From contig DATFOC010000076.1 in assembly GCA_035265935.1 (NCBI GenBank), positions 4,084-68,083 of the forward strand: 64,000 nt of DNA. The letters run 5' to 3'. How positions within the stretch are numbered: the stretch's first letter is position 1; each line of letters begins with the position of its first letter. The position numbers and the translations under genes were made by a program. Shown piece after piece: positions 1 to 64,000 of the stretch. This DNA is from Gaiellaceae bacterium (GTDB taxonomy: Bacteria > Actinomycetota > Thermoleophilia > Gaiellales > Gaiellaceae). Under the pieces are notes generated by a model. That model saw nothing but the letters and a program-made list of their open reading frames with translations. It did not search any database and was not told the DNA's origin.

Positions 1-336
1 GCGAGGGAGCATCCCCTTGACCGCCTTGCGCAGCACCTCGGTCGGCCTGCGGTCGAGCTGCTCGCGCAGCGTGCGCGTCCGCAGCCCTCCGGGGTAGCCC
101 GAGTGCCGGTGGTAGAGCTTCTCATCGAGCTTCTTGCCGGTGACGGCGATCTTCTCCGCGTTCACGACGACGACGAAGTCACCCGTATCCACGTGCGGCG
201 TGTACTGGGCCTTGTGCTTGCCGCGGAGCGTGTCCGCGATGCGCGTCGCGAGACGCCCGAGGGTCTGCCCCTCGGCGTCGACGACGTACCAGCGGCGATC
301 GACCTCGCCCGGCTTTGCGTTCCAGGTTTTGCCCAT
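1..336 (-). CDS. rplM: 50S ribosomal protein L13 (N-terminal part; C-terminus runs off the left edge)
   Basis: Own translation of the minus strand from ATG (rc of 334-336) gives [57 protein letters not shown]..., a canonical L13 N-terminus. It is absent from the ORF track because there is no stop in the window. Confidence 0.9.
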
Positions 337-506
337 ACGGAAAAGAGGCGGACACACCGGCCCGCCGACGCCCGATGGTAGCAATCAGCGCTCTTCGCCG
401 TCCTTGCGGCCCCCGACCCAGACGGCGAGACCGATCGCGACGATCAGGAGGGCCGCCGTGACCTCGACCACCGCGCCGGCGACCCCGCCATGGGCGAACA
501 GCGGGA

Positions 507-1889
507 CTAGCCCGAGGAGAGCAGCCACAGCCCCGTGCACGTGTAGAGCACCATCAGCGCGAGCATCGCGTACTGGGTACGGATCGCCGTCTGCGCCGAC
601 GAGAAGAGCGCGATCGCCTTGTCGTGCGCGAGCACCAGGCCGAGGACGTGCCCGACGACGAGCACGCCCACCTGGACGTACCAGATCGTGTTGGGCCCAA
701 AGACGTTCTCGGCCGGCTGGAAGTCCGCCGTCCCGAAGATGTCCCAACCCTTCCCGAAGGGATCGGAGGCCAGGAAGATCGCGTCCTGCCCGGCGTCCAC
801 GAGCAGCGTGAAGTAGTGGGCGACCGAGTAGGCGAGCGCGATCGGGATGAGGCTGCCGATGAAGGCTCCGGCGAGGTTGACGTCGGTGTGCCCGATCCGC
901 TTCGCGACATAGACGGCGAGCGAGTACAGCGCGCCGATGGCGACCACCGCCGTGAGCAGGCCGACGAAGTTGAACCCCATCGAGACGAGATCCGCCTTCG
1001 TCGGCGACTCGACGATGTACCTGACCTCGAGCTCGTACAGCTGGTCCTGCCACCACGTCGCCCGGCTGAGCCCGTCGAAGGCGACCGAGCCGAGCATCAC
1101 CGACACGAACGCAACGGTGCCGGGGTGCGAGTCGCCCGCGGCCAGGCTCGACAGCGGCGTGCGGACGACAGCCCGGCGACGCCCGTCCACATCCCTGACG
1201 GCGAACGCGGAGATCCGCGAGAGCAGCCCGAAGTAGACGGCGAAGGCCTCGCCGTTCTCGAGCCAGGGACGGCGGCCGTAGATCAGCATGCCCGCCCAGG
1301 TGATCCAGCTGTAAACGACGATCGCGAGGGCGAGGGTCCGCGGCTCCGCCGACCGTGGCCAGGCGAGCTCGAGCGTCGCGAAGGCGAGGAACAGCACGGC
1401 TGCGGGCCAACGCCCCAGGCGCTCCGGGTAATCGGCGGCGGCCTCCCAATCTCGGCCGAGCTTCGCCCACAGCCAGGCCACGCCGTCCGCAGCCGCGCTC
1501 CACGGGTTCAGGAGGATCCAGACGTTCCCGAACAGCACAACGATCGGGACGAGCCCGAGCCAGAAGACGACCCAGATGAAGACCGGCGCGATGTTGTCGC
1601 CCGCATCGGGCCTGCCGAAGAGCGCGGCCAACCAGACGACGACCAGGAGCCCGAACGAGAGCCCGCCGAAGATGATCCGCCAGCCCGGCCACAAGAGGAA
1701 GCGCTGCCACGGGTCGGCGAGCGGCCTACCGGCCTCGTGGCCGGTCAGCCGGGGCTGCTTCCAGAGGACGGCGAGGGCGACGAAGGAAAGGATCAGGATC
1801 AGCGAGGCCGCGTAGTAGAAGAGCCAGCGCGGAACCGGTAGGTCTTGGATCTGGCCAAGGCCATGTGCGAGAGGGAGGGCGATCGTCAT
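507..1889 (-). CDS. Polytopic integral membrane protein, function unknown
   Basis: 460-aa ORF with many hydrophobic segments (LFYYAASLILILSFVALAVLW, IFIWVVFWLGLVPIVVLFG...). Its ATG overlaps the stop of the upstream cupredoxin-like gene (ATGA). Confidence 0.7.
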   Translation of the reverse strand: MTIALPLAHGLGQIQDLPVPRWLFYYAASLILILSFVALAVLWKQPRLTGHEAGRPLADPWQRFLLWPGWRIIFGGLSFGLLVVVWLAALFGRPDAGDNIAPVFIWVVFWLGLVPIVVLFGNVWILLNPWSAAADGVAWLWAKLGRDWEAAADYPERLGRWPAAVLFLAFATLELAWPRSAEPRTLALAIVVYSWITWAGMLIYGRRPWLENGEAFAVYFGLLSRISAFAVRDVDGRRRAVVRTPLSSLAAGDSHPGTVAFVSVMLGSVAFDGLSRATWWQDQLYELEVRYIVESPTKADLVSMGFNFVGLLTAVVAIGALYSLAVYVAKRIGHTDVNLAGAFIGSLIPIALAYSVAHYFTLLVDAGQDAIFLASDPFGKGWDIFGTADFQPAENVFGPNTIWYVQVGVLVVGHVLGLVLAHDKAIALFSSAQTAIRTQYAMLALMVLYTCTGLWLLSSG

Positions 1890-2323
1890 CCTTGCGTCGT
1901 AATGCGGGCGATCTGGACGCCGGTGTCCTCCAGCTCGGCCTCGACAGTGCCGAGGATAGTCGCCCGGAACGCGATGCGCGCAGGCTGTCCTGGCCCGACT
2001 TCGCGAATCACGTTATAGCCGTGGAGATGGACGGTGTCCGGGGCGTCCGAGGTGACGTTGAGAATCACGGGCCGACCGCGTGAGACCGTGATGCGGCGGG
2101 GGCCGCCGACGGGAAGGCCGCCACGAACGACGATCCGCACCTGTGCCGGAGGCGGCCGCCCGGGCGGAGGCGGCGGAGGAGCGGTGGCCGTCCCCGTGGT
2201 GGTCGCCTCGGTGGTCGCCGGAGGCGGGGTCGCCGTCGGCTCGTCGGTGTCGTCCGGGCGGAACACGAGGTACAGCCCAGCAGCCACGACGATGGCGATC
2301 CCGACGATCAGAATGCGATTCAC
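1886..2323 (-). CDS. Membrane-anchored cupredoxin-like domain protein
   Basis: 145 aa: N-terminal TM helix, Pro/Thr-rich linker, then a ~90-aa beta-type domain with VILNVTSDAPDTVHLHGY, typical of small cupredoxin-like proteins. GTG start overlaps the upstream stop (GTGA). Confidence 0.55.
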   Translation of the reverse strand: MNRILIVGIAIVVAAGLYLVFRPDDTDEPTATPPPATTEATTTGTATAPPPPPPGRPPPAQVRIVVRGGLPVGGPRRITVSRGRPVILNVTSDAPDTVHLHGYNVIREVGPGQPARIAFRATILGTVEAELEDTGVQIARITTQG

Positions 2324-2889
2324 CGCTGGATGGATAGCAGGAGACCGGCCGTGAACTCGGCGGCACCACCGTGCGAGGGGTGCCGGACGTACTCGCCGCC
2401 GAGCACGGCGTGCGCCACACGGCCGACGGCGATCGGGACCCGGCCGACCAGCAACTCCTCGAGAAACGGCATGCCGCCACGTATTTCGACCGTCGTCGGC
2501 CGCCGGTTCGCGCCAACCGTCCCCGGATGGCTCGGCACCACGTTCCAGAGCAGCACGTCGTCCGCGATTCCGAGCTCGTCGAGCGTGCGCTGGACGATCG
2601 TCGCGGTCGCCTCCGCAGGCCCGGTTCCGGTCAGCTGGCGCTGGGACGTGAACGGGATCCCGCTCACGCGCGCGCCGCGATAGCCGGCGGCTTCGCCGAC
2701 GAGGACGTAACGCGCCTCTCGGCGCCGCTCGAGATACCCGCCGAGCCGGTCGCGACAGACGGCCGACTCCGCGTACTGGTTGAACGTCCGGCCGATCCGC
2801 GCCGCGGCGAGCCGTCGCACGAACGCACGAACGTTTAGGGGTCGGCGAAGGTCGGAATCAGAAACAGACACTTCCGAGGAGGTAAGCAT
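2320..2889 (-). CDS. Uracil-DNA glycosylase superfamily protein
   Basis: ORF 2320..2970 contains the UDG-like motif VLVGEAAGYRGARVSGIPFTS and a C-terminal HPSHGG. I prefer the internal ATG at 2889 (MLTSSEV...). The start is uncertain. Confidence 0.65.
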   Translation of the reverse strand: MLTSSEVSVSDSDLRRPLNVRAFVRRLAAARIGRTFNQYAESAVCRDRLGGYLERRREARYVLVGEAAGYRGARVSGIPFTSQRQLTGTGPAEATATIVQRTLDELGIADDVLLWNVVPSHPGTVGANRRPTTVEIRGGMPFLEELLVGRVPIAVGRVAHAVLGGEYVRHPSHGGAAEFTAGLLLSIQR

Positions 2890-3013
2890 GCGTATCCGTG
2901 TCCCGACGAAGTCGCGGCGCAGCAGAACACCATGGGTGGTCGCCGGGCTCGCGGCTGCCGGTGTCGCCATCGCCGGCGCGGCAGCGGCGCGAAAGTTCCG
3001 GTCCGACGACTAG
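2888..3013 (+). CDS. Small (41 aa) single-TM protein
   Basis: ATG at 2888 is preceded by a strong SD (GAGGAGG, 5-nt spacer). Product is MRIRVPTKSRRSRTPWVVAGLAAAGVAIAGAAAARKFRSDD: basic N-terminus, hydrophobic helix, charged tail. Confidence 0.4.
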   Translation: MRIRVPTKSRRSRTPWVVAGLAAAGVAIAGAAAARKFRSDD

Positions 3014-3049
3014 CCCTCGCCGGCCGCGCAGGCACCGGCATCCGGGAAG

Positions 3050-4108
3050 ATGCGCGGCGTGCTCGAGGTGAGAACGCTGACCGACGGGGGCCAGACCCCC
3101 GTCGCGGTGGCGGAGCAGATCGCCGCCTTTGTGGGCGGTGCCCGGTCGACACTGGACTTCGCCCACTACGACTTCAATCTCGACGGCGACACGGCCGGGA
3201 TCGTCGGCAGCGCGATCAAGGCGGCAGCGGCACGAGGCGTGACTGTGCGGTTCGTCTACAACCTCGACCACCGGAACCCGATCCCCGTGCCGCCGCCGCC
3301 CGAGCCCGACGGGCTGCTGATCGCGTCTCTCGAGGTGCCCGTACGGGCGATCGCCGGCGTGCCGGACCTGATGCACCACAAGTACGTCGTGCGGGACAAC
3401 GAGTCGGTCTGGACGGGCTCGACCAACTGGACCGAGGATTCGTGGTTACGGCAGGAGAACGTGATCGTGATCGCGGAGTCCCGCGAGCTGGCCGTGCGCT
3501 TCACCGAGAACTTCGACGAGCTCTGGGACACGGGCGCGGTCGAACGCAGCGGCTTCGTCACCCCGCGGCCCGTGCCCGTCGGGAACCTCCGCGTGCGGCC
3601 GTGGTTCGCGCCGGGGAACGGCGAAGGCCTGTCGCACCGGATCGGCAAGGCGATCGGACGGGCGCGCAGGCGCGTGCGGATCGCGTCACCCGTCATCACC
3701 GCGGCTCCCGTCCTCTCGACGCTCGCGGAGAAGATCTCAGAAGGCGCGCTCGACATCGCCGGCTGCGTCGACCAACCCCAGGTTCAGGGCGTCATCTACC
3801 AGTGGCGCCAGAACGGCAACATCTCGTGGAAGCTGCCGCTGCTCGAGCGGGTGATGCAGGCGCCGTTCTCGGGCAAGCGCTCGACGCCCTGGGGACCGGG
3901 AACGCTCCACGACTTCATGCACGCGAAGGTCACCGTTGCGGACGACACGGTCTTCACGGGGAGCTTCAACCTGTCGCGGTCGGGTGAGCTGAACGCGGAG
4001 AACGTGCTCGAGTTCGAGGATCCCGCGCTGGCCGACCGGCTCGCCCGCTACATCGACGAGGTGCGGGCCCGCTACCCGGTGTTCACGGTCGAGCGCTCAG
4101 TCGTATGA
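3050..4108 (+). CDS. Phospholipase D-like (two HKD motifs) protein
   Basis: 352 aa with two HxK(x4)D motifs: HHKYVVRDNESVWTGSTNWT and HAKVTVADDTVFTGSFNLS. Confidence 0.85.
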   Translation: MRGVLEVRTLTDGGQTPVAVAEQIAAFVGGARSTLDFAHYDFNLDGDTAGIVGSAIKAAAARGVTVRFVYNLDHRNPIPVPPPPEPDGLLIASLEVPVRAIAGVPDLMHHKYVVRDNESVWTGSTNWTEDSWLRQENVIVIAESRELAVRFTENFDELWDTGAVERSGFVTPRPVPVGNLRVRPWFAPGNGEGLSHRIGKAIGRARRRVRIASPVITAAPVLSTLAEKISEGALDIAGCVDQPQVQGVIYQWRQNGNISWKLPLLERVMQAPFSGKRSTPWGPGTLHDFMHAKVTVADDTVFTGSFNLSRSGELNAENVLEFEDPALADRLARYIDEVRARYPVFTVERSVV

Positions 4109-4468
4109 GAGGAACTCGAGCAGGCTGCCGTCCGGGTCGCGGAAGTAGACGCTCGTGATCCGGCCGCGGGGGAACTCCGCCGAGTGAGGCCCCGCCTCGA
4201 TCGGCACTCCGAGCCGCTGAAGATGCTCGACCGCCTCCTCGATGGTCCCGTCCCAACGGAAACAGAGGTCGCTGTTGCCGGGCTTGACCGGCAGCTGCGC
4301 GTTGAGCCCCTCGAACCCGGGCCCATGGACATTGAGCTGCCAGTCGTCGAAAACGTAGAAGCCGAACCACTCGTCCCGCTGGACGATCTCAGCGCCGAGC
4401 ACGTCGCGGTAGAACGCGTTCGAGCGCCCCCAGTCGGAGACGGCGATCACACAGTGGTCGAGTCTCAC
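4097..4468 (-). CDS. VOC / glyoxalase-bleomycin resistance family protein
   Basis: C-terminal 123 aa of ORF 4097..4738 (VRLDHCVIAVSDWGRSNAFYRDVLGAE...VYFRDPDGSLLEF) is a typical VOC fold. GTG at 4468 overlaps the nitroreductase stop (GTGA). Confidence 0.75.
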   Translation of the reverse strand: MRLDHCVIAVSDWGRSNAFYRDVLGAEIVQRDEWFGFYVFDDWQLNVHGPGFEGLNAQLPVKPGNSDLCFRWDGTIEEAVEHLQRLGVPIEAGPHSAEFPRGRITSVYFRDPDGSLLEFLSYD

Positions 4469-5076
4469 CAGCGCTCCCAGCGGACGACGTCGTCGCGCGC
4501 CTTCCGGCGCCGGGTGAAAACGCTGGCCCCGGCGCTCGGCTGATCGTCCGTTCCCGCCGGGTAGCCCATCGTCACCACCGCGACGAAGCGGACGTCTTCC
4601 GGCAGCCCCAGGGTCTTCGAAAGTCCCTCGAGGTCGGTGACCCCGAAGATCGCGGTGTCGAGGCCCTCGTCGATCGCGGCCAGCATCAGCGTCATCGCGG
4701 CGGCGCCGGCGTCGACGAACCAGTACGGGGCGGGCCACTCGATCTCCCGCCCGCCGGTGATCTTCAGCTTGTCCTGCTGCCGATACCGGTCGTGGTAGTC
4801 GTCCTCGCGCGTAAGGACGACCATGTGGACGGGTGCGGCCGCCTTCCAGCGCTGTCGGCCTTGCGCGGTGAGCTCGTCCTCCTTCGCGGCCGTTGCGATC
4901 TCCTTCCGGGTCTCCGGATCCGTGACGACGACGATGCGAAGACCCTGAGAGAAGCCGGCGCTCGGCGCCCAGACGACGGCCGCGTCCGCGATCCGCTCGA
5001 GCACCTCATGCGGCACCTCTCGCTCGGCGTAGGTTCGGACGCTCCGCCGCCGGGTCAGGACGTCGCGGAAGTCCAC
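4465..5076 (-). CDS. Nitroreductase family protein
   Basis: 203 aa. N-terminus MDFRDVLTRRRSVRTYAEREVP and the later AIFGV...GYPA region match the FMN nitroreductase fold. Confidence 0.85.
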   Translation of the reverse strand: MDFRDVLTRRRSVRTYAEREVPHEVLERIADAAVVWAPSAGFSQGLRIVVVTDPETRKEIATAAKEDELTAQGRQRWKAAAPVHMVVLTREDDYHDRYRQQDKLKITGGREIEWPAPYWFVDAGAAAMTLMLAAIDEGLDTAIFGVTDLEGLSKTLGLPEDVRFVAVVTMGYPAGTDDQPSAGASVFTRRRKARDDVVRWERW

Positions 5077-5086
5077 GGAGACTCGG

Positions 5087-5491
5087 TTAGATCCCGATCA
5101 GGACTGCGCCCGCCGGCTCCGCCTCGAGATGTCCCTGCTCGATCTGCTCGGCGATCCGGTTCTCGATCCGGCCGAGGCCGATGCGGTGTGTCGTGCGCCA
5201 GGTGTGCGTCTCCGCGGGCGGCCCATCGGTGTGCGCGCGGATGTTCGGCCGCGCGAAGCTGAGCCCGCGCTCCAGGAGCCAGATCACGAAAAGCGGGACG
5301 ACTACGACCCACGTGAACCAGCCGGCGCCGTCGACCGAGATCAGCCGGACGATGAACACCAGCATGATCGCGGTGGCGATCAGGCTGGGCCAGAAGAACG
5401 GCTCCTGTCGTCGTTCCGCGAACGACTTGCCTTGCGAGATGCGCTCGAGGGCCCAGGTCCTGCCGTCAGGCGAGCGAACGGTGCGTGCCAC
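5087..5491 (-). CDS. Membrane protein, function unknown
   Basis: 134 aa with two central hydrophobic helices (FFWPSLIATAIMLVFIVRLI, WFTWVVVVPLFVIWLL). Confidence 0.6.
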   Translation of the reverse strand: MARTVRSPDGRTWALERISQGKSFAERRQEPFFWPSLIATAIMLVFIVRLISVDGAGWFTWVVVVPLFVIWLLERGLSFARPNIRAHTDGPPAETHTWRTTHRIGLGRIENRIAEQIEQGHLEAEPAGAVLIGI

Positions 5492-5508
5492 GGGCGCCGA
5501 TCATACGC

Positions 5509-5703
5509 TCAGGCAATGGCTGCGACCAAGAGCACGAGCATGACGATCGCCCCGAGCACGAGCAGCGCGAGGGTGATCGCCGCGCCGAGCAGAATGCGCC
5601 TCGCACCCTGCGTCAGCCGTGCCGGCAGCGGGCGCGGATCGTCCGCCGTGAGGATCCGGAACGCGCGCCGCAGTACCCAGAAGCCGACCAGCCGGTAGAC
5701 CAT
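5509..5703 (-). CDS. Small (64 aa) membrane protein
   Basis: ORF with a C-terminal hydrophobic helix (LLGAAITLALLVLGAIVMLVLLVAAIA). It fits exactly between neighbouring genes. Confidence 0.4.
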   Translation of the reverse strand: MVYRLVGFWVLRRAFRILTADDPRPLPARLTQGARRILLGAAITLALLVLGAIVMLVLLVAAIA

Positions 5704-5733
5704 CGCGCTACTCCTTCCCAGGAGCGCGCCGGC

Positions 5734-7308
5734 TTACTCCCACTCGATCGTGCTGGGCGGCTTCGAGGAGATGTCGAGCGCGACGCGGTTCACGCCCGGG
5801 ATCTCGTTGATGACCCGGCTCGAGATCGTCTCGAGCAGGTCGTAGGGCAGACGCGCCCAGTCCGCGGTCATGGCGTCCTCGGAGGTGACCGCCCGGATCA
5901 CGATCGGGTACGCGTACGTCCGCTCGTCGCCCTGCACGCCCACCGAGCGGATTGCCGGCAGCACGGCGAAGGATTGCCAGAAGTCGCGGTAGAGCCCGGC
6001 GCGCCGGACCTCCTCCTGGAGGATCGCGTCCGCCTCGCGCAGGATTTCCAGCCGCTCACGCGTGACCTCGCCGATGATGCGGATCGCGAGGCCCGGGCCT
6101 GGGAACGGCTGGCGCCAGACCATCCGTTCGGGGAGGCCGAGCTCCTCGCCGACGCGGCGCACCTCGTCCTTGAAGAGCAGCCGCAGCGGCTCGACGAGAT
6201 CGAAGTCGACCTCCTCCGGCAAGCCGCCGACGTTGTGGTGCGACTTGATCATCGCCGCGACACCTTCCGTCCCGCCCGACTCGATCACGTCCGAGTAGAG
6301 CGTGCCCTGGACGAGGTAGCGGATCCGCCCAAGGCGCTTCGCTTCGTCCTCGAACACGCGGATGAACTCCTCGCCTACGCGCTTGCGCTTCTCCTCCGGG
6401 TCGTCGATGCCGTCGAGCCGGTCGAGGAACCTGTCCTGGGCCTCTACATGGACGAGCGGGACGTTGAAGTGGCCCTGGAAGGTCTCGACAACCTGCGCTC
6501 CCTCTTCCTTTCGCAACAGCCCGTGGTCGACGAATACGCAGGTGAGCTGGTCGCCGATCGCCTTGTGCACGAGCAGCGCGGCCACCGCCGAGTCCACCCC
6601 GCCGGAGAGCGCGCAGAGAACGCGCTCGGAGCCGACCTGCGCGCGAATGCGCTCGACCTGCTCCTCGATCACCGCGGCCGCGGTCCAGGTGGGCGGCGCC
6701 TCCGCGACGCCGTAGAGGAAGTTCTTGAGGACATCCTGTCCGTGCGCCGTGTGCACCACCTCGGGGTGGAACTGGACACCGTAGAGGCCGCGCTCGCGCG
6801 CCTCGAAGGCCGCGATGGGCGTGGACGGCGAGGACGCCGTCACCTGGGCGTACTCCGGCGGCGCGGTGACGGAATCGCGATGGCTCATCCAAACGACCTG
6901 CTCCTCGGGTGTGTCCTCCAGCAACGCGCCGCCGGCGGAGCGAAGGTCGGCGCGGCCGAACTCGGAGCCGCCGGTCCGCTCCACCCTGCCGCCGAGATCG
7001 AGCGCCATCAGCTGCATGCCGTAGCAGATGCCGAGCGTCGGGATCCCGAGCTCCCAAACCGCCTCGTCGAGCTTGGGCGCCTCGTCGGCGTACACGGATG
7101 CCGGCCCGCCGCTGAGGATCAGGGCACGCGGGTTCCGCGCCCGGATCGCCTGCGCCGGCGTTCGGTGTGAGACGAGCTCCGAGTACACCCGAGCCTCACG
7201 GACGCGCCTGGCGATCAGCTGCGAGTACTGGCCGCCGAAGTCCACGACCAGGACCGGCCGGTCTTCGACTGAAGGCTCGCGCTCCGGAAGCGGGACAACT
7301 TGCCCCAC
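5734..7308 (-). CDS. guaA: GMP synthase (glutamine-hydrolysing)
   Basis: 524 aa with a GATase domain (ICYGMQLM), ATP-PPase SGGVDS motif and canonical C-terminus KPPSTIEWE. Confidence 0.97.
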
Positions 7309-8465
7309 TAGCCCATCCCGATCTGCTGCGCCTTCTGGAGCCCCTTGCCCTCGGTCTTGATCGCCGGCGCCAGCATGATCTCGGCCTTCTGGAAGTCATG
7401 GATCGACTCGTAGCCGCAGGTCGCCATGGCGGTGCGCAACGCCCCCATCAGGTTCAGCGTTCCGTCGTTCTCGGTCGCCGGGCCGATCACGATCTCCTCC
7501 AGCGTGGCGGGCTGGTCGACCTGCACGCGGGCACCGCGGGGAAGCGTCGGGTGGAACGTCGCCATCCCCCAGTGGTAGCCGCGGCCTGGCGCCTCCTTGG
7601 CGCGGGCGAGCGGTGAGCCGACCATGACGGCGTCGGCGCCGCAGGCGATCGCCTTCGCGATGTCGCCACCGGTTCGCATCCCGCCATCGGCGATCACGTT
7701 CACGTAGTTGCCGGTCTCGAGCAGATGCTGGACACGTGCCGCGCTGGCGTCCGAGATCGCCGTCGCCTGTGGAACACCGACGCCGAGCACGCCGCGTGTC
7801 GTGCACGCCGCTCCCGGCCCGACGCCGACGAGCACCGCTTCGGCGCCCGTCCTCATCAGGTGCAGCGCCGTCTGGTACGAGGCGCAGCCGCCGACGATCA
7901 CCGGAATCGGGATCTCCGCGATGAACTCCTTCAGGTTCAGGGCGGCCCCGTTGGACGAGACGTGCTCGGCCGAGACGACCGTTCCCTGGATGACGAGGAC
8001 GTCGAGCCCGGCGGCAAGCGCGATCTCGTAGTGGTCGCGGACCCGCTGAGGCGTCAGCGAGCCGGCGACGAGGACGCCTCTCGACTTGATCTCCTCGATC
8101 CGCCGCGCGATCAGCCGGGGCTCGACCGGCTGCTCGTAGATCTTCTGCATCATCGCCGTTGCCTTCTCCTTGGGCGCCTTGGCGATCTTGGTCAGCTGGA
8201 TGTCCGCGTCGTCGTAGCGGCTGAAGATCCCCTCGAGGTTGAGGACGCCCAGGCCTCCGAGCTCCCCGAGCTTGATCGCGATCTCCGGCGACACCACCCC
8301 GTCCATCGCGGAGCCGAGCAGCGGCAGCTCCAGCAGGTGCGGGCCGAGCTTCCAGCCGATGTCGACGTCCTGTGGGTCTCGCGTCCGTCGGCTCGGCACG
8401 ATCGCGATGTCGTCGAAGCCGTAGGCCTGACGCGCCTTCTTCCCTCGCCCGATCTCAATCTCCAT
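7308..8465 (-). CDS. guaB3: GuaB3-type IMP dehydrogenase-related protein
   Basis: 385 aa. [31 protein letters not shown]... and an IMPDH-like TIM barrel without a CBS insert, as in actinobacterial GuaB3. Strong SD AGGAGGAG. Confidence 0.9.
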
Positions 8466-8477
8466 GGGCTCCTCCTA

Positions 8478-8517
8478 GAAGCACAAAGGCCCAGGCTCCT
8501 CGCGGTTGGCCTGGGCC
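8478..8517 (-). terminator. GC-rich hairpin plus T-rich tail on the minus strand (terminator or attenuator) just upstream of the guaB3 SD
   Basis: GGCCCAGGC (8488-8496) pairs with GCCTGGGCC (8509-8517) around a 12-nt loop. On the minus strand it is followed by TTTGTGCTTC, then AGGAGGAG-ATG of guaB3. Confidence 0.4.
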
Positions 8518-8585
8518 GAAAGACCTCGCTGTGTCAATCCCTTTCAATCGAGAATCGATCGTAACAGCGGGCCTTGACGGCATCG

Positions 8586-8754
8586 GGAGGGCTTGGTGGA
8601 ACGTCGCTCGTCGCAGGCGTGCGATGCTCGTTCCGAGGCAAGGACGCAGGGAGCGTTCGTATCGATGAGATACGGGCGCGAACTGAGGACGCAGACCTCG
8701 GGGCGAAGCAGCGCGGCGGCCCTGCGGCACAGTCGTCGTTTCGCCAAGCCCTCC
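8586..8754. repeat. Foldback element B: 169-nt long imperfect hairpin
   Basis: GGAGGGCTTGG (8586-8596) pairs perfectly with CCAAGCCCTCC (8744-8754). The helix continues inward (8597-8606/8734-8743, 8610-8617/8721-8728, 8621-8638/8696-8714) to an apical hairpin at 8653-8679. Confidence 0.7.
8652..8680. promoter_or_regulatory. Apex dyad AGCG-TT-C-GTATC-GATGA-GATAC-G-GG-CGCG
   Basis: The same 29-bp dyad architecture occurs at 10807-10835 and 61738-61766, with an AT-rich core in a GC-rich context. Confidence 0.5.
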
Positions 8755-8757
8755 TTA

Positions 8758-9783
8758 TCAGCGGTTCCAATGGGGGTAGGCGACTGCACCGGTGATCAGC
8801 TCGCGCGCCCGGAGGGCTGCGACCGAGTAAATGCGGATCGTGCACGGCAACTCGGCGCGGCAGGCCGCGCCGACGACGTTGCGCCCGTCCCGAGACGGAT
8901 GGTCGGCGTACATGGGCTGCTCTCGCCGCGTCCGGCGGTCGAGGTCCACAGCATGGGCTCGACCCGAGTGCCTGTTCACGAGTGCGAGCTCCGCGCCCCA
9001 CTCCGTGGGAATCGTCGCGAGGAGGAGCGGCGAGCGGGAGACCCAGGCGAATGGTCTGACGCCGTATCGACCGAGCTCGGCGAACCGATTCGGAAGCGTC
9101 CGCATTACGGGCGCCCGCTGCCCTCCTTTGGTCCCCATCTGCCAGATCCGCGGCTTGAAGCAACCGGTGCCCACCGGCCGGTAGGCGAAGACGATCGAGT
9201 CTGTCCCCCAGACTGGGTGGCTGCTCCGACCACCCGTGGTCAAGCGACGTTTCGAGCTCCCGTCGATCTGGGCGCTGTAGATGTCGAACCCGCACTCGCC
9301 GGAGGGCGGCCGAGGGAGGTAGACGTCGTACGCGAGCGTGGCTCCGTCCGGCGAGATGCTCCACGTGGTCACCTCACGCCCCTCGATCATGTCGACGCTT
9401 CGATCCTCCAGGTCGATGTTGACGAATGCCTTTCGTTGAAAGGCCAGCAGATGGCCGGAGTCGGGTAGCCATCCCGCCGGCTTCGCCCAAGCGATGAAGC
9501 GCTCGCCGCGGCCGTTGGGGTCGACCGTGTAGATCCCGCCCCGCCGCGAGATCGCGATCGTCCGGCCGTCGGGCGAGACCAGCCCGTAGTGCCCGAGCGC
9601 CAGTCGTCTCATTCGGGTGCCGTTGACGTCGCCGATCCAGACCGCCTTCTGTGGCTTTCCGACGGCCTTCGTGTAGACGAGGTGCTTGGAGGACAGCGCG
9701 GCAGTCGGTGCAGTGTCGTCACCGATCCCGCAGGCGGAGCAGAGAAGGGCGGCCGCCGCGATGAGCGCCGCCCGCGTCATCAC
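8758..9783 (-). CDS. Lipoprotein with TolB-like (PD40/WD40-like) beta-propeller repeats
   Basis: 341 aa. Lipobox signal (LIAAAALLCSACG) and repeated SPDGR/ISPDG motifs typical of PD40 repeats. Confidence 0.75.
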   Translation of the reverse strand: MMTRAALIAAAALLCSACGIGDDTAPTAALSSKHLVYTKAVGKPQKAVWIGDVNGTRMRRLALGHYGLVSPDGRTIAISRRGGIYTVDPNGRGERFIAWAKPAGWLPDSGHLLAFQRKAFVNIDLEDRSVDMIEGREVTTWSISPDGATLAYDVYLPRPPSGECGFDIYSAQIDGSSKRRLTTGGRSSHPVWGTDSIVFAYRPVGTGCFKPRIWQMGTKGGQRAPVMRTLPNRFAELGRYGVRPFAWVSRSPLLLATIPTEWGAELALVNRHSGRAHAVDLDRRTRREQPMYADHPSRDGRNVVGAACRAELPCTIRIYSVAALRARELITGAVAYPHWNR

Positions 9784-10739
9784 AACTCCGAGGGAACGGG
9801 CTCGAGCTTCTCGATCTTCACGCCTTCGGCGAGTCGCGTCAGCTCGCGCGGCTCGAACCGGCCGGCGCCGACCTCCTGGACCGCAGCGGCTCCGGCCGCG
9901 ACCGCCCGCTGGAGTGCCTCCTCGGGAGCGAGGTCGTCGAGCCGCGCGGCCATGTAGCCGGCCAGGAGCACGTCGCCCGACCCGGCCGGCGAGACCGTCG
10001 CGACCTCGGGCACCGCGGCGTGGAACCGCTCGACCTCGCGCTCCGCCCGGAGCAGCGCGTAGCAGCCCGAGCTGAGCGTGATCAGGACGTTCCTGGCGCC
10101 CAGGTCGGAGATGTGGTCGAGCGCCTGGACGAAGTCCTGCGGGTCGTGGAACTCCTGCCCGACGAGCCCTTCGGCCTCCCGCTCGTTCGGCGTGACGAGG
10201 AACGGCTCCGCCTCCGTTCCGAGCCGGAGCGGTTGTCCCTCCGCGTCGAGAATCGCCCGGATCCCGCGCCGCTCCAGCTCGCGAATCGCCTCCGCGTAGA
10301 AGCCCTCTTCCACACCGCGCGGCAGCGTGCCTGCGAAGACGACCGCGTCAGCGCCGCGCGAGAGGTAGCGGACCTTCTCCAACAGGAGCTCGAGCTCTTC
10401 CGGCGTCACGTGCGGCCCCCACTCGTTGATCTCCGTGTACGTGCCGCCGGTCGGGTCGACGACGGCCGTGGAGGTTCGCGACTCCTCGCCGATTCGCACG
10501 AAGTCGTTGAGGATCCCCTCGCGGGTGAGCTCGCTGACGACCCGCGCGCCGGTGCGGCCGCCTGCCAGCCCGGTGGCAACGACTGGGACGTCCATCCGTT
10601 TCAGCGCGCGGGCGATGTTGACTCCCTTGCCGCCGGCGAGCGTCAGGCCGGCGCTCGCTCGGTGGCGCTGGCCGGGCTGAAAGTTGGGGACCGTCACCGT
10701 GCGGTCGAGGGCCGCGTTCATGGTCACCGTCACGATCAT
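9780..10739 (-). CDS. pfkB: 1-phosphofructokinase family sugar kinase (PfkB/ribokinase fold)
   Basis: 319 aa. MIVTVTMNAALDRT..., GGKGVNIARAL and the C-terminal anion-hole motif SPAGSGDVLLAG are typical of FruK/PfkB kinases. Confidence 0.85.
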   Translation of the reverse strand: MIVTVTMNAALDRTVTVPNFQPGQRHRASAGLTLAGGKGVNIARALKRMDVPVVATGLAGGRTGARVVSELTREGILNDFVRIGEESRTSTAVVDPTGGTYTEINEWGPHVTPEELELLLEKVRYLSRGADAVVFAGTLPRGVEEGFYAEAIRELERRGIRAILDAEGQPLRLGTEAEPFLVTPNEREAEGLVGQEFHDPQDFVQALDHISDLGARNVLITLSSGCYALLRAEREVERFHAAVPEVATVSPAGSGDVLLAGYMAARLDDLAPEEALQRAVAAGAAAVQEVGAGRFEPRELTRLAEGVKIEKLEPVPSEL

Positions 10740-10740
10740 G

Positions 10741-10902
10741 TGACCCTCCCGGTGACGTTGCCGCGTTCCTGGCGTGCGAAAAACGCCTCAGGCCTGCCAG
10801 GAAGGGCGCGTGCATATCCAAGGGATATGTGCGCGACCGAGGGGCGCGCGTGAGGTGATTTTGCAGCCGCCAGGGACACGGAGGGCGTTGCCGGGATGGT
10901 CA
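10741..10902. repeat. Foldback element C: 162-nt long imperfect hairpin filling the carboxypeptidase/pfkB spacer
   Basis: The outer stem pairs 10741-10759 with 10884-10902 (18 of 19 positions pair, 4 of them G:T). The helix continues through 10761-10774/10868-10881 and 10776-10790/10851-10864 to the apex CATATCC-AAG-GGATATG (10813-10829). Confidence 0.7.
10807..10835. promoter_or_regulatory. Apex dyad CGCG-TG-C-ATATC-CAAGG-GATAT-G-TG-CGCG (candidate operator or RNA apical stem)
   Basis: Near-perfect 29-bp palindrome about 70-95 nt upstream of the pfkB start. Shared with 8652-8680 and 61738-61766. Confidence 0.5.
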
Positions 10903-12018
10903 CCTAAACCAGCCTCCAATGTGATCCAGTGTGCGACCCGCATACCAGCCGGTGCGGTCGAAGAAGCCAGGGTCGTCGCGCGCCTCGGCCGCGATGAGCG
11001 GCGTCCGTCCGAGGAGACGCTTGCGGTCGTAGAAGCGGACCTCGCCGACGACTTGTCCCTCGCGGACGGGAAGGTCGAGCCGGGACGGCAGGACGACGCG
11101 CTCCACCAGCGGCCGCCCGATCCGGACCGGTCTCCGCATCGGCCGCGCGGCGACGACGGAAACCGGCTCCGAGCCCCACTCCGCGGGGATCCGGCCATAG
11201 ACACGGTCCGCCGACGCGAGCGGCACGAACGCGTACCGCGACATGCCCCAGGCGAGCAGCTCCTCGAGGTCCGCGTTGCGGACGGCGCGCGACGGGCTTC
11301 CGAGAATCGTCGCGTAGATCGTCACGTGGTTGCCGCGGGCTGCCGCGACCTGATTCCACCCGGCGCCGGAGGTGTGGCCGGTCTTGACGCCGAAGGTGCC
11401 CGGGAACTCGCCCAGGAGGTCGTTCCAGGTGTGGAGCGTCCGGCCGCCGGAGATCGAAGCCGACTCCTGGCGCACCAGCTGACGGATTATCGGCTCGCGC
11501 ATGGCGGCCATCGCGAGCTTCGTGACGTCCCGAGCGCTCGAGTAGTGGCCCTGCGCGTCGAGCCCATCCGGCCGGACGAAGCGCGTGTCGGGAAGCCCGA
11601 TGCTGCCGGCCGTGTTGTTCATCAGCGTCGGGAACGGCTCCCCGACCCGACCCCCGACGAACTCTCCTAGCGCAACGGCCGAGTCGTTCGCGCTCTGAAT
11701 CAGCGCGGCCGCCATCAGCTCGCGGACGCGGATCCGCTCCCCGGCGCGCAGACGGATCGTCGACCCGGTCACGCCGACGGCGTCTGGATCGACAGTCACC
11801 AGCTCGTTCGGCCTCGCGTGGGCCACGGTAAGCAAGGCGGTCATCAGCTTCGTGATGCTCGCGATCGGCAGCCGATCGTGAGCCCGGCGGGCAAGCAGCA
11901 CCTCGCCCGTCTGCGCCTCCTGCACGAGGTAGGCGCGAGCGTCGACCTCAGGAGTCGCCGCGGACGCGGCTGAGGTCGAACAGGCAAGGACAGCGACAAG
12001 GACCGCCAGTCGCTTCAC
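10900..12018 (-). CDS. D-alanyl-D-alanine carboxypeptidase (serine peptidase S11, PBP5 type)
   Basis: 372 aa. Signal peptide, SxxK active site (ASITKLMT), SGN-like and KTG (VKTGHT) motifs. Confidence 0.85.
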   Translation of the reverse strand: MKRLAVLVAVLACSTSAASAATPEVDARAYLVQEAQTGEVLLARRAHDRLPIASITKLMTALLTVAHARPNELVTVDPDAVGVTGSTIRLRAGERIRVRELMAAALIQSANDSAVALGEFVGGRVGEPFPTLMNNTAGSIGLPDTRFVRPDGLDAQGHYSSARDVTKLAMAAMREPIIRQLVRQESASISGGRTLHTWNDLLGEFPGTFGVKTGHTSGAGWNQVAAARGNHVTIYATILGSPSRAVRNADLEELLAWGMSRYAFVPLASADRVYGRIPAEWGSEPVSVVAARPMRRPVRIGRPLVERVVLPSRLDLPVREGQVVGEVRFYDRKRLLGRTPLIAAEARDDPGFFDRTGWYAGRTLDHIGGWFR

Positions 12019-12027
12019 GGGCCTAGG

Positions 12028-12351
12028 TTAGTCGACGCGGATCGGCATGCCGACCGTGAGAGCCGTAGGGTCGACCCCTGGATTCAGCTCCATCAGGCGG
12101 TCGACCGTCGTGCCGAACTTCTCCGCGATCGAGGCAAGCGTGTCGCCGCTACGGACTGCATACGTCGAGGCGGGGGCGAGCTTGACGCCCGCCTTCTTCG
12201 GCGCCTCCTCGACCTGCTGAGCCGTCACCGTCGGCTGCGCCGCCTCACCTCCATGGAGCGCCGGCCGTGCGAGCAGCACGACCATCGTCACTGCCGCCAG
12301 CGCCAGGGCCGGAAAGCCGTAGCGGACGAACCACCAGGGGATCGTCACCAT
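12028..12351 (-). CDS. LysM domain-containing membrane-anchored protein
   Basis: 107 aa. N-terminal TM helix, then a LysM consensus (YAVRSGDTLASIAEKFGTTVDRLMELNP...IRV). Confidence 0.75.
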   Translation of the reverse strand: MVTIPWWFVRYGFPALALAAVTMVVLLARPALHGGEAAQPTVTAQQVEEAPKKAGVKLAPASTYAVRSGDTLASIAEKFGTTVDRLMELNPGVDPTALTVGMPIRVD

Positions 12352-13253
12352 CCCGCAACCGCCCAGACCTCGCTGCGCAGGCGAGCGGCCTCGGCTGCGG
12401 CGGCAGACCGCCAGTCGTCCTCACCCTGGCGATAGGCGTAGATGACCGAACGCGCCGCTGCGACGAGCGCGCTGGCCGGTCCGCTCGTGAACGCTCTGGC
12501 CACGTCTCCGGGTTTCGCTCCCTGGGCGCCGAGACCTGGCAGCAACAACACGGATTGCGGCAGCAGCCTCCGCGCCTCGGCAACCGCGCGCGGGTGGGTC
12601 GCGCCGATGACGGCTCCGACGCTCGACAGGCCTCGCTCGCCGACGACGTCCGCTCCCCACTCGGCGACCTGCGAAGCCACGTGCTGCCAGAGCGACCGGC
12701 CGTCGGAGAGGACGAGGTCCTGGATCTCCCCGCCGCCTGCGTTCGAGGTCCTGACGACGCAGAAGATCCCGCAGCCGTGCCGGCGGCAGGCTGCCAGGTA
12801 CGGATCGACCGAGTCCCGCCCCAGGTAGGGGTTCACCGTCAGCGCGTCCGCGACCGGCTCGGCGCCCTCACCACGGGGCTCCAGGTACGCCGCCGCGTAG
12901 GCGCGCGCGGTCGAGCCGATGTCGCCTCGCTTCCCGTCGGCGAGCACCAGGAGCCCGGCCGCCCGCGCGTAGTCGCAGACCTCCTCGAAGGCGGCAAGCC
13001 CCGGCGCGCCGAGCGCCTCGAAGAAGGCCAGTTGCGGTTTGACGCCGACCACGTAGGCCGCGACCGCATCGATGATCCCGCGGCAGAAGCGCGCCGATGC
13101 CTCGGCCGGCGGTTCGCCCCGGAGCTCCACCGGAAGGAGCTCGGGCCTCGGGTCGAGACCGACGAGCACCTGGGACTGCTTGCGGTCGACGGCGTCCGCG
13201 ATGCGGTCGCCGAAGGTCGCCCCACGCACGTTCACGGCCTCCACCTCGGACAC
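12345..13253 (-). CDS. pyrF: Orotidine 5'-phosphate decarboxylase (type 2)
   Basis: 302 aa. VGLDP..., KPQLAFFE and ADGKRGDIGST motifs of long-type PyrF. Confidence 0.9.
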   Translation of the reverse strand: MSEVEAVNVRGATFGDRIADAVDRKQSQVLVGLDPRPELLPVELRGEPPAEASARFCRGIIDAVAAYVVGVKPQLAFFEALGAPGLAAFEEVCDYARAAGLLVLADGKRGDIGSTARAYAAAYLEPRGEGAEPVADALTVNPYLGRDSVDPYLAACRRHGCGIFCVVRTSNAGGGEIQDLVLSDGRSLWQHVASQVAEWGADVVGERGLSSVGAVIGATHPRAVAEARRLLPQSVLLLPGLGAQGAKPGDVARAFTSGPASALVAAARSVIYAYRQGEDDWRSAAAAEAARLRSEVWAVAGW

Positions 13254-13283
13254 GGACTGAGCGTACTGGCGGCCCCAGACATG

Positions 13284-13309
13284 GAACGGGGGCCTTCCGG
13301 CCCCCGTTC
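13284..13309 (-). terminator. Perfect 11-bp GC-rich hairpin downstream of hup
   Basis: GAACGGGGGCC-TTCC-GGCCCCCGTTC lies 21 nt after the hup stop. There is no clear U-tract. Confidence 0.5.
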
Positions 13310-13329
13310 GAACTTCCGCCCCGGGGGTG

Positions 13330-13614
13330 CTACATCGAGCTCTTGACGGCGCTCTTCAGCTGGCTCCCCGCCGAGAACTTGGGCACCTTCGATGCGGGGA
13401 TGTGCACGCGCTCGCTGGGGTTGCGGGGGTTCACGCCCTGCCGGGCCGCGCGATTCTGCACTGAGAACTTTCCGAATCCGGTGAAGGCAACTTCCTCGCC
13501 GTTTCGGAGGGCGTCGGTGATCGACTCCAGGAACGCGTCGACTGCCTCACCGGCTTCGCGCTTGCCGATGTTGGCCTTCTGCGAGACGCGATCCACGAAT
13601 TCCTGCTTGGTCAC
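13330..13614 (-). CDS. hup: HU family DNA-binding protein
   Basis: 94 aa. MTKQEFVDRVSQKA...FTGFGKFSVQNRAARQGVNPRNP matches the HU/IHF signature. GTG start with SD GGGAGGAG. Confidence 0.92.
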   Translation of the reverse strand: MTKQEFVDRVSQKANIGKREAGEAVDAFLESITDALRNGEEVAFTGFGKFSVQNRAARQGVNPRNPSERVHIPASKVPKFSAGSQLKSAVKSSM

Positions 13615-13662
13615 GAAAGACTCTCCTCCCTGACGTCAATGCCAGTACCAATGCCTCTAAGG

Positions 13663-13691
13663 ACCCTAACAGCGATCCCGATTCCGCTCAA
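13663..13691 (-). promoter_or_regulatory. Candidate promoter of hup (TTGAGC-N17-TAGGGT)
   Basis: On the minus strand, TTGAGC (rc of 13686-13691), a 17-nt spacer and TAGGGT (rc of 13663-13668) lie about 50 nt upstream of the hup start, in a locally AT-richer patch. Confidence 0.3.
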
Positions 13692-13719
13692 CCATGCGGT
13701 TTGCGGCGGTTTTCTCGCT

Positions 13720-14244
13720 TTAGAGCAGCTCTCCTGCCCGAAAAAGGGCCCTCAGGCGCACCCCGACACGCGCGAGCTCGTCGGTTCCCCCCTCCTCCCG
13801 GTCGACCACACAGACCGTCGTGCGGCACTCCAGGCCGGCCTCGCGAAGCGCCTCGACGGCCGCGACTGCGGCGCCTCCAGAGGTCACGACATCCTCAACG
13901 AGGCACACCCGCTCGCCAGTCTCGAAGGCGCCCTCGATGCGGTTGGAGGTGCCGTAGTCCTTCGCCTCCTTGCGCACGATCAAGAACGGCAGCCGCGAAG
14001 CGAGCGAGGAGGCGGCGGCGAGGGCAACGGCGCCGAGCTCGGGGCCTGCGAGCCTCACAGCGGCCGGTTCGTGCTCGCCGACGACCGTGGCGACTCGCGC
14101 GCCGATCGCCTCGAGGAGCTCCGGCCTCGTCTCGAAGCGGTACTTGTCGAAGTAGTGCGAGGAGCGGCGGCCGGAGCGGAGGACGAAGTCACCCTCGAGG
14201 AGGGCGTGCTCGCGGAGAGCCGACCGCAGCTCGTCATCGGTCAC
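13720..14244 (-). CDS. pyrE: Orotate phosphoribosyltransferase
   Basis: 174 aa. FVLRSGRRSSHYFDK and the PRPP-binding loop VCLVEDVVTSGG. Confidence 0.92.
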   Translation of the reverse strand: MTDDELRSALREHALLEGDFVLRSGRRSSHYFDKYRFETRPELLEAIGARVATVVGEHEPAAVRLAGPELGAVALAAASSLASRLPFLIVRKEAKDYGTSNRIEGAFETGERVCLVEDVVTSGGAAVAAVEALREAGLECRTTVCVVDREEGGTDELARVGVRLRALFRAGELL

Positions 14245-14429
14245 GCCAGGAGCTCGAGCAGCTCGCGGGCGTCGTCGAGGAGGTCGTCGGCCTCGACTCC
14301 TCGCTCGAGCCGCAGCAGGGACGCATCGTCGTAGACCATGTCGACGTACTCCTTCGGGCGCATCGCTCGCCGCCAGAGCAGGATCCCGACCAGGATCGCG
14401 AGCGGGATCGTGACCCTACGAGGGAGCAT
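14241..14429 (-). CDS. Small (62 aa) membrane protein translationally coupled to pyrE
   Basis: The internal ATG of ORF 14241..14501 gives MLPRRVTIPLAILVGILLWRRAMRPKEYVD... with an acidic tail. Its TGA overlaps the pyrE GTG (GTGA). Confidence 0.45.
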   Translation of the reverse strand: MLPRRVTIPLAILVGILLWRRAMRPKEYVDMVYDDASLLRLERGVEADDLLDDARELLELLA

Positions 14430-14778
14430 TTGCCTTTGCCTTCGTGCGGCGCCCGACCTTCCGCAGCGTCGTCCGCAGGTCGTGGAGCACGAGGCCGGCA
14501 ACCGAGTCGCGGCCGGTGGCGGCGACGATCGCGGCGCTGCCCTCCCGCAGAGCGAACACGTTGCCGTCCGCGGTCACCGCCTCGAGCCTCGCGGCCGAGA
14601 CGCCGGAGCGCAGCGCGTCGCCGTAGGCAAGCATTGCCGCCGCGATCTCGGCGGCCTTGGCCGCTTCCGCGTCCCCCACGGTTGCCGCCTTCGGTCGTCC
14701 TTCGGAGTCGAGGATCACCGCCGCGACGACGTCCTCGGAGACGTCGAGCAGCTCCACCAGGGCCTGATCGCCGGTCAC
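14416..14778 (-). CDS. Roadblock/LC7 (MglB-like) domain protein
   Basis: 120 aa. LVELLDVSEDVVAAVILDSEGRP...AAIVAATGRDSVAGLVLHDLR resembles the Robl/LC7 fold. Confidence 0.7.
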   Translation of the reverse strand: MTGDQALVELLDVSEDVVAAVILDSEGRPKAATVGDAEAAKAAEIAAAMLAYGDALRSGVSAARLEAVTADGNVFALREGSAAIVAATGRDSVAGLVLHDLRTTLRKVGRRTKAKANAPS

Positions 14779-14798
14779 GCCGGGAACATACTGCGACG

Positions 14799-15614
14799 AT
14801 GCACGAGCCGCTCCGCAAGTTCTTCGCCGACCGCGGGCCGCACCTCGCGGCGATGATCGCCTACTTCGCGCTGCTGTCGCTCGTGCCGCTGATCTTCCTG
14901 GCGCTCGCGCTGCTCGGGCTGTTCGGACGGGTGGACGAATCCACCTACCTCGTCACGGAGCTGAACAACATCTTGCCGTCGGCCTCGATCGGGCAAATCG
15001 TCCGCGTGGTCAACGACATCCGCGACAACGCTGCCACGCTCGGGCTGATCGGCGGCGTCTTCCTGCTCTGGACGTCGCTCTCGCTCTTCAGCGTGCTCGA
15101 GTCCGCGTTCAACATCGTCTACGGGCGGCCGAACCGCCCCTTCCTGCACGGGAAGGGAATCGCGGTCGTGGTCATGATCGGGACGCTCGTGACGCTCTTC
15201 GCCGGCCTCGTGATCGGGACGATCGGCTTCGCGCTGATCCAGGACGCCGCCCCGGGGTTCACCGGCAACCGCTGGGTCGCCTACGTGCTCTCACTCCTGC
15301 TTTCGACCGGCGCGGTGTTCGTCTTCCTCGTCTCGACCTATTACCTGCTGACGAACGAGAGCCTGACCATCCGCGACGTCCTTCCCGGAGCGATCCTGGC
15401 GAGCATCCTGCTCCAGGTCAGCTTCCAGGCGCTGCCGCTGTACGTGGGGCTCTCCCAACGGGATGAGGTGCTGACCCTGCGCGCCCTCGGCGCGCCGGTG
15501 ATCCTCCTGATCTGGCTCTATGTCATGGCGAACGCGATCGTCTTCGGCGCAGAGGTCAACTGGTGGAGAAGCCGGGCCCGCGAGGAGGAGGATGCCGTCC
15601 CGGGCCTTGCCTAG
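14799..15614 (+). CDS. YihY/BrkB (ribonuclease BN-like) family membrane protein
   Basis: The internal ATG of ORF 13701..15614 gives MHEPLRKFFADRGPHLAAMIAYFALLSLVPLIFL..., the canonical YihY N-terminus, with 6 TM segments. The upstream 366 codons are Arg/Pro-rich antisense noise. Confidence 0.85.
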   Translation: MHEPLRKFFADRGPHLAAMIAYFALLSLVPLIFLALALLGLFGRVDESTYLVTELNNILPSASIGQIVRVVNDIRDNAATLGLIGGVFLLWTSLSLFSVLESAFNIVYGRPNRPFLHGKGIAVVVMIGTLVTLFAGLVIGTIGFALIQDAAPGFTGNRWVAYVLSLLLSTGAVFVFLVSTYYLLTNESLTIRDVLPGAILASILLQVSFQALPLYVGLSQRDEVLTLRALGAPVILLIWLYVMANAIVFGAEVNWWRSRAREEEDAVPGLA

Positions 15615-16165
15615 GCCAGGGCCTCGCTCAACGCCCGCGCGGCTCGCGCGCGGTGGGAGTACTCCGCTTTCCATGCGTCGCCCAGCTCGGCGGCCGTTCG
15701 CTGCTCGCCTTCGGGGATGAAAACCGGGTCGAAGCCGAAGCCCTCGGAGCCGGACGGCTGTTCGGCGATCCGGCCCTCCAGGATCCCCGTGCCGCGGTGC
15801 TCCACCCCGTCCGGCGAGAGCGCGACCAGCTCGCAGACGTAGCGCGCGCCCCGGGCCTCGCCGTCCACGCCCTCGAGCTCGGCCAGCAGCCGCTCCACGT
15901 GGAGGCCGCCGGCGAACCGGGCGGACTTGATCCCCGGTGCGCCGTCGAGGCCGGCGACCTCGAGACCCGAGTCCTCGCCGAGCACCCAATGACCGGCTTC
16001 GCGCTCACGGCCGAACCGGGCCTTCGCAAGAGCGTTCTCGTAGTAACTCTCCCCGGTCTCGGGCGGATAGTCGTCCGCTCCGAGCGGCCTGATCTCCCAG
16101 TCGGGGAGGGCGCGCCGCAGCTCTCGGAGCTTGCCCGGGTTGGCCGACGCAAGGACCGCTTTCAA
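15611..16165 (-). CDS. rdgB: Non-canonical purine NTP pyrophosphatase (RdgB/HAM1)
   Basis: 184 aa. ASANPGKLRE, EDSGLEV and GFGFDPVF motifs. Confidence 0.9.
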   Translation of the reverse strand: MKAVLASANPGKLRELRRALPDWEIRPLGADDYPPETGESYYENALAKARFGREREAGHWVLGEDSGLEVAGLDGAPGIKSARFAGGLHVERLLAELEGVDGEARGARYVCELVALSPDGVEHRGTGILEGRIAEQPSGSEGFGFDPVFIPEGEQRTAAELGDAWKAEYSHRARAARALSEALA

Positions 16166-16845
16166 GGGTTCCAGCGGGCGGCGCGGACTGCTTCGGCCTG
16201 GGTGAGGGCGTCGATCAGCTGAGCGGCGGTCTTGCCGCTTGCGAGACGCACGCGCAGGTCGACCCTGCGACTGTCGCCCTCCTCCTCGAACTCGAGCGAG
16301 CTCACGTCGGCGCCGGCGCCCTCAACGGCCTCGAGCACCGAGACGGCGCTCGTGCCCGCGGGGAGCTCGACCGCCAGGCGCCCCTCCTCCGGCCTGGTTC
16401 GCGACGAGAGCTTGAACGCGACGATCCGCAGTGGCCAGAGGCTGACCAGCACGAGCGCGGTCGTCACGAGCGCGGCCCAGTAATAGCCCACTCCGGAAGC
16501 CATCCCGATCGCGGCGACCACCCAGAGCGTGGCAGCCGTCGTCAGTCCCCTCACGGACAGGCCCTGGCGGATGATCGCGCCGGCGCCGAGGAAGCCGATT
16601 CCCGTCACGACCTGGGCGGCGATCCGCGTCGGGTCGAAGACGAGCCCCTCCTGGTTCGAGAAGCGCCAGTCGGTCCATGCATAGGCGGAGACCATCGTGA
16701 AGAGCGCGGCCCCGACGGAGACGAGGAGGTGCGTGCGCAGCCCGGCCTCGCGCTCACGCAGCTCGCGTTCGAGCCCGATCGCCCCGCCGAGCGCAGCCGC
16801 AAGCCCGATCCGGAGGACGACCTCGGCCCAGGAGAGGTCAGGCAA
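16162..16845 (-). CDS. MgtC/SapB family membrane protein
   Basis: 227 aa. LRIGLAAALGGAIGLERE and GLRTHLLVSVGAALF are MgtC-family signatures, followed by a C-terminal soluble domain. Confidence 0.85.
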   Translation of the reverse strand: MPDLSWAEVVLRIGLAAALGGAIGLERELREREAGLRTHLLVSVGAALFTMVSAYAWTDWRFSNQEGLVFDPTRIAAQVVTGIGFLGAGAIIRQGLSVRGLTTAATLWVVAAIGMASGVGYYWAALVTTALVLVSLWPLRIVAFKLSSRTRPEEGRLAVELPAGTSAVSVLEAVEGAGADVSSLEFEEEGDSRRVDLRVRLASGKTAAQLIDALTQAEAVRAARWNP

Positions 16846-17548
16846 GCACCGCCTCCACGGCCCGCTGCTGTGCCTCGCCGATCTGCTCGATGCCGGCGGC
16901 CGCCAGATCCAGCAGCTCGTCGAGCTGCTCGCGGGTGTAGCGCTCGCCCTCGGCGGTCGCCTGCACCTCGATCAGCCGTCGATCGCCGCTCATGACGACG
17001 TTGAGGTCGACCTCGGCGCGCGAGTCCTCCGAGTAGTCGAGGTCGAGGAGCGCCTCGCCGTCGACGATCCCGAGCGAGACGCCGGCGACGGAATCGGTCA
17101 GCGCCTTCCCGAGGCCGAAGCGGTCGAGCGCCCGGCGCGACGCGACGTAGGCACCGGAGATCGCTGCGCAGCGGGTGCCGCCGTCCGCCTGCAGCACGTC
17201 GCAGTCGATCCAGAGCGTGCGCTCGCCGAGCGCGTCCAGGTCGGTCACCGCGCGGAGCGACCGCCCGATCAGGCGCTGGATCTCCACCGTCCGGCCCTTC
17301 TGCCGGCCCGAGCTCGCCTCGCGCGCGGTGCGCTCCCCCGTCGACGCAGGCAGCAGCCCGTACTCCGCGGTCATCCAGCCCTTGCCCTTGCCCATCAGCC
17401 AGCGCGGAACGCCTTCGGTAATCGACGCCGTGCACAGAACGCGGGTCTTCCCCGCGGAGATCAGCGCGGAGCCGGCCGGCTGCTCGAGGTAGTCGACCTC
17501 GATCTCCAGGGGCCGGAGTTCGTCCGCCCGCCGCCCGTCCGCTCTCAC
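16838..17548 (-). CDS. rph: Ribonuclease PH
   Basis: 236 aa. MRADGRRADELRP..., GWMTAEYGLLPAST and GRTVEIQRLIGRSLR. Confidence 0.95.
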   Translation of the reverse strand: MRADGRRADELRPLEIEVDYLEQPAGSALISAGKTRVLCTASITEGVPRWLMGKGKGWMTAEYGLLPASTGERTAREASSGRQKGRTVEIQRLIGRSLRAVTDLDALGERTLWIDCDVLQADGGTRCAAISGAYVASRRALDRFGLGKALTDSVAGVSLGIVDGEALLDLDYSEDSRAEVDLNVVMSGDRRLIEVQATAEGERYTREQLDELLDLAAAGIEQIGEAQQRAVEAVLA

Positions 17549-17567
17549 GTCGCCGGCCTCCTCCGGC

Positions 17568-18389
17568 TCACGCCGCGGCCGCCTCGAGCTCGGCGATCTC
17601 GACCCGGTCGACCCCCTCCAGCGGGAGCTGGAGGAAGCGCTGGCCGAGCTCCTTGAACTGGTCTGTGTCGCCGGTGGTCAGGAACCGGTACCCACCCTCG
17701 CGCCGTGGGTCGTTCTCGATCCCCTTCCGGGTCAGCGTCTCGGCCACCTCTCGCGCCGTCTCCTCCGCCGAGAAGACGAGGGTGACGTCGCGCCCGAAGA
17801 CGCGCTGGAAGATCGGCCGGATCAGCGGGTAGTGCGTGCAGCCGAGGATCACGGTGTCCACCTCGGCATCCTTCAACGGCTGCGCGTAGCGCCGGACCGC
17901 CGCGGTGGTCTCGGCCCCGAACGGCTCGGGACCTTCGATCAGCGGCACGAGCTCCGGGCAGGCGAGCGGGAAGAACCGCGTACCGGCGTCCAGCGTGTGG
18001 ACGAGCTCCGCGTACCGCCCAGCCGCCACCGTCGCCTCGGTCGCCATCAGACCGATGTGCCGGTTTCGCGTCACCTGGACGGCGGCATGGGCCTCGGGCG
18101 TGATCACGCCGACGACGGGGACGGAGATTCGCTCCTGGAGATCCGGCAGCGCCGCCGAGGTCGCCGTGTTGCAGGCGACGAGGATCAGCTTGACGCCCTG
18201 TGCGGCGAGGTAGCCGGCGATCTCGAGCGAGAAGCGGCGCACCTCGTCGAGCGGCCGCGGGCCGTACGGCAGTCGCGCGCCGTCGCCCAGGTAGACGAAG
18301 TCCTCGTGCGGCATCGTCACCAGGCACTCGTGGAGGACGGTTAGCCCGCCCATGCCGGAGTCGAAGACGCCGATCGGCCGCGAATTCAT
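17568..18389 (-). CDS. murI: Glutamate racemase
   Basis: PIGVFDSGMGGLTV, VACNTA and GCTHYP motifs. The ORF track starts at TTG 18392; I prefer the adjacent ATG at 18389. Confidence 0.93.
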   Translation of the reverse strand: MNSRPIGVFDSGMGGLTVLHECLVTMPHEDFVYLGDGARLPYGPRPLDEVRRFSLEIAGYLAAQGVKLILVACNTATSAALPDLQERISVPVVGVITPEAHAAVQVTRNRHIGLMATEATVAAGRYAELVHTLDAGTRFFPLACPELVPLIEGPEPFGAETTAAVRRYAQPLKDAEVDTVILGCTHYPLIRPIFQRVFGRDVTLVFSAEETAREVAETLTRKGIENDPRREGGYRFLTTGDTDQFKELGQRFLQLPLEGVDRVEIAELEAAAA

Positions 18390-18434
18390 CAATCGATTGT
18401 AAGAAGCCTGAACGTTGATCTACCCTCTTTCGCC

Positions 18435-19919
18435 GTGGGTCGCCGATTTCTCCTGCTCGTCGCAGTCTTCTTCGCCTTCCAGGCGAGCGCAGCACACGCG
18501 CTGCACCCGGGCCACACCGGCGAAGCCGGCATGGCCCGGAATGTAGGCAGCGCAAGCGCCGCCTACGCCAAGACCGATCATTGGCTGCCCATGGGCGACG
18601 GGGTCTCGCTCGCAGCGACGCTCTACAGACCCGACGGCGCGCCGCCCCAGGGCGGTTGGCCGGCCGTACTCGTGCTCCACGGCCTCGGACAGGACCGCAG
18701 CGTGACGAACGCTGTCGCCGAGGCGCACCTCGCGCCGAACGGCTACGTGGTCCTCACGGTGGACGCGCGCGGGCACGGCGCGTCGGGAGGACAGTCGTCG
18801 CTCGTCGGGCCGCGAGAAGTGGCCGACTACGCCGCAGCGCTCCAATGGCTGCGCCTGCAGCCCAGCGTCAGCGACACGAGGGTCGGCGCGCTCGGCTTCT
18901 CGCTGGGCGGCGGGTCCGTCTGGAAGCTCTTGACCGCTCCGGGAACACGCCTCGCAGCCGCAGTCCCGGTCACGACCTGGACGAGCCTCTACGACGCGCT
19001 GCTTCCGCAGGGCCTCGCCAAGTCCGGGCTCATCGCCTACTTCTACAACCTGCTGCCGCCCGAGCGGTGGGATCCCGCGGTCACGACACTCAGGGACGAC
19101 GCGCTGCAGGGCCGCAACGACGCCGCGATCCGAGCATTCGCCGCCCAGCGCTCCGTCCGTGCCGACCTCGGCAGGATCCGGACGCCCGTCTTCATGCTTC
19201 AGGGCCGCCGCGACTACGCGTTCGACATGCAGGAGGCGCTTGCGGCGTTCGGTCGCTTGCGCGGCCCTAAGCGGATGTACCTGGGTGATCTCGGCCACGC
19301 ACCGTCGGCGAACCCACCGGCGGAGCAGGCGTACTACTTCGGCCAGATTCGGATGTGGTTCGACCGGTTCCTGAAGGGCCAGCTGAACGGGATCGACAGG
19401 CGCCCGCGGATCGAGCTCGCGCCGGATCCCTGGCGTTCGCGCACCTACCAGGCATCGCAGGTTCCGGCGCGGAGGGTTCTCCGGCTGACCTTCCGCGGTC
19501 GCCGGACAATCGACGGGCTCGGCGGCAAAGTCGTCCGCACCGTCGCTCCGACACGGCGCCTCAACGAGACCTTCGGCCACGCGCTCGTCTCGGTGAAGGC
19601 GTCAACGCCGACGGGCTGGTCGCACGTCGTCGCCGTCCTGTCGGCGATCACGCCGCGCGGCGGCGAGATCGTGGTCAGCCAGGGCGGCGTCCCGACGACG
19701 ACGTTGCGCTCGACGACGCGAAACCTCACCATCCGCCTGCTGAGTCAGGCGACGACGATTCCGCGCGGCTCGCGGTTCCGATTGACCCTGGCGGGTGTCT
19801 CGACCGCCCAGAATCCGAGCAACCTCCTGTACCTCACCGGCCCGGAGGCCACATCCCGAGTCTCCCTCGGCGAGGCCAAGGTCGTCGTGCCCGTCCTTCG
19901 CCGGCCGGTCTCGCGTTGA
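18435..19919 (+). CDS. Secreted alpha/beta hydrolase, CocE/NonD (X-Pro dipeptidyl-peptidase S15) family
   Basis: 494 aa. Signal peptide, nucleophile elbow GFSLGG, and a C-terminal beta-sandwich-like region. Confidence 0.7.
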   Translation: MGRRFLLLVAVFFAFQASAAHALHPGHTGEAGMARNVGSASAAYAKTDHWLPMGDGVSLAATLYRPDGAPPQGGWPAVLVLHGLGQDRSVTNAVAEAHLAPNGYVVLTVDARGHGASGGQSSLVGPREVADYAAALQWLRLQPSVSDTRVGALGFSLGGGSVWKLLTAPGTRLAAAVPVTTWTSLYDALLPQGLAKSGLIAYFYNLLPPERWDPAVTTLRDDALQGRNDAAIRAFAAQRSVRADLGRIRTPVFMLQGRRDYAFDMQEALAAFGRLRGPKRMYLGDLGHAPSANPPAEQAYYFGQIRMWFDRFLKGQLNGIDRRPRIELAPDPWRSRTYQASQVPARRVLRLTFRGRRTIDGLGGKVVRTVAPTRRLNETFGHALVSVKASTPTGWSHVVAVLSAITPRGGEIVVSQGGVPTTTLRSTTRNLTIRLLSQATTIPRGSRFRLTLAGVSTAQNPSNLLYLTGPEATSRVSLGEAKVVVPVLRRPVSR

Positions 19920-21130
19920 GAGCGGCACTCGTCGTCCTCGCCTTCGCGGCGCTCGTCGCGCTGCCGGGCGCCCACGCCGGCTCCGCCGCCGATCCCGGCG
20001 TGGCAGGCAACTCGATCCTCATCGGCGGGACCGTGCCGCTCACAGGGCCCGCCGCGGCGTTCGCCTCCGTCGCACCGGGCGCGGACGCCTACTTCCGCTA
20101 CGTCAACGACCGCGGAGGCGTCTTCGGCAGGAAGATCCGGTACAAGTACGTGGACGACGGCTTCGAGGTCAGCCGCACCGTCGAGCAGACCCGCCGGCTC
20201 GTCCAGCAGGACCGCGTCTTCGCGATCTTCAACTCGATCGGCACGGAACACGCGATCGCCGTTCGCCCCTATCTGAACCAGGTCCGCGTCCCGCACGTCT
20301 TCACCGGCACGGGCGCGAGCACGTTCCAGGCTCAGCGCGGCCAGTACCCATGGTCGATGGGCTACCTCCCGAGCTTCGTGGGCGAGGGCGCGATCTACGG
20401 GCGCTACGTCGCCGCCTCGATGCCGGGCGCGCGAATCGCCGTGCTCTACGAGAACACCGACTATGGTCGAGACCTGACGAACGGCCTGAGGCGGGGGCTC
20501 GGCCGACGCGCGAGCCGCATCGTCGCCGTGCGCAGCTACGAGATCACGGACGCGGACGTCAACTCCCAGATCTCCCAGCTGAAGCGGTCGGGTGCGAACA
20601 CGTTCATGCTCTTCGCGACACCCGGCTTCGCGATCCAGGCGTTCCTTTCGGCCCACCGCCAGGCCTGGAGGCCGCGCACCTTTGTCAGCTCCGTCTCGAT
20701 CGAACCGTCGATCATGAAGGTGGTCCGCCTGAACACGAGCGCGCCGGCGACGGCGGGGACGATCAGCATGGGCTACCTCAAGGACCCGACGTCGCCGACC
20801 TGGAGCCGCGATCCGGCCGTTCGCCTTTACCGCCGGATCATGCGCCGCTACCTCCCGGGCCGGAAGGCGAGCGACGTCTACCACTTCTACGGGATGGCCG
20901 TCGCGCACTCGATGGTGCACGCACTCCGCAAGTCGGGCAGGAATCTGAGCCGGGCGGGGCTCCAGCGGGCGGTCACCCACCTGAACCAGACCGACAACCC
21001 CTTCCTGCTCCCCGGCGTCGCGGTCCGCACCTCGCCCCGCAACTACTTCCCGATCGCCCGGGCGAAGCTCTTCCGGTTCAGCGCGAAAGGGCAGTGGGTA
21101 CCGTTCGGCCGCCTCCTGGCGGCCCGCTGA
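19916..21130 (+). CDS. ABC-type substrate-binding protein (LivJ/branched-chain amino acid family), no adjacent permease or ATPase
   Basis: Coding part of ORF 19355..21130 from TTG 19916, which overlaps the upstream TGA. Signal peptide ALVALPGAHA, then ILIGGTVPLTGPAAAF...YFRYVNDRGGVFGRKIRYKYVDDG. Confidence 0.8.
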   Translation: MRAALVVLAFAALVALPGAHAGSAADPGVAGNSILIGGTVPLTGPAAAFASVAPGADAYFRYVNDRGGVFGRKIRYKYVDDGFEVSRTVEQTRRLVQQDRVFAIFNSIGTEHAIAVRPYLNQVRVPHVFTGTGASTFQAQRGQYPWSMGYLPSFVGEGAIYGRYVAASMPGARIAVLYENTDYGRDLTNGLRRGLGRRASRIVAVRSYEITDADVNSQISQLKRSGANTFMLFATPGFAIQAFLSAHRQAWRPRTFVSSVSIEPSIMKVVRLNTSAPATAGTISMGYLKDPTSPTWSRDPAVRLYRRIMRRYLPGRKASDVYHFYGMAVAHSMVHALRKSGRNLSRAGLQRAVTHLNQTDNPFLLPGVAVRTSPRNYFPIARAKLFRFSAKGQWVPFGRLLAAR

Positions 21131-21217
21131 CCACTCGGACGACTCGGCGGCCGGGCGCGGGAGAAATCCGCAACTGATTCGCCCAATTTCCGTCTCACCC
21201 CACTGAAAGGGGGTCTC

Positions 21218-22300
21218 TTGACCAAATCAATCCGCTTCGTCCTGCTTCTGTCTGCGTGCGCTCTTGCGCTGGCTTTCGGAGGCAATGCACTTGCCGCATA
21301 CAACCCGTCGTTGCTCGTGGCCGGCACCAGCCACTCCACCGGGAGCGGTGGCCCCATCGTCATCGGGGTGGGCCAGGACCAGGCCGATGACACAACTGCC
21401 GTTGTCAACATCTACTCACCGCTCGGCTATGGCGTCACGCTCACGCAGGCGCCCGGGACGAGAATCGGTGACCTGGAGGCTATCGTCCTCATCCGCGCAT
21501 TGGGTGGGGCCCGCGTGCCGCTCCAGGGCACCGTCACGGCACGGGATCCGGGTGCGTTCGTGAACCCGGCCCAGTTCCCCTGCGGCGAGGGCCGCCGCCA
21601 CGAGGCCGTCTGGCTGATCGAGGGAACGCTCAACAACACGCCGATCCAGATCCCGATCTTCGTCGACCGGGTCACAAGCGGTGCCGAGGCGCAGTTCGCC
21701 TCGGCGAAGATGCGCATCTGCCTCCCCTCGGAGCAGGCTTCGACCACGGGAGCGACGCTGATCGTTGCCGCCTTCTCCGTGTCCGGCGTCTTCAGCAACC
21801 CGAACACCCGCGGGACGTATCCGTGGAACGCCCTGTTCATCCCGTATTCACCGGGAACCAGCATCCCGAACCCGGCGAACGCCGCGCAGAGCACGTCGTA
21901 CACACGGTTGCCGGTGCAACTGGCCGTGAATGCGAAGAAGGTCCGCCAGGGCAAGCGCAAGTACGCCCGTGTCACCGCCTGCCTCAGCGAGGCCGGACAG
22001 CGCGTTCGCGGCGTCCGGGTCAACATCCTCGCCGGCCGGTCGGCACGCGGGACGAGCCGCGTGGCCTTCGGCCGCACGAACTCGCGCGGCTGCCTCACGC
22101 GGACGATCCGGCTCCGCTACCGGACGACGTTCATCCGCGCATCCACGACGGTGCCGGAACGGGACGTCACGAGCGCACCGGGCTGCACGCCGCGGCTCTC
22201 CGCAGCACCCGGCACGCTCCCACCCGCGCGCTGCACTTCGGCGACGCTGGCTCCCGCGCTGAACCTGTTCAGCCGAACCACAGTACGAGTCCGCCGCTAG
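21218..22300 (+). CDS. Secreted hypothetical protein
   Basis: 360 aa. TTG start with SD AAGGGGG and signal peptide (LLLSACALALAFGGNALA). I recognised no family. The C-terminal region resembles a carboxypeptidase-regulatory-like beta-sandwich. Confidence 0.6.
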   Translation: MTKSIRFVLLLSACALALAFGGNALAAYNPSLLVAGTSHSTGSGGPIVIGVGQDQADDTTAVVNIYSPLGYGVTLTQAPGTRIGDLEAIVLIRALGGARVPLQGTVTARDPGAFVNPAQFPCGEGRRHEAVWLIEGTLNNTPIQIPIFVDRVTSGAEAQFASAKMRICLPSEQASTTGATLIVAAFSVSGVFSNPNTRGTYPWNALFIPYSPGTSIPNPANAAQSTSYTRLPVQLAVNAKKVRQGKRKYARVTACLSEAGQRVRGVRVNILAGRSARGTSRVAFGRTNSRGCLTRTIRLRYRTTFIRASTTVPERDVTSAPGCTPRLSAAPGTLPPARCTSATLAPALNLFSRTTVRVRR

Positions 22301-22313
22301 AGAGAGCGCAACC

Positions 22314-22339
22314 GAGAGGGCCCCACCGAGGGCCCTCTC
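22314..22339 (+). terminator. Perfect 10-bp GC-rich hairpin downstream of 21218..22300
   Basis: GAGAGGGCCC-CACCGA-GGGCCCTCTC lies 14 nt after the TAG. There is no U-tract. Confidence 0.5.
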
Positions 22340-22353
22340 ACTATCCTGGTCTC

Positions 22354-23283
22354 GTGGCCGAACGGATCCGGGTCGGGACCTGCTCGTGGGCGGACGAGGC
22401 GCTCTCGAAGCACTTCTATCCGCCCGGGCTCAAGGCCGGCGAACGACTCGCGTACTACGCCAAGCACTTCGACACCGTCGAGCTCGACTCGACGTACTAC
22501 CGGCTTCCCGTGGAGTCCATGGCCGCCCGCTGGGCCGAGCAGACGCCCGACGACTTCGTCATGCACGTCAAGGCCTTCGGAGTGATGACGCGGCACCCGG
22601 TGAAGAAGGATCAGCTTCCGACCGACCTGCGCGAGGCCGCACCCGTGGACGAGAAGGGCCGGATCGACCGTCCACCGCGCGAGTTCCGCGCCGAGGTCTT
22701 CACGCGCTTCCGCGAGGCACTCGAGCCGCTGCGCTCGGCCCGGAAGCTCGGCGGAACGCTCTTCCAGTTCCCTCCCTATGTCGTCTACAAGGACCTCTCC
22801 CTCGACTACCTCGCCTGGGCCGGCGAGCAGATGGGCGACGACGAGATGCTGGTCGAGTTCCGCCACTCGAGCTGGTACGAGGAGGACGTCCGCGACGAGG
22901 TGCTCTCGTTCCTCGAGGAGCATGGGATGTCGCTCGTCGTGGTGGACGCACCGAAGGTGGAAGCGAAGAACGTCCCGCGAACGCTGCTCGCCGTCACCGG
23001 CCCGACGGTCTACGTCCGGTTCCACGGACGCAACGAGAAGACCTGGAACGCCCGCGGCGGGAGCGCCGCCGAGCGGTTCGACTACCTCTACCCGGAGGAC
23101 GAGCTGCGCGAGTGGGTGGAGCCGCTGCGGGAGCTCGCCGGGCAGGCGCAGAACGCCTACGCGTTCTTCAACAACAACAACCGCTCACCCGGTGACGGCG
23201 GCTACGGCGGGTATGTCGCGCAAGGTGCGGCGAACGCGCAGATGCTGAAGGGACTCCTGGCGCAGGCCGGCGTCCCGGCCTAG
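22354..23283 (+). CDS. DUF72 family protein
   Basis: Coding part of ORF 21823..23283 from GTG 22354: IRVGTCSWADE...YYAKHFDTVELDSTYYRLP...YVRFHGRN...YAFFNNN, typical of DUF72. Confidence 0.85.
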   Translation: MAERIRVGTCSWADEALSKHFYPPGLKAGERLAYYAKHFDTVELDSTYYRLPVESMAARWAEQTPDDFVMHVKAFGVMTRHPVKKDQLPTDLREAAPVDEKGRIDRPPREFRAEVFTRFREALEPLRSARKLGGTLFQFPPYVVYKDLSLDYLAWAGEQMGDDEMLVEFRHSSWYEEDVRDEVLSFLEEHGMSLVVVDAPKVEAKNVPRTLLAVTGPTVYVRFHGRNEKTWNARGGSAAERFDYLYPEDELREWVEPLRELAGQAQNAYAFFNNNNRSPGDGGYGGYVAQGAANAQMLKGLLAQAGVPA

Positions 23284-23288
23284 CGGCC

Positions 23289-24086
23289 ATGAATCCCACG
23301 GCGTTCCCGGAGCTGAACGCCGTGTTGGCACAACTCGTTGCCGGCCTGCGCGCCAGGCTCGGCGACCAGCTGGTCGGCGTCTATCTCCAGGGCTCCTTCG
23401 CGCTCGGCGACGCCGACGAGCACAGCGACGTCGACTTCCTGGTCGTCATCGAGCGCGAGCTCACCGAGGACGAGCAGCATGAGCTCCGGGCACTGCACGA
23501 GCGGCTCTTCCAGCTCCCGAGCCACTGGGCCCAGCACCTCGAGGGCTCCTACGTCCCGCGTGATCGGCTGCGCCGCCCCGACCCGAAGCGTGAGCCGTGG
23601 TTCTACTTCGACAACGGCGCGACAGAGCCGATCTGGGACAACCACGACAACAGCGCCGTCGTCCGGTGGTCACTACGCGAGCACGGGATCGTGCTCGAGG
23701 GGCCGAACCCAACAATGCTTGTCGATTCCGTCTCCGGTGACGAGCTCCGGCGGGAGGTTCGGTGGGTCATTGACGACTTCGGTGATTGGCTTCGCGCGCG
23801 AGAGATGTGGAGTGCACGGCTCCAGACGCTGGCAGTGATCTCGTACTGCGGGATACTCCACACGCTGGAAACGGGGGCCGTCGCGTCAAAGCGCGAGTCG
23901 GGCGAGTGGGCCCGCGAGACGCTCGATGCCGAGTGGAGAGATCTCATCCAGCGTGCTCTCGACGACCGCCCGGATCCATGGTCGAAGGTACGAGAGGCTG
24001 CCGACCCGGGTCTCGTTCGCCAGACGCTCGATTTCGTGGACTACGCCGCTAGACGGTCGCGAGAAACTCCGTCAGCAGCTCGTTGA
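23289..24086 (+). CDS. Nucleotidyltransferase with DUF4111-like C-terminal domain (aminoglycoside adenylyltransferase ANT(3'')/AadA-like)
   Basis: 265 aa. GVYLQGSFALGDADEHSDVDFLVV (GS...D.D NTase motif), then a helical C-terminal domain as in AadA-like proteins. Confidence 0.75.
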   Translation: MNPTAFPELNAVLAQLVAGLRARLGDQLVGVYLQGSFALGDADEHSDVDFLVVIERELTEDEQHELRALHERLFQLPSHWAQHLEGSYVPRDRLRRPDPKREPWFYFDNGATEPIWDNHDNSAVVRWSLREHGIVLEGPNPTMLVDSVSGDELRREVRWVIDDFGDWLRAREMWSARLQTLAVISYCGILHTLETGAVASKRESGEWARETLDAEWRDLIQRALDDRPDPWSKVREAADPGLVRQTLDFVDYAARRSRETPSAAR

Positions 24087-24690
24087 AGCGGTTCCGGCGC
24101 TCGACGTTCGTGAAGTGGCCGGCGCCCTCGAGCACCTCGAGGCGGCCGTTCGGTGCCGACTCGACGATCTCGCGCGCTTCGGCCTCGGGGAGGAACGGGT
24201 CCTCGCTGCCGACGACCATCCAGAGCGGGCGCTCGTAGTCGCGGACGAAATCGGTCGAGTCGCGGCGGTCGCGCAGCGCCTCGGTCGCGCGGATCAGCTC
24301 CTCCACGGTCCGCTCGGGCGGGGGCGGCGCGGGCGCGCTCGGCGCCCACGCGTCGATGCCCTGCTCGCGCAGAGTCTCGATCGCGGCGTTGCGAGCGGCC
24401 CGCCGGTCGGCATCGTCGGCCCCGACCCGAGCACCGGCCAGGAAGAGCCCGCGCGAGCGCTCACCGGCGAGCCGCGCCAGAGCGAGCGCCGCGTAGCCGC
24501 CCATCGACAGGCCGATCGCCGCAAAGTCGTCGTCGAACCCGTCCCAGATCTGCTCGGCCCATCCGTCGATCGAGTTGCCCTCGAGCTCGTAGAGGTTCGG
24601 GAGGAGCACCTCGTGGCCTTCGAGCGCGTCGCGCTGCGGCGCCCACATCTCGGGCCCGAGCGGGAACGCGTGGAGCATGAGGACCTTCAC
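24049..24690 (-). CDS. Alpha/beta hydrolase
   Basis: 213 aa. Nucleophile elbow GLSMGG and a C-terminal GAGHF. GTG overlaps the upstream stop (GTGA). Confidence 0.75.
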   Translation of the reverse strand: MKVLMLHAFPLGPEMWAPQRDALEGHEVLLPNLYELEGNSIDGWAEQIWDGFDDDFAAIGLSMGGYAALALARLAGERSRGLFLAGARVGADDADRRAARNAAIETLREQGIDAWAPSAPAPPPPERTVEELIRATEALRDRRDSTDFVRDYERPLWMVVGSEDPFLPEAEAREIVESAPNGRLEVLEGAGHFTNVERRNRFNELLTEFLATV

Positions 24691-25421
24691 GCGTGCTCGA
24701 CGACGAGCCCACCGGGGAGCCCGCGCGCCTCGTCGAACCGGAGCTCGGCGCCTTCGATCCCGAGTGCTGCGGCGACGTCACCGAGGAGGTCCTCGGCCGC
24801 AGGCAACTCGTCCGGGGACTCCGCCGTTCGCGCGACCGACCTGATCCGGCCAGGCTCGGCGCCGGTCAGCCGCGACAGGGCAGTCGGGTTCGCCCGGAGC
24901 GCGATCGCGTCCCCGGGAGCGACGTTGCGGAGACTCGGGACCGACACGTACTCGTCCATCAGCCGCCCGCGCTCCATCGCGATCAGGTGGACGATGCGGG
25001 CGTACTCGACGCCGATCGTGATCGTCACGTGGGCGGAGGCGCTCGAGAGCTCCCGCCCCAGCGCACGAAGCTTGTCCGGGTCGCGCTCAGCGTCCTCGTC
25101 GTAGACGGCGATCCAGCCGTTCCTCGCCGGCGAGACAACGGTCTCCCGCGAGGTCAGCACCCGCGGCACGAGCCGCTCGACGAGCTTCACGACGGATCCC
25201 TGGTCGTCCGTCTGGAGGTGCACGGAGCCGAACGATCCCTCCTCGAACTCCTGAACCGCTTGCTCGTCGTCCGTCGCAGCAGCCCGGAGCAGTGCGAGCG
25301 CGACTCCCTCCCGGGGTTCCTTCAGCTCGAGCACCACACCGTCCGTGTCTCGGCGCAGCGATCCCAGGAGCTTTCCGTCCTCCTCGACCACGAACGAGTC
25401 GCCCTCTCGGCGGACGTTCAT
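24687..25421 (-). CDS. Hypothetical protein
   Basis: 244-aa ORF, coupled by ATGA/GTGA overlaps to both neighbours. I recognised no domain. Confidence 0.6.
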   Translation of the reverse strand: MNVRREGDSFVVEEDGKLLGSLRRDTDGVVLELKEPREGVALALLRAAATDDEQAVQEFEEGSFGSVHLQTDDQGSVVKLVERLVPRVLTSRETVVSPARNGWIAVYDEDAERDPDKLRALGRELSSASAHVTITIGVEYARIVHLIAMERGRLMDEYVSVPSLRNVAPGDAIALRANPTALSRLTGAEPGRIRSVARTAESPDELPAAEDLLGDVAAALGIEGAELRFDEARGLPGGLVVEHA

Positions 25422-26233
25422 CCCGGATTCCGGCTCGCGAGGAGCAGGTAGTGGGCGGTGAGGTTCTGAAAGGGCTCGAACCGGGGGCCGAGCTCTCGTG
25501 TCTCGTCGATCGTCAGCACGCGGCCGTCACCATAGAAGGCGGAGACCGCGTACCGCAGCGCGAGGTCGCCGACGGGCCAGGCGCGAGGCCTCGCGAGATG
25601 CCGCGCGAGGAACCAATCGGCCGTCCACTCGCCGATTCCCGGGAGCCTCGTGAGCTCGGCCTTGACGTCATCGTCGGAGAGGGACGAGAGCGCGTCCAGG
25701 TCCTGGTCGGAGCGGGCAAGCTCGAGGACGTAACGCGCCTTGCTCCGTGAAAAGCCGATGGTCGTCAGGTCCTCGGGCGAGGCGACGGCCACGGCGTCGC
25801 GCGCCGGAAACGCATAGGCGCGCTCTGCCCGAACGCCGAAGCGCTCGATGAAGCGATTGAGGACTGCGCGGGCCGCCTTCACCGAGATCTGCTGCGCCGT
25901 GATCGCCCCGACTAGCATCTCGAACGGCTCGGGCGCGAGCGCGGGCCGAAAACCTCTGAGCCGGGCGACCTCAGGTGCGAGCACGGGATCGGGCTCAAAC
26001 CCCGCGAGGTCGAACTCGCCGCCGAGGAGCTTGAGCACGACGCGCCCCGTCTCCTCGTCGAGCGGATCGACATCCACTCCGCCGGGCACTGCCTTGACCC
26101 GAACCTCCCGCCCGCCGACAACTCGGTGAAGCCCACCTGGGCTCCACAGCGTGACGAAATCGGGCCCGAACACACGAAAGCGCTCGGTCGTCAGCTCGAA
26201 GTCGAATGGCTGGGGCACGGCCAGAAAAGCCAT
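25418..26233 (-). CDS. DNA-3-methyladenine glycosylase II-like (AlkA, HhH-GPD superfamily)
   Basis: The internal ATG at 26233 gives MAFLAVPQPFDFELT.... HhH-GPD region: LVGAITAQQISVKAA...LTRLPGIGEWTADWFL...VGDLAL. Confidence 0.8.
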   Translation of the reverse strand: MAFLAVPQPFDFELTTERFRVFGPDFVTLWSPGGLHRVVGGREVRVKAVPGGVDVDPLDEETGRVVLKLLGGEFDLAGFEPDPVLAPEVARLRGFRPALAPEPFEMLVGAITAQQISVKAARAVLNRFIERFGVRAERAYAFPARDAVAVASPEDLTTIGFSRSKARYVLELARSDQDLDALSSLSDDDVKAELTRLPGIGEWTADWFLARHLARPRAWPVGDLALRYAVSAFYGDGRVLTIDETRELGPRFEPFQNLTAHYLLLASRNPG

Positions 26234-26264
26234 ACCCCGAACCGTAGGCACTAGCGTGCACGGC

Positions 26265-26912
26265 ATGGACGTCGAGAAGATCGCCCCGCGCCTCTGGCAC
26301 TGGACTGCCCCACATCCGGAGTGGAAGCCGGCCAACCGCGGCAAGGACGGCCTCGGCTGGGACGAGATCGTGTCGTCCTACGCACTCGTCGACGACGACG
26401 CATTCGTGCTGATCGATCCGCAGGTGCCAACCGACGAGGCCGACGCCGCCTCCCTTTGGGACGCGCTCGACGGCGACGTCGAGGCCCACGGTCCGCCCGC
26501 AATCGTCATCTCCGTTGACTACCACATGCGGAGCGCGGAGGACATCGCCGGCCGCTACGACGGCAGCTCGATCTGGGCGCCGGCGGACTCACGCAAGAGC
26601 AAACTCGACCGCACCCGGAGCTACGCGACAGGCGACGAGCTGCCCGGCGGCATCCGGGTGTTCGACGTCGGGATGCCGGGCGAGCGCGCGCTGTACCTGC
26701 CCTCGCACAAGGCAGTCGCTTTCGGCGACGCCGTCCTCGACGGCGTCCGTCTGCTCCCGGAAAGCTGGCTGGAGAAGGGCATGACCAGACAGGACGTGGC
26801 AGATGCCCTCCGCCCGCTGCTGGACGAGGACATCGAGCTCGTCCTGCTCACGCACGGCGGCCCGGTGTCCGATCGGCCACGCGAGCAGCTCGAGCGCGCG
26901 CTCGCCGCCTGA
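26265..26912 (+). CDS. Hypothetical protein, possibly a degenerate MBL fold
   Basis: The ATG at 26265 gives MDVEKIAPRLWHWTAPHPEW..., resembling actinobacterial MBL-fold proteins, but the HxHxDH motif is not intact (VDYHMRSAED). Confidence 0.5.
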   Translation: MDVEKIAPRLWHWTAPHPEWKPANRGKDGLGWDEIVSSYALVDDDAFVLIDPQVPTDEADAASLWDALDGDVEAHGPPAIVISVDYHMRSAEDIAGRYDGSSIWAPADSRKSKLDRTRSYATGDELPGGIRVFDVGMPGERALYLPSHKAVAFGDAVLDGVRLLPESWLEKGMTRQDVADALRPLLDEDIELVLLTHGGPVSDRPREQLERALAA

Positions 26913-26923
26913 GTGAGCCGCTG

Positions 26924-27436
26924 CTAGAAATCGAGCGGCAGCGGCCGCCCGGCGACCGGCGTCGAGTGCACGATCGACGTCGTCGTCTGCCCGAGGACGA
27001 TGAAGCGATCGAGGATCTCCTCGAGATCGTCCATCGACCGCAGGTGCAGCTTCACGAAGAAGCAGTCCTCGCCCGTGATGCGGTAGCAGTCGACTACTTC
27101 CGGCATCTGACGAGCAAGCTCTGGAATCTTCTGCAGCTGCCGCGTGGTCGGCCGGATTCTGACGACCGCTGCGATCGGAAAGCCGATCGCCTTCGGATCG
27201 ACCTCCGCGCGGTAGCCCGTGATCACGCCCGCCCCTTCGAGCCGTTGAATCCGCTCCGCGACCGCCGGCGCAGAGAGATTGATGCGCCGGCCGAGCTCGG
27301 CCATCGTCACCCGGGCATCGGACTGGAGCTCCTGAAGGAGGCGCCGGTTGATCTCGTCTAGGAGCTGGTTTTCGTTGGCGACGGCCACCGATGTCCTTGG
27401 CTTCGAAGGCTGGGGAGCCGAAACGGCTTCGTCCAA
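26924..27436 (-). CDS. Lrp/AsnC family transcriptional regulator
   Basis: 170 aa. HTH region LLDEINRRLLQELQSDARVTMAELGRRINLSAPAVAERIQRLE plus a RAM/AsnC_trans_reg domain. Confidence 0.88.
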   Translation of the reverse strand: MDEAVSAPQPSKPRTSVAVANENQLLDEINRRLLQELQSDARVTMAELGRRINLSAPAVAERIQRLEGAGVITGYRAEVDPKAIGFPIAAVVRIRPTTRQLQKIPELARQMPEVVDCYRITGEDCFFVKLHLRSMDDLEEILDRFIVLGQTTTSIVHSTPVAGRPLPLDF

Positions 27437-28365
27437 GTGTGGCAGACGCCGGCCGCTCTCGCGACGATTTCAGGGTGCAGCAGGCGGCTGTCCTCCCGAC
27501 GACACGCGCCTCGCGCGCCGCGGCGCGGACGCCGCCGGAGGCGTTCTTCGTCGGCAGCGCGGTCTTCCACTACCTCGGGCCGGCCTTCGCCGTGCTCCTC
27601 TTCGCGTTGGTCGAGCCGCTCGGCGTCGCCTGGCTGCGGATCGTCACGGCCGCCGTCGTCTTCGCACTCTGGCGGAAGCCGTGGCGCGTGCTGGACACGC
27701 TCGACCGATCCGGTCTTCGGACCGTGGTCGCGATGGGCGTCGTCCTGGCGGTCATGAACGCGTGCTTCTACATCGCGATCGACCGCCTCCCGCTCGGGAC
27801 GGTCGCGGCGATCGAGTTCCTTCCGGTCATCGCACTGGCCGCAGTGGGGATGCGAACCGCCCGCAATGCGGTTGCCCTCGGTTCGGCCGTCGCCGGCGTC
27901 TATCTGCTGACCGACGTGCGCATCGAGGGCGAGCCGATCGGGGTTGCGTTCGCCTTCGCGAACGCCGGCCTGTTCGCGGCCTACATCGTTCTCGCCCACC
28001 GCGTCGCCCGGCTCGGGCGGATAGGCGGGATCGACGGCCTCGGCGCAGCGATGCTCATCGCCATCGTCGTCATCACTCCGATCGGTTTCTGGAGTGCGGC
28101 GCCGGCGCTCCTCGATCCGATCGCCGTCGCCGCCGCCGTCGGTGTCGGCATCTCGTCATCGGTGATCCCGTACGTGTTCGACCAGTTGGCGATGGCGAAA
28201 CTGACCCGGGCAGCCTACTCGCTGATGGTCTCGCTGCTGCCCGCCACTGCAACCGTGATCGGGATCGTCGTGCTCGCGCAGATCCCATCCTGGCCCGAGG
28301 TCGTCGGAGTCGGCCTCGTGGTCGCAGCGGTGGCCGTGCACCGCGAGGCTCGGCCGACGGACTGA
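27391..28365 (+). CDS. EamA/DMT family transporter
   Basis: 10-TM pattern with two EamA repeats. The start is uncertain (GTG 27475 is an alternative). It lies divergent from the Lrp gene. Confidence 0.8.
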   Translation: MSLASKAGEPKRLRPSVADAGRSRDDFRVQQAAVLPTTRASRAAARTPPEAFFVGSAVFHYLGPAFAVLLFALVEPLGVAWLRIVTAAVVFALWRKPWRVLDTLDRSGLRTVVAMGVVLAVMNACFYIAIDRLPLGTVAAIEFLPVIALAAVGMRTARNAVALGSAVAGVYLLTDVRIEGEPIGVAFAFANAGLFAAYIVLAHRVARLGRIGGIDGLGAAMLIAIVVITPIGFWSAAPALLDPIAVAAAVGVGISSSVIPYVFDQLAMAKLTRAAYSLMVSLLPATATVIGIVVLAQIPSWPEVVGVGLVVAAVAVHREARPTD

Positions 28366-29345
28366 TGGAGTACGTGCGCCTCGGCACGTCCGGCCTCAGG
28401 GTCTCGCGGATCTGCCTGGGGATGATGAGCTACGGCGATCCGACGGTTCGGGCCTGGCAGCTCCCGGAGGAGGATGCGGAGCCGATCGTGCGGCACGCGG
28501 TCGAGGCGGGAGTGACGTTCTTCGACACCGCCGACATGTACTCGCGCGGCCGCAGCGAGGAAATCACCGGACGCCTGCTCGCCAGGTTCTTCCCGAGCAG
28601 AGACGACTACGTGCTCGCGACGAAGGCCTACTTCCCGACGGGGCCCGGCCCGAACGACCGCGGCCTCTCGAGAAAGCACCTGCTCGCCGCCGTCGACGCG
28701 TCCCTCAGGCGGATTGGCACCGACTACGTCGACCTCTACCAGATCCACCGCTGGGACTACGAGACGCCGATCGAGGAGACCATGGCGGCGCTTCACGACA
28801 TCGTCCGGGCCGGCAAGGCCCGCTACATCGGCGCGTCCAGCATGTACGCCTGGGAGTTCGCCAAGGCCCAGTACACCGCCCGCACTGCCGGCTGGACGAG
28901 CTTCGTGTCCATGCAGAACCACTACAACCTCGTCTACCGAGAAGAGGAGCGGGAGATGATTCCGCTCTGCCTCGACGAGGGCGTCGGTGTCCTGCCGTGG
29001 AGCCCGCTCGCCCGCGGCCTGCTCGCGGGGAGCCGGACGCGGGACGGCGCAGAGACCACGGTCAGGTCGGGGAGCGATCCGGTCGCCGAGATGTACGAGG
29101 AATCCGACTTCGACGTCGTGGACGTCGTTCGCGAAGTCGGCGAGGAGCGAGGCCTGCCGCCCGCGCAGATCGCGCTCGCCTGGCTGCTCGGCAAGCCCGC
29201 GGTGACCGCGCCGATCGTCGGAGCGACGAAGCTCGGGCACCTTCAGGATGCGATCGCCGCAACGGGGGTGAGGCTGACCGAGGAGGAGTCGAGGCGGCTC
29301 GAGGCGCCGTACCGGCCCCACGCCATCCTCGGTCACCCCGACTGA
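28365..29345 (+). CDS. Aldo/keto reductase
   Basis: The ATG at 28365 (TGATG overlap) gives MEYVRLGTSGLRVSRICLGMMSYG...FFDTADMY...DLYQIHRWD..., an AKR signature. Confidence 0.9.
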   Translation: MEYVRLGTSGLRVSRICLGMMSYGDPTVRAWQLPEEDAEPIVRHAVEAGVTFFDTADMYSRGRSEEITGRLLARFFPSRDDYVLATKAYFPTGPGPNDRGLSRKHLLAAVDASLRRIGTDYVDLYQIHRWDYETPIEETMAALHDIVRAGKARYIGASSMYAWEFAKAQYTARTAGWTSFVSMQNHYNLVYREEEREMIPLCLDEGVGVLPWSPLARGLLAGSRTRDGAETTVRSGSDPVAEMYEESDFDVVDVVREVGEERGLPPAQIALAWLLGKPAVTAPIVGATKLGHLQDAIAATGVRLTEEESRRLEAPYRPHAILGHPD

Positions 29346-29350
29346 CGGGT

Positions 29351-30556
29351 CTAGAAGTGTGAGGTCGCGCCCGCCGGGTCGGCGTCATACGACGCCGGCA
29401 CACCGTCCTCGGTGTACCAGGAGTAGGCGTACTGCCCGTCGTCGAGCGCTTTCGCCAGCTTCGTCAGCTTCAGCGGATGGAAGGTGTCGCACATGACTGC
29501 GAGCTCGTGCGTCTCCGCCATCCCGATCGACTTCTCCGCGAGGCCCGGGTGCGGCCCGTGCGGGATCCCCGACGGATGGAGCGTCACCGACCCGACCTCG
29601 ATCCCCTTCCGCGACGAGAAGTTGCCGTCGACGTAATAGATCATCTCCTCGCTCTGGAGGTTCGAGTGGTGGTACGGGATCGGGATCGCCATCGGGTCGA
29701 AGTCCAGCTTGCGCGGGCAGAACGAGCAGATGACGAAGTTGGGGCCGGAGAAGGTCTGATGCGACGGTGGCGGCATGTGGATGCGCCCCGTGATCGGCTC
29801 GAAGTCGTTGATGTTGAAGGTCCACGGGTAGAGGTAGCCGTCCCAACCCACGACGTCGAACGGGTGGTAGTCGATCTCGTAGTCCTGGTAGCCGTCTCGG
29901 ACGCGGATCTTGAGCCGGAACTCGCCGCGCTCGCGGACGGTCTGGAGCTCGGTCGGCGGGTGGATGTCGCGGTGGTAGAAGGGCGCGTGCTCCATCAGCT
30001 GCCCGTACTGGTTCCGGTACCGCTTGGGGATCTCGATCAGCCCGGGCGTCTCAAAGAGCAGGTACCGCTGCGGGCCTGACGGCTCGAACGTGTAGGTCGT
30101 CCCGCGCGGGATGACGACGTAGTCACCCTCCTTGTAGGGCAGGTCGCCGAAGGTCGTGTGCAGCGTCCCCGACCCCTCGTGGACGAAGTAGACCTCGTCG
30201 CCCTCGCCGTTCCGGAAGAAGTAGTCCATCGACTCGGACGGCCGCACGAGCGAGATCTCGACGTCGCTGTTCCACATCAGGAGCTTGCGACCGGAGATCT
30301 CGTCGCCCTCGGGCTCGGTCCCGATCGTCTTGAAGTGACGGTGGGCATGCGCGTCGGGCACCCACTCCTCGCGCTTGATCGCCTCGAAGTCGCCGAGCTC
30401 CTTGATCCGGCAGGGCGACGTGAGGTGGTACAGGATCGACTCGTTCCCCGTGAAACCCTCGAGGCCCATGACCTCCTCGGTCAGGAGGCTTCCGTTGTCG
30501 CGGAACTGGATGTGGCGCTTGCGGGGGACGTCGCCGCGGACCTGGTACGTGGGCAT
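29351..30556 (-). CDS. hmgA: Homogentisate 1,2-dioxygenase
   Basis: 401 aa. Cupin core with HRHF..., MPPPSHQTF and YHHSNLQSEEMIYYV, typical of bacterial HmgA. Confidence 0.9.
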   Translation of the reverse strand: MPTYQVRGDVPRKRHIQFRDNGSLLTEEVMGLEGFTGNESILYHLTSPCRIKELGDFEAIKREEWVPDAHAHRHFKTIGTEPEGDEISGRKLLMWNSDVEISLVRPSESMDYFFRNGEGDEVYFVHEGSGTLHTTFGDLPYKEGDYVVIPRGTTYTFEPSGPQRYLLFETPGLIEIPKRYRNQYGQLMEHAPFYHRDIHPPTELQTVRERGEFRLKIRVRDGYQDYEIDYHPFDVVGWDGYLYPWTFNINDFEPITGRIHMPPPSHQTFSGPNFVICSFCPRKLDFDPMAIPIPYHHSNLQSEEMIYYVDGNFSSRKGIEVGSVTLHPSGIPHGPHPGLAEKSIGMAETHELAVMCDTFHPLKLTKLAKALDDGQYAYSWYTEDGVPASYDADPAGATSHF

Positions 30557-30606
30557 GGCGCGAAGGTTAGCGCGGTGCGTTCGTAGACTCGCCCGATGGT
30601 GCCGGG

Positions 30607-31428
30607 CTAGGAGCGATCGCCGACGACGTTTCTCAGCACCCCGATCCGCTCGACCTCGAGCTCGACCTCATCGCCCGGCTGGAGCCAGCGCCCGTCACAG
30701 TGCTCCAAGATGCAGCCGGTCCCGACGGTGCCGGAACCGAGGACGTCGCCGGGCCAGAGCTCGGTGTTCCGGCCCGCCTGCTCGACGATGCGATTCCACG
30801 GGTGGTAGAGGTCGGCCAGATTCCCGCGCGAGCGCTCTTCGCCGTTCACGCGGGCGACCATGACGGCCGACGAGCCGTCGAACTCATCCGGCGTGACGAC
30901 GACCGGGCCGAGGCTCGTCGCGAAGTCCTTGCCCTTGGCAGGCCCGAGGCCGACCTTCATCTCTTCGCGCTGGACGTCACGCGCGGACCAGTCGTTCATG
31001 ATTGTGAAGCCGCCGATCTGCCCGTCAGCGCCGATCACCGCCGCGACTTCGAGCTCGTAGTCGAGCTCGTTCGTATCGCCGGGATACGGGATCTCGGCCT
31101 CCGGCCCATAGATCACGCTGGGGTTCGAGAAGTAGAAGACCGGAATGCGGTACCACTCCTCCGGCACCTCCAGGTCACGCTTCGCGCGCGCCGCCTTGAC
31201 GTGCTGCTCGAAGGCGTAGAAGTCGCGGACGGACGGCGGGTGCAGCACCGGCGGCCGGAGCTCGACCTCGGCGAGCGGGTACTCGGCGTGCTCGCGCGCC
31301 TTTCCGCCGCCCGTGAAGAACGACTGGAGCGTCTGCGCGGCGAGCTGGATCACGCGGTCGCCCTCGATCCGGCCCGGCCACCCGCGCTGGAGCTCGGCCC
31401 CTTTGGGGCTGAACATGCACAACTTCAC
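30607..31428 (-). CDS. Fumarylacetoacetate hydrolase (FAH) family protein, short type
   Basis: 273 aa. DYELEVAAVIG, NDWSARD, GKDF and GDVLGSGT motifs of the FAH fold. Confidence 0.88.
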   Translation of the reverse strand: MKLCMFSPKGAELQRGWPGRIEGDRVIQLAAQTLQSFFTGGGKAREHAEYPLAEVELRPPVLHPPSVRDFYAFEQHVKAARAKRDLEVPEEWYRIPVFYFSNPSVIYGPEAEIPYPGDTNELDYELEVAAVIGADGQIGGFTIMNDWSARDVQREEMKVGLGPAKGKDFATSLGPVVVTPDEFDGSSAVMVARVNGEERSRGNLADLYHPWNRIVEQAGRNTELWPGDVLGSGTVGTGCILEHCDGRWLQPGDEVELEVERIGVLRNVVGDRS

Positions 31429-32765
31429 GGCTCGGTGTGCACCACGACGTCGGCGACTTCGGGCAGCTCGGCGCGGATCCGTTCTTCGATCTCGCTCGCG
31501 CGCTCGTGAGCCTCGGCCAGCGAATTGGCGGCAATCTGCACGGTGACGAAGAGCAGGACGCCGTCCTGCGTCTCGATGAAGCGCACCTCGCGCGGCGGCT
31601 TGCCCGTCCGCTCGCGCACGATCCCGGCGACGGCGCGCTCGTCCGCCACGGCCAGGCGTTCGCCGGGGCCGGCCTCTCGAAGCGGCTCGAGGTGCGTCTG
31701 CACCGAAACGACCGCTGGAACCGCCTGCCCGATCGCACGCTCGACCTGCGACGCGACCTCATGCGCCTCGGCCAGCGGCAGCTCGCCGGGCAGCTTGAGG
31801 TGGAGCCCGACCTCGACACCGCCGTTCACGGTCACAACCCGAAGGTTGTGCACCTCCCTGACTCTGGGGACAGCGAGCGCGGCGGCCAGGACGCGCTCGC
31901 GGAGCGCCTCCTCCGTGCGCGGCTCCACGTGGACGACGACATCGCTCTCGGGAAGCGCATCCTGAACCGCGCGCTCGACGCGGTCAGCGGCGGCATGCCC
32001 CTGCCCCACCGCGGCGCCGGGAGGGACGCCGATGACGACGTCAGCGAAGTGGCGACCGGCCGAGCTGCGCAACCTGAGCCTCCGCAGCTCGACCGGCGGG
32101 TCGACGCCGGCGATCGCCTCGCGCGCGGCCTCGTGCGCCTCGTCCGGCGTCGTGTCCATGAGCACGTCGATGTTCGAGCGGATGAGCCTTGCGGCGGCCA
32201 TCAGTACGAGCACGGCGACGAAGAGCGCTGCAAGCGAGTCTGCCTTGCCGTATCCGCCCGCGACGAGGGCGAGGCCGATCAACACGGCGACGGAGCCGGC
32301 GAGGTCGCCGCCGAAATGAAGCGCGTTCGCCTCGAGCGCCGCGCTCCCGTAGCGGCGCGAGCCTCGCCAGGACACCAGGGTCCGGCTTGTGTCGACGGCG
32401 ATGACTACCCCGATCACCAGGAACGTGTACCAGGCCGCGTCGACATCTCGCTCGGCCGAACCGGCCAGGTGCTCGATCGCCCTGTAGGAGATGAAGAGGC
32501 TGGCGAGGACGAGGATCGTCGCCTCGGCGAGCGCAGCAAGGTGCTCCGCCTTGCCGTGGCCGTATGCGTGGCCGGGGTCGGCCGGCCGCCCGGCAACGCC
32601 GAGCGCGAAGAACGTCAGCAGCGCCGCGACGAGATCCGTTCCCGAGTGGATCGACTCCGAGATGAGCCCCAGACTGCCGCTCGCAAAGCCTGCGCCGAGC
32701 TTCAGCCCGATCAGCACGAGCGCCGCGACGACGGAGACGAGCGCGGTTCGGCGCTGCGGCGTCAC
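31425..32765 (-). CDS. Cation diffusion facilitator (CDF) transporter with three tandem cytoplasmic domains
   Basis: GTG 32765 overlaps the upstream TGA. The TM domain has ESIHSGTD and HFGGD metal-site motifs. It is followed by three ~80-aa repeats ending VVVHVEP / VQTHLEP / VVVHTEP. Confidence 0.85.
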   Translation of the reverse strand: MTPQRRTALVSVVAALVLIGLKLGAGFASGSLGLISESIHSGTDLVAALLTFFALGVAGRPADPGHAYGHGKAEHLAALAEATILVLASLFISYRAIEHLAGSAERDVDAAWYTFLVIGVVIAVDTSRTLVSWRGSRRYGSAALEANALHFGGDLAGSVAVLIGLALVAGGYGKADSLAALFVAVLVLMAAARLIRSNIDVLMDTTPDEAHEAAREAIAGVDPPVELRRLRLRSSAGRHFADVVIGVPPGAAVGQGHAAADRVERAVQDALPESDVVVHVEPRTEEALRERVLAAALAVPRVREVHNLRVVTVNGGVEVGLHLKLPGELPLAEAHEVASQVERAIGQAVPAVVSVQTHLEPLREAGPGERLAVADERAVAGIVRERTGKPPREVRFIETQDGVLLFVTVQIAANSLAEAHERASEIEERIRAELPEVADVVVHTEP

Positions 32766-34171
32766 TGCAGGCTCCGGAGCGCCGAGCGGGCGGCGTTCAA
32801 CCCGCACATGCCGTGGACGCCTCCGCCCGGCGGCGTCGACGACGAGCACAGGTAGAGCCCGTCGGCGGGCGTGGAGTACGGATCCAGGCGTACTGCAGGC
32901 CGCGTGTAGAGCTGGCGCAGGTCCTGGACGCCGCCGTTGATGTCCCCTCCGACGTAGTTCGGGTTGCGCGCCTCGACGTCGGCCGGGCTCATGGCGTGCC
33001 GCGCGAGGATCAGATCGCGGAATCCAGGGGCAAAGCGCTCGATCTGCGCCTCCATCCGTTCGGTCATGTCCACGGTCGACCCGTTCGGGACATGGCAGTA
33101 GGCCCAGAGGGTGTGCTTTCCGGCCGGGGCCCTCGTCTCGTCGAAGAGGCTCTGCTGCGCGACGATCATGTATGGCCGCTCCGACGCCTGACCGCGCCAG
33201 ACGGCGTCCTCGGACTCGACGATCTCGGCCGCCGTGCCGCCGATGTGCACGGTTCCCGCTCGCGCGCACTCCTCCGCCGTCCACGGCGCGGGGCCGTCGA
33301 GCGCCCAGTCGAGCTTGAACACACCGGGGCCATAGCGGTACCGGCGCAACGCCCGTAGGTAGCGATCCGGCAGCCAGTGGCCCGCGACGCCGATCACACC
33401 CTGCGGCGTCAGGTCGAGCAGGGTCACTACGGACGGTGGGAGCTCGTCTACCGAGGCGACCGGCCGTCCGGTCTCGACCTCGCCGTCCAGCGACCGGAGG
33501 TAGGAGACGAGTGCGTCGGCGATAGCCTGCGATCCCCCGCGGGCCATGGGCCAGCCGTACGCGTGCCCGAGCAGGGCGAGGACGAGCCCGAAAGACGCAG
33601 TCGGGCTGCGGCGGAGTGACTGGATCGAATGCGCAGCGAGCCCCACGAAGAGCGCCTGTCCCCGCTCGCTCTCGAAGCGGCCGGCCAGCCCTGCGGCGGA
33701 GCGGAATGCATTGAGGCCGAACCGGGCTGCGCCGATCGGGTGGCGCGGAAACGGGCGAGGGCCGAGGAGAAACGGCACGAGCCGATCCTGCTCCCGGACC
33801 AGCGGCTCGATCAGCTTCCGGTAGGCCGGCCCGTCCGTTCCGAGCCGAACGGCCGTCGCCGCCACGGATCGTTCGAGCAGGACGGCCGATCCGTCGTCCA
33901 AGGGGTGCGCGAGGAGCAGATCGGGGTGGACGAGCTCCAGTCCGTGCTCCGCAAGCGGCAGCTCCGAGAAGAATGGCGACGCGGCCACAAGCGGATGGAT
34001 CGCCGAACAGACGTCGTGAAGGAACCCGGGCTCGGTCAGCTCTGCCGAGCGAGTCCCTCCTCCGACGGTCTCCGCCCGCTCGACGACCTGCACCGAGCGG
34101 CCTGCGCGCGCCATCGTGATCGCCGCGGCCAGGCCATTGGGGCCCGACCCGACGACAACGGCGTCAGGCAT
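32762..34171 (-). CDS. Phytoene desaturase (CrtI)-family FAD/NAD(P)-dependent oxidoreductase
   Basis: 469 aa. N-terminal dinucleotide fold DAVVVGSGPNGLAAAITMARAG and a C-terminal PGGGVHG motif, typical of the CrtI/CrtISO-like family. Confidence 0.8.
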   Translation of the reverse strand: MPDAVVVGSGPNGLAAAITMARAGRSVQVVERAETVGGGTRSAELTEPGFLHDVCSAIHPLVAASPFFSELPLAEHGLELVHPDLLLAHPLDDGSAVLLERSVAATAVRLGTDGPAYRKLIEPLVREQDRLVPFLLGPRPFPRHPIGAARFGLNAFRSAAGLAGRFESERGQALFVGLAAHSIQSLRRSPTASFGLVLALLGHAYGWPMARGGSQAIADALVSYLRSLDGEVETGRPVASVDELPPSVVTLLDLTPQGVIGVAGHWLPDRYLRALRRYRYGPGVFKLDWALDGPAPWTAEECARAGTVHIGGTAAEIVESEDAVWRGQASERPYMIVAQQSLFDETRAPAGKHTLWAYCHVPNGSTVDMTERMEAQIERFAPGFRDLILARHAMSPADVEARNPNYVGGDINGGVQDLRQLYTRPAVRLDPYSTPADGLYLCSSSTPPGGGVHGMCGLNAARSALRSLQ

Positions 34172-34961
34172 CGTCGAGAGGCCAGATGACGACGTCCTGG
34201 CGTGCCGAGAAGTGCAGCAGCGGAACCTCGTCGAGGAGCTCGATCCCGGGCGGCGGCATGGTGTTCTCCTCGATCTCGGCTTCGGCGGGCTGGAGTGGCC
34301 ACGGCTCGTGGTGGATCTCGGCCCGCTTCAACCGCCCTGCGTCCTCCGCGTACAGGCAGTAGCGCTCGGTCAGGAAGTGGGCCAGCGAGCTCGGATCGGC
34401 GTCGATGACGTCGCCGATCGGCCGGTACCCGACGCGAAGGGCCCCACGTTCACCGCCGCCACGCATGCTCTCGTACCTGAGCCGGCCGTCTCGCCAGTCG
34501 GCCCGCATGTCGGCGCGGAAGTACGGGAGCTTGTAGGCGCGCCGCGCCGCCTCGACGGCGAGGTCGCTCTCAGCATCGAGGCTGAAGAACCAGATCCCGG
34601 GCTTTCCGCCGGCCGTGACGTAGGTACGAGTGTTGACCTCGAGAAAGGACGAGATCAGCGGCAGCGGCGGCAGCCCGCGCGCCCTGAGCCCGGTGACGCG
34701 AAACGGCGTCACCCCGATCCACGCCGCGTCCTCGAAGAGATCGAGCTCGAGCCCATCGGGGAGGTGCGGCCGGAGCGCGTCCGCTGGCGCTCGCCAGTGC
34801 GCGAAGAGCAGGTCGTCCCAGGTCTGGCCCATCACCCACGACGTCTCGGGCAGCCGCCAGGGCCGGTGATCGGTCGCCTCCAGCGAGGCCGATTGCCGGG
34901 CCGGTGCCTGTAGGGCGTCAAGGAGGCTCCGGGAGAGTGCGCCGCCCATCGTCCATGGCAC
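34164..34961 (-). CDS. DUF2071 (YqjF-like) domain protein
   Basis: 265 aa. LLFAHWR, WIGVTPF and FLEVNTRTYV resemble DUF2071. It has an 8-nt overlap with the CrtI-like gene. Confidence 0.7.
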   Translation of the reverse strand: MPWTMGGALSRSLLDALQAPARQSASLEATDHRPWRLPETSWVMGQTWDDLLFAHWRAPADALRPHLPDGLELDLFEDAAWIGVTPFRVTGLRARGLPPLPLISSFLEVNTRTYVTAGGKPGIWFFSLDAESDLAVEAARRAYKLPYFRADMRADWRDGRLRYESMRGGGERGALRVGYRPIGDVIDADPSSLAHFLTERYCLYAEDAGRLKRAEIHHEPWPLQPAEAEIEENTMPPPGIELLDEVPLLHFSARQDVVIWPLDDA

Positions 34962-35030
34962 CCTACGGAACCGGACGATGCGTCAGACGCTGCGCGGCAT
35001 CATTGATCGGGCGCTGACCGAGCCTTTGCC

Positions 35031-36125
35031 CTAGAGGTTGCCGCGGAGCGCCTGCTCGCGCTCGATGCTCTCAAAGAGCGCCTTGAAGTTGCCCTCGCCG
35101 AAGGTCGTCGCGCCGTGGCGCTCGATGACTTCGAAGAACACCGTTGGCCGGTCCTGGGCAGTCTTCGTGAAGATCTGGAGCAGGTAGCCGTCCTCGTCGC
35201 GGTCAGCCAGGATGCGCAGCCGCTTCAGGTCGTCGTAGTCCTCCGAGATCTCGCCCACGCGGCCCTCGACCTCGTCGTAGTACGCCTCGGGCGTGTCCAG
35301 GAAGATCACGCCGCGCTCCTTCAACGCCTCGACCGTCCTGACGACGTCGTCGCTCTGCATCGCGATGTGCTGGACGCCGGGACCGCCGTTGAACTCGAGG
35401 TACTCCTCGATCTGGCTCTTCCGCTTCCCCTCGGCCGGCTCGTTGATCGGGAACTTGATCTTCCCGCTTCCGTCCGACATGACTTTCGACATCAGCGCCG
35501 AGTACTCGGTCTGGATCTGGTCGTCGCCGAAGTGGACGATGTTCGTCATCCCGAAGACGCGCTCGTAGAACTCGACCCAGTGATTCATCCGGCCGAGCTC
35601 GACGTTGCCGACGACGTGGTCGAGGGCGATCAGCCCGACCCCGTCGGGCGGCTGTCCGTTCTCGATCGTGGACCGGTATCCGGGCAGGTATGGCCCCGCA
35701 TAGTCCCCACGGTTCACGAACGTGTGGATGACCTCACCGTAGGTGCCGATCGCCGACAGCTCGACACGGCCGAACTCGTCTTCGACCCAGCGCGGCTCCG
35801 CAATTCCGCGCGCGCCCCGCTGGACGGCCTGGCGGTACGCCTCCTCCGCGCTCGGGACCTGCAGGCCAATCGACTTGGCGCTGTCCCCGTGCCGGCAGGC
35901 GAACTCGGTGACCTCGTTCTGGGCGCGGAGGCCGCTCGTGAGGACGAAGCGGATGTCGCCCTGCTCGAGCACGTAGGACGCACGGTCGCGGACGCCCGTC
36001 TCGGGGCCTGCGTACGCGCTACGGGTGAACCCGAACGCCTGCTCGTAGTAGTAGGCCGCCTGCTTGGCGTTACCGACCCAGAGCTCGACGTGGTCCCAGC
36101 CCTGCAGCGGCATGAAGTCCGTCAT
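35031..36125 (-). CDS. hppD: 4-hydroxyphenylpyruvate dioxygenase
   Basis: The internal ATG at 36125 gives MTDFMPLQGWDHVELWVGNAKQAAYYY.... Also HVVGNV, GVQHIAM and the C-terminus FGEGNFKALFESIEREQ. Confidence 0.93.
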   Translation of the reverse strand: MTDFMPLQGWDHVELWVGNAKQAAYYYEQAFGFTRSAYAGPETGVRDRASYVLEQGDIRFVLTSGLRAQNEVTEFACRHGDSAKSIGLQVPSAEEAYRQAVQRGARGIAEPRWVEDEFGRVELSAIGTYGEVIHTFVNRGDYAGPYLPGYRSTIENGQPPDGVGLIALDHVVGNVELGRMNHWVEFYERVFGMTNIVHFGDDQIQTEYSALMSKVMSDGSGKIKFPINEPAEGKRKSQIEEYLEFNGGPGVQHIAMQSDDVVRTVEALKERGVIFLDTPEAYYDEVEGRVGEISEDYDDLKRLRILADRDEDGYLLQIFTKTAQDRPTVFFEVIERHGATTFGEGNFKALFESIEREQALRGNL

Positions 36126-36979
36126 GTGTCGGATCTTAGTCCGAGTTCGCGCAAAGCCCAGGGGATCGCCACGCGAGCCTGCGCGAGCTGAAACGCTCGA
36201 ACGCCTGGAGCCGTGGGCGGCGGCGGGAGTCCTGCGCGCGACGCGAAGAATCCGGCGAGCACGGCGGCCAGCCCACCTGCGCCCGGAAGGAGCTCGTGTG
36301 GCGGCGGCCCGCCCTCCAGATGCAGCGATGCAGCCCAGCCGGCGAGGTCGAGGTCGGGGTTTCCGAGATGCACGAAGTTCCAGTCGACGAGCACTGCTCC
36401 GCGGTCGGCGAGGCAGAGGTTGTCGCTCCGGACGTCCAGATGCAGCAGCGCATCTCCTTCGATCGGAGCACGCTCGGCGGCACCCCGGAGCGTCGGCAGG
36501 CATTCATCGAGCCACCCGGCAGACCAGGCGCCGAGCGAGAGGAACGGCGCCGGGTCCCGTTCGATCTCGGCCCAGCCGCCCACGAACTTCTCCCGGTCCT
36601 CCCTGATTGGCGGGACCCAGGACGGAGCCGGCGTCGACCAGACAGCGCTGAGTGTCGCCCGAACTTCATCGATCGCGCAGGCGTCCCACGGAGGAGGCCA
36701 GCGCGCCGCGCTCAGGTCCTCGATCACGAGCAGGGGTGGATTACCGGCGTCGCAGCCCAGAAGCGTCGGCATGAACGAGCCCTGCACGGCTTCGTAGAAG
36801 CGGATCTCTTGGCGCAGGAACTCGCTCGTCACGTCCTCCGCCCCCGCCTTGACGAACGCGGTCGAACCGTCGTCGAGCTCGGCAATCGCATGGAACGCCT
36901 GTGCGTATCCGCGAGTCTGGATCCCCCTCAGCGAGCGAACCGGGCGGTGGACCGCTGCGGCGACGCGCTTCTCGATCAC
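36122..36979 (-). CDS. Aminoglycoside/choline-kinase-like phosphotransferase (APH fold)
   Basis: Starts at GTG 36979 (GTGA overlap). Kinase catalytic motif LLHLDVRSDNLCL...LVDWNF. Its stop overlaps the hppD ATG (ATGA). Confidence 0.7.
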   Translation of the reverse strand: MIEKRVAAAVHRPVRSLRGIQTRGYAQAFHAIAELDDGSTAFVKAGAEDVTSEFLRQEIRFYEAVQGSFMPTLLGCDAGNPPLLVIEDLSAARWPPPWDACAIDEVRATLSAVWSTPAPSWVPPIREDREKFVGGWAEIERDPAPFLSLGAWSAGWLDECLPTLRGAAERAPIEGDALLHLDVRSDNLCLADRGAVLVDWNFVHLGNPDLDLAGWAASLHLEGGPPPHELLPGAGGLAAVLAGFFASRAGLPPPPTAPGVRAFQLAQARVAIPWALRELGLRSDT

Positions 36980-37863
36980 GCCGACTCCAACGCCGGTCGA
37001 CGCCGGGCGAGAACGAGCGCGAGCCCGATCGTCAGGCCTCCGGCGACTTGCAGCCACGTCAGCTCCTCCGACAACAGCACGACCGCGAACAACGCAGCCA
37101 GGAACGGTTGGAGGTTCGTCACCAGTGTCGCGCGCGACGGCCCCACTCGATCGATCGCGGTGAACCAGAGGAAGTTCGTGAGGACGAGCGGGCCGAGTAC
37201 CGCGAAGACGAACCCAGCCCACACGAGCGGCTCGAGATCCCAGGCCTGGTCGAGCAGCTGCGGAATCCCGGTGATCACGAGCGGAACGGCGCCGAACCCG
37301 AGCGCGCCGGCGCTGATCCGCCAGACCGAGTAGCGGCGGAGCAACGGGACGATCGCGACCGAGTAGAAGCCCCAGGTCGCCGCCGCGAGGAAGGCGAGCA
37401 AATTTCCGAGCAAGTTCCCAGAGACGCCGCTCGCAGACCCTGCGGCGACGAGCGCGACGCCGAGGAACGAGATGGCGGCCGCGATCCAGAAGCGCCGGTG
37501 CAGCCGCTCCACGCCGAATCCGTAGGCGACGATCGCCGTGACGATCGGCAGGCTCCCGAAGATCAGCGCAACCGTGGAGGCATTCGTGAGGTCGATCGCG
37601 TACATGAAGCCAATCGAGTTGAGGTAGATCCCGATGAACGCCGCCCCGGCGAGAAACAGCCCGTGGCGGCGCTTGAATCGCAGCGAGCGCTCCCAGCGGT
37701 AGGTGATCCCCGAGACCACGAGCGCCGCGGCGCTGAACCGGAGGGCGGAGTACGCGAGCGGCTGGAACCCATGCGTCACCGCATAGCGCGTAACCGTGAA
37801 GTTGAATGCCCAGATCGTGACGGTGGCGAGGAGCATCCCTTCGGCCGCGCTGATCCTCCGCAC
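36976..37863 (-). CDS. EamA/DMT family transporter
   Basis: 295 aa, 10 predicted TM segments, two EamA repeats. Confidence 0.85.
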   Translation of the reverse strand: MRRISAAEGMLLATVTIWAFNFTVTRYAVTHGFQPLAYSALRFSAAALVVSGITYRWERSLRFKRRHGLFLAGAAFIGIYLNSIGFMYAIDLTNASTVALIFGSLPIVTAIVAYGFGVERLHRRFWIAAAISFLGVALVAAGSASGVSGNLLGNLLAFLAAATWGFYSVAIVPLLRRYSVWRISAGALGFGAVPLVITGIPQLLDQAWDLEPLVWAGFVFAVLGPLVLTNFLWFTAIDRVGPSRATLVTNLQPFLAALFAVVLLSEELTWLQVAGGLTIGLALVLARRRPALESA

Positions 37864-37937
37864 CGTCGCGACCCTACCGATGAGTTCTGCGGCTCCCGTG
37901 GGTCCGTACGGAAAACGAGCCAGGAGGAGGTAGAGCG

Positions 37938-38519
37938 ATGGGAAGACTGATCGTCACGGAGTTCGTCTCGATGGACGGCGTCATGGAAGCGCCAGGCGGT
38001 GAGGAGGGCTACAAGCACACGGCGTGGACGTTCGAGTTCCCGGACGAGGGCCAGTACGAGGTCAAGACGAAGGAGACGGACGAGGCCGAGGTGATGTTGC
38101 TCGGCCGCGTTACCTACGAGGGCTTCGCGGCGGCGTGGCCCGAGCGGGAGCAGGCCGACGACGAGGCCACGGCCGCCTTCGCCAAGCGGTTCAACTCGAT
38201 GCCGAAGTACGTGGTCTCCACGACGCTCGAGGAGGCGACCTGGCAGAACACGACGATCCTGCGGAGCCTCGACGACGTCGCGCGCCTCAAGGGCGAGATC
38301 GAGGGGGACATCCTGGCCCATGGCAGCAACACGCTGGTCCACGGCCTGCTCGAGCGAGATCTCGTCGATGTGCTGCGCCTGATGATCTTCCCGGTCATCC
38401 TCGGGATCGGAAAGCGCATCTTCCCGGACGACCTCGACGACAAGATCGTCTTCGACCTGACCGACCAGCGGCAGTACGGCTCGATCGTCGTTCACGACTA
38501 CACACGCCAGGGGCGGTAG
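37938..38519 (+). CDS. Dihydrofolate reductase family protein (RibD C-terminal domain type)
   Basis: 193 aa. GRLIVTEFVSMDGVMEAP...LLGRVTYEGFAAAWP...HGSNTLV. Strong SD AGGAGGAGG. Confidence 0.85.
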   Translation: MGRLIVTEFVSMDGVMEAPGGEEGYKHTAWTFEFPDEGQYEVKTKETDEAEVMLLGRVTYEGFAAAWPEREQADDEATAAFAKRFNSMPKYVVSTTLEEATWQNTTILRSLDDVARLKGEIEGDILAHGSNTLVHGLLERDLVDVLRLMIFPVILGIGKRIFPDDLDDKIVFDLTDQRQYGSIVVHDYTRQGR

Positions 38520-38559
38520 GTCGGATACTCGTGGCGCTCGCCGTGCGGTCGCCGTAAGG

Positions 38560-38955
38560 TTGACCGGTGAGCGACGTGCAGGCAATCGACGACGCGGGGC
38601 TCCCGCTCCAGTTTTCCTGGCGCTCGTTGGTTCGTACGCGCTCGCCGCGACGCTGTTGCTCATGGGGCTGCTGGGCTTCTTCATCTGGGATGCCCTCGAC
38701 GACGCGGTCGGCGTCGGTGCGACGATCCTCGGGATTCTCGTCCTTGCAGCGACATATCTGGCCTGGCGGGGAAGCCGTGCCGGACGCGCGTTGATCGGGC
38801 TGCTCGCCGCGATTGGCGCCGTTGCGGGTGTCATCTACGTCTTCACCGGCCCCTCCTCGGCGATTATCGGCTCGCTGGTCGTGGCCGCGCTCGGCGCCGG
38901 CACCGTCGCGCTGCTCTTCCTGCCCGAGGCCTCCAAGCGCTTCTACGCGGCCTGA
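38560..38955 (+). CDS. Membrane protein, function unknown
   Basis: 131 aa, four hydrophobic segments, TTG start. Confidence 0.55.
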   Translation: MTGERRAGNRRRGAPAPVFLALVGSYALAATLLLMGLLGFFIWDALDDAVGVGATILGILVLAATYLAWRGSRAGRALIGLLAAIGAVAGVIYVFTGPSSAIIGSLVVAALGAGTVALLFLPEASKRFYAA

Positions 38956-38976
38956 ACGACGGTACGCTCCGGCTCA

Positions 38977-39273
38977 GTGGAGACCGAGCCGACCAGGGAG
39001 GACATCGACGCGCTCGTCGGGCCGGCGACGCCGCACTTCGCGTACCAGATCCGCGCGCGCGTGCGTGAGCTGGTCGAGGGGCTGCCGGAGGATCATCCGG
39101 TCCGCCAGTACGGCGAGGAGCAGATCGAGCTGCTCGACCGGCTCGGCTATGCCTCGTCGAAGGCGGAAGACGGGCCGCCCGAGCCGCGCACGCGCATCGG
39201 CTGGGAGCGCATGCCGAGCGCCGCGCCGGCCGACCACCCGCTTCCCAGGAGCTCACCTCAGAGTGAGCGCTGA
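38977..39273 (+). CDS. Hypothetical protein
   Basis: 98-aa GTG-initiated ORF with coding-like composition. I recognised no family. Confidence 0.45.
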   Translation: METEPTREDIDALVGPATPHFAYQIRARVRELVEGLPEDHPVRQYGEEQIELLDRLGYASSKAEDGPPEPRTRIGWERMPSAAPADHPLPRSSPQSER

Positions 39274-39299
39274 GCCGCCCTGAGGCGAGCTCCGAAGGG

Positions 39300-40040
39300 A
39301 TGACGCGGTTCGAGGGAGCCTCGGTGCTGGTCACCGGCGGCTCGCGGGGGATCGGGAAGGCGATCGCTCTCCGCTTCGCCGAGCTCGGCGCTGCACGGGT
39401 CGCGATCGGCTACATGCGGAACGACACGGCTGCCGAGCAGACGGCCGACGACCTCCGCGGATTCGGTGCCGAGCCACTGTTGATCCGGGGAAACGTCACC
39501 TCGGAGCGTGTCCTCGCCGAGGTCGAGAGCCACGGGCCCTGGAACGTCGTCGTCCACAACGCCGCGACCGGCGTGATCCGGCCGGCACTTGAGACCGAGG
39601 ACAAGCACTGGGACTGGACGCTCGGCGCCAACGCTCGGGCGCTGCTCTCGCTCGCCCGTGTGGCCGCGCCCGCCATGCCGAAGGGCTCCTCGATCATCGG
39701 GATCTCCAGTCTCGGGTCGACGCGCGTAATGGAAAACTACGTGCTCGTCGGAACCTCGAAGGCGGCCCTCGAGTCACTCGTCCGGTATCTGGCCGTCGAG
39801 CTGGCGCCGCGCGGGATCCGCGTCAACGCCGTTTCAGGCGGTGTCATCGAGACCGGCGCCCTCGAGCACTTCCCGAACAAGGAAGACATGATCCGAGCCG
39901 CTCAGAAACGGACTCCGGCAGGGCGCATGGTGGTTCCGTCGGACATCGCGGGCGCCGTGATCTTCCTCGCCTCCGAGGACGCAGACATGATCCGCGGCCA
40001 GACGCTCGTCGTCGACGGCGGCTTCTCGCTCCTCGCCTAG
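39300..40040 (+). CDS. SDR family oxidoreductase (FabL-like enoyl-ACP reductase type)
   Basis: 246 aa. TGGSRGIGKA cofactor motif and YxxxK (VGTSKAALE). Confidence 0.85.
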   Translation: MTRFEGASVLVTGGSRGIGKAIALRFAELGAARVAIGYMRNDTAAEQTADDLRGFGAEPLLIRGNVTSERVLAEVESHGPWNVVVHNAATGVIRPALETEDKHWDWTLGANARALLSLARVAAPAMPKGSSIIGISSLGSTRVMENYVLVGTSKAALESLVRYLAVELAPRGIRVNAVSGGVIETGALEHFPNKEDMIRAAQKRTPAGRMVVPSDIAGAVIFLASEDADMIRGQTLVVDGGFSLLA

Positions 40041-40345
40041 CGGTCGTAGCGGATCACGAGCCTGGCGATCTCGCCGTCGTGCTCGGTCAGGAACATCTGC
40101 CCGGCGGGGACGGCCGGCTCCTTGGCCCAGGCGTACGTCCCGTCGCCGTCGAGCAGGACGATCTCGTCGTCGGGCGGCTGGGCCGCGTAGGCCGCGCCGA
40201 TCGCCTCCCGGCCGGAGAACGGCCCGACCGGGATGCCCTCGAAGACCAGCTCGGCGTCCTCGGCGAATGCTGCGACCATCGGGTCGAAGTCCCCCGACCG
40301 AACTCCTGCGTTGAACCGCTCGACGTGCTCGCCGAGCAGGCTCAA
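40037..40345 (-). CDS. SnoaL/NTF2-like small protein
   Basis: 102 aa. FNAGVRSGDFDPMVAAFAEDAELVFEG resembles the SnoaL-like fold. Confidence 0.65.
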   Translation of the reverse strand: MSLLGEHVERFNAGVRSGDFDPMVAAFAEDAELVFEGIPVGPFSGREAIGAAYAAQPPDDEIVLLDGDGTYAWAKEPAVPAGQMFLTEHDGEIARLVIRYDR

Positions 40346-41853
40346 ACGCGCGCGCCGTAAATGGCCTCCACCTTTGACTGGAGATACGCCAGGTACGGCT
40401 CGACGTCCAACGGCCCGCCGACGATCCGCTCAATCATCTCGTCCGGCGTGAAGCGCCGGCCCCAGCGGTACATGCGCTCGCCGAGCCATTCGCGCAGCGG
40501 ACCGAATTCCCCCGCCTCCATCTGCGAGTCGAGATCCGGCAGCTCCGAGCGCACCTTCTCCCAGATCTGCACCGACGCGATCGTGCCGAGGAGATACGTC
40601 GGGAAGTAGCCGAACGAGCCGCCCGACCAGTGGACGTCCTGCAGGACCCCGCGCGCGTCGTCGGGCGGATCGAGCCCGAGGTACTCCTGCATCTTCTCGT
40701 TCCACATGCGTGGGAGGTCGCGAAGCTCCAGGCGGCCGGCGATGATCTCCTGCTCCAGCTCGTACCGCAGGATGATGTGCATGCCGTAGGTGACCTCGTC
40801 CGCCTCGACCCGGATGAAGTCCGGCTGCACGCGGTTCACGTAGCGCCAGTACATCTCGTCCGTGACGCCGTTCAGCTGCTCCGGGAAGACCTCCTGGATC
40901 CGCGGGAAGAAGAACCGCCAGAACGGCCGCGAACGGCAGACGAGGTTCTCCCACAGCCTGCTCTGCGACTCGTGGAGCACCATGGAGTTCAGCTCCACGA
41001 GCGGGGTGCGCTCGAGCGCGCGGTCGATCCCGTTCTCGTAGAGGCCGTGCCCGAACTCGTGCGCCGTGTGGAAGATCGACTCCGCGTCGGCCTCCGAGTA
41101 CCGCGTCGTCAGGCGGATGTCATCGACCGAGATCGACGTCGCGAACGGGTGGACGGTCGGGTCGAGCCGCCAGGACTCCGACGAGTAGCCGAGCCGCTCG
41201 AGGATCTCCCGCCCGACCATTTCCTGCTTCTCCACGGGGAAGTGTCCGTGCGCGAAGTCCGACGGCACGGGCTCGGCGGCCTTGACCTCGCGGATCAGCG
41301 GGATCACGACCTCCTTGATCCGCTCGAAGATCGCCGTGATCTCCTCGCTGCGGGCATCCTCCTGGTAGTCGTCGAGGAGGATGTCGTAGTCCGACTTGCC
41401 CGTGTCCTTGAAGCACTCGAGGTAGCGGTGCTTCAGCTCCACGTTCTTCTCCAGGTATGGAAGGAAGGCCTCGAAGTCGGAGTTGCGGCGCGCCTCGGCC
41501 CACGCCATGACGCCCAGCACCTCTGCCTTCGTGAGCTCCGCCTGGAGCTCGGGCGGAACGCGGCGCGCCTTCTCCCAGTCACGCCGGGTCACACGAATCA
41601 GTGCAGCGTCGATCGATTCGGGGTCGAGCTCGGACTCGTGCTCGAGCTCGTCGAGGAGCTTGCCCGTCTCCTCGGAGACAAACAGCTCGTGCGAGAGCCG
41701 GTCGATCGTCGCCAGCTGGTCGGCGCGGGCGTCGTTGCCCGCGGGCGGCATCATCGTCTGCTGGTCCCAGCCGACCAGCGCGCTCACCCGCTTGAGGTCG
41801 AGAATCGTCCCGACTCGTTCCTTAAGCTCGTTCAGCGTGGCTTCGTGACTCAC
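40342..41853 (-). CDS. Carboxypeptidase M32 (Taq type)
   Basis: 503 aa. HEFGHGLY zinc motif and the DVHWS...GYFPTY region. Confidence 0.92.
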   Translation of the reverse strand: MSHEATLNELKERVGTILDLKRVSALVGWDQQTMMPPAGNDARADQLATIDRLSHELFVSEETGKLLDELEHESELDPESIDAALIRVTRRDWEKARRVPPELQAELTKAEVLGVMAWAEARRNSDFEAFLPYLEKNVELKHRYLECFKDTGKSDYDILLDDYQEDARSEEITAIFERIKEVVIPLIREVKAAEPVPSDFAHGHFPVEKQEMVGREILERLGYSSESWRLDPTVHPFATSISVDDIRLTTRYSEADAESIFHTAHEFGHGLYENGIDRALERTPLVELNSMVLHESQSRLWENLVCRSRPFWRFFFPRIQEVFPEQLNGVTDEMYWRYVNRVQPDFIRVEADEVTYGMHIILRYELEQEIIAGRLELRDLPRMWNEKMQEYLGLDPPDDARGVLQDVHWSGGSFGYFPTYLLGTIASVQIWEKVRSELPDLDSQMEAGEFGPLREWLGERMYRWGRRFTPDEMIERIVGGPLDVEPYLAYLQSKVEAIYGARV

Positions 41854-43025
41854 TGCGAGGTCAGCGCTCCTTCCGTGTAGACGCCGGACGGGTTCCAGAG
41901 CAGGAAACCGCCGGACTTCCAGCGCCGGGCGGCGCGGATCTGTTCCTGAACGTGTGACAGTGTCGTCGTGCCGCTGAAGCTGAAGTCCTCCAGCCAGGGG
42001 ACGAGCTCCGCCTTGCCGCGCCGCATCTGGCGGCGGAAGTCGCGGAGCGACCGCCCGACTGTCCGCCCGGGGACGGAGACGGGGCTGTCGAGGCCGTACT
42101 CACCCGGCCCGTAGTGCGACGGGTAGACCATCGGGTAGATCGCGTCGACGATCTTCGACAGTCGGCGGGGCGACTGGCCGATGCCGAGGTCGCGCGTCGC
42201 CGAGAGGCCGAAGACGTCGACGGAGACGCGGACGCCCATCGGCTTGAGGCGCTTGGTCGCATAGTGGACGAAGCGCGCGATCGTCAAGCCCATGGCCTCG
42301 TTCCTCCTCCCAGGGAAGACAGCGGACTCGATGTCGCCGTCGCTGGGGAAGCGGACGTAGTCGAACTGGATCTCGTCGAAGCCCGCCCTGGCTGCGGCCT
42401 GCGCGATCCGAAGGTTGTAGTCCCAGACTTGCTTCTCGTACGGGTTCGTCCAGCCCAGGCCGGCGTCGTTCTGCCAGACGGCGCCGCCGGACGTGCGAAT
42501 CGCGAGGTCCGCCTTCGCCCTGGAGAGGATCGGATCCTCGAAGCAGACGACGCGGCCGATCAGGAAGAGCCCTTCGTCGTGCACCTGCTTCGCTGCCTTG
42601 ACCGGGTCGTAGTAGCGCATCGCCGAGCCGATGCGCCTCGCGAGCGGCGGGGCCAGGCGGTGGAACGCAACCTCCCCGTTTTCGTCCTTGACGTCGAGCT
42701 GGATCGTGTTGATCCCGGGAATCCGTGTGTACTCGGCGAGCTTGCCGTCGAGGGAGGCAAGCGCCATCGTCACGTGGACGCCGCGGATCTCCTCCGGGAC
42801 CGGCGGCCCTGTGCGCTTGGGCGGGGCGGCCTTCTTCGCCGCTATCGGAGCCACGACGCTCTTCCCGTCATCACCGCGGTCAGGAAGCGCTCCGGCCCCG
42901 ACCGCGACGGCGGCAGCGGCGAGGAGCAGCGTGGTCGCGCCGACGGTCCGGCGGAGCCGTCGACGCCGCCGCGACTGCGCTCGTCGCTGGCGAAAACGGT
43001 CGTTCGGGTCGAGGTACGGCTCCAC
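41850..43025 (-). CDS. Putative glycoside hydrolase-like TIM-barrel protein (GHL/DUF4015 type), membrane anchored
   Basis: 391 aa. Basic N-terminus plus TM helix, then IRGVHVT...NTIQLDVKDE...FDEIQFDYVRFP. Confidence 0.7.
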   Translation of the reverse strand: MEPYLDPNDRFRQRRAQSRRRRRLRRTVGATTLLLAAAAVAVGAGALPDRGDDGKSVVAPIAAKKAAPPKRTGPPVPEEIRGVHVTMALASLDGKLAEYTRIPGINTIQLDVKDENGEVAFHRLAPPLARRIGSAMRYYDPVKAAKQVHDEGLFLIGRVVCFEDPILSRAKADLAIRTSGGAVWQNDAGLGWTNPYEKQVWDYNLRIAQAAARAGFDEIQFDYVRFPSDGDIESAVFPGRRNEAMGLTIARFVHYATKRLKPMGVRVSVDVFGLSATRDLGIGQSPRRLSKIVDAIYPMVYPSHYGPGEYGLDSPVSVPGRTVGRSLRDFRRQMRRGKAELVPWLEDFSFSGTTTLSHVQEQIRAARRWKSGGFLLWNPSGVYTEGALTSQ

Positions 43026-43099
43026 AGGACTCGCAACGGTACAACGACTACGCCAATTCGGAGGGATTAGACCCTGGCGCTCGTGGGTATTCCGACGCC

Positions 43100-43414
43100 A
43101 TGGGCCTTGTCGTCAGCCTGATCCTGATCGCGGTCGGCGCGATTCTCATCTGGGGCGTGGAAGCTGAGAGCACCGATTTCAACAAGGACGCCGTCGGCGT
43201 GATTCTGATGATCGTGGGCTTCGTGGCCTTCCTGCTCAGCATGATGATGTGGCGGTCCTGGTGGGGCCCCGGGGTCCTTACCTCCCGCCGCAGGTACGTC
43301 GACGACCGCGGCGCGGCTGCGCCGGCGGCCGACCCGTACGACAGCCGCCGCCATGTCGTGCACGAGGAAGAGGACGTCGCAGGCCCACCGCCCGGCGCGC
43401 CGCCTCCTCCCTAG
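43100..43414 (+). CDS. Small two-TM membrane protein (DUF6458-like)
   Basis: The ATG at 43100 gives MGLVVSLILIAVGAILIWGV...VGVILMIVGFVAFLLSMMMW plus a Pro-rich tail. Confidence 0.55.
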   Translation: MGLVVSLILIAVGAILIWGVEAESTDFNKDAVGVILMIVGFVAFLLSMMMWRSWWGPGVLTSRRRYVDDRGAAAPAADPYDSRRHVVHEEEDVAGPPPGAPPPP

Positions 43415-43418
43415 CGGC

Positions 43419-43871
43419 TCAGCGGACCAGCCTCCCGTTCGGCTTCACAACGAGCCAGAGGCCGCCGAACTCGTTGACGTTCTGGCACTTCACCTCGCGC
43501 GGCCCCTCGTGCGCGTAGTAATAGAGCGGCCAGCCGTTGTACGTGACCTGGAGCCGGCCGCTTCGCCTGCGCACCGTGCCGATCAGGGACTGCTTGACGC
43601 CGCGCAGCGCCTTCACCTTGCCCTTGGAGAAGTAAACCGGCCACGCACGGGCGCACGCGCTGTAGCAGGTGCTCTTCCCACCGCGCTTGTCGCGGGTGAA
43701 CCCGTACAGCACGCGATCCTTCGCGTCGAAGAGGATCGGCCCGTAGCGCGTGTTCCGCACCTTGAGGGCGAGCTGCAACTCCATCTCGGCGGAATCCGTC
43801 CTCGCCGAGCCGGCACCGCCGGAAGCGGGGATGACGAGGGCGGCGGCGAGCAGTACGAGCAGCGTCTTCAT
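43419..43871 (-). CDS. Secreted protein with tandem YGxxL/WPLYYY repeats (COG4315-like)
   Basis: The internal ATG at 43871 gives a signal peptide MKTLLVLLAAALVIPASG. Motifs CYSACARAWP and YNGWPLYYY. Confidence 0.6.
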   Translation of the reverse strand: MKTLLVLLAAALVIPASGGAGSARTDSAEMELQLALKVRNTRYGPILFDAKDRVLYGFTRDKRGGKSTCYSACARAWPVYFSKGKVKALRGVKQSLIGTVRRRSGRLQVTYNGWPLYYYAHEGPREVKCQNVNEFGGLWLVVKPNGRLVR

Positions 43872-43935
43872 CTCGATTCTCCTGAGCGGCGTGGCGAGCA
43901 CAGCGTAGGACGCGTCACCTTTCGAAATCCTTAAA

Positions 43936-44859
43936 TCAGCGGCCGTTGCGGCTCGGGAGCAGCCGTCCAAACGTGTCCGAGGCGATGTATCCCGCGATCT
44001 TCGGATTCTCCTGCAGGCGCCGCAGCGAGTAGGCGTACCACTCCTCCCCGTACGGAACGTAGATGCGAAGCCGATGGCCGTCCTCCACGAGCTCCGTGCC
44101 TCGCTGCGGTCTGACCCCTAGAAGCATCTGGAACTCGTACTCGGCCGGCGAGCGCCCTGCCTCGCGGACGAGCCGCTCTCCCTCCTCGATCAGCCATTCG
44201 TCGTGCGTCGCGATCCCGACGTACGAGCCGCCGTCGAGGAGCGCGCCGAGCGCGCGGACGAAGTTCTCGCGCACCTCGTCGAACCCCTGGTACGCGATCT
44301 CCTCCGGCTCGACGTAGATCCCCTTGCAGAGCCGGGCGTTCGGGCTCAGGTCCGACAGTGCCTCGATGTCGTCCAGCGTCCGGCGGAGGTACGCCTGGAG
44401 GACGATGCCGACGTTGTCGAGCCCCGCCTGGCGCAGCTCGCGGTAGAGGCGCAACGTCTCGTCCGTGCAGCTCGAGTCCTCCATGTCGATCCGCACGAAG
44501 TTGCGGCGCTCGGCTGCCTGCCGCACGAGCCGCTCCAGGATCTCGCGGCAGAGGCCGTGGTCCAGCTTGAGGCCGAGTCCGGTGAGCTTGACGCTGACGT
44601 TCGAGTCGAGGCCCTGCTCGTCGATCGCCCGGAAGACGTTCTCGTACTCGTAGCCGATGTGCCTGGCTTCCTCCCAGGTCGTGGTCTCCTCGCCGAGGAC
44701 GTCGATCGTCGCCATCTTCGACTCGGCGTTGAGGCGCTTGACGGCGCGACATGCATCCTCGACCCGAGTGCCCGCGATGTAGCGCTCCGAGATCTTGCGG
44801 ACGATCGGCTTCGGAACGGCCGGCAGCGTTCGGACGATGGCGCGGCTCAGGAGGGCCAC
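43936..44859 (-). CDS. Proline dehydrogenase (monofunctional)
   Basis: 307 aa. ISERYIAGT, DVLGEE, RIDMEDS, GIVLQAYL and YGEEWYAYSLRRLQENP. Confidence 0.88.
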   Translation of the reverse strand: MALLSRAIVRTLPAVPKPIVRKISERYIAGTRVEDACRAVKRLNAESKMATIDVLGEETTTWEEARHIGYEYENVFRAIDEQGLDSNVSVKLTGLGLKLDHGLCREILERLVRQAAERRNFVRIDMEDSSCTDETLRLYRELRQAGLDNVGIVLQAYLRRTLDDIEALSDLSPNARLCKGIYVEPEEIAYQGFDEVRENFVRALGALLDGGSYVGIATHDEWLIEEGERLVREAGRSPAEYEFQMLLGVRPQRGTELVEDGHRLRIYVPYGEEWYAYSLRRLQENPKIAGYIASDTFGRLLPSRNGR

Positions 44860-44882
44860 GAACTGGATGTTATGGCGGGTGG

Positions 44883-45800
44883 CTAACGGCGGCTCTGACG
44901 GATGAGCCCCCGTACGTCTGCCAGCGGGCCGAGGTGGCCGAGCTTCTCAGGGTTGATCACCGATCGGACCGTCTGGACGACACCTTGTGCGATGTCGAGG
45001 GCGAAGACGCTGACAAGGCGGCCCTCGTCGTCCACGACGATGGCACCGGGTTGGCCGTTCACCTGCCGGCGCCGGATCTCGACCCCGGCCGAAACGAACT
45101 GCCGAGCCGAGCCGATCAGCAGGCGGGCGACACGATCCGGGCCGACGATCGGCTTCAGCCAGGACGGCCCCTTGCCTCCGCCGTCCCCGTAGACGACCAC
45201 GTCGTCGGCGAGCAGCTCGACCAGTCCGTCCATGTCGCCGTCGGTGACCGCGGCGAAGAAGCGTTCGGCGAGCTCGTCGCGCTGCCGCCGGGACGATTCG
45301 AACCGAGGTCGCTCCGCTTCGACATGGCGACGGGCGCGCACGGCGAGCTGCCTGCAGTTCGCCTCGGACTTTCCGACGATCTCGGCGATTTCGTCGTAGC
45401 CGTAGCCGAACACGTCGTGGAGCAGAAAGACCGCCCGCTCGACGGGGCGGAGCCGTTCCAGGAGCACGAGGAACGCCATCGAAAGCGTGTCCGCCTCCTC
45501 GGCGTGCGCCGCCGGGTCCTCACCGCCGTTGTCGGTCACGAGCGGCTCAGGCAGCCATGGCCCGACGTAGGTCTCCCGCCGGGTGGGCGCCGAGCGCAGG
45601 TGGTCGATCGCGAGGCGGGTGACGACGGCCGAGAGGTACGCCTTCGGCGAGCGGACTTCCGCCCCGTCCTCGAGCGCGCGTTGATGGCGGAGGAACGCCT
45701 CCTGCACGACGTCCTCTGCATCGCCCACAGATCCGACCATCCGGTAGGCGATCGAGAACATCAGCGGCCGCAGGGTCTCGACTGTCTCTTCGCCGTCCAC
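44883..45800 (-). CDS. ECF sigma factor, ECF41/SigJ type with SnoaL-like C-terminal extension
   Basis: Sigma-2 region (IAYRMVGSVGDAEDVVQEAF), sigma-4 region (YDEIAEIVGKSEANCRQLAVRARR), then a ~120-aa extension. I chose the GTG start at 45800; it is uncertain. Confidence 0.85.
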   Translation of the reverse strand: MDGEETVETLRPLMFSIAYRMVGSVGDAEDVVQEAFLRHQRALEDGAEVRSPKAYLSAVVTRLAIDHLRSAPTRRETYVGPWLPEPLVTDNGGEDPAAHAEEADTLSMAFLVLLERLRPVERAVFLLHDVFGYGYDEIAEIVGKSEANCRQLAVRARRHVEAERPRFESSRRQRDELAERFFAAVTDGDMDGLVELLADDVVVYGDGGGKGPSWLKPIVGPDRVARLLIGSARQFVSAGVEIRRRQVNGQPGAIVVDDEGRLVSVFALDIAQGVVQTVRSVINPEKLGHLGPLADVRGLIRQSRR

Positions 45801-45805
45801 CCGGC

Positions 45806-46768
45806 TCAGGCTGCGCGGGGCGCACGAGCGGCTTCGTCGGTGAGACCGTGCCGGAACCCTTCTCGCCAGCTGCGCCAAGACGGCTCCCAGCCGAGCTCGC
45901 GCTTTGCCTTGGCGTTCGACGAGCCTCGGATCCGAGTCATGAACGAGACCGCGACCTCGCCCGCGACCATTCGGCCGACCCATACAGGCAGGCGACGCGG
46001 CGGCTTGGCGCCGGCCTCCTCGGCGAGATACGGAAGCCAATCCGAGACCCGAACGGGCTCGTCGTCAACGATGTTGTAGACGCCCCGATCGCCGCGTTCG
46101 ACGGCGGCCACCGTCGCCGCTGCTGCGTCGTCGACGTGGATCCATGACCAGACACCGTCCCCGGAGCCGAGGATGGGCAGCTTCCGTCCCCGAACGAGCT
46201 CCACGAGCCCGTCGGAGGCTCCCGGGCCGTACAGGCTGCCGTAGCGAAGGACTATCCCTTCGAGCGGAGCCTCCAGCACGGCGCGCTCGAGTGTGCGAAT
46301 CGCCGCAAGGCTCTTGGCCTGCGCAGGCGGGGGATCGGAGTCGAGCGGATCCTCCTCCGTCTTGACCGGACCGCCTTCGCGGGTGTTCGGCCAGCCGGTG
46401 TAGCTCTGGGCGACGAACCGCTTCACGCCGGTGGCACGCGCCGCCGCGAGCAGGATCTCGGTTCCCGCCGTGCGCAGCTCGTTCGTGCGCGCGAACCAGT
46501 CGTCGAACCGATGGAGGTCGGGCTCGCCGGCGAGGGCGCTCATCTGGTGGATGACGGCATCAGGCTCGGTCCGGGCAACTGCCTCGCCGACGCCGACGCC
46601 GACGGCGTCCAGGCCGTCGACCACGACCGGCTCGGCGCCGAGCGCCCGCAGCCCATCGAGCTTGTCCTGGCTCGTCGTCGTGGCAGTGACCTGATGTCCG
46701 CGGGCGACGAGCTGCGGCGTGAGCCGCCGGCCGATTGCTCCGCTACCTCCTGCGAGAAACACGTGCAT
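45806..46768 (-). CDS. NAD-dependent epimerase/dehydratase family protein
   Basis: 320 aa. Rossmann motif HVFLAGGSGAIGRRL. Confidence 0.85.
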   Translation of the reverse strand: MHVFLAGGSGAIGRRLTPQLVARGHQVTATTTSQDKLDGLRALGAEPVVVDGLDAVGVGVGEAVARTEPDAVIHQMSALAGEPDLHRFDDWFARTNELRTAGTEILLAAARATGVKRFVAQSYTGWPNTREGGPVKTEEDPLDSDPPPAQAKSLAAIRTLERAVLEAPLEGIVLRYGSLYGPGASDGLVELVRGRKLPILGSGDGVWSWIHVDDAAAATVAAVERGDRGVYNIVDDEPVRVSDWLPYLAEEAGAKPPRRLPVWVGRMVAGEVAVSFMTRIRGSSNAKAKRELGWEPSWRSWREGFRHGLTDEAARAPRAA

Positions 46769-46841
46769 CGTGAGGTCCTTTCACTCGTCTCTTGTGGCCC
46801 ACCTCCAGACGAGCGAGGACATCTCGCTGTGACAAAGCTGC

Positions 46842-47135
46842 CTAGCTCTCGCGCATGAACCCCTGGCGCGCGGCGCTGACGAGCGCGACTGCCTCGGGGA
46901 AGAGGACGCGCATTGCGTCGCGCAACGCGATCGCCTGCTCGTCCGAGCTGCCCTGTGTCTGCATCTGGCCGAGGGCGGCGGCGGTGAGCTGAACGGCCGT
47001 GTTGAGCGTCAGCGTGGCGAACTGCTCGCGCTGCGCCTCGGCGACCGACTCGGCCTGCCGCTCGGCGAACTCACGGAGCCCACGCATCAGATCGTCGGGA
47101 TCGCCGCCCATCGGGAAGCCGAAGCCGCCTTCCAT
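46842..47135 (-). CDS. Hypothetical small protein
   Basis: 97-aa ATG ORF, helical and acidic. I recognised no family. Confidence 0.45.
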   Translation of the reverse strand: MEGGFGFPMGGDPDDLMRGLREFAERQAESVAEAQREQFATLTLNTAVQLTAAALGQMQTQGSSDEQAIALRDAMRVLFPEAVALVSAARQGFMRES

Positions 47136-47139
47136 GCCC

Positions 47140-47691
47140 CTACCGTAGCGATTCCTTGTAGTTCGCCTGGACGTCGCTCGTGAAGGACTGCACGGCGCCC
47201 GCGGACGCCTTCATCGCCTCGGCGAAGGGCGACGAGCCCGGCGATCCCAGCGCGTCCTCCAAGCGCTTCGCCGCCGCTCCCACAGCGTCCAGGTACCTCG
47301 CCGTGGCCAGGCGCGGCGGCGCGCCGAGGGTCTGCTGGAGGTGGAGCACAGCCTCCTCCGCCTCCGCGATCCCGTCGGGGTTCTCGGTCAGCCGTAACGC
47401 GACGAGCCGCGAGCGGAGCTCGTCCAGCTCGCCTCCTCCCGCGCTCTCCTCCGCCAGCTCGGAGAGCGCGACGAGCGAGGCGGCCTCACGCACGCGCTCC
47501 CGGTCGGTCACCGGCTCGCCGGAATCGTCGAGCGCGAGCCACGAGACCTCCTCCCCCGAGCGGTAGGCGCACAGGTAGACGCGGCCGCCCTGGGCTGGCT
47601 CGGCCGCGAGAACGCCGGCGAGCTCCTCTTCTCCCAACGCAAATCTGGTCGCCGAAGCGGCAATCCGCTCGAGCTCCCCCGCAAGCCTCAC
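47140..47691 (-). CDS. Hypothetical protein
   Basis: Coding-looking C-terminal 183 aa of ORF 47140..47955, from GTG 47691. The start is uncertain, since it lies only 17 nt from the divergent methyltransferase start. Confidence 0.45.
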   Translation of the reverse strand: MRLAGELERIAASATRFALGEEELAGVLAAEPAQGGRVYLCAYRSGEEVSWLALDDSGEPVTDRERVREAASLVALSELAEESAGGGELDELRSRLVALRLTENPDGIAEAEEAVLHLQQTLGAPPRLATARYLDAVGAAAKRLEDALGSPGSSPFAEAMKASAGAVQSFTSDVQANYKESLR

Positions 47692-47708
47692 GCGGGGAAA
47701 ATAGCCTC

Positions 47709-48398
47709 GTGAAGGATCAGGCTCTCGACCTCTTCGCCCCGCTGGGACCAACCTACGACCGGTACGCGGCCCTCCTCTCCTTCGGACAGGATCCGCGCTG
47801 GCGCCGCTTCCTCGTCTCCCGGATGGACGTCGAACCGGACGCCCGGGTGCTGGATGTGGCGACCGGGACGGCCGCGGTGGCGATCGAGCTCGTGCGCCGC
47901 TTTGGGTGCCGCGTCGTTGGGCTCGACCAGAGCGGAGAGATGCTGGCCGAGGCACGGAGGCGCGTCGACGCCGCCGCCCTGAGTGACCGAATCGAGCTCG
48001 TCCAGGGCGAGGCCGAGCAGCTGACGTTCGACGACGCCTCGTTCGACGGGCTCACGTTCACGTACCTCCTCCGCTACGTGACCGATCCCCTGGCGACGCT
48101 CCGGGAGCTGGCACGGGTCGTCCGGCCGGGAGGGACGATTGCGATGCTCGAGTTCGGCGTTCCGCGAGGCCTCGTCCGTCCGGCGTGGGAGCTCTGGGTG
48201 CGGATCGGCCTGCCCGCCGCGGGGATGCTGATCTCCCCGGGCTGGCGCGAAGTCGGCTCGTTCCTCGGCCCGAGCATCCGGGAGTTCCACCGGGCGAACG
48301 ATCTCCCCGTGTTGTGGCGCTCGGCCGGGCTCGAAGGGGTGCAGTCGCGGCGGATGAGCCTTGGCGGCGGCCTCGTGATGTGGGGCCACAAGGTGTGA
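47709..48398 (+). CDS. Class I SAM-dependent methyltransferase (UbiE/MenG family)
   Basis: 229 aa. SAM motif VLDVATGTAAVA, FTYLLRYV and PGGTIAMLEF. Confidence 0.85.
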   Translation: MKDQALDLFAPLGPTYDRYAALLSFGQDPRWRRFLVSRMDVEPDARVLDVATGTAAVAIELVRRFGCRVVGLDQSGEMLAEARRRVDAAALSDRIELVQGEAEQLTFDDASFDGLTFTYLLRYVTDPLATLRELARVVRPGGTIAMLEFGVPRGLVRPAWELWVRIGLPAAGMLISPGWREVGSFLGPSIREFHRANDLPVLWRSAGLEGVQSRRMSLGGGLVMWGHKV

Positions 48399-49069
48399 GC
48401 CGCCCGGCGTTCTACGCGCTTGCGGCTGGAGGCTGGCGCGACTACGTCACGCTCCTCCACCTCCCCTACACGGCCTGGCACCTGAGCTACGTCGCGATCG
48501 GCGCCGCGCTCGCACCGGAGCTCCACAGGGACCGCCTGCTCGCGGCATTGGCGGCGTTCTTCCTCGCGCTCGGGGCCGGCGCGCACGCGCTCGACGAGCT
48601 CCAGGGCCGGCCCCTCTCGACCCGGATCCCGACCCCGGTGCTCTGGACGCTCGCGGTCGGCTCGATCGGCGGGGCAATTGCGATCGGCATCGGCGCGGCA
48701 CTGGCGTGGACGCTCTGGCTCCTCCCGTTCGTCGCAGTGGGAGCCTTCCTCGCGCTCGCGTACAACCTCGAGCTGTTCGGCGGCCTCTTCCACACGGACC
48801 TCTGGTTCGCCCTCGCCTGGGGCGCCTTCCCACTGCTGACCGGTTACTTCGTCGTCGCCGAGGAGCTGACGGCCGAGGCACTGCTGGCCGCCGCCTTCGC
48901 GATCGCGACGAGCCTTGCCCAGCGAGCTCTCTCGACACCGGTTCGGGCGGTGCGGCGAGGCCGGAGCGACGACCCTCCGAGCACGATCGTCGGGCCGGAA
49001 CGAGCGCTGCGAGCGCTGACCGTCGCGATGGTCGCCCTCGCGTTCGCGCTCCTCGCCCTACGATGGTGA
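48395..49069 (+). CDS. Polytopic membrane protein coupled to the methyltransferase
   Basis: Starts at GTG 48395 (GTGTGA overlap). 224 aa, about 6 TM segments, with an HALDELQG motif. Any UbiA-like relationship is only a guess. Confidence 0.6.
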   Translation: MSRPAFYALAAGGWRDYVTLLHLPYTAWHLSYVAIGAALAPELHRDRLLAALAAFFLALGAGAHALDELQGRPLSTRIPTPVLWTLAVGSIGGAIAIGIGAALAWTLWLLPFVAVGAFLALAYNLELFGGLFHTDLWFALAWGAFPLLTGYFVVAEELTAEALLAAAFAIATSLAQRALSTPVRAVRRGRSDDPPSTIVGPERALRALTVAMVALAFALLALRW

Positions 49070-49073
49070 GTCG

Positions 49074-50180
49074 ATGGGCTTCTTCTCCCGCCGACGGAAG
49101 CAGGCGCAGCGGATCGCCGACGTCGAAGCCGAGCTCGACCGCGCCCGAAACGAGCTGACGCGCGTCATCCGCGAGCAGACCGAGAGAAGCACTGCCGAGA
49201 TCCAGCGCATGCTGGCTCGGGAGCGAGCCGACACGCTGTCCCGCCTGGAGGAGGAGGAACGGAAGATCGCCGAGGAGCGGCGACGGGACATCCTCGAGCG
49301 CGAACGCCAGGCCGGCTCGGAGCTGAACATGAAGCTCGCAGAGGCGCAGGAGCGGGTGGAGCAGCGCTATGCCAGCTGGAGCGCCGACCTCGACCGGACG
49401 CACCAGGCGCTGACGGCGGAGCTGAAGAAGGTCGCCGAGCGCCAGAAAGTCCTCGTCGGGCAGGCGGAGACCCGGCTCCAGGACGACCGCGAGAAGATCG
49501 ACGAGGCGGGCGAGCTTCAGGTCACCGCGGTCCAGAAGCTCAGAGAAGAGCTGCAGCGGGCCTCGGAGCTCGCCGCGCAGGAGCTCCGTGCCGAGCTCGA
49601 CGCGCACGGCGCAGAGCGCCGGCGCGCGCTCGAGGAGATGAGCCAGCGGTTGAAGGCCCGCGAGCGCCAGCTCGCAGAGCGCGTCGAACGCGAGGAGACC
49701 GATGTGGTGCGCCGGATCCAGGCCCGTTTCGTCGACATCGAGCGCCGGCAGGTGGAGGCGCTCGAGCGGACGATCAAGCAGGCCGCCGGGCGCTTCGCGG
49801 AAGCAGCAGCGCTCCAGTTCGACTCGGCGGTGAAGTCGGCGCGCGAGGACGCCGCCCGGCGCCTTGCCCGCGAGCTCGATCGCGCCGTCCACATGTTTGC
49901 GCGGGAGGCGGAGTCCGTCCTCGCCGAGCGGCTCGCGCAGGTCGCCGATACCGGGACCCAGCGCGTCGAGAAGCGGCTCCTCCAGGTCACCGCTGGCCTC
50001 GAGCGGCAGCGCGACGAGTTCATCGCCGAGCTCCAGCGGCGCCTGAGCCAGATGGAGCACGAGATGCGAGACCGGCTGCGCACGCTTGCGGCCGAAGCGG
50101 AGGCGGAACGGTCGGTCCTCGACCGCCGGCTCCAGGAGCTCTCACGTCGCAAGGAGGCGAGCGAGCCCGTTCGCCGCTAG
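49074..50180 (+). CDS. Long coiled-coil protein (Glu/Arg/Ala-rich)
   Basis: 368 aa, almost entirely heptad-like charged helix (ERxxAE repeats), with no TM segment. It starts 5 nt after the membrane protein. Confidence 0.6.
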   Translation: MGFFSRRRKQAQRIADVEAELDRARNELTRVIREQTERSTAEIQRMLARERADTLSRLEEEERKIAEERRRDILERERQAGSELNMKLAEAQERVEQRYASWSADLDRTHQALTAELKKVAERQKVLVGQAETRLQDDREKIDEAGELQVTAVQKLREELQRASELAAQELRAELDAHGAERRRALEEMSQRLKARERQLAERVEREETDVVRRIQARFVDIERRQVEALERTIKQAAGRFAEAAALQFDSAVKSAREDAARRLARELDRAVHMFAREAESVLAERLAQVADTGTQRVEKRLLQVTAGLERQRDEFIAELQRRLSQMEHEMRDRLRTLAAEAEAERSVLDRRLQELSRRKEASEPVRR

Positions 50181-50272
50181 CGCATTTGCGTCAGTTGGCG
50201 CGTTTGATTCCAACTTCGACGGGGAGGGTTCGTCTACGAAAAGACGAATCAGAGCCGATCGAAGGCGTAGAG

Positions 50273-50467
50273 ATGACCGAGATCGTCGAGTACAACCAGA
50301 GTGATCGCGAAAAGGTCGCCAGCTGGCGTCTCCACCAGCTGATCGAGGCCGGCTATCCCGTTCACCTGGCTGAGCGGCTCGCCCACAGCGAGGCCGACCT
50401 CCATCGCGCGATGGAGCTCGTCCGCCAGGGCTGCGACGCCAAGGTCGCGGCCGAGATCCTCCTCTAG
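50273..50467 (+). CDS. Hypothetical small protein (64 aa)
   Basis: The ATG at 50273 gives MTEIVEYNQSDREKVASWRLHQLIEAGYPVHLAERLAHSEADLHRAMELV.... Confidence 0.4.
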   Translation: MTEIVEYNQSDREKVASWRLHQLIEAGYPVHLAERLAHSEADLHRAMELVRQGCDAKVAAEILL

Positions 50468-50532
50468 CGCCCAACGCGATTAGCCAAACGGGCCGTCTAC
50501 CTGCCTGCGCCCGCTGCTGGCATCCTGGCGGC

Positions 50533-51618
50533 ATGGCGAAGGTCGAGGCTGCGCAGTACGGCGATCGGAAGGTCTACAGCGTTTCCGCGTTCAACCGCGG
50601 AATCGCTGATTGGCTCTCTCGGCTGCCGACGGTCTGGGTCGAAGGCGAAGTCACCGAGCTTCGGCGCCAGCAGCGTTGGGCGAGCGTCTTCCTCACGCTG
50701 AAGGATCCGGCTGACGGCTCCTGCCTGCGAGTTTCGATGCCGCGCAGCCAGTTCGACGCGCTGCGGCTCGACCTCGTCGACGGAGAGCGTGTCCACGTCT
50801 ACGGCAGGCCGGAGCTCTTCGAGGCGCGCGGCGACTTTCGCTTCCGGGCGCTGTCGATCGAGCGTTTCGGGCTCGGCGACCACCTGGCTGCGCTGGAGCG
50901 GCTCAAGCGCAAGCTCGCCGCAGAGGGGCTCTTCGAACGACGCCGGCCGCTGCCGCGCTTCCCGCGCCGGATCGGGCTCGTGACCGGCAACGACGCTGCC
51001 GCGAAGCGCGACGTCCTCACCGCGCTCACGACCCGCTTCCCGCCGGCGCGCGTCGTCGTTGCAGAGACGTACGTCCAGGGCCCCCGCGCTGCACCCGCGA
51101 TCGTCGAGGCGATCGGAGCACTGTGCGAGATCGACGACGTCGACGTGATCGTGCTCGCCCGTGGCGGAGGGAACTTCGAGGACCTCCTGCCGTTCAGCGA
51201 CGAGCGGTTGGTGCGAGTCGTGGCCTCCTGCCGGGTTCCGATCGTGTCCGCGGTGGGCCACGAGCAGGACATGCCGCTAACGGATCTCGCCGCCGACGTC
51301 CGCGCGTCGACGCCGAGCGTCGCCGCCCGGCTCGTCGTCCCGGACGCGGACGAGCTGCGCGAGCGCCTCGAGCAGACCCGTGAACGGCTGCGCCGCTCGC
51401 CGCTGCTCACGGTCGAGCGGAAGCGCGCGCGGCTCGATGGAGCCTACGGACGGCTACGAGCACTCTCCCCCACCTCCACGCTCGAGCGCGGATATGCCAT
51501 CGTCCGCCGCGACGGGAGGATCGTCCGGACCTCCGAGGAGGTCGAGGCCGGGTCGCGGGTGGACGTCGAGCTCGGACAGGGCGGCTTCGACGCAACGGTC
51601 GAGGACACGCACCAGTGA
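50533..51618 (+). CDS. xseA: Exodeoxyribonuclease VII large subunit
   Basis: 361 aa. An OB-fold N-terminus (VWVEGEVTE), RIGLVTG, ARGGG and VGHEQD motifs. Confidence 0.9.
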   Translation: MAKVEAAQYGDRKVYSVSAFNRGIADWLSRLPTVWVEGEVTELRRQQRWASVFLTLKDPADGSCLRVSMPRSQFDALRLDLVDGERVHVYGRPELFEARGDFRFRALSIERFGLGDHLAALERLKRKLAAEGLFERRRPLPRFPRRIGLVTGNDAAAKRDVLTALTTRFPPARVVVAETYVQGPRAAPAIVEAIGALCEIDDVDVIVLARGGGNFEDLLPFSDERLVRVVASCRVPIVSAVGHEQDMPLTDLAADVRASTPSVAARLVVPDADELRERLEQTRERLRRSPLLTVERKRARLDGAYGRLRALSPTSTLERGYAIVRRDGRIVRTSEEVEAGSRVDVELGQGGFDATVEDTHQ

Positions 51619-51667
51619 CCTGGGGGTTCTGGTCGTTCGCTGGCGGTGCGGGGCCGGAGGGCACAGT

Positions 51668-51967
51668 ATGAGCAATACGGGCCCGGAGAGCCCCGTGCCG
51701 CCAGCGGGCGAAGGCGACGGCGGAGGCGAGCCTCGCTCGCCGGGAGCTGGCGCCGATCAGAGCCGCCAGGTGACCTTCGAGGAGGCTCAACGCGAGCTGG
51801 AACGGATCGTCCAGCAGCTCGAGAGCGGGCAGGCCGACCTGGACGAGGCGATCACGCTCTGGGAGCGAGGCGAGGAGCTCTACCGCCTCTGCTCCGACAA
51901 GCTCGACTCGGCGCAGGGCAAGATCGAGGAGCTCGCCCGCAGGGTGGAAGCAGTGCGTCCCTCGTAA
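51668..51967 (+). CDS. xseB: Exodeoxyribonuclease VII small subunit
   Basis: Starts at ATG 51668. The core FEEAQRELERIVQQLESGQADLDEAITLWERGEELYRLC matches XseB. Confidence 0.85.
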   Translation: MSNTGPESPVPPAGEGDGGGEPRSPGAGADQSRQVTFEEAQRELERIVQQLESGQADLDEAITLWERGEELYRLCSDKLDSAQGKIEELARRVEAVRPS

Positions 51968-51988
51968 CCTGCTTAGAATCTCGCCCGC

Positions 51989-52399
51989 ATGGCCGACCAG
52001 AGCACCACCCAGCTCCTCAAGGACGTCCCGCTCTTCTCCGATCTGAACGACAAGGAGCTCCACCAGATCGCGGAGACGATGAAGCGCCGGCAGTTCTCCG
52101 CGGGCCAGGAGATCGCCCGCGAGGGCGAGAGCGGCGTCGGCTTCTTCGTGATCGAGGACGGCAACGCCAAGGTCACGGTGCACGGTGAGGAGAAGCGCCG
52201 GCTCGGGCCGGGCGACTACTTCGGGGAGATCGCACTGATCGCGCAGAGCGCCAGGACCGCGTCAGTCACGGCCGAGAGCGACCTGACCGCACACGGGATG
52301 ACGTTCTGGGACTTCCGGCCGCTCGTCGAGGGCCACGCCTCGATCGCGTGGAAGCTCCTCCAGGCCTTCGCGAAGACGTACGGCCCGGACGAGACCTAG
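51989..52399 (+). CDS. Stand-alone cyclic nucleotide-binding domain protein
   Basis: 136 aa. LFSDLNDKELHQIAE...GDYFGEIALI...RTASV (cNMP phosphate-binding cassette), with no HTH. Confidence 0.85.
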   Translation: MADQSTTQLLKDVPLFSDLNDKELHQIAETMKRRQFSAGQEIAREGESGVGFFVIEDGNAKVTVHGEEKRRLGPGDYFGEIALIAQSARTASVTAESDLTAHGMTFWDFRPLVEGHASIAWKLLQAFAKTYGPDET

Positions 52400-53319
52400 G
52401 CCAAGCGCCGACCCAGCGCGACGAGATCCTCCCGCGCCCGCGCGGGGTCGCCGCTGAGCTCGTAGACCTCCATGCCGCCCGGCCGATCGACGACGCGGCC
52501 GCCGAAGAGCGCGCAGCGCACGCCGAGCCCCGCGCAGACGCCGACGACCTCTCCCGGAGCCTTGCCCAACCATGTCGTCCGGTCAACCGTTCCCTCGCCG
52601 GTGACGACGAGGTCGGCGCCGTCCAGCCGGCCCCGGAAGCCGATGAGGTCGAGGACGAGACGGGCGCCCTCCACGAGCTCCGCCCCGAGCGCCGCCAGCG
52701 CGGCGCCGAGGCCGCCGGCCGCCCCGGACCCAGGGAGCTCGCGAAACGGCGCGAGGGCCCGTCTTTCCAGGAGACGCCGCTCCAGCTCGGTCGCCTGGGC
52801 AGGCGTGGCGCCTTTCTGGGCGGCGAAGATCCGAGCCGCGTCGAGGAGAGGCGCGCGCACGTCGCACGCGGCCCGAACCGGCACGCGGAACCCACCGAGC
52901 ACCTCCATGAGCCCGGCGCCGCCGTCCACTGTCGCCGTGCCACCGAGGAAGACGACGATCTCCGCAGGATCGGCGTCCTGCACCTCGGCGAGGAGCTCGC
53001 CCAGTCCTCGGCTCGACGCCCCCAAAGGATCTCGCTCGCTCTCTGCGACCAGGCCCAGCCCGATCGCCTGCGCGGATTCGACGAGCGCGGAACCGTCATG
53101 GAGTAACCAGCGCGCCATGATCGGCCGCCCGAGCGGATCCGAAACCGTTGCCTCGCGCCAGTCGCCGCCCAGCGTCGGCGCGAGCACGTCGAGCGTCCCG
53201 TCCCCGCCGTCGGCGACCGGAAGCTCGACTGCGCCTCCGAGCCCTTCCGCAAGGGCGGCCGCAGCCTCCCGGGCGGAGAGAACGCCCTTGAGGCTAGCCG
53301 GACATGCGAGCGCGTTCAC
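52396..53319 (-). CDS. Glycerate kinase family protein (short)
   Basis: 307 aa. P.SLKGVLSA, ADGGDGT, PGSGAAGG and VVTGEG motifs. Shorter than typical GlxK/GarK. Confidence 0.8.
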   Translation of the reverse strand: MNALACPASLKGVLSAREAAAALAEGLGGAVELPVADGGDGTLDVLAPTLGGDWREATVSDPLGRPIMARWLLHDGSALVESAQAIGLGLVAESERDPLGASSRGLGELLAEVQDADPAEIVVFLGGTATVDGGAGLMEVLGGFRVPVRAACDVRAPLLDAARIFAAQKGATPAQATELERRLLERRALAPFRELPGSGAAGGLGAALAALGAELVEGARLVLDLIGFRGRLDGADLVVTGEGTVDRTTWLGKAPGEVVGVCAGLGVRCALFGGRVVDRPGGMEVYELSGDPARAREDLVALGRRLA

Positions 53320-54346
53320 GCGGCGCCGCCGGCCTGAGCTCCTCGACGATCGACTCCTCCGATTCCTCGTCCGGCATCCGGCGCAGCGTCTCGAGCGAGA
53401 GCCCCTCGCGCATGAGGAAGACCAGCCCGACGCCTACGCCGACCGACATCTCCAGCACCTGGAGGCCGAGCCCGAAGGCGAGCCCGGTCGAGTAGGCGAC
53501 CCCGTACGAGACGAGCGGCAGCGCGACGACCGCCTGGAGCAGGCCGATGTTCCCCGGCCAGAGCGGGAAGATGGTCGCGACGTTCATCAGCAGCAGGACG
53601 ACGGCCGCCGCCGAGATCGGCTCGTCGATGCCGAACGCCGCCATCATCGACCAGACGGCGAGCAGCTGAATCAGCCAGCCGGCCGTCTGGAGCACCGCAG
53701 CCAGCGCCGCAGCCTTCGGCTCGCGCAGGACGTGGAGGCCGCGCTGGGCCATCGCCAGCAGCCGGCGGATGGCGACTGCACCTTCCGGCAGGGGGCGCAG
53801 CTCGCGGCCCGCCACCAGGATCGCGACGAGGAAGAGCGCGATGCCGATGACGGCGACCAGCTCCAGGCTCGTGACCGCCCACTGCGGGATCCGCGTCGTG
53901 GCGAGCACGAAGGCGGTCAGGAGCAGCGCAGGGACGAGATCGAAGAGACGATGCGCGAAGACGGTTCCCAGCAGCCGGCCGGTGGTTCCCTGGCCCCGGG
54001 GCGTCCACCTGGCGAGGACGCCGACCCGAGCGAGCTCGCCGATCCGCCCCGGGAGCACCGCGTTGGCCAGGAGGCCGACCGCGAACGCAGAGAACACGCG
54101 GGGGAACGGCGGCTCCTGCGAGCGGGGCAGCGCCTGCCGGATCACGACGTTCCACGAGACGGCGCGGACGAGCACCGACGCGAGATTCAGGACGAGGGCG
54201 AGGCCCACCCAGCGCCAGGAGACGGCTTCGAAGGCGTCGCCGACGAGGCCCCAGTCGGGGCCGCGCCACCAGAGCAGCAGGAGCAGCGCAGCGATCCCCG
54301 GCAGGATGAGAGCCGCACGCGCGAGGTGACGGCGTGAGATCGTCAC
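53294..54346 (-). CDS. Flippase-like membrane protein (UPF0104 / lysylphosphatidylglycerol-synthase TM-region family)
   Basis: Starts at GTG 54346 (GTGA overlap with the glycosyltransferase). 350 aa, about 8 TM segments, with the motif LPGRIGELARV. Confidence 0.75.
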   Translation of the reverse strand: MTISRRHLARAALILPGIAALLLLLWWRGPDWGLVGDAFEAVSWRWVGLALVLNLASVLVRAVSWNVVIRQALPRSQEPPFPRVFSAFAVGLLANAVLPGRIGELARVGVLARWTPRGQGTTGRLLGTVFAHRLFDLVPALLLTAFVLATTRIPQWAVTSLELVAVIGIALFLVAILVAGRELRPLPEGAVAIRRLLAMAQRGLHVLREPKAAALAAVLQTAGWLIQLLAVWSMMAAFGIDEPISAAAVVLLLMNVATIFPLWPGNIGLLQAVVALPLVSYGVAYSTGLAFGLGLQVLEMSVGVGVGLVFLMREGLSLETLRRMPDEESEESIVEELRPAAPRERARMSG

Positions 54347-55479
54347 GCGGCGACCCGCACCCGTCCGAGCGCCTGCTCGTACACGCCGGCGAGGCGGCGG
54401 CCGATCCCGTCCCAGGAATAGCGCTCCTCGGCCAGCCGGCGGGCCGCGAGCCCGGCGTGGCAGCGAGCCTGCTCGTCTGCAAGCAGCCTCGTCATCGCCT
54501 CGGCAAGAGCGGTGGGGTCGCCGGGTGGGACGCTGAGGCCGACCTCGCTCGTCATGACCTCCCGGTATCCCTCGATGTCCGAGGCGACGACCGGCGTCGC
54601 GCAGGCGAATGCGCGAGTCAACACCATCCCGAAGCTCTCGCCGCCGAGCGAGGGTGCCGCCATCGCCTTGGCGCCGAGCAGCTCTTCCGTCAGCCGCTCC
54701 TGGGGCAGGAAGCCGAGGATCTCGATCCCGTCGGAAGGCGTGCGGAGCTTCGCCATCAAGAGCCTGACCGCAAGCGGGTCGGCGCCGATGACACGCAGGT
54801 CGGCACCGGTGCGTCGGCGGATCTCGGGCCAGGCGCGGAGCAGGATCGACAGGCCCTTGCGGGCCTCCTGGCGCCCCACGAAGAGAATCCGGTTCTCGCG
54901 ACCGGCCGGGTCGGCCTCGGCCGGGATCAGCACGCCGTTCGGGATCACGTCGTAGTCCGCGGGTGAGTACTTGTTCGCCGAGGCCCTCGCCTGCTCCGAC
55001 ACGGCGATGCGTGCGTCGATTCGGTCGAGCAGGAAACCCCAGACCGGAATCGCGACCTTCGCCCAGCCGAGCTCGCCCGAGGCGTGGAAAGTCGCGACGA
55101 CGGGGCACTTCGCCATCGCAAGCGATGCGATGCAGAGCGTCGGCGTCAGCGGCTCGTGAAGGTGGAGCAGGTTGAACCGCTCTCGCTCGAGCGCCCGTTT
55201 GATCCGCCAGACCGAGCGGGGGCCCAGGATGATGTTCGGGAGAGACCCGTTGGCCGGAACGATCGCGGAGCGGCCGACGGGAATGACGTCCGGCGGCGGC
55301 GGCCCGTCCCGCCCCTCACGGGGGTGGAGCGCCCGTGTGAACTGGCCCGGCGGGTCGTTGCCCATGATCGTCCGGGTCTCGATGCCGAGTCCCCGGAGGG
55401 CCTCGGCCTGGAGCTCCGCATGCTCGACGACGGCGCCCCAGAAGGACCACGAGAAGGGGACGACGATCCCGACCTTCAT
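54343..55479 (-). CDS. Glycosyltransferase family 4 (PimA-like)
   Basis: 378 aa. MKVGIVVPFS..., HLHEP and the E-x7-E region GESFGMVLTRAFACATPVVASD. Confidence 0.88.
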   Translation of the reverse strand: MKVGIVVPFSWSFWGAVVEHAELQAEALRGLGIETRTIMGNDPPGQFTRALHPREGRDGPPPPDVIPVGRSAIVPANGSLPNIILGPRSVWRIKRALERERFNLLHLHEPLTPTLCIASLAMAKCPVVATFHASGELGWAKVAIPVWGFLLDRIDARIAVSEQARASANKYSPADYDVIPNGVLIPAEADPAGRENRILFVGRQEARKGLSILLRAWPEIRRRTGADLRVIGADPLAVRLLMAKLRTPSDGIEILGFLPQERLTEELLGAKAMAAPSLGGESFGMVLTRAFACATPVVASDIEGYREVMTSEVGLSVPPGDPTALAEAMTRLLADEQARCHAGLAARRLAEERYSWDGIGRRLAGVYEQALGRVRVAA

Positions 55480-55575
55480 CGGCGGGGACCCTACCCAGGC
55501 GTGGCGCGGTACGGCCTAGGCGCTCTGGGAAAGGTCTCCTGCTGACCCGAGCGCGCGGAACCGCGTATGCACACG

Positions 55576-56106
55576 CTATTTCAGCGCCTCTATCCGTTCC
55601 TCGAGCTCCCGAACCCGGGCCTGCGCCCTGGCCAGCTGCTCCTCGAGCCGCTTCCGCTTGGCGGCGTTCGGGTCGGGCTTGGGCTTCGGCGGCGGCTTGG
55701 GCTTCGGCTTCGGCTTGACCTTCGGCGCCGGCTTGGCCGCCCGGCGCGGTCGCGACCGGGCGCCGGACGGAACGGCGGCGAGCAGGGGCCCGAATCCCGC
55801 CTGCTCGACGTCCTCGGCGAGCGTCCCGGCCGTCAGCGCCTTCGAGGCCTCCTTGTCGATGGAGGCGGCCCGCAGCGTCTGCGCCACGCGGGTCACGGTG
55901 GCGGCCGTAGCGGCGCCGCGCTCCTCGAGTGCCGCTCGTGCCTCCTCCGTCAGCTCCTCGACGAGCCGCCGGTGCGCCGAGTTCGCCTCGCGTAGCTGTC
56001 CGGGATCCCGGCCGCTGACGACCCCGCGCTGCGCCTTTCGCAGCTCGTCGCCGGCCTTCACGAGCGCCTTCGCCTCCTGCGGGCGGCGACGGACCGACTG
56101 GTTCAC
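55576..56106 (-). CDS. Hypothetical protein with Lys/Pro-repeat linker; true N-terminus probably lies further upstream (to about 56265)
   Basis: The ORF track starts at GTG 56106, but the same frame upstream reads ...RRASDLYGLPVEEFTKARDELAKELRNAGKKEAADEVKSLRKPSVSAWAVNQ. This is clearly coding, yet has no ATG/GTG/TTG. Confidence 0.6.
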   Translation of the reverse strand: MNQSVRRRPQEAKALVKAGDELRKAQRGVVSGRDPGQLREANSAHRRLVEELTEEARAALEERGAATAATVTRVAQTLRAASIDKEASKALTAGTLAEDVEQAGFGPLLAAVPSGARSRPRRAAKPAPKVKPKPKPKPPPKPKPDPNAAKRKRLEEQLARAQARVRELEERIEALK

Positions 56107-56251
56107 CGCCCAGGCGGAGACCGAGGGCTTTCGCAGCGACTTGACCTCGTCGGCGGCCTCCTTCTTGCCCGCGTTGCGGAGCTCCTTCGCGAGCTCGTCG
56201 CGCGCCTTCGTGAACTCCTCGACCGGGAGCCCGTAGAGGTCGGATGCCCGC

Positions 56252-56437
56252 CTAGTTTTCGGGATACGGATCCTCTGAGCTGTCCCCGCCAGAGGCGACC
56301 TGCCACTCCTGTGGGCCCTCGCAGTTCGAGCACGGCGGGAGCGACTGGACGGACCGAACCTGCAGCTCGTAGCCGCAGTTCGTGCAGCGGTATGTCCCGG
56401 CCGAGACGTCGCTTCCGACGGGTACGGGATTGGCCAT
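56252..56437 (-). CDS. Zinc-ribbon small protein (61 aa)
   Basis: CxxC...CxxC (YRCTNCGYE...PPCSNCEG) with a strong SD GAAGGAGG. Confidence 0.65.
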   Translation of the reverse strand: MANPVPVGSDVSAGTYRCTNCGYELQVRSVQSLPPCSNCEGPQEWQVASGGDSSEDPYPEN

Positions 56438-56514
56438 GATTACCTCCTTCGAAGTTTCTCTCCCCGTTCCCTGCCTCCGTTCATCGAAACAGCACGCATC
56501 GCTAGGCTCGCCCG

Positions 56515-57546
56515 ATGGCGACTCCGAACGGACTCGCGGAGCTCCATACCCATCTCGGCGGCTCGGTCGCGACCGAGATCATGTGGACGCTCGCGCACGA
56601 GCAGGGCATCGCGCTTCCGGTCAAGGACTACTGGGAGTTCGACGGGCTCGTCACAGTGTCCGACCCGCGGGGGGTCGCCGACCTGGCGGCGCTCGACCAG
56701 ATCTACAAGTGGACGGAGCTGATCCAGTCGAGCCCGCTCGCCGTCGAGCGCTCGGTGCATGCGGCGATCGGCGGGGCATACCGCTCGCAGGGGATCACGA
56801 CGCTCGAGCTCCGCTTCAACCCGATGAAGCGGAATCGGGGCGGCGAGCGCGACCTCGACCACATCATCGTCGCGGCGATCCGCGGGCTCGACCGCGCGAG
56901 CCTCGAGTACTCGCAGGTGCGCGCTGGGCTGATCCTGATGATGGACCGGACGTTCACCGAGCGGCAGAACGCGATCATCGTCGAGAAGGCGATCCGCTAC
57001 GCGCCACGCGGAATCGTCGGGATCGACATCGCCGGGCCTCGCCCGGACGGCGCGGGGCCGTACCCGTACCGCGACCTCCTTCCGCTGATCGAGCAGGCGC
57101 GGGAGGCCGGACTCGGCGTGACGATCCACGTCGGCGAGGAGGGCGGCGAGTTCGGAATCGCGGAGATCCGCGAGGTGGTCTCGACGCTGCGGCCGGACCG
57201 GATCGGTCACGGCATCCTTGCCGCGCAGGATCGCAAGCTGATGGAGCAGCTTCGCGAGGCCGAGATCGTCCTCGAGATCTGCCCGACGTCGAACCTGCTC
57301 ACGAAGGCGCTGGAGAGCGAGGACGCCGTCCGGGCCACGTTCCGCGCCTTCACCCAGCACGAGGTGCCGTTCACGATCGCCACGGACGGCCCGGAGATGA
57401 TGCGAACCCATCTGCGCGACGAGTTCGAGCTGCTGCTGAAGATCGGAGCGCTGGACGAGGACCGGCTCTCGGATGCCAATCGCCGCGGCCACGAGGCGAC
57501 GTTCATCGCGGCGGCTGAAGGCGATGAGAGTGCCCGACGCCGCTGA
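56515..57546 (+). CDS. add: Adenosine deaminase family protein
   Basis: 343 aa. AELHTHLGGS, HVGEE, IGHG and TIATDGP metal/catalytic motifs. Confidence 0.88.
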   Translation: MATPNGLAELHTHLGGSVATEIMWTLAHEQGIALPVKDYWEFDGLVTVSDPRGVADLAALDQIYKWTELIQSSPLAVERSVHAAIGGAYRSQGITTLELRFNPMKRNRGGERDLDHIIVAAIRGLDRASLEYSQVRAGLILMMDRTFTERQNAIIVEKAIRYAPRGIVGIDIAGPRPDGAGPYPYRDLLPLIEQAREAGLGVTIHVGEEGGEFGIAEIREVVSTLRPDRIGHGILAAQDRKLMEQLREAEIVLEICPTSNLLTKALESEDAVRATFRAFTQHEVPFTIATDGPEMMRTHLRDEFELLLKIGALDEDRLSDANRRGHEATFIAAAEGDESARRR

Positions 57547-58456
57547 TAGCTTCCCCGCGGCCGTGAGGCCGCTGGACGGCGTAACCGTCGTCGACCTGAG
57601 CCGCCACCTGCCGGGGCCGTTCGCCAGTCGGGAGCTCCTCGAGCAGGGCGCGCGCGTGATCCGGCTGCTGCCGCCGGGTGGAGACCCGATGGCCGACCTC
57701 GCGCCCGCCTGGCACGAGGCGATGAACGCCGGCAAGGAGACCGTGCTCCTCGACCTGAAGACCGAGCCTGAGCACGGTCGCGCGCTCTGCGCCGACGCCG
57801 ACGTCGTCCTCGAGAGCTTCCGGCCGGGCGTCGTCGAGCGTCTCGGCGTCGGGCCGGACGACCTCCCGGAATCGGTCGTCTACTGCTCACTGACCGGCTT
57901 CGGCAGCGGCGGCCGCCACGTGAACCGCGCCGGCCACGACCTCAACTACCTCGGCTGGGCGGGTGTGCTTGCAGACACGGCTCCCACGCTGCCGCCGACC
58001 CAGATCGCCGACCTTGCAGGCGGAGCGCTGACGGCGGTCACGCGGATCCTCGCCGCCCTCCTCCAGCGTGAGCGGACGGGCCGCGGCGCGCGCATCGTCG
58101 TGTCGATGACACACAGCGCGCACAGGCTCGTCTCGCACCGACTCGGCGGCGAGCCGATTCCCAAGCTGCTGACGGGCGGGCTGGCCTGCTACGGCATCTA
58201 CACGACGGCCGACGGACGCCACCTCACGGTCGCTGCGCTGGAAAGCCCCTTCTTCGCGCGCCTGTGCGAACTGCTCGAGCTGTCGGACCTGACCGACCGG
58301 CATTTCGATCCGGACGCTCAGGAGGAGATCGGCGACGCCCTCGCGGAGCGGATCGCGTCGAAGCCGCTCGCGGCCTGGCTCGAGCTCTTCGACGGCGAGG
58401 ACGTCTCCGTCGGCCCGGTCGCGACCATCGAGGAAGCTGCAGTGGAGCTCTCGTGA
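57524..58456 (+). CDS. CoA transferase family III (CaiB/BaiF)
   Basis: Starts at ATG 57524: PLDGVTVVDLSRHLPGPFASREL..., ESFRPGVVERLG and GHDLNYLG. Confidence 0.85.
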   Translation: MRVPDAADSFPAAVRPLDGVTVVDLSRHLPGPFASRELLEQGARVIRLLPPGGDPMADLAPAWHEAMNAGKETVLLDLKTEPEHGRALCADADVVLESFRPGVVERLGVGPDDLPESVVYCSLTGFGSGGRHVNRAGHDLNYLGWAGVLADTAPTLPPTQIADLAGGALTAVTRILAALLQRERTGRGARIVVSMTHSAHRLVSHRLGGEPIPKLLTGGLACYGIYTTADGRHLTVAALESPFFARLCELLELSDLTDRHFDPDAQEEIGDALAERIASKPLAAWLELFDGEDVSVGPVATIEEAAVELS

Positions 58457-60000
58457 GAACCCGGATCGCACTGCTGATGCTCTCGCTGGCCGCCGCGGGC
58501 GCCGCGACGCTTACGCTGTCGCTCGCGAGCCCTGCCACGGTCCGCTCACCGGTCCCGTGGGCGACGCTCGCCTTCTCCAAGTCAGAAGTGGCGGGCGGAG
58601 GCGTCTACGTCGCCGGGCGGGGCCGCGCGCGGCTCATCCTTCCTGCCGCCTCCGATCCGGCGTGGTCGCCGGACGGCCGCCGGCTCGCGTATCTCGGTCC
58701 CGGCGCGGGTGGCGCGGCGGACGTCTACGTCGCCGACGCGGACGGAACGAACCGCGGCCGCCTGACGGCAACCGAGCTCGAGGAGGCCTCGCCGACCTGG
58801 GCCCCTGACGGTCGGCGACTGGCGGTCGAGCGAAACGGGTCGATCGTCCTTCTGCGGGCCGACGGCGTCGAGGGCCGGACGCTCGCGCGCGGTCTAGAGC
58901 CGGCCTGGTCGCCCGGAGGACAGCGGATCGCGTTCTCCGCCGGCGGCGACCTCGTCGTCGTCCGCACCCAGGGGGGTCGGCCGCAGAAGGTGACGAGCTC
59001 GCCGGCGTCCGAGTCGAGCCCCTCGTGGGCTCCCGACGGCCGGCGGCTCGCATACGTCACGGACGAGACCGGCGCCGCCGACATCCGCGTCCTCGACCTT
59101 CGCAGCCGGGCGATCGTGCAGGTCACCGCTGATCCCGCGGTCGATTCCGAGCCCGCGTTCTCGACCAACGGCAAGCGCGTTGTGTTCGTCAGCGACCGGG
59201 CCGGCGTCGAGCAGATCGTCGGCGCTCCTGCCTCCGGGGGAGCAGCGGCACTCGTCTCCGCGATCCAGCTCCCGGCCCACCCGACCGCCCGGCCCGTCCA
59301 GCGCCCCCTCGAGCTCCTGCCCGATTTCGACCAGCAGCCCCCACGGGATCTCGAGGTGCGCCGGACCGGGAGGCGCTTCCTCCTGTGGTTCACCTCGGCG
59401 GCCGACAACGTGGGGCTCGGCCCGTTCATCGTCAACGGCCGACGACGAGGGGCAGGCGCAATGCACGCCAGCCAGCGGGTCCGGCTCACGGACGGTTCGC
59501 TCCGAACCTACCCCGAGGTCGGCGTCTGGCGCTACAACGCGACCTCCGATCACTCCCACTGGCATCTCTTCGCCTTCCAGCGCTACGAGCTGCGCCGCGG
59601 TGACGGCTCCCTCGTCGTCCGCGATCGCAAGAGCGGCTTCTGCATCGGCGACCGGTACGGCGTGGCTCCGGGCCGAATCGCGGACCGCACATTCCGGCCG
59701 GTCTTCCGGGGGTTGTGCAACCTCTACCAGCCTGGTGCGTCGGACGTGAACGCCGGAACCTCCGTCGGCTTCTCGGACCGCTACCACTCTCGCCTCGACG
59801 GCCAGAACGTCGACCTGACGAAGGTGCCGCCCGGACGTTACGTCCTCGTGAACCGTGCGAATCCGAGCGCCGAGCTCCACGAGCTGCGGTACGAGAACAA
59901 TGCGGCGTCCGTCGCGATTCGGGTCAGCCGGCCGCGAGGCCGGAGGAGCGCGCCCGGCGTGAGAGTCCTCGCGACCTGCCCGGACTCAGGTCGCTGCTAG
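58453..60000 (+). CDS. Secreted PD40 (TolB-like) beta-propeller fused to a lysyl-oxidase-like domain
   Basis: Starts at GTG 58453 (GTGA overlap). Signal peptide, repeated WSPDGRRLAY/WAPDGRRLA motifs, then DHSHWHLFAFQRYEL, RKSGFCIGD and GFSDRYHSRLDGQNVDLTKVPPGRYVL, resembling LOX copper-site and LTQ-region motifs. Confidence 0.8.
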   Translation: MRTRIALLMLSLAAAGAATLTLSLASPATVRSPVPWATLAFSKSEVAGGGVYVAGRGRARLILPAASDPAWSPDGRRLAYLGPGAGGAADVYVADADGTNRGRLTATELEEASPTWAPDGRRLAVERNGSIVLLRADGVEGRTLARGLEPAWSPGGQRIAFSAGGDLVVVRTQGGRPQKVTSSPASESSPSWAPDGRRLAYVTDETGAADIRVLDLRSRAIVQVTADPAVDSEPAFSTNGKRVVFVSDRAGVEQIVGAPASGGAAALVSAIQLPAHPTARPVQRPLELLPDFDQQPPRDLEVRRTGRRFLLWFTSAADNVGLGPFIVNGRRRGAGAMHASQRVRLTDGSLRTYPEVGVWRYNATSDHSHWHLFAFQRYELRRGDGSLVVRDRKSGFCIGDRYGVAPGRIADRTFRPVFRGLCNLYQPGASDVNAGTSVGFSDRYHSRLDGQNVDLTKVPPGRYVLVNRANPSAELHELRYENNAASVAIRVSRPRGRRSAPGVRVLATCPDSGRC

Positions 60001-60669
60001 CCCCAGCGCGGCCGGCAGCGCGAAGAGGTCGGGGAGCCGGTCTTCGGCTTCAGGAAAGGCGTCCTCCCGGTCGACGAGGAACGCCTGCATGCCGAGCGCC
60101 CTGGCGCCCTCGAGGTCGTCCTCGGGCGAGTCGCCGACCATCGCGGCCCGCTCGGCAGGGACACCGAGCCGGTCGAGCACGGCCTGGAAGATCGTCGGGT
60201 GGGGCTTCACCTTCCCGTGCACCCGGGACGACAGCGCGGCGTGCACGCGGATGCTGTGGTGCGCGAGGAACTCGTCGACGTCGCGACCCGTGTTCGAGAC
60301 GAGGCCGAGCTTCAGCCCGTGCTCACGCAGGTGGTCGAGCACCGGCAGCGCATCGTCGAAGAGGTCGAAGTTGTGCGCTTGCTCCCAGGCCTTGGTCATC
60401 TCGACCGCGGCCTCGTACGCGCGATCCGTGTCTCCGCCCATGCCGCGGATGATCCGCTCGGTGAACCCGACCCAGATCTCCTCGTCGTGGCGGAAGTCCG
60501 GATGCTTGTGGAGCCCCTCCACGGCCTTCGCGCGGGCATCCCGATAGAGGGCCGGATCGAGCTCCAGGCCGAAGCGACGACCCAGCCGCTGATACCCCTC
60601 CGGGCCGAGGTCCGGCCCCGGCTTGGCCAGCGTGAAGTCGAGGTCGAAGAGAACCGCCTGGATGTCCAT
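59986..60669 (-). CDS. HAD family hydrolase
   Basis: Starts at the internal ATG 60669: MDIQAVLFDLDFTL (DxD motif), VSNT and GDSPEDDLEGA. Confidence 0.85.
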   Translation of the reverse strand: MDIQAVLFDLDFTLAKPGPDLGPEGYQRLGRRFGLELDPALYRDARAKAVEGLHKHPDFRHDEEIWVGFTERIIRGMGGDTDRAYEAAVEMTKAWEQAHNFDLFDDALPVLDHLREHGLKLGLVSNTGRDVDEFLAHHSIRVHAALSSRVHGKVKPHPTIFQAVLDRLGVPAERAAMVGDSPEDDLEGARALGMQAFLVDREDAFPEAEDRLPDLFALPAALGLAAT

Positions 60670-60835
60670 CAGTGCCTCTGCAGGTAATGCAGCCCCGCTT
60701 CTGGGTCGTGAGCACCAAGCCAGAGACCGCACTCGCCCGCAGCCAAGGCTGAGAGCCTTGGTAAGGGCGAGGGTGGGCTCTGGCGCCGCGTGATCACGGG
60801 CCAGAAGCCGGCGTGTATTGCCTGTAGAGGCACTG
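60670..60835. repeat. Foldback element A: 166-nt long imperfect hairpin filling the whole C-N hydrolase/HAD spacer
   Basis: CAGTGCCTCTGCAGGTAAT (60670-60688) pairs with ATTGCCTGTAGAGGCACTG (60817-60835), with 2 G:T pairs. Inner helices are 60697-60704/60801-60808 and 60719-60738/60765-60784. The apex is CCAAGGCT-GAG-AGCCTTGG (60743-60761). Confidence 0.7.
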
Positions 60836-61561
60836 TTACGGCGTAGGAGTTGGCCACCGGTAGGCATCTGCCTGCCTGCTGGCCAGCGAGGGAAGCTTCG
60901 CGCGAACGTTCTCGAGCCGACGCCTGTCGAGCTCTGCGGAGATCACCGTCTCCTCGTCCGGCGCACACGCGACCACGGTCCCCCACGGATCCGCGATCAG
61001 CGAGCGCCCGTAGCTGAGACGCCCCGGCAGCGTCTCGCCGATCTGGGCCGCGGCCGCGACGTAGTACTGATTCTCGACTGCACGGGCACGGAGCAGCAGC
61101 TCCCAGTGATCCTTTCCGGTGTACAGCGTGAAATGCGCCGGAACCGTGACGAGGTGCGCGCCCTGGAGCGCGAGGATCCGGTAAAGCTCGGGGAAGCGGA
61201 CGTCGTAGCAGACGGTCAGCCCGGTGGCCCAGCCTTCCACCTCGAGGACGACCGGCTCGGCGCCCGGCTCCTCCGCGTCCGACTCCCGATACACGTGGCC
61301 GCCGACCTCGACGTCGAACATGTGGATCTTCCGGTAGAGGCCGGCGATCGACCCGTCCGACTCGAAGACGATGCTCGTGTTGGAGAGCTTGTCGCGACCC
61401 TCCCGACGCTCGGTGATCGAGCCGCCGACGAGCGTGATCCCGTGCCCGCTCGCCCAGGCCGCCATCGCCTGAACCGACTCGCCGTCCTCGAGCGTCTCCG
61501 CTGCACCATGGAGCACGTCGGGGGTGCCGATCGCGTTCCACTTCTCCGGGAGGACGACCAC
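60836..61561 (-). CDS. Carbon-nitrogen hydrolase (nitrilase superfamily); true start probably upstream (CTG at 61684)
   Basis: The ORF track starts at GTG 61561 (MVVLPEKWN). The same frame upstream encodes the conserved N-terminus ...LRVACVQLTSRDDKAANIEKAEQLVARAAATGAD without an ATG/GTG/TTG. Catalytic Cys region: GLTVCYDVRFPE. Confidence 0.85.
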   Translation of the reverse strand: MVVLPEKWNAIGTPDVLHGAAETLEDGESVQAMAAWASGHGITLVGGSITERREGRDKLSNTSIVFESDGSIAGLYRKIHMFDVEVGGHVYRESDAEEPGAEPVVLEVEGWATGLTVCYDVRFPELYRILALQGAHLVTVPAHFTLYTGKDHWELLLRARAVENQYYVAAAAQIGETLPGRLSYGRSLIADPWGTVVACAPDEETVISAELDRRRLENVRAKLPSLASRQADAYRWPTPTP

Positions 61562-61670
61562 GTCGGCGCCCGTCGCCGCCGCGCGTGCGACGAGCTGCTC
61601 GGCTTTCTCGATGTTCGCCGCCTTGTCGTCCCGGCTCGTGAGCTGGACGCAGGCGACGCGAAGCGTGTCA

Positions 61671-61833
61671 GGAGTTCGTTTCAGGGTGATGCTCGTCGTC
61701 AGGGTGCGATGGGTGGATGCCAGGCCCGGACGCAGACCGCGTCCATATCAAGTCGATATTGGCGCGGTTGAGGACGACGCCTGGCGCCGCCCAGCACGGC
61801 CTGGCGGCACAGCCTCACTCTGGAACGAGCTCC
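61671..61833. repeat. Foldback element D: 163-nt long imperfect hairpin in the divergent C-N hydrolase/MFS spacer
   Basis: Pairings: 61671-61693 with 61811-61833 (19 WC, 3 G:T, 1 mismatch); 61700-61716 with 61787-61803; 61719-61725 with 61779-61785; 61735-61744 with 61761-61769. The apex is ATATC-AAGTC-GATAT. Confidence 0.65.
61738..61766. promoter_or_regulatory. Apex dyad CGCG-TC-C-ATATC-AAGTC-GATAT-T-GG-CGCG
   Basis: In register with the dyads at 8652-8680 and 10807-10835. It lies centrally between two divergent genes. Confidence 0.5.
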
Positions 61834-61861
61834 GAGCATCCAGTGGCAGGATAGCCCCGCT

Positions 61862-63094
61862 TTGGAAGTGGCAGCAGACAGACCAGGGCGCGCACGCGCC
61901 CTCCATGCCCTGCGCAGCAGGGACTTCCGCCTGCTCTGGAGCGGCCAGACGATCTCGCTCGTCGGCGACGGAGCCTTCCTGGTGGCGCTCGGCTGGACGA
62001 GCTTCGCTCTGACGGGGTCGAAGAGCACCCTCGCGCTCGTCCTCCTTGGACACAGCGCGGCGATGCTCGCGACGCTGCTAATCGGCGGAGTGCTCGCCGA
62101 CCGCTACCCGCGCCGCACGCTCATGATCATCTCCGACCTCTCGCGCTGCGCGTGCATGGTCGTCCTCTTCGCCGTGGACGTGAGCGGCAACCTCGAGCTC
62201 TGGAGCCTCATCACGCTCGCCGTCCTCTACGGGGCGGGCGACGGGTTCTTCTACCCGGCCTACGGCGGGATCGTTCCGCTGGTCGTCGACGAGCACCATC
62301 TCGCGTCGGCAAACGCGCTCACCGGCCTCTCGCGCCAGGCCGCCTTCGTCGTCGGGCCGGCTGTCGCGGGCGTCCTCTACGGCGTCGCGGGAGCGTCGTC
62401 CGTGTTCGCGCTCAACGCGGTCAGCTTCGTCGTCGCGGCCGCGCTCATGGCCATGGCGCGCCCGCGCGGGTTCGAGCGCGACGAGCCGCAGGGCACTCTC
62501 AAGGAGATCGCCGACGGCCTGCGCTACGTCCTCGGCGTCCCGTGGCTCTGGATCACGATCTTCCTCGCCTCGTTCATCCTCATGGTCGCCATGGCCCCGT
62601 ACACGGCGCTGCTGCCTGCGTTCGTCGAGGAGCAGTTCCACCGCGGCGTCGGCTCGTACGGCACGCTCTTCACGCTCCAGTCGCTCGGCATGGCAGTCGG
62701 GAGCCTTGCGTTCGGCCAGACGAACCCGAGCCGCCGGCGCGTGATCATCATGTATCTGCTCTTCGCAGCCAATGACATCTGCGTGATCGCCATGACGCTG
62801 ACCCACTCCTTCAGCCTTGCCTGCGCCCTCGTCGCGGCGCGAGGGGTCTGCATCGGCTACGGGATCGGGGTCTGGACCACGCTCTTGATGCAGCAGGTCC
62901 CGTCGTCGAAGCTTGCGCGTGTGACGAGCCTCGACTTCTTCGGATCCTTCGCGCTGATCCCCGTGGGCTACGCGCTGACCGCAGTCGTGGCAGGGTCGTT
63001 CTCGCCTGCAACGCTGTTGTTCGTCGGATTCACGCTTTCGGCCATCCTCTGGATCGCTCCGCTCGCGTCGACGCGGGTGCGCACAGCCGCATGA
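61862..63094 (+). CDS. MFS transporter (EntS/DUF894-like)
   Basis: 410 aa. FRLLWSGQTISLVGDG, GGVLADRYPRR, 12 TM segments. TTG 61862 or GTG 61868 start. Confidence 0.88.
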   Translation: MEVAADRPGRARALHALRSRDFRLLWSGQTISLVGDGAFLVALGWTSFALTGSKSTLALVLLGHSAAMLATLLIGGVLADRYPRRTLMIISDLSRCACMVVLFAVDVSGNLELWSLITLAVLYGAGDGFFYPAYGGIVPLVVDEHHLASANALTGLSRQAAFVVGPAVAGVLYGVAGASSVFALNAVSFVVAAALMAMARPRGFERDEPQGTLKEIADGLRYVLGVPWLWITIFLASFILMVAMAPYTALLPAFVEEQFHRGVGSYGTLFTLQSLGMAVGSLAFGQTNPSRRRVIIMYLLFAANDICVIAMTLTHSFSLACALVAARGVCIGYGIGVWTTLLMQQVPSSKLARVTSLDFFGSFALIPVGYALTAVVAGSFSPATLLFVGFTLSAILWIAPLASTRVRTAA

Positions 63095-63486
63095 GAAGCC
63101 CCGAGGAGATCCTCCGCGACACGAAGACGATCGCACTCGTCGGCGCCTCGCCGAACCCGGCGAAACCAAGCCACGGCGTCATGCGCTACCTCCTCGCGAA
63201 GGGATACGACGTCATCCCGGTGCGCCCGCTCGACTGTGACGACGTGCTCGGCGTGCAGTGCGTGGAGACGCTTGCCGAGATCGACCGTCCGATCGATCTC
63301 GTCGACGTCTTCCGTCGTCCCGAGCACACCCCGGCCCATGCGCACGAGGCGGTCGCGGCCGGCGCGAAGGCGCTCTGGCTCCAGCTGGGCATCCGGTCGG
63401 AGGAAGCCCGCCGCATCGCGACGGAAGGCGGCCTCGACTACGTCGAGGACCTCTGCACGGCAGTCGTCCATCGAAAGCTCGGCTAA
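63091..63486 (+). CDS. CoA-binding domain protein (YccU-like)
   Basis: 131 aa. IALVGASPNPAKPSH, IPVRP and DLVDVFR. ATGA overlap with the MFS gene. Confidence 0.85.
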   Translation: MRSPEEILRDTKTIALVGASPNPAKPSHGVMRYLLAKGYDVIPVRPLDCDDVLGVQCVETLAEIDRPIDLVDVFRRPEHTPAHAHEAVAAGAKALWLQLGIRSEEARRIATEGGLDYVEDLCTAVVHRKLG

Positions 63487-63498
63487 CCTGTGCGCTCT

Positions 63499-63572
63499 CG
63501 GGGTGTGGCGCAGCCTGGTAGCGCGCTCCGTTCGGGTCGGAGAGGTCCCCAGTTCAAATCTGGGCACCCCGA
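63499..63572 (+). tRNA. tRNA-Pro (anticodon CGG)
   Basis: Hand-folded cloverleaf: acceptor CGGGGTG/CACCCCG; D arm GCGC-AGCCTGGTA-GCGC; anticodon arm CTCCG-TTCGGGT-CGGAG; T arm CCCAG-TTCAAAT-CTGGG; discriminator A. No encoded CCA. Confidence 0.93.
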
Positions 63573-63585
63573 TTAGATTCCTCGT

Positions 63586-64000
63586 ATGGCTCGGCGCGAC
63601 GACATCCTGAACTTCGCGCGCGAGCTGCTCGACCTCGACAGCTTCCACGACTACGGCCCGATGGGCCTCCAGGTCGTCGGAGCCGACGAGGTGACGAAGA
63701 TCGCCGCGTCGGTCTCATCCTCCCTCGAGGCGTTTCAGCGCACGAAGGACTCAGGGGCTCAGATGCTCCTTGTCCACCACGGCCAGTACTGGGAGAACGA
63801 GCCGCGGATCGTCGACCTCGCGATGAAGCGGCGCCTCCAGACCCTCTTCGACGGGGATATCACGCTCGCCGCCTACCACCTGGCGCTCGACGCGCACCCG
63901 GAGATCGGGAACAACATCATCGTTGCGCAGGAACTGGGGATCTCGGAGCCGGAGCGGTTCCTTGAATGGGGCTTCGGCGGTGCCCTTCGCGAGGCCACCT
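63586..64000 (+). CDS. Nif3-like dinuclear metal centre protein (N-terminal part; runs off the right edge)
   Basis: Own translation: MARRDDILNFARELLDLDSFHDYGPMGLQVVG...MLLVHHGQYW...LAAYHLALDAHPEIGNN, a YbgI/Nif3 signature. Confidence 0.85.
   Translation, partial: MARRDDILNFARELLDLDSFHDYGPMGLQVVGADEVTKIAASVSSSLEAFQRTKDSGAQMLLVHHGQYWENEPRIVDLAMKRRLQTLFDGDITLAAYHLALDAHPEIGNNIIVAQELGISEPERFLEWGFGGALREAT

What the first reader, a model, noticed from the sequence alone, without database searches (positions are those of the whole stretch)
8586..61833. Family of four ~165-nt intergenic foldback elements with unrelated arms, a shared apex motif and a + strand wobble bias
Hand-folding shows that four spacers are each almost completely occupied by one long imperfect hairpin: B 8586-8754 (169 nt), C 10741-10902 (162 nt), A 60670-60835 (166 nt) and D 61671-61833 (163 nt). 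Each is a rod of roughly 60-70 paired positions broken only by small bulges and internal loops. The arms share no recognisable sequence between copies, so they do not look like a recently spread MITE or REP. Size and architecture are nevertheless the same, and B, C and D carry the same 29-bp apex dyad. Non-Watson-Crick positions are very asymmetric. By my count about 25 are G:T on the + strand against about 2 A:C, so the fold is clearly better as a + strand RNA or ssDNA. That strand is antisense to the flanking minus-strand genes of A, B and C. In A, C and D the left arm abuts or covers the SD/start of the downstream minus-strand gene. In A, B and C the right arm starts on, or within 3 nt of, the upstream gene's stop codon. 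I cannot match this to any RNA family or repeat class I know.
Basis: seen in the sequence. Interest (0 to 1): 0.85.

Follow-up and report, generated by a model that had tools for sequence, protein, structure and literature searches.

The report
Mobile hairpin repeats of Gaiellales bacteria
The four long hairpins are copies of an apparently undescribed small mobile DNA repeat that lands at gene ends in a group of soil actinobacteria, and whose fold is conserved on one strand only; this is a new example of a known kind of element, not a new class of RNA.

Summary
B, C, A and D are single rod hairpins of 64-70 pairs. Z-scores against shuffles are -9 to -13 on the + strand, which is 20-30 kcal/mol more stable than the - strand. 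The four carry 34 G:T pairs against 2 A:C mismatches.

The claim of "unrelated arms" is wrong. B, C and D are clear homologues. A covariance model built only from copies in other genomes finds all four on the + strand, at 142, 130, 114 and 30 bits, and nothing else in the window.

The family is a dispersed repeat. At least 75 full copies occur at unrelated loci in Gaiellaceae, Gaiellales and Thermoleophilia MAGs, and Rfam has no match.

It is mobile:
- A and D are absent from the same sites in the closest relatives.
- D sits inside the 5' end of a coding sequence and cuts off its start codon.
- Two genomes carry a copy at the same TA in opposite orientations.
- Type-1 copies are flanked by TA on both sides, against a 1% background.

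Pairing is kept by compensatory changes, and G:U intermediates greatly outnumber A:C, also among private mutations (27 vs 8).

Best reading: a MITE-like, TA-targeting non-autonomous transposon with a strand-specific single-stranded stage. RNA versus ssDNA is unresolved, and no transposase partner was found.

The parts
8586..8754 (+). Element B, a type-1 copy with ends GGAGGGCTTGG...CCAAGCCCTCC. It is a rod hairpin and lies antisense to the flanking minus-strand genes.
   Evidence: MFE -109.6, z -9.4. The covariance model built from foreign copies scores 129.9 bits at 8583-8755 on +, against 36.6 bits on -. It is present in 6 near-identical assemblies.
8654..8678 (+). Apex motif of B (CGTTCGTATC-GATGA-GATACGGGCG).
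   Evidence: Exact match to the apex pattern.
10741..10902 (+). Element C, a type-3 copy with ends GTGACCC...GGGTCAC. It fills the spacer between the DacC-like gene and pfkB.
   Evidence: MFE -109.5, z -9.7. The model scores 114.2 bits at 10737-10905 on +. An orthologous copy in L038 (Gaiellaceae MAG) is 92.6% identical while the flanks are about 81% identical, and the differences include compensatory changes.
10809..10833 (+). Apex motif of C.
10737..10750 (-). pfkB start codon (10739-10737) and its SD GGGAGGG (10750-10744). The SD lies inside the left arm of C.
   Evidence: Sequence; Pfam PfkB.
10900..10902 (-). Stop codon TGA of the D-Ala-D-Ala carboxypeptidase gene, inside the right end of C.
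60670..60835 (+). Element A, a diverged type-3 copy with ends CAGTGCCTCT...AGAGGCACTG and a replaced apex. It occupies exactly the spacer between the TAA of the CN-hydrolase gene and the ATG of the HAD gene.
   Evidence: MFE -126.1, z -13.1. The model scores 30.3 bits, E 1.5e-5, on +, against 8.3 bits on -. nhmmer gives E 0.0015 to L067 over the full length. The site is empty in L118-L121.
60675..60679 (-). SD-like AGAGG for the HAD gene (ATG at 60669-60667), supplied by the left arm of A.
   Evidence: Sequence. The empty sites of relatives have only 1-5 nt between stop and start.
61671..61833 (+). Element D, a type-2 copy with ends GGAGTTCGTTTCAGG...CTGGAACGAGCTCC. It is inserted after codon 2 of the CN-hydrolase coding sequence.
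   Evidence: MFE -112.0, z -12.1. The model scores 142.1 bits at 61668-61834 on +. The site is empty in L118, L119, L122 and L124.
61740..61764 (+). Apex motif of D.
61837..61839 (-). Orphaned ancestral ATG of the CN-hydrolase gene. D (163 nt, which shifts the frame) now separates it from the body of the gene.
   Evidence: Alignment with L118 and L119: ATG TCC GGC ACG CTG CGC GTC GCC TGC versus the window's ATG CTC [D] TGACACGCTTCGCGTCGCCTGC. The public gene call starts at the internal GTG at 61561.

Best explanation
The four hairpins are copies of a dispersed, mobile, non-coding palindromic repeat of about 165 bp. It behaves as a MITE-like non-autonomous transposon and is endemic to Gaiellales/Thermoleophilia (Actinomycetota).

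Shown:
- The family has many copies at unrelated loci in many genomes.
- Copies are present or absent at orthologous sites.
- Copies can sit in either orientation at one and the same TA.
- Most type-1 copies are flanked by TA on both sides, usually as C-TA-[element]-TA-R.
- A deletion derivative keeps both ends.

Inferred:
- The element is moved in trans by a transposase that targets TA. An IS630/Tc1-mariner-type enzyme fits best (TA duplication, CTAG preference), and a TA/CTAG-targeting IS5-group enzyme is the alternative.
- TA is only about 1% of dinucleotides in this 69% G+C genome and is concentrated in TAA/TAG stop codons. Copies therefore land at gene ends.
- The copies that survive rebuild a stop codon (T + AG...) and bring an SD-like GGAGG/GAGG near their end. 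That is why they lie flush between stop and start codons.

Second layer:
- Shown: the whole element is kept as a hairpin on one defined strand by compensatory changes, with G:U but hardly any A:C intermediates.
- Inferred: one strand must fold in single-stranded form at some stage, either as a transcript or as ssDNA during mobilisation or replication.
- The stable strand is preferentially antisense to neighbouring genes. I read this as counter-selection of the most stable hairpin inside operon mRNAs, not as a cis function in those mRNAs.
For: Reality of the fold and membership of the family.

Distribution:
- The apex pattern scanned over GTDB species genomes gave 117 loci. 71 of them fold as one hairpin of about 165-190 nt (MFE -100 to -145). 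Every titled locus among them, and four further partial or end-truncated copies, comes from a Gaiellaceae, Gaiellales, Thermoleophilia or 'Actinomycetes' MAG. None of the matches from other taxa folds in this way.
- Flanking proteins differ for nearly all copies.

Mobility:
- The A and D sites are empty in relatives with 84-90% amino-acid identity.
- D interrupts a coding sequence.
- L024 is filled where L042 is empty. L013 and L084 carry the copy on opposite sides of a small gene.
- L064 and L066 have the same TA site and the same flanks but opposite orientations. L028 and L072 show the same spacer with opposite orientations and different subfamilies.
- L059 carries a 66-nt deletion derivative that keeps both type-1 ends.

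TA flanks of type-1 copies (n = 35):
- On the 5' side, C at -3 in 25, T at -2 in 22, A at -1 in 25.
- On the 3' side, T at +1 in 32, A at +2 in 21, and G or A at +3 in 23.
- TA makes up 1.05% of window dinucleotides.
- IS630-family elements duplicate TA and prefer CTAG (PMC2170065 and its reference to Tenzen & Ohtsubo 1991). RUP/IS630-Spn1 is the precedent for a MITE of this type (PMC2229807).

Structure:
- 95.0% of 3794 cells form standard pairs, against 78.5% in shuffles (0/500) and about 40% in slid controls. 41 of 51 pairs show changes on both sides.
- The same structure read on the antisense strand gives 81.5%. There are 549 G:U cells against 35 A:C cells.
- The sense strand has the lower MFE in 74 of 75 copies, by 27 kcal/mol on average.
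- Private changes at consensus Watson-Crick pairs are G:T 27 against A:C 8 (p = 0.002), plus 31 private double compensations. The unpaired-site control is 7 against 7.

Orientation:
- Between tandem genes, 18 copies are antisense and 4 sense. Flanking genes lie on the opposite strand 71 times and on the same strand 40 times.
- The GC skew of the flanks, read in sense orientation, is negative in 53 cases and positive in 24, p = 0.001.
Against: - No autonomous element or transposase with matching ends was found in the window (0-27 kb scanned), in about 1.4 Mb of fetched loci, or in IMG/VR.
- The window copies themselves lack clean TA flanks: B has CG/TT, D CA/GA, and A CA/TG, the last of which extends the palindrome. 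The empty site of D contains no TA.
- A palindromic TA duplication cannot be told from insertion into T^A without duplication.
- The outer 18 bp, the presumed transposase-binding ends, are less conserved than the inner arms (majority fraction 0.63 vs 0.83). They occur in at least ten sequence types that keep only the pairing. This is the reverse of a classical MITE, although part of it is an ascertainment effect because loci were fetched by their apex.
- A dsDNA cut-and-paste DDE mechanism gives no reason for strand-specific G:U tolerance.
- C is more conserved than its coding flanks between two species (92.6% vs about 81%), which hints at in-place constraint rather than plain selfish DNA.
Confidence: 0.7

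Rival explanations
1. A single-strand (ssDNA) hairpin transposon. A structure- and strand-specific enzyme would recognise the folded sense strand, meaning the conserved inner rod and apex rather than the variable termini. Candidates are an IS200/IS605-type or RAYT-type Y1/HUH enzyme, or an integrase acting as IntI does on attC. Cutting would occur at a set distance at the foot of the rod, with insertion at (C)TA and no true duplication.
For: - Pairing is strand-specific, including among private changes, and also holds with DNA energy parameters.
- Length is constant at about 165 nt, with sequence-variable but always paired outer arms.
- The inner arms are conserved in copies not fetched through the apex pattern (L124, L144).
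- The flanks are asymmetric: C at -3 in 71% of copies, against the mirror-image G at +3 in 37%, Fisher p = 0.008.
- In L064 and L066 the C next to the TA follows the orientation of the element.
- AGGACGC occurs as a direct repeat on both arms, facing itself in an internal loop.
- Orientation is non-random relative to local strand composition.
- Neighbouring copies are co-oriented: 4 of 4 in the window, 2 of 2 in L054 and 2 of 2 in L074.
Against: - No Y1/HUH or integrase gene was seen near any copy.
- IS200/IS605 relatives have separate subterminal hairpins, not one whole-length rod.
- By established knowledge (Ton-Hoang et al. 2010, Cell), their active strand lies on the lagging-strand template, the G-rich gene-sense strand. 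Here the stable strand lies mostly on the C-rich, gene-antisense strand.
- The TA on both sides is explained more simply as a duplication.
Confidence: 0.15
2. A multicopy family of structured small RNAs. Each would be transcribed from the + (sense) strand, mostly antisense to the neighbouring operon, and would act as RNA. Possible roles are antisense or RNase III-dependent control of the flanking genes, or a protein sponge through the purine-rich AGGA-containing internal loop. Mobility would only be the way the genes spread.
For: - G:U outnumbers A:C about 16 to 1, and covariation is extensive.
- Orthologous copy C is more conserved than its coding flanks and shows compensatory changes in place.
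- The sense strand is preferentially antisense to neighbouring genes.
- bcr1 of the Bacillus cereus group is a precedent for a mobile repeat that is transcribed and keeps its RNA structure through compensatory changes (PMC3184786).
Against: - No promoter-like or terminator-like site lies in or next to the four copies, and no conserved promoter-like sequence is evident in the family consensus.
- The terminal loop is variable while the stems carry the conserved sequence, the opposite of most RNA recognition loops.
- Copies are absent from orthologous sites of close relatives and can disrupt a gene.
- There are no expression data.
Confidence: 0.12
3. Host cis-acting hairpins in operon transcripts, serving as mRNA stabilisers, processing sites, attenuators or bidirectional terminators. 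They would arise or be maintained for the benefit of the flanking genes.
For: - Copies lie flush with stop codons and SD/start sites.
- 13 copies lie between convergent gene ends.
- C is conserved across two species.
- ERIC and Correia elements have such orientation-dependent effects on transcripts (PMC3049150, PMC2229807).
Against: - The strand that folds best is the one not present in the mRNA in 18 of 22 tandem-gene cases.
- There is no U-tract.
- Relatives manage with 1-5 nt spacers at the same junction.
- D damages its host gene.
Confidence: 0.08
4. Integron attC sites (or a cassette array), or chance palindromes of a G+C-rich genome.
For: attC sites are also imperfect hairpins that are conserved in structure, vary in sequence, are strand-specific and sit after stop codons (established knowledge).
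Against: - The flanking genes are housekeeping genes in conserved synteny, such as guaA, IMPDH-like, pfkB, pyrF and HU.
- By inspection of the ends I saw no RYYYAAC/GTTRRRY boxes, and no intI was found among the genes scanned.
- The inner sequence is conserved rather than the ends.
- Chance is excluded by z-scores of -9 to -13 and by the family.
Confidence: 0.01

Closest known systems
RUP (repeat unit of pneumococcus), a MITE thought to be mobilised by IS630-Spn1; IS630/Tc1-mariner MITEs in general
   Same: Both are small non-coding elements in many copies with TA at the insertion site. Both have terminal inverted repeats and are presumed to be mobilised in trans (PMC2229807, PMC2170065).
   Different: - RUP is 107 bp and its ends match a known IS. 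Here no cognate IS is known.
- Here the ends are the least conserved part and the whole 165 bp is one hairpin.
- Here pairing is maintained on one strand only.
ERIC/IRU (127 bp) and YPAL/RU-2 (about 168 bp) of enterobacteria and Yersinia; Correia/NEMIS of Neisseria
   Same: All are whole-length or long imperfect palindromes of 100-170 bp lying in transcribed intergenic regions next to genes. They fold into long RNA hairpins, their effects depend on orientation, and Correia elements also target TA (PMC3184786, PMC2229807, PMC3049150).
   Different: - The phylum and the sequence are different.
- The element here is G+C-rich and has at least ten end types on a shared inner rod.
- Its stable strand is preferentially antisense to genes. 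Strand asymmetry of this strength (G:U 549 vs A:C 35 cells) is not a described feature of those families, as far as I know.
bcr1 of the Bacillus cereus group (about 155 bp)
   Same: Both are mobile, non-autonomous and unevenly distributed between related strains. In both, compensatory base changes keep a secondary structure at the single-strand (RNA) level (PMC3184786).
   Different: - bcr1 has a 5-bp direct-repeat target duplication and a two-stem cruciform-like fold, and it is known to be transcribed.
- Here there is one rod, TA flanks and no expression data.
REP/REPIN elements with RAYT transposases; IS200/IS605-derived PATEs
   Same: Both are dispersed palindromic repeats acted on as single-stranded hairpins in a strand-specific way. 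REPINs are also long hairpins built from inverted halves (PMC3733652, PMC2817692).
   Different: - REPs are 20-40 nt and carry a GTAG or CGTC tag. No such tag is visible at the ends of these elements.
- No RAYT or TnpA gene was seen.
- TA lies on both flanks here.
Integron attC sites
   Same: Both are recognised, if at all, by structure rather than sequence. Both are strand-specific hairpins lying directly after stop codons.
   Different: There is no cassette array, no integrase and no R/L boxes. Here the inner sequence is conserved and the ends vary, which is the reverse of attC.

Membership tests
Bacterial MITE (miniature inverted-repeat transposable element) | Small (under about 400 bp), non-coding, multicopy and dispersed at unrelated loci | tested here: met
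   The elements are 160-170 bp. Indels of 1-4 nt and a variable loop exclude coding. There are 75 full copies, and nearly all have different flanking proteins.
Bacterial MITE (miniature inverted-repeat transposable element) | Terminal inverted repeats | tested here: met
   The whole element is an inverted repeat. The outer helix of 18 pairs is 94.5% paired across 75 copies.
Bacterial MITE (miniature inverted-repeat transposable element) | Target-site duplication flanking the element | tested here: inconclusive
   In type-1 copies T is at -2 in 22 of 35 and A at -1 in 25 of 35, and T is at +1 in 32 of 35 and A at +2 in 21 of 35, against a 1% background for TA. A palindromic TA cannot be told from insertion into T^A, and window copies A, B and D lack clean TA flanks.
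Bacterial MITE (miniature inverted-repeat transposable element) | Evidence of mobility, meaning filled versus empty orthologous sites | tested here: met
   The A and D sites are empty in L118-L124. L024 is filled where L042 is empty, and L013 and L084 differ likewise. L064 and L066 carry the copy at the same TA in opposite orientations.
Bacterial MITE (miniature inverted-repeat transposable element) | A cognate autonomous IS with matching ends that encodes the transposase | tested here: not met
   None was found in the window, in about 1.4 Mb of fetched loci or in IMG/VR. Whole genomes could not be searched, so absence is not shown.
IS630/Tc1-mariner-derived MITE | TA target with a 2-bp TA duplication and a CTAG preference | tested here: inconclusive
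   The flank consensus for type 1 is C-TA-[element]-TA-R, which is consistent. It is not seen for A or D.
IS630/Tc1-mariner-derived MITE | Ends similar to those of an IS630-family element in the same genomes | not testable with these tools
REP/REPIN (RAYT-associated) | A 20-40 nt palindrome carrying a GTAG or CGTC tetranucleotide tag at one end | tested here: not met
   The ends are (C)TA-GGAGGG, TA-GAGCTCG or CAGTGCC, with no GTAG or CGTC tag (definition from PMC3733652).
IS200/IS605-type single-strand transposon derivative (PATE) | Separate subterminal hairpins, no duplication, a fixed target word 5' of the left end, and the active strand on the lagging-strand template | tested here: inconclusive
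   There is one whole-length rod, not two subterminal hairpins. The 5' flank CTA is more constant than the 3' flank. The stable strand lies mostly on the C-rich strand, opposite to the expectation.
Integron attC | Lies between cassettes of an array next to intI, with R''/L''/L'/R' boxes (RYYYAAC...GTTRRRY) | tested here: not met
   The neighbours are syntenic housekeeping genes, and the ends do not match the boxes by inspection.
Any Rfam 15 RNA family | A covariance-model match at or near the gathering score | tested here: not met
   At gathering thresholds the only match in the window is a tRNA. At E up to 10 nothing relevant lies over the four elements, the best being mir-H2 at 26 bits against a gathering score of 92.
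Intrinsic (Rho-independent) terminator | A G+C-rich hairpin followed by a U-tract | tested here: not met
   The terminator scan finds none in either region.

The most novel reading that the evidence does not exclude
The element may be a new type of mobile hairpin that is recognised and moved as a folded single strand, either ssDNA or an RNA intermediate. The specificity module would be the conserved inner rod, with AGGACGC facing itself across an internal loop next to the apical TATC-N5-GATA stem. The cut and join sites would be set by distance at the foot of a rod of constant length. That would explain why the termini are free to vary in sequence as long as they pair, why G:U is tolerated and A:C is not, why length is constant, and why neighbouring copies are co-oriented.
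Probability: 0.15. Interest if true: 0.8.

Novelty: new member of a known kind. Interest (0 to 1): 0.45.

Why it matters
Gaiellales and Thermoleophilia are among the most abundant and least cultured soil actinobacteria, and no interspersed repeat family seems to have been described for them (searches; Rfam).

Practical consequences:
- The repeat breaks assemblies. One contig ends inside A.
- It misleads gene callers. The CN-hydrolase gene is called from an internal GTG.
- It rewires gene junctions by supplying stop codons and ribosome-binding sites, or by cutting off a start codon.
- Its presence or absence could serve as a strain marker.

Biological interest:
- It is a clean example of a transposon-like repeat whose whole length is under strand-specific structural constraint.
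- That makes the question of whether some bacterial MITEs pass through a single-stranded stage directly testable.

Tried and rejected
- **Rfam.** Searches at gathering thresholds and at E up to 10 found no family.
- **Integron attC.** Rejected on gene context and on the ends.
- **Terminator or promoter.** No consensus sites in or next to the elements.
- **Coding peptide in the hairpin.** Rejected because copies differ by 1-4 nt indels and in loop length.
- **Fifth copy at 31068-31092.** This is a chance apex-like match inside a coding sequence, scoring 15.9 bits with the covariance model.
- **Further long hairpins in the window.** None found.
- **Autonomous partner.**
  - Solo or distant end matches in the loci turned out to be chance, remnants, or one 66-nt deletion derivative.
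  - Proteins recurring across loci are response regulators, an SDR and LigD, not transposases.
  - Window genes from 0 to 27 kb and around the elements are housekeeping genes.
- **Viral contigs.** There are 17 and 5 pattern hits, but none is a copy of the family.
- **Mutational bias as the cause of the G:T excess.** Not supported. Unpaired sites give 7 against 7. The expected deamination bias of the gene-sense or leading strand would enrich the opposite strand.
- **Insertion polymorphism among near-identical strains.** B and C are present in all six assemblies, and A and D in the one informative contig, so no exact empty site was obtained.
- **First sliding-window fold script.** It timed out and was replaced by RNALfold.

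Full report

The window is about 69% G+C throughout. Each of the four intervals folds into one unbranched hairpin of 64-70 pairs.

RNAfold energy and z-score against 200 dinucleotide-preserving shuffles:

| Element | + strand MFE / z | - strand MFE / z |
|---|---|---|
| B | -109.6 / -9.4 | -81.1 / -5.1 |
| C | -109.5 / -9.7 | -85.1 / -6.6 |
| A | -126.1 / -13.1 | -106.1 / -9.7 |
| D | -112.0 / -12.1 | -82.3 / -5.3 |

- An RNALfold scan of both strands of the whole window finds no other single hairpin longer than about 130 nt.
- The + strand folds contain 34 G:T pairs and only 2 A:C 1x1 mismatches. The + strand is also the more stable one with DNA parameters.
- The apex dyad is present in B, C and D. 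With up to 3 mismatches the pattern gives 7 matches in the window, against 0.17 expected by chance.
- The positions relative to stop codons, SD sequences and start codons are as described. D is the exception (section 3).

The one observational claim that fails is that the arms are unrelated.
- B, C and D align over most of their length.
- A profile of the family finds them at E 1e-20 to 1e-35.
- A covariance model built only from 30 copies of other genomes scores D 142, B 130, C 114 and A 30.3 bits (E 1.5e-5). All are on the + strand. The next best hit in the window is 15.9 bits.
- A is a diverged member. It has the CAGTGCC...GGCACTG ends of one subfamily and a replaced apex.

**2. What family is this?**

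Rfam 15 has nothing at gathering thresholds or at E up to 10.

The apex pattern was scanned over one genome per GTDB species.
- 71 of these fold as one hairpin of 165-190 nt with MFE -100 to -145. Four more are partial or end-truncated copies.
- All the copy-bearing loci whose record titles were listed come from Gaiellaceae, Gaiellales, Thermoleophilia or 'Actinomycetes/Actinomycetota' MAGs.
- The matches in other phyla do not fold in this way.
- A Gaiellaceae MAG (L038) is syntenic with the window at 80-85% nucleotide identity. The pfkB protein of the window is identical in GCA_036795225.1 and in five other assemblies.

The flanking proteins of nearly all copies differ. This is therefore a dispersed repeat, not one orthologous RNA gene.

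The outer 18-25 nt of the arms fall into at least ten sequence types:
- type 1, GGAGGGYTTGGCGGAA..., which includes B
- type 2, GAGCTCGTTTCAG... or GAACTCG..., which includes D
- type 3, (C)AGTGCCCC... or GTGACCC..., which includes C and A
- several others

The inner arms are much more alike.

One caveat applies. The loci were fetched through the apex, so the invariance of the apical stem in alignment A2, including its U:G wobble, is there by construction. Three copies found without that pattern show that the apex can change while the inner arms stay conserved. L124 has a compensated TACC...GGTA, L144 has a decayed apex, and L159 scores 32 bits.

**3. It is mobile**

The CN-hydrolase gene lying between A and D was used to fetch 80 related metagenomic loci.

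*Site of A.* In the closest relatives (84-90% amino-acid identity) the site is just a stop codon plus 1-5 nt plus the start codon: TAAGCGATG, TAAGCCAATG, TAGAGCCGGTG and TGAGATG. The window has TAA[166 nt]ATG.

*Site of D.* The relatives read ATG TCC GGC ACG CTG CGC GTC GCC TGC. The window reads ATG CTC [163 nt] TGACACGCTTCGCGTCGCCTGC.
- D therefore sits after codon 2 of the gene and shifts the frame.
- No ATG, GTG or TTG remains in frame upstream of the conserved N-terminus.
- The public gene call for this protein starts at an internal GTG, 35 residues into the Pfam domain.

*Other evidence.*
- L024 is filled where L042 is empty.
- L013 and L084 carry the copy on different sides of a small gene.
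- L028 and L072 have copies of different subfamilies in the same spacer, in opposite orientations.
- L064 and L066 share flanks that are 85-95% identical and the same TA site, yet the element is in opposite orientations.
- L059 has a 66-nt deletion derivative that keeps both type-1 ends, directly after a TAG stop.

No copy occurs in IMG/VR.

**4. Target**

In 35 type-1 copies the 5' flank is C (25), T (22), A (25). The 3' flank is T (32), A (21), then G or A (23). TA makes up 1.05% of window dinucleotides. The consensus is C-TA-[GGAGGG...CCCTCC]-TA-R.
- This is what a TA duplication at CTAR would give, as in IS630/Tc1-mariner elements. ISY100 duplicates TA, and IS630 prefers TA within CTAG (PMC2170065 and its reference list). 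RUP is the MITE precedent (PMC2229807).
- Because TA is its own complement, the same string would also arise from insertion into T^A with no duplication.
- The flanks are somewhat asymmetric. C at -3 occurs in 71% of copies and the mirror-image G at +3 in 37%, p = 0.008.
- Window copies A, B and D lack clean TA flanks, and the empty site of D has no TA.

In a 69% G+C genome, TA occurs mainly in TAA/TAG stop codons and at gene junctions. The element ends read (T)AG... and carry GGAGG or GAGG. Together these facts explain why copies start on stop codons and supply ribosome-binding sites (C: GGGAGGG; A: AGAGG).

**5. The strand-specific fold**

On the 75-copy alignment the consensus structure has 51 pairs.
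- 95.0% of 3794 cells form standard pairs. Shuffles give 78.5% (0 of 500 reach the observed value), and slid controls give about 40%.
- 41 pairs show changes on both sides, including all 18 pairs of the outer helix.
- Read on the antisense strand, the same structure is 81.5% paired.
- There are 549 G:U cells against 35 A:C cells.
- The sense strand has the lower energy in 74 of 75 copies, by 27 kcal/mol on average.

Much of this is inherited from subfamily founders, so I also counted changes private to one copy within three subfamilies. At consensus Watson-Crick pairs there are:
- 27 G:T against 8 A:C (binomial p = 0.002)
- 31 private double compensations
- 52 other mismatches

At unpaired sites the corresponding transitions are 7 against 7. 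A mutational bias from deamination of the gene-sense or leading strand would enrich the opposite strand.

The orthologous pair, C in the window and in L038, differs at 12 of 162 positions (92.6% identity; the flanks are about 81% identical). Two to three of the changes are compensated pairs, and only two are disruptive.

The conclusion is that pairing of one defined strand is under selection. The data cannot say whether this acts on RNA or on ssDNA, or on the element lineage or in place.

**6. Orientation**

- Between tandem genes the stable strand is antisense in 18 cases and sense in 4.
- 13 copies lie between convergent gene ends and 6 between divergent starts.
- Flanking genes are on the opposite strand 71 times and on the same strand 40 times.
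- The GC skew of the flanks, read in sense orientation, is negative 53 times and positive 24 times (p = 0.001). The element itself is G-rich, with a skew of +0.13.
- Neighbouring copies are co-oriented in the window (4 of 4), in L054 and in L074.

This argues against a cis function of the stable hairpin in the host mRNAs. It fits counter-selection of the strongest hairpin inside operon transcripts. It also fits a link to replication direction, and the fetched 8-kb loci cannot separate the two.

**7. Interpretation**

The best-supported reading is a MITE-like non-autonomous transposon family of Gaiellales. It would insert at TA and be moved in trans, probably by an IS630-type transposase, with a strand-specific single-stranded stage of unknown nature.

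Three findings do not fit the classical picture:
- No partner IS was found.
- The ends vary more than the interior (0.63 vs 0.83, partly through ascertainment).
- A dsDNA cut-and-paste mechanism does not predict tolerance of G:U over A:C.

These points keep two rivals alive. One is a single-strand hairpin transposon recognised through its conserved inner rod. The other is a mobile family of structured RNAs.

Comparable known elements are RUP, Correia/NEMIS, ERIC, YPAL and bcr1 (PMC2229807, PMC3184786, PMC3049150). bcr1 already shows compensatory changes at the RNA level.

I therefore class the finding as a new member of a known kind, in a lineage where none had been described (literature searches found nothing). 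Its strand asymmetry is unusually strong and deserves an experiment.

Noticed in passing
window 61561-61839 (-): The CN-hydrolase gene has lost its start codon to element D. The ancestral ATG (61839-61837) is now 163 nt upstream and out of frame, and only CTG and ATC codons remain in frame. A public gene call starts at the internal GTG at 61561, which removes the first beta-strand of the domain. The gene may be inactivated, or it may use a non-canonical start.
   Followed up: partly
window 61671-63090: Element D and the MFS transporter gene (61862-63094) are both absent from the four closest metagenomic relatives (L118-L121). In those, the gene on the tRNA side abuts the CN-hydrolase gene. L122 and L124 have the MFS gene but a 60-nt spacer without D.
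   Followed up: partly
window 8488-8517 (-), with 8480-8487 and 8532-8537: A G+C-rich stem-loop on the minus strand (GGCCCAGGC...GCCTGGGCC) is followed by UUUGUGCU. It lies 10 nt upstream of the SD of the IMPDH-like gene. A TTGACA sits on the minus strand at 8537-8532. This could be a terminator, an attenuator or a 5'-UTR structure between element B and that gene.
   Followed up: no
window 63499-63572 (+): A tRNA gene (Rfam tRNA, 59.9 bits). Its sequence is 95-97% identical in relatives whose flanking sequence is only 70-78% identical.
   Followed up: no
L226 (Logan SRR5215203_255307), contig end: The contig stops 52 nt upstream of the HAD start codon, which is inside element A. The hairpin repeat seems to break short-read assemblies.
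   Followed up: no
window 8681 and 8713-8715 (element B): The otherwise near-identical assembly GCA_036795225.1 (L220) lacks one A and a GCG present in the window's copy of B, and in that respect is closer to the family consensus. The window lineage therefore appears to have acquired small insertions in B recently.
   Followed up: partly
L059 about 3125-3190: A 66-nt hairpin made of both type-1 ends with the interior deleted, directly after a TAG stop codon. It is a deletion derivative of the family.
   Followed up: partly
L032 3818-4209 versus L081 4951/4952: A 393-nt insertion between two otherwise 92-96% identical loci. It reads like a small membrane-protein ORF and is not a hairpin element.
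   Followed up: no
window 31068-31092 (+): An apex-like sequence (CGTTCGTATCGCCGGGATACGGGAT) inside a coding region. There is no surrounding hairpin and the covariance model gives only 15.9 bits, so it was judged a chance match.
   Followed up: yes
family consensus, alignment A2 columns about 66-90 and 119-135: AGGACGC occurs on both arms as a direct repeat, not an inverted one. The two copies face each other in a purine-rich internal loop just below the apical stem. This conserved asymmetry defines the polarity of the element, and its role is unknown.
   Followed up: no

What the first reader, a model, noticed from the sequence alone, without database searches (positions are those of the whole stretch)
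10741..10902. Element C: a 162-nt hairpin spans the carboxypeptidase stop codon to the pfkB ribosome-binding site
The outer stem pairs TGACCCTCCCGGTGACGTT (10741-10759) with 10884-10902; 18 of 19 positions pair, 4 of them G:T. Its right end includes the TGA of the S11 carboxypeptidase gene (10900-10902). Its left end starts 2 nt after the pfkB ATG. It contains CCCTCCC (10744-10750), the complement of the pfkB SD GGGAGGG. The helix continues to an AT-rich apex, CATATCC-AAG-GGATATG. About 8-9 G:T pairs versus 1 A:C favour the + strand fold. On the mRNA strand the hairpin would sequester the SD. On the + strand it would be an antisense RNA across the gene junction.
Basis: seen in the sequence. 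Interest (0 to 1): 0.7.

Follow-up and report, generated by a model that had tools for sequence, protein, structure and literature searches.

The report
Hairpin-shaped mobile repeat between two genes
The 162-nt hairpin is real, but it is one copy of a previously undescribed family of small hairpin-shaped mobile DNA repeats in soil Gaiellales bacteria, and this copy landed on the junction of two formerly overlapping genes and now supplies their stop codon, ribosome-binding site and start codon.

Summary
Window 10740-10903 folds into a near-perfect ~165-nt hairpin, and the + strand fold is much stronger (-113 kcal/mol, z -9.9) than the - strand fold (-89, z -6.1).

It is not a pfkB-specific regulator. 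In all 13 closest relatives, and in none of 80 orthologous loci, is the element present. There the carboxypeptidase stop and the pfkB start overlap.

A covariance model built only from copies in other genomes hits 10736-10906 (58.6 bits, E 2e-11). It also hits three more + strand copies in the window: 8582-8756, 60668-60835 and 61667-61835. More than 120 soil-metagenome contigs carry the same conserved core.

Copies have terminal inverted repeats and TA/TNA flanks, some of them true direct duplications. They show presence/absence differences between relatives and sit at stop codons. This fits a MITE-like non-autonomous transposon.

One feature is unusual. One fixed strand of the element is under folding constraint: G:U 460 versus A:C 46 cells, and 33 of 40 pairs covary. 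The hairpin also carries a conserved asymmetric core.

On the mRNA, the weaker complement buries the element-borne SD opposite the stop codon. This suggests translational coupling, which is inferred only.

The family is new but the kind is known. Interest is moderate.

The parts
10740..10903 (+). Body of the hairpin element ('e10741'), from terminal inverted repeat to terminal inverted repeat. The strand given is the family's 'sense' strand, the one that folds best.
   Evidence: Model R1, built without any window sequence, matches 10736-10906 full length (58.6 bits, E 2.2e-11, + strand). Folding. Relative to relatives the region is a 168-nt insertion, 10739-10906, replacing 4 nt.
10740..10759 (+). 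Left terminal arm (GTGACCCTCCCGGTGACGTT). On the - strand it reads ...CCGGGAGGGUCAC and provides the pfkB Shine-Dalgarno GGGAGGG (10744-10750).
   Evidence: sequence. The terminus is nearly identical to that of another family copy, L184, TTAATGACCCTCCCGG.
10884..10903 (+). Right terminal arm (GGCGTTGCCGGGATGGTCAC). It contains TCA at 10900-10902, which is the TGA stop of the carboxypeptidase on the - strand.
   Evidence: The last residue before the stop differs from relatives...GGWFR* here versus ...GGWFS* in L001.
10807..10835 (+). Apical stem-loop with an A/T-rich tip (CATATCC-AAG-GGATATG). It corresponds to the family's covarying apex hairpin.
   Evidence: alignment to model. Apex helix in the family: 10 of 11 pairs have compensatory changes and 97.5% of cells are paired.
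10790..10806 (+). Degenerate left half of the family's conserved core. The family consensus is AAGGACGCAGGGAGCG; this copy reads ..GCCAGGAAGGGCGCG.
   Evidence: Alignments.
10836..10849 (+). Degenerate right half of the conserved core. The family consensus is CGCGACYGAGGACGC; this copy reads ACCGAGGGGCGC.
   Evidence: Alignments.
10737..10739 (-). pfkB start codon (ATG), directly abutting the element. Relatives have GTG or CTG at the same codon, overlapping the upstream TGA.
9780..10739 (-). pfkB-family sugar kinase gene, downstream of the element in the direction of transcription.
   Evidence: Pfam PF00294, E 2.9e-42.
10900..12018 (-). D-Ala-D-Ala carboxypeptidase (Peptidase_S11) gene, upstream of the element in the direction of transcription.
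   Evidence: Pfam PF00768, E 3.9e-46.
8582..8756 (+). Second copy of the same family. It is cleanly absent from the same site in L002 and L001.
   Evidence: R1 113.5 bits. Empty sites. It is 80% identical to a copy at a different locus in L013.
60668..60835 (+). Third copy, with a subfamily-2 core. It exactly fills the gap between the TAA stop of a CN_hydrolase gene and the ATG of a HAD hydrolase gene, both on the - strand.
   Evidence: R1 35.7 bits. Folds. It is 85% identical to copies at other loci in L001, L011, L037 and L016. Pfam.
61667..61835 (+). Fourth copy, lying between divergent genes.
   Evidence: R1 93.8 bits. Fold.

Best explanation
The hairpin is a diverged copy of a roughly 165-170-bp non-autonomous mobile element. 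It is a MITE-like terminal-inverted-repeat element whose two halves pair along their whole length. The family is abundant in Gaiellales (Thermoleophilia, Actinomycetota) from soil.

Shown:
- The element is an insertion that relatives lack.
- It belongs to a multi-copy family found at many different loci.
- Family members have inverted termini flanked by TA or TNA. In several copies the flanks are perfect 3-nt direct repeats.
- They usually sit so that the stop codon of a gene reading into them lies exactly at the terminus.
- One defined strand of the element is under strong constraint to fold as a single strand.

Inferred:
- A transposase that makes 2-3-bp TA-containing duplications moved it in trans. 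IS630/Tc1-mariner-like or IS5-group-like enzymes fit this. TA-containing triplets are rare in a 70% G+C genome outside stop codons, so copies accumulate at gene ends.
- Here it entered the overlapping stop/start junction of the carboxypeptidase and pfkB genes. The element's own terminal sequences now give the upstream gene its TGA and the downstream gene its SD. A small rearrangement at the left flank gave ATG.
- The copy is antisense to the operon, so the mRNA carries the weaker complement of the hairpin. That hairpin still buries the SD in the basal helix directly opposite the stop codon. A ribosome terminating at UGA would melt that helix and free the SD. The insertion thereby preserves translational coupling rather than acting as an evolved switch.
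For: Insertion:
- All 13 closest relatives (88-95% PfkB identity) read GATCA-GGAG/CGAG-AACCAGCC, with stop and start overlapping. The window has 168 nt in place of those 4 nt.
- The R1 search of 917 kb from 80 orthologous loci finds no copy at this junction.

Family membership:
- R1 was built from 25 copies in other genomes. It scores 10736-10906 at 58.6 bits, E 2e-11, full length.

Mobility:
- The copy at 8582-8756 is absent from L002 and L001, but an 80% identical copy sits at another site in L013.
- The copy at 60668-60835 has 85% identical copies at four other sites.
- There are 13 hits in the 80 orthologous loci and 113 hits in 100 metagenome loci.
- More than 120 soil contigs carry the exact core pattern, and that scan was truncated.

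Termini and flanks:
- Termini are of the form (C)TA|GTGCCCC...GGGGCAC|TA(G), TA|GGAGGG...CCCTCC|TA and TNA|GARCTC...GAGYTC|TNA.
- Direct repeats TTA/TTA (twice), TAA/TAA, TGA/TGA, TCA/TCA and CTA/CTA occur.
- The empty site for the L013 copy has a single TCA.

Stop-codon association:
- The stop of the incoming gene lies at the terminus in 21 of 31 left ends and 34 of 62 right ends.

Structure under selection:
- 93.1% of cells are paired versus 72.9% in shuffles. 33 of 40 pairs show double changes. Covariation is 0.525 versus 0.05-0.10 in slid controls.

Strand asymmetry:
- 122 of 122 copies fold better on the core-sense strand, mean -124 versus -101 kcal/mol.
- Sense wobble versus antisense wobble is 620 to 139 in the arms and 110 to 8 in the apex, using a strand-symmetric alignment.
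- In the model pairs the count is 460 to 46.
- Between 24 independent pairs of closely related copies it is 76 to 11.

Coupling model:
- Opening SD..AUG costs 13.9 kcal/mol in the free mRNA and 5.1 kcal/mol with a ribosome footprint at UGA.

General background:
- MITE properties are reviewed in PMC10969869.
Against: - No autonomous element or transposase with matching ends was found in the 1.6 Mb of sequence held. The mobilising enzyme is unknown.
- This copy has no intact target-site duplication: CAT on the left and CTA on the right. The 4 nt adjoining the right flank also differ from the relatives (CCTA versus GGAG). The insertion event therefore cannot be reconstructed cleanly.
- Flank patterns differ between terminus types (2 nt versus 3 nt). 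They are palindromic in many copies, so the size of the duplication is not settled.
- A classical double-strand cut-and-paste mechanism does not explain why one fixed strand must fold. It also does not explain why an asymmetric core (AAGGACGCAGGGAGCG ... CGCGACYGAGGACGC) is conserved across different terminus types.
- The coupling mechanism rests on folding energies only.
Confidence: 0.8

Rival explanations
1. The hairpin is a purpose-evolved cis-regulatory structure on the mRNA, such as a translational attenuator or RNA thermometer, that controls pfkB by sequestering its SD.
For: The SD is paired in the - strand MFE structure. Opening it costs 13.9 kcal/mol. The - strand fold is itself far better than shuffles (z -6.1).
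Against: The element is absent from the orthologous junction in all 80 related loci. The sequence belongs to a dispersed repeat family. The SD-complementary motif is a family terminus, not a local invention. The strand under folding constraint is the opposite one. A secondary, co-opted effect on pfkB remains possible and is included in the best explanation.
Confidence: 0.05
2. The + strand is transcribed as a stand-alone antisense RNA that spans the gene junction and regulates the carboxypeptidase/pfkB operon.
For: The + strand fold is stronger by 24 kcal/mol, with 10 G:U pairs. Family-wide constraint is on that strand.
Against: No sigma-70-like promoter or intrinsic terminator lies in 10500-11100 on either strand, although actinobacterial promoters are poorly covered by that scan. 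The same element occurs in all four orientations relative to neighbouring genes. The favoured strand is therefore a property of the element, not of this operon. There is no Rfam match.
Confidence: 0.1
3. The family is mobilised, or otherwise functions, through a single-stranded form of one strand. This could be an ssDNA hairpin handled by an HUH/Y1-type enzyme, as with REPIN/RAYT or IS200/IS605 elements, or an RNA intermediate or cofactor. The alternative being rejected here is a classical DDE cut-and-paste transposase.
For: There is a strong, orientation-intrinsic excess of G:U (G:T) over A:C, including between closely related copies. Pair columns toggle G:C / G:U / A:U with no A:C. A conserved asymmetric internal loop with the direct repeat AGGACGC on both arms is shared by copies with different termini. 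Copies are about twice as often antisense as sense to flanking genes.
Against: Several copies carry true 3-nt direct duplications of varying sequence. Such duplications point to staggered double-strand target cleavage and are not made by Y1 transposases. Termini are mostly CTAG rather than the GTAG of REPs. No replication-linked GC3 skew component is detectable relative to element orientation (r = 0.002, CI -0.005 to 0.010), although these genomes may simply have little skew. No RAYT, TnpA or reverse-transcriptase gene was looked for or found nearby.
Confidence: 0.2
4. The palindrome is kept perfect by mutation, not selection. Template switching within quasi-palindromes copies changes from one arm to the other, which would mimic covariation.
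For: Quasi-palindrome correction is an established mutational process in bacteria (general knowledge). The hairpin at 10740-10903 remains nearly perfect although its core sequence has drifted from the family consensus.
Against: Template switching would remove G:T and A:C mismatches alike, so it cannot produce a 5-10-fold excess of one over the other relative to a fixed element strand. It also does not explain the conserved unpaired core.
Confidence: 0.05

Closest known systems
Bacterial MITEs with TA duplication, such as Correia/CREE (NEMIS) elements of Neisseria and RUP of Streptococcus pneumoniae (IS630-type)
   Same: Small size (about 100-200 bp), no coding capacity and terminal inverted repeats. 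TA at both flanks. Many dispersed copies in intergenic regions, with presence/absence differences between relatives. Transcripts fold into long hairpins that can change expression of neighbouring genes; RNase III cleavage of Correia hairpins is described in PMC10969869 and PMC2649163.
   Different: The sequence is unrelated and the host is a high-G+C Gaiellales genome. The two halves pair along the entire 165 nt rather than only at 20-30-bp termini. A conserved asymmetric core is shared by copies with different termini. There is a marked one-strand G:U bias and compensatory evolution. Copies are strongly placed at stop codons. No parent insertion sequence has been identified.
REPINs (REP doublets forming hairpins) mobilised by RAYT transposases
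   Same: Roughly 100-nt whole-length hairpins, intergenic and in many copies. They are thought to act as single-stranded DNA, which would give a strand-specific folding constraint like the one seen here.
   Different: REPs carry a conserved 5' GTAG and leave no target duplication. Here the termini are mostly CTAG/TNA, and several copies have true 3-nt direct duplications. No RAYT gene was examined.
ERIC (enterobacterial repetitive intergenic consensus) elements
   Same: These are roughly 127-bp imperfect palindromes that are co-transcribed with neighbouring genes. Their effects on mRNA fate depend on orientation (PMC10969869).
   Different: They come from a different lineage and have a different sequence. 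ERIC is not known to carry stop and SD signals at its ends or the G:U asymmetry documented here.
Translational coupling through a helix that masks the downstream ribosome-binding site, as in the coat-replicase coupling of RNA phage MS2 (general knowledge)
   Same: The downstream SD is base-paired to sequence that the upstream ribosome must traverse, so upstream translation opens it. This was modelled.
   Different: Here the masking helix is the base of a 165-nt transposon hairpin. That hairpin brings stop and start side by side although they lie 160 nt apart. The effect is untested.

Membership tests
MITE (miniature inverted-repeat transposable element) | Small (about 50-500 bp) and non-coding | tested here: met
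   The element spans 164 nt from terminus to terminus. Only spurious ORFs with no codon-position G+C signal overlap it.
MITE (miniature inverted-repeat transposable element) | Terminal inverted repeats | tested here: met
   10740-10759 pairs with 10884-10903. The family termini are tabulated.
MITE (miniature inverted-repeat transposable element) | Target-site duplication flanking the element | tested here: inconclusive
   This copy has CAT on the left and CTA on the right, so there is no intact duplication. In the family, TA is on both sides in most type a and b copies. Type c has six perfect 3-nt direct repeats. The empty site for the L013 copy shows a single TCA that is duplicated in the filled site.
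MITE (miniature inverted-repeat transposable element) | Multiple dispersed copies, with presence/absence at orthologous sites | tested here: met
   Four copies lie in the 64-kb window, 13 in 917 kb of related genomes and 113 in 100 metagenome loci. Empty sites are shown.
MITE (miniature inverted-repeat transposable element) | A related autonomous element with the same termini that supplies the transposase | tested here: inconclusive
   None was found in the 1.6 Mb held. Whole genomes could not be scanned.
IS630/Tc1-mariner-derived MITE | Insertion at TA with TA duplication, often into CTAG | tested here: inconclusive
   Flanks of the cTA|G...C|TAg type dominate terminus types a and b. They are palindromic, however, so duplication and repeat extension cannot be told apart. 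Type c fits a 3-nt duplication better.
   TTA, TAA, TGA and TCA direct repeats occur in type c copies. The unrelated element at 51617-51776 is flanked by TGA...TGA. The assignment of this duplication size to those subgroups is from memory and was not checked here.
REP/REPIN-RAYT | Conserved GTAG at the 5' end, no target duplication, and an associated RAYT gene | tested here: not met
   Termini are mostly CTAG/TNA, and true direct duplications occur. The RAYT gene was not examined.
Integron attC site | R''/R' core sites (RYYYAAC ... GTTRRRY) at the ends, in cassette arrays next to an integrase | tested here: not met
   The ends are GTGACC.../...GGTCAC, with no GTTRRRY core. Copies are scattered singly among housekeeping genes.
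Any described RNA family (Rfam 15) | A covariance-model match | tested here: not met
   The only gathering-threshold hit in the window is a tRNA. Searches at E up to 10 over 8400-11000 and 60500-62000 gave only weak, unrelated hits.
Conserved cis-regulatory leader or riboswitch of pfkB | Presence at the orthologous position across relatives | tested here: not met
   It is absent upstream of pfkB in all 80 related loci.

The most novel reading that the evidence does not exclude
The family may be more than a passive MITE. It may carry a structured single-stranded module, either an RNA or an ssDNA hairpin on one defined strand. That module has a conserved 13x13-nt asymmetric internal loop (AAGGACGCAGGGA / GACYGAGGACGC) and a covarying A/T-rich apex, and it would be required for the element's own propagation or regulation. 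Several results point this way. The module is shared by copies with at least three different terminus types. It evolves by the G:C / G:U / A:U route with almost no A:C. Copies are depleted about two-fold in the sense orientation within operons. Together these suggest a transposon-borne non-coding RNA, or a mobilisation route that depends on a strand-specific hairpin, not described for TIR/TSD elements in bacteria.
Probability: 0.3. Interest if true: 0.7.

Novelty: new member of a known kind. Interest (0 to 1): 0.45.

Why it matters
Locally, the finding changes how this junction should be read. What looks like an elaborate regulatory hairpin is a transposon scar. The scar split two translationally coupled genes by 160 nt, yet it left both with working signals, because the element's ends carry an inward stop and an outward SD.

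More generally, it uncovers an abundant repeat family in Gaiellales, a major but poorly studied soil lineage. To my knowledge and in the sources searched, the family is undescribed. It inserts at stop codons, so annotators of these genomes should mask it. Comparative RNA-motif searches will otherwise keep rediscovering it as 'structured intergenic RNA'.

The unexplained strand-specific folding constraint and the conserved core make the family a good test case. The question is whether some bacterial MITEs depend on an RNA or ssDNA structure.

Tried and rejected
1. Replication-linked orientation. All five hairpins in the window lie on the + strand, which suggested a link to the replication fork, as for IS200/IS605 elements or attC sites. 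Separating coding-strand and replication components of GC3 skew around 117 loci gave r = 0.002 (CI -0.005 to 0.010). There is no support for the link, although these genomes may have too little skew for the test to work.

2. A quick ungapped hairpin scanner did not discriminate in 70% G+C sequence. A sliding RNAfold and local folding worked, but they were too slow for all loci.

3. Search for a parent insertion sequence with the same termini. BLAST of 48-nt ends found only more MITE copies. A 13-mer search allowing one mismatch was swamped by chance matches. The apparent 3.1-kb pair in L122 turned out to be two separate copies flanking ordinary genes.

4. Rfam at gathering and at permissive thresholds gave nothing relevant. 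I considered hammerhead (the core contains CUGAGGA), SRP-like, 6S, retron, attC and REP readings. I dropped them for lack of the other defining features.

5. Literature searches for a Gaiella or actinobacterial hairpin repeat or MITE found nothing. A 2024 review of prokaryotic MITEs does not mention Actinobacteria.

6. I tried to reconstruct the exact insertion event at this junction from a TA in an ancestral ...TGGTTTAGCTGATC. L006 uses AGC for the final Ser. The reconstruction needs an extra small deletion at the left flank, so it remains speculation.

Full report
**Observation.** Window 10740-10903 lies between two - strand genes. One is a Peptidase_S11 D-Ala-D-Ala carboxypeptidase (10900-12018). 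The other is a PfkB-family kinase (9780-10739). The 174-nt stretch folds at -113.0 kcal/mol on the + strand (z -9.9) and at -89.2 on the - strand (z -6.1). No shuffle reached either value. The + fold has 10 G:U pairs and the - fold has 1.

**It is not alone.** A sliding fold of the whole window gave five extreme outliers. All favoured the + strand by 20-30 kcal/mol, and all had lower G+C than their surroundings (folds). They lie near 8585, 10741, 51617, 60670 and 61671. Each has 6-11 G:U pairs on + and 1-4 on -. Three of them share a recognisable apex and core sequence.

**It is an insertion.** PfkB relatives retrieved from one genome per species are Gaiellaceae, Gaiellales or Thermoleophilia MAGs. 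In the 13 closest (88-95% identity) the two genes abut as GATCA-GGAG/CGAG-AACCAGCC. There the TGA stop overlaps the GTG/CTG start. The window has 168 nt (10739-10906) in place of those 4 nt. None of the 80 loci has a copy at this junction. The copy at 8582-8756 is likewise cleanly missing from L002 and L001.

**It is mobile and multi-copy.** BLAST of the window elements against the related loci found copies of 80-88% identity at unrelated positions. These were in L013, L035 (two), L042 (two), L045, L051, L024 and L038 for subfamily 1, and in L001, L011, L016 and L037 for subfamily 2. Their hairpins are shown. Subfamily 1 has a conserved, non-palindromic core around the apex: AAGGACGCAGGGAGCG, then a variable A/T-rich apex hairpin of about 20 nt, then CGCGACYGAGGACGC.

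I built a covariance model (R1) from 25 copies, none of them from the window. In the window it finds:
- 8582-8756 at 113.5 bits;
- 61667-61835 at 93.8 bits;
- 10736-10906 at 58.6 bits, E 2e-11;
- 60668-60835 at 35.7 bits.

All four are full length and on the + strand. The finding is therefore a bona fide, though diverged, member. The element at 51617 is not matched and belongs to another family. R1 finds 13 copies in 917 kb of orthologous loci and 113 in 100 metagenome loci.

**Ends and target.** Termini fall into three types:
- type a: TA|GGAGGGYTTGG...CCAARCCCTCC|TA;
- type b: TA|GTGCCCC...GGGGCAC|TA, often inside CTAG;
- type c: TNA|GARCTCG...CGAGYTC|TNA.

Type c shows perfect 3-nt direct repeats of varying sequence: TTA twice, TAA, TGA, TCA and CTA. 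These cannot be extensions of the inverted repeat, so they are target duplications. The empty site of the L013 copy has a single TCA, whereas the filled site has TCA on both sides. This pattern points to a transposase that makes 2-3-bp TA-containing duplications. From general knowledge of insertion sequences, IS630/Tc1-mariner (TA) and some IS5 subgroups (TNA) do this. I could not decide between them, and I found no parent element.

The stop codon of a gene reading into the element lies at the terminus in 21 of 31 cases at the left end and 34 of 62 at the right end. This is expected if TA-containing triplets in a 70% G+C genome are mostly stop codons. It explains why the hairpin 'spans from stop codon to RBS'.

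This copy's own flanks are CAT (left, = ATG of pfkB) and CTA (right). That is not an intact duplication. The terminus GTGACCCTCCCGG is almost identical to that of copy L184 (TTAATGACCCTCCCGG).

**Structure is selected, on one strand.** On the model-based alignment of 112 distinct copies, 93.1% of cells pair, versus 72.9% in shuffles. 33 of 40 pairs show changes on both sides. The covariation score is 0.525, versus 0.19 in shuffles and 0.05-0.10 in slid controls. That alignment is fitted to the model, so I also used an alignment blind to strand, aligning each left arm to the reverse complement of its right arm. It gave sense-strand wobble versus antisense-strand wobble of 620 to 139 in the arms and 110 to 8 in the apex. 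Of 118 copies, 110 favour the sense strand.

All 122 copies tested fold better on the core-sense strand, with means of -124 and -101 kcal/mol. Several pair columns alternate G:C, G:U and A:U with no A:C at all. Between 24 independent pairs of closely related copies, single-sided differences are WC/G:U 76 times and WC/A:C 11 times, and there are 46 double compensatory differences. The asymmetry therefore belongs to the element itself, and it persists among copies that diverged recently.

**Orientation.** Relative to the element's sense strand, flanking genes are both antisense in 38 cases, both sense in 17, convergent in 17 and divergent in 12. Genes reading into the right (antisense) end outnumber those reading into the left end by 62 to 31. 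The favoured strand is therefore not tied to local transcription, but there is about a two-fold excess of antisense placement. I found no replication-linked skew component.

**What it does at this locus (inferred).** The copy is antisense to the operon, so the mRNA carries the complement. That complement has A:C mismatches where the sense strand has G:U, but it is still a -89 kcal/mol hairpin. Its basal helix pairs the SD (GGGAGGG, 4 nt before AUG) with the sequence just downstream of the carboxypeptidase UGA.

Opening SD..AUG costs 13.9 kcal/mol in the free mRNA. It costs 5.1 kcal/mol when the 30 nt around the UGA are held single-stranded, as under a terminating ribosome. The hairpin also places stop and start side by side. 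The simplest reading is that the ancestral overlap coupling (GTGA) has been replaced by coupling through helix melting. This is a by-product tolerated by selection rather than an evolved switch. No promoter- or terminator-like site occurs in 10500-11100.

**Comparison with known systems.** The element meets the working definition of a bacterial MITE: it is small and non-coding, has terminal inverted repeats and flanking duplications, is multi-copy, and gives hairpin transcripts (PMC10969869). It works most like Correia/CREE elements in its TA flanks and in hairpin transcripts that affect neighbours (PMC2649163). It differs in several ways:
- it pairs along its whole length;
- it has a conserved asymmetric core shared across different termini;
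- it shows the one-strand G:U signature;
- it is placed at stop codons.

It is not a REP/REPIN, because it has no GTAG and duplications are present. It is not an attC site or an Rfam family, and it is not a conserved pfkB leader. Searches found no description of such a repeat in Gaiellales or other Actinobacteria.

**Verdict.** The regulatory or antisense-RNA interpretation is only partly supported. The best explanation is a MITE-like insertion at a formerly overlapping gene junction (confidence about 0.8). The open question is why one strand of the family must fold and what the conserved core is for. An RNA or ssDNA role in mobilisation is possible (about 0.3) and would raise the interest considerably.

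Noticed in passing
window 51617-51776 (+): A fifth long structure: a branched hairpin at -118 kcal/mol on + versus -88 on -. It lies between two + strand genes and is flanked by TGA...TGA, the first being the stop of the gene at 50533-51618. Model R1 does not match it. Related copies (79-84% identity) occur in both orientations in L021 (6984-7109 and 4702-4791). It is probably a second MITE family with a TNA duplication.
   Followed up: partly
L024 2251-2420, L184 4114-4282, L085, L098, L119, L121: The family looks modular. Outer arms typical of subfamily 2 (...GGGTCGCGAGCACCAAGC...) occur with the subfamily-1 core, and the same core occurs with three different terminus types. This suggests recombination between elements, or a core that is retained for a reason.
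   Followed up: partly
L004 about 575-640 (site orthologous to window ~16160 and to L013 571-742): At the site where L013 has a full copy, L004 has a mini-hairpin of about 60 nt. It keeps both termini and the TCA flanks but lacks the middle. This could be an internal deletion or an excision remnant of the same insertion.
   Followed up: no
L004 1192-1306 and L012 1185-1295: A different hairpin of about 100 nt (around -50 kcal/mol, termini GCTTGTGTTCCATG...CATGGAACACAAGC) is inserted relative to the window at ~15611. It is possibly yet another small repeat family.
   Followed up: no
window 8758-9783 (-): This 341-aa gene has no Pfam match. Its product has an N-terminal lipoprotein-like signal and WD40/TolB-like repeats by eye. 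Among the close relatives it is present only in L001, L002 and L007. In L003-L006 and L008-L012 pfkB is followed directly by the IMPDH-family gene. The copy at 8582-8756 abuts this gene's stop codon.
   Followed up: no
L001, L002, L004-L006, L012, L013 at locus position 6001: In these relatives the codon aligned with the pfkB start is CTG (CTGATC..., overlapping the upstream TGA) rather than GTG or ATG. Either they use a rare CTG start or the true start lies elsewhere.
   Followed up: no
L122 10284-10452: The terminal CTAG of another copy overlaps the GTG start (CACTAGTG) of a 414-aa glycosyltransferase-like gene. The outward-facing GAGG of the terminus lies at SD distance. This is the same 'element supplies the SD' arrangement as at pfkB and at window 60668-60835.
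   Followed up: partly
window 55641-55848 (+): Local folding gave a single-hairpin structure of -118 kcal/mol with 80 pairs. It lies mostly inside the - strand gene at 55576-56106, which has very high G+C. It is probably a compositional effect and is not matched by R1.
   Followed up: no
window 4078-4467: About 390 nt present in the window and in L002 are replaced by about 20 nt in L001 and are variable in other relatives. Neither strand forms a hairpin. The stretch may be a small gene that has been gained or lost.
   Followed up: no

Follow-up and report, generated by a model that had tools for sequence, protein, structure and literature searches.

The 29-bp dyad that recurs at three loci of a Gaiellaceae genome is the tip of a mobile hairpin repeat and not an operator, and this identity can be regarded as secure. 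It very probably forms the apical stem-loop of a mobile repeat that is non-autonomous, about 165 nt long, and an imperfect palindrome over its whole length. That the three copies adjoin guaB3, pfkB and an MFS/C-N hydrolase gene pair is accidental. The element reads as ERIC/Correia/REPIN-like but atypical. The assembly analysed (G000) is a Gaiellaceae MAG of 2.65 Mb with 68.7% G+C in 123 contigs; the stretch of 64,000 nucleotides that was analysed in detail is referred to below as the window.

The Dyad and Its Hairpin

Re-reading of the window sequence confirmed three dyads in register, at 8652-8680 (site 1, AGCG-TT-C-GTATC-GATGA-GATAC-G-GG-CGCG), 10807-10835 (site 2, CGCG-TG-C-ATATC-CAAGG-GATAT-G-TG-CGCG), and 61738-61766 (site 3, CGCG-TC-C-ATATC-AAGTC-GATAT-T-GG-CGCG). 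The 29-bp consensus proposed for them, CGCG-N2-C-RTATC-N5-GATAY-G-N2-CGCG, needs some correction: it fits site 2 exactly, site 1 opens with AGCG instead of CGCG, and site 3 has T in place of G after GATAT. The gene assignments hold, namely an IMPDH-family protein and GMP synthase (guaB3-guaA), PfkB, the MFS transporter, and the C-N hydrolase. No further TATC-N5-GATA had been noticed by eye; a pattern scan of the 64-kb window gives four against 0.05 expected, and none of 100 shuffles reaches four. Chance as the origin of the dyad count is excluded. The extra match at 31074-31086 (context 31069-31091, TTCGTATC-GCCGG-GATACGGG) has 8+8 bases that fit the family apex consensus. It lies inside a FAA (fumarylacetoacetate)-hydrolase-family gene on the - strand (30607-31428), has no CGCG clamps, no hairpin arms, and no significant match to the covariance model R1 (12 bits, E = 0.56), and is either a chance occurrence or a relic.

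The dyad makes up the apex, an 11-bp stem with a 5-nt loop, of a whole-length hairpin of about 165 nt. Each of the three loci folds as one long imperfect hairpin with the dyad at its tip (z = -4.1, -5.6, and -4.4 for copies 1, 2, and 3, respectively), and R1 run over the window finds exactly three copies, all on the + strand. Copy 1 (8583..8757, +; R1 155.5 bits, E = 1.3e-33, compared to 46 bits on the - strand) lies between the stop of a PD40-repeat gene and the guaB3-like IMPDH gene and has the family-typical ends GGAGGGCTTGG...CCAAGCCCTCC. Its apical helix (8653..8679, +) is composed of the 5' arm GCGTTCGTATC (8653-8663), the loop GATGA (8664-8668), and the 3' arm GATACGGGCGC (8669-8679). 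This is the dyad as first noted minus one flanking base per side, and it includes two T·G pairs that are present on the + strand only. The helix belongs to a constant centre (8642..8694, +) that also contains direct repeats GGACGCAG at 8642-8649 and 8687-8694, which are the two strands of a conserved internal loop, and a tandem G·A, with G8651 and A8652 opposite G8680 and A8681.

Copy 2 (10737..10906, +; R1 95.9 bits, E = 4.8e-20) represents a sub-family with different outer stems (GTGACCCTCCCGG...CCGGGATGGTCAC) and takes up the entire spacer from the stop of the S11 carboxypeptidase gene to the start of pfkB. Copy 3 (61668..61836, +; R1 132.8 bits, E = 1.9e-28) separates the C-N hydrolase gene from the divergently oriented MFS transporter gene. 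The first canonical start of the C-N hydrolase gene is at 61561, and its Pfam match does not begin at profile position 1 unless the frame is extended to 61669, at the edge of copy 3 (region 61561-61669). The insertion of copy 3 seems to have cut this gene off from its original start codon. The window also holds a separate near-perfect hairpin of 166 nt (60670-60835, z = -12.4), located in the spacer that separates the C-N hydrolase gene from the HAD hydrolase gene. It is a different family with the apex CCAAGGCTGAGAGCCTTGG and no R1 match, and its outer stem resembles those of some R1 sub-families. There may be a wider hairpin superfamily with exchangeable centres.

Family Size and Taxonomic Spread

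The whole assembly has 20 TATC-N5-GATA matches, 17 of which share long flanks. An HMM derived from the flank-sharing matches retrieved with nhmmer 45 non-overlapping copies in the 2.65-Mb genome, essentially all intergenic and many adjoining a stop codon at a distance of 0-6 nt. The genome-wide pattern search that had been expected to define a regulon therefore delivers something else, with 17 of its 20 matches falling within about 45 copies of a single 165-nt repeat. Only three unrelated matches carry the dyad pattern without the surrounding 165-nt hairpin, and the repeat copies of this genome occupy convergent, divergent, and co-directional gene junctions alike.

The core pattern is found in more than 117 loci of a species-level genome collection, all from MAGs labelled Gaiellaceae, Gaiellales, Thermoleophilia, or loosely Actinomycetes/Actinomycetota. 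A search with R1 in a sample of 151 genomes from across Thermoleophilia detected the element in 63, which belong to 39 of 73 genera and differ widely in copy number. The plasmid and phage collections gave no element match. Rfam models show nothing at the sites (one tRNA only for the window at the gathering threshold; 8440-10960 searched at E <= 10). No work linking Thermoleophilia to such repeats was found in the literature, and a MITE review gives no actinobacterial example. In different species, copies from the L001-L117 set lie beside the same response-regulator-like gene (17 loci) or the same large cyclase/ATPase-like gene (15 loci); they are either old conserved copies or marks of insertion hot spots. 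A truncated copy in G000 (contig C43, 22758-22839) retains the right half only, from the 3' arm of the dyad on, and directly follows the TAG stop of a gene.

Empty Sites and Insertion Target

Presence/absence polymorphism with precise empty sites is seen between sister genomes. A 3.5-kb query over sites 1 and 2 matches the sister genome G003 in abutting pieces, and the missing parts, 686-858 and 2848-3007, are exactly the two elements. Junction sequences show that G003 and G005 have no insertion at site 1. At site 2 the element is missing from 11 same-genus genomes and shared by G001 alone, and at site 3 it is missing from G003 and G001. The 150-nt flanks of 24 full-length copies were also joined and used as queries (site 3 included; sites 1 and 2, covered already, left out); most of these match sister genomes as contiguous stretches of about 300 nt, that of site 3 among them. 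The three window copies are recent insertions beside unrelated genes. Conservation at orthologous promoters, on which the original prediction depended, does not exist: absence from such promoters had been named as the result that would speak against an operator, and it is what is observed at all three loci, each a precise empty site in G003. Since all three are empty there, guaB3, pfkB, and the MFS/C-N hydrolase pair share no regulator through the dyad. A riboswitch or leader of guaB3 or pfkB is likewise ruled out by the empty sites in relatives.

The junctions favour TA. Of 18 empty sites, 11-12 have it precisely at the junction, and among 83 copies it flanks the left end in 42 and the right end in 42, compared to a genome TA frequency of 1.07%. 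Clean TA...TA duplications are seen at filled/empty blocks 0, 4, and 14. Only 25 of the 83 copies have TA on both sides, and TA is missing from 6 of the 18 empty sites, a group that includes all three sites of the window. The copies hug gene ends because TA, in a genome of 69% G+C, concentrates in TAG/TAA stops and their complements.

A copying of the outer stems from the target was considered and rejected: there is one striking case and no signal over 83 copies when compared with shuffled pairings. In that case (G000, contig C28, 11671-11835), the sequence flanking the element on the left, CCGGCGAGGGGC, almost repeats its right end, CCGGGTGAGGGGC, and shows complementarity to its left arm, so that this copy looks as though the target had templated its outer stem.

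Covariation and Folding of One Strand

The constant centre reads, from 5' to 3', GGCAAGGACGCAGG, GA, GCGyyCGTATC, a 5-nt loop, GATACGGrCGC, GA, and CTGAGGACGC. In the alignment (A1), the columns equivalent to 8642..8694 are invariant or at least 90% conserved and the outer stems vary. GGACGC(A/C)G is the sequence of both internal-loop strands. In the outer stems, 40-odd base pairs either co-vary or are exchanged from one sub-family to another, and site 2 belongs to one of these sub-families.

Among 60 copies, 96.7% of cells form standard pairs and 49 of 61 pairs show two-sided changes. This level of covariation is matched by none of 500 shuffles, and no slid register comes close. Helix 7, the apical one, has 11 pairs with 98.8% of cells paired, and four apical pairs are invariant in 59-60 of the 60 copies. 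The fifth dyad pair, given as R/Y in the consensus, is compensatory, with GTATC/GATAC in 70 and ATATC/GATAT in 6 of 77 copies, and the next two pairs are mostly T·G. The apical loop is free to vary (44 different sequences among the 77 copies). The dyad is sequence-specific and at the same time part of a strand-specific helix. CGTATC/GATACG is symmetric in duplex DNA; the positions that follow (TT/GG, TG/TG, and TC/GG at the three sites), written as N2 in the proposed consensus, pair only as G·T or G·U on one strand and are therefore not symmetric in the duplex.

The non-Watson-Crick cells of 83 copies comprise 740 of the G·U type versus 53 of the A·C type, and the intermediates between CG and UA are UG, almost never CA. 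The consensus fold reaches -100 kcal/mol in the window + orientation as compared to -32 kcal/mol for the reverse complement. The + strand folds better than the - strand under RNA and DNA energy parameters alike. Pairing is kept on one strand only, and the structure is under selection. A mutational origin of the G·U excess was rejected by reasoning: deamination of the strand that is more exposed predicts A·C-type cells on the folding strand, i.e., the opposite bias, and compensated G>A as well as double changes are abundant. The fallback offered by the original prediction, a conserved apical stem-loop acting as RNA, survives in its anatomy, the dyad being the apex of a long foldback whose fold is selected on one strand. 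The strand may act as RNA or as single-stranded DNA; the orientation data given below argue against co-transcription of the hairpin with neighbour genes.

Orientation Relative to Genes and Replication

With respect to co-directional neighbour genes, the folding strand is antisense in 64 cases and sense in 24. The orientation follows replication. On 16 dnaA-bearing contigs, the rule "+ left of dnaA, - right" is obeyed by 64 of 74 copies (about 86%, p = 9e-11); after removal of the two discovery genomes, by 38 of 47 (p = 2.5e-5). The closed chromosome of G055 has ten copies between 2.32 Mb and, across the zero point, 0.41 Mb, every one of them +, followed by six copies at 0.45 to 0.94 Mb, every one of them -. 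The GC skew of this chromosome is too weak to place the origin, and dnaA (0.514 Mb) together with the flip in gene orientation at 0.46-0.53 Mb was used instead. G057 shows the same flip pattern around its dnaA, and long contigs without dnaA have long same-strand runs with single switches. In six cases where local genes run head-on to replication, five of the six copies follow the replichore and not the genes. Given that genes diverge from dnaA, the folding strand is on the leading-strand template.

All 16 copies of G055 lie within about 0.8 Mb of dnaA on either side, and the region 0.94-2.32 Mb has none. Extra strand switches with no dnaA nearby occur in G053 (= G206) contigs C1 and C3, G210 contig C5, and G213 contig C6; inversions or rearrangements, mis-joins, mixed bins, or binning errors are possible causes. 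The assemblies G210, G208, and G209 are unusually large (4.2-5.2 Mb). A KOPS- or Chi-like polar word was also considered and rejected: outside the copies GGACGCAG occurs 92 times on one strand and 101 times on the other and is not over-represented, the median for 8-mers of the same composition being 111 per word. The direction in which copies point may be of use for orienting MAG contigs with respect to the origin of replication.

Candidate Partner Enzymes

Y1_Tnp genes occur in nearly all genomes of the genus (37 of 39), and no copy was found to adjoin one. Over the 151 genomes, with absence of Y1_Tnp scored at E <= 1e-5, 23 have both Y1_Tnp and the element, 40 the element only (high-copy genomes included), 23 Y1_Tnp only, and 65 neither. 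The lack of adjacency and of co-occurrence speaks against a Y1/RAYT partner. An IS630-type DDE_3 partner was dismissed as well, this domain being absent from G000 and from 54 of the 63 element-bearing genomes. An autonomous parent with the same ends was sought; the half-length match in contig C43 turned out to be the truncated copy described above and no composite element. Clustering of 799 ORFs from 117 loci, with a recurrent neighbour gene as the possible partner, returned host genes, the response regulator, and the cyclase-like protein, and no transposase.

Possible Nature of the Element

The constant centre, dyad included, is probably the recognition module for a putative trans-acting mobilising protein, and the long stem would merely present it. 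What is recognised is probably a folded single strand, because the constraint acts on one strand and the copies are polarised with respect to replication. For this strand, single-stranded DNA, to which we give about an even chance, is favoured over RNA, whose chance is put distinctly lower. The polarity could result from insertion coupled to the replication fork. Alternatively, since long hairpins can extrude on the lagging-strand template, copies that place their well-folding strand there could be preferentially lost.

Several other explanations have to be weighed against these data. The original prediction took the dyad for a duplex operator of a dimeric HTH regulator that would co-regulate guaB3-guaA, pfkB, and the C-N hydrolase/MFS pair. 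CGTATC-N5-GATACG is indeed a true duplex palindrome, its sequence is invariant without covariation, its frequency is far above chance, and the four never-varying apical pairs, at those positions alone, also fit a palindrome in duplex DNA. This reading is nevertheless not supported and close to refuted: the motif extends beyond any coherent promoter set, its roughly 45 copies sit at junctions of every geometry including those between convergent gene ends, and sister genomes that retain the same genes are empty at all three loci, leaving the orthologous promoters without the dyad. The dyad is moreover tied to the 165-nt hairpin, three unrelated matches aside, and the flanking N2 positions pair by G·T on one strand only. 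A structured RNA family, i.e., small RNAs or cis-acting modules, fares better but is still unlikely. Here the dyad would be an RNA tetra/penta-loop bound by an RNA-binding protein and the dispersal would be secondary, perhaps by analogy with transcribed ERIC or Correia repeats that are processed by RNases. The covariation, the share of conserved G·U (about 9 of 61 consensus pairs, a frequency like that of RNA), the presence of typical RNA motifs in the form of a tandem G·A and an invariant internal loop, + strand z-scores of -6 to -7.6 when folded as RNA, and the copies kept beside the same gene in 15-17 species would all suit an RNA. It is opposed by the excess of antisense over sense copies (64 versus 24) relative to co-directional genes, the lack of a fixed gene partner, an orientation that tracks the replichore more closely than local genes, the gain and loss of copies between sister species, and the absence of an Rfam match and of any conserved promoter-like sequence outside the hairpin.

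Two transposase-based readings appear slightly less probable than the RNA one. The element could be a REPIN- or PATE-like single-stranded DNA element moved by a Y1 HUH transposase (RAYT or IS200/IS605 TnpA), with the dyad as the transposase-binding hairpin. The strand-specific fold, the orientation linked to replication, the inconsistent or absent target duplication at several sites, and the frequency of Y1_Tnp in the genus (37 of 39 genomes) are consistent with this. However, no copy flanks a Y1 gene, 40 of the 63 element-bearing genomes, many of them with at least 10 copies, have no Y1_Tnp, there is no REP-type GTAG head, and the unconserved hairpin loop cannot hold a nick site. The polarity is also the reverse of the lagging-strand-template rule, so that a simple IS200/IS605-like pathway does not fit (PMC5027513). 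With a comparable, low probability, the element could be a classical double-strand MITE of a TA-duplicating IS630/Tc1-mariner-type transposase, the hairpin being a by-product of long terminal inverted repeats. TA is about 47-fold enriched at both flanks and clearly duplicated at blocks 0, 4, and 14, and the size and whole-length palindrome resemble those of RUP, Correia, and ERIC (PMC10969869). A transposase that binds terminal repeats, however, predicts conserved ends and a variable centre, the reverse of what is seen; 6 of 18 insertions are off TA, the DDE_3 domain is missing from G000 and from 54 of 63 element-bearing genomes, and neither one-strand pairing nor replichore polarity is expected for a symmetric duplex substrate.

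We tentatively put forward a more specific form of the mobile-repeat reading, which has a better chance than any single one of these alternatives and is still well short of an even one. The element would be a new replication-polarised hairpin transposon. A putative enzyme acting at the fork would recognise its invariant centre, with the dyad, the tandem G·A, and the double GGACGC loop, on a folded single strand, namely the leading-strand template, which equals the nascent lagging strand in sequence. The outer stems would be free to evolve or to be exchanged. This polarity would be opposite to that of all documented single-strand transposons; in the IS200/IS605 family, the active strand is on the lagging-strand template (PMC5027513). 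If true, the hairpin transposon would define a Y1- and IS630-independent mobilisation pathway in a major, almost uncultured soil lineage.

Comparison with Known Repeats

The element has the features of MITEs in that it is short, non-coding, multi-copy, and has terminal inverted repeats. With ERIC, RU-2 (YPAL), Correia, and RUP it shares a length of 100-170 bp, the lack of coding capacity, tens to hundreds of intergenic copies, one long hairpin, gain and loss between strains, a preference for TA at the junction, and a location at gene ends where stop and start regions can be reshaped (PMC10969869). It differs from them in the invariant centre with variable ends, in the pairing kept on one strand, in an orientation that follows the replichore, and in the absence of a cognate IS630-type transposase. 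It is also restricted to Thermoleophilia and resembles neither those families nor any Rfam model in sequence.

REPINs (REP doublets) with their RAYTs and the IS200/IS605-derived PATEs are likewise short hairpin repeats that are thought to move as single-stranded DNA and have a replication-linked orientation (PMC5027513). Unlike these, the element neither flanks nor co-occurs with Y1 transposases, has no GTAG head, forms one rod of 165 nt instead of two short hairpins, and carries its folding strand on the leading-strand template. Integron attC sites are imperfect palindromes that are recognised as a folded single strand of one polarity, the stem structure outweighing the sequence, and in large chromosomal integrons the recombining strand has been reported on the leading-strand template. 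They are arranged in arrays beside the integrase and have conserved boxes at the base of the stem, whereas copies of the element described here are scattered one by one and have their conserved part at the tip and in the central loop.

Significance

For annotation, a false regulon can be struck out, as a selfish insertion is all that guaB3-guaA, pfkB, and the C-N hydrolase/MFS pair have in common. A constant centre with free ends, compensation on one strand, and replichore polarity with the folding strand on the leading-strand template are three features that are not combined in known bacterial MITE or REP families. Thermoleophilia are abundant soil bacteria with very few cultured members. No known transposase tracks the element, which makes it a testable entry point to a mobilisation or hairpin-handling mechanism in this class.
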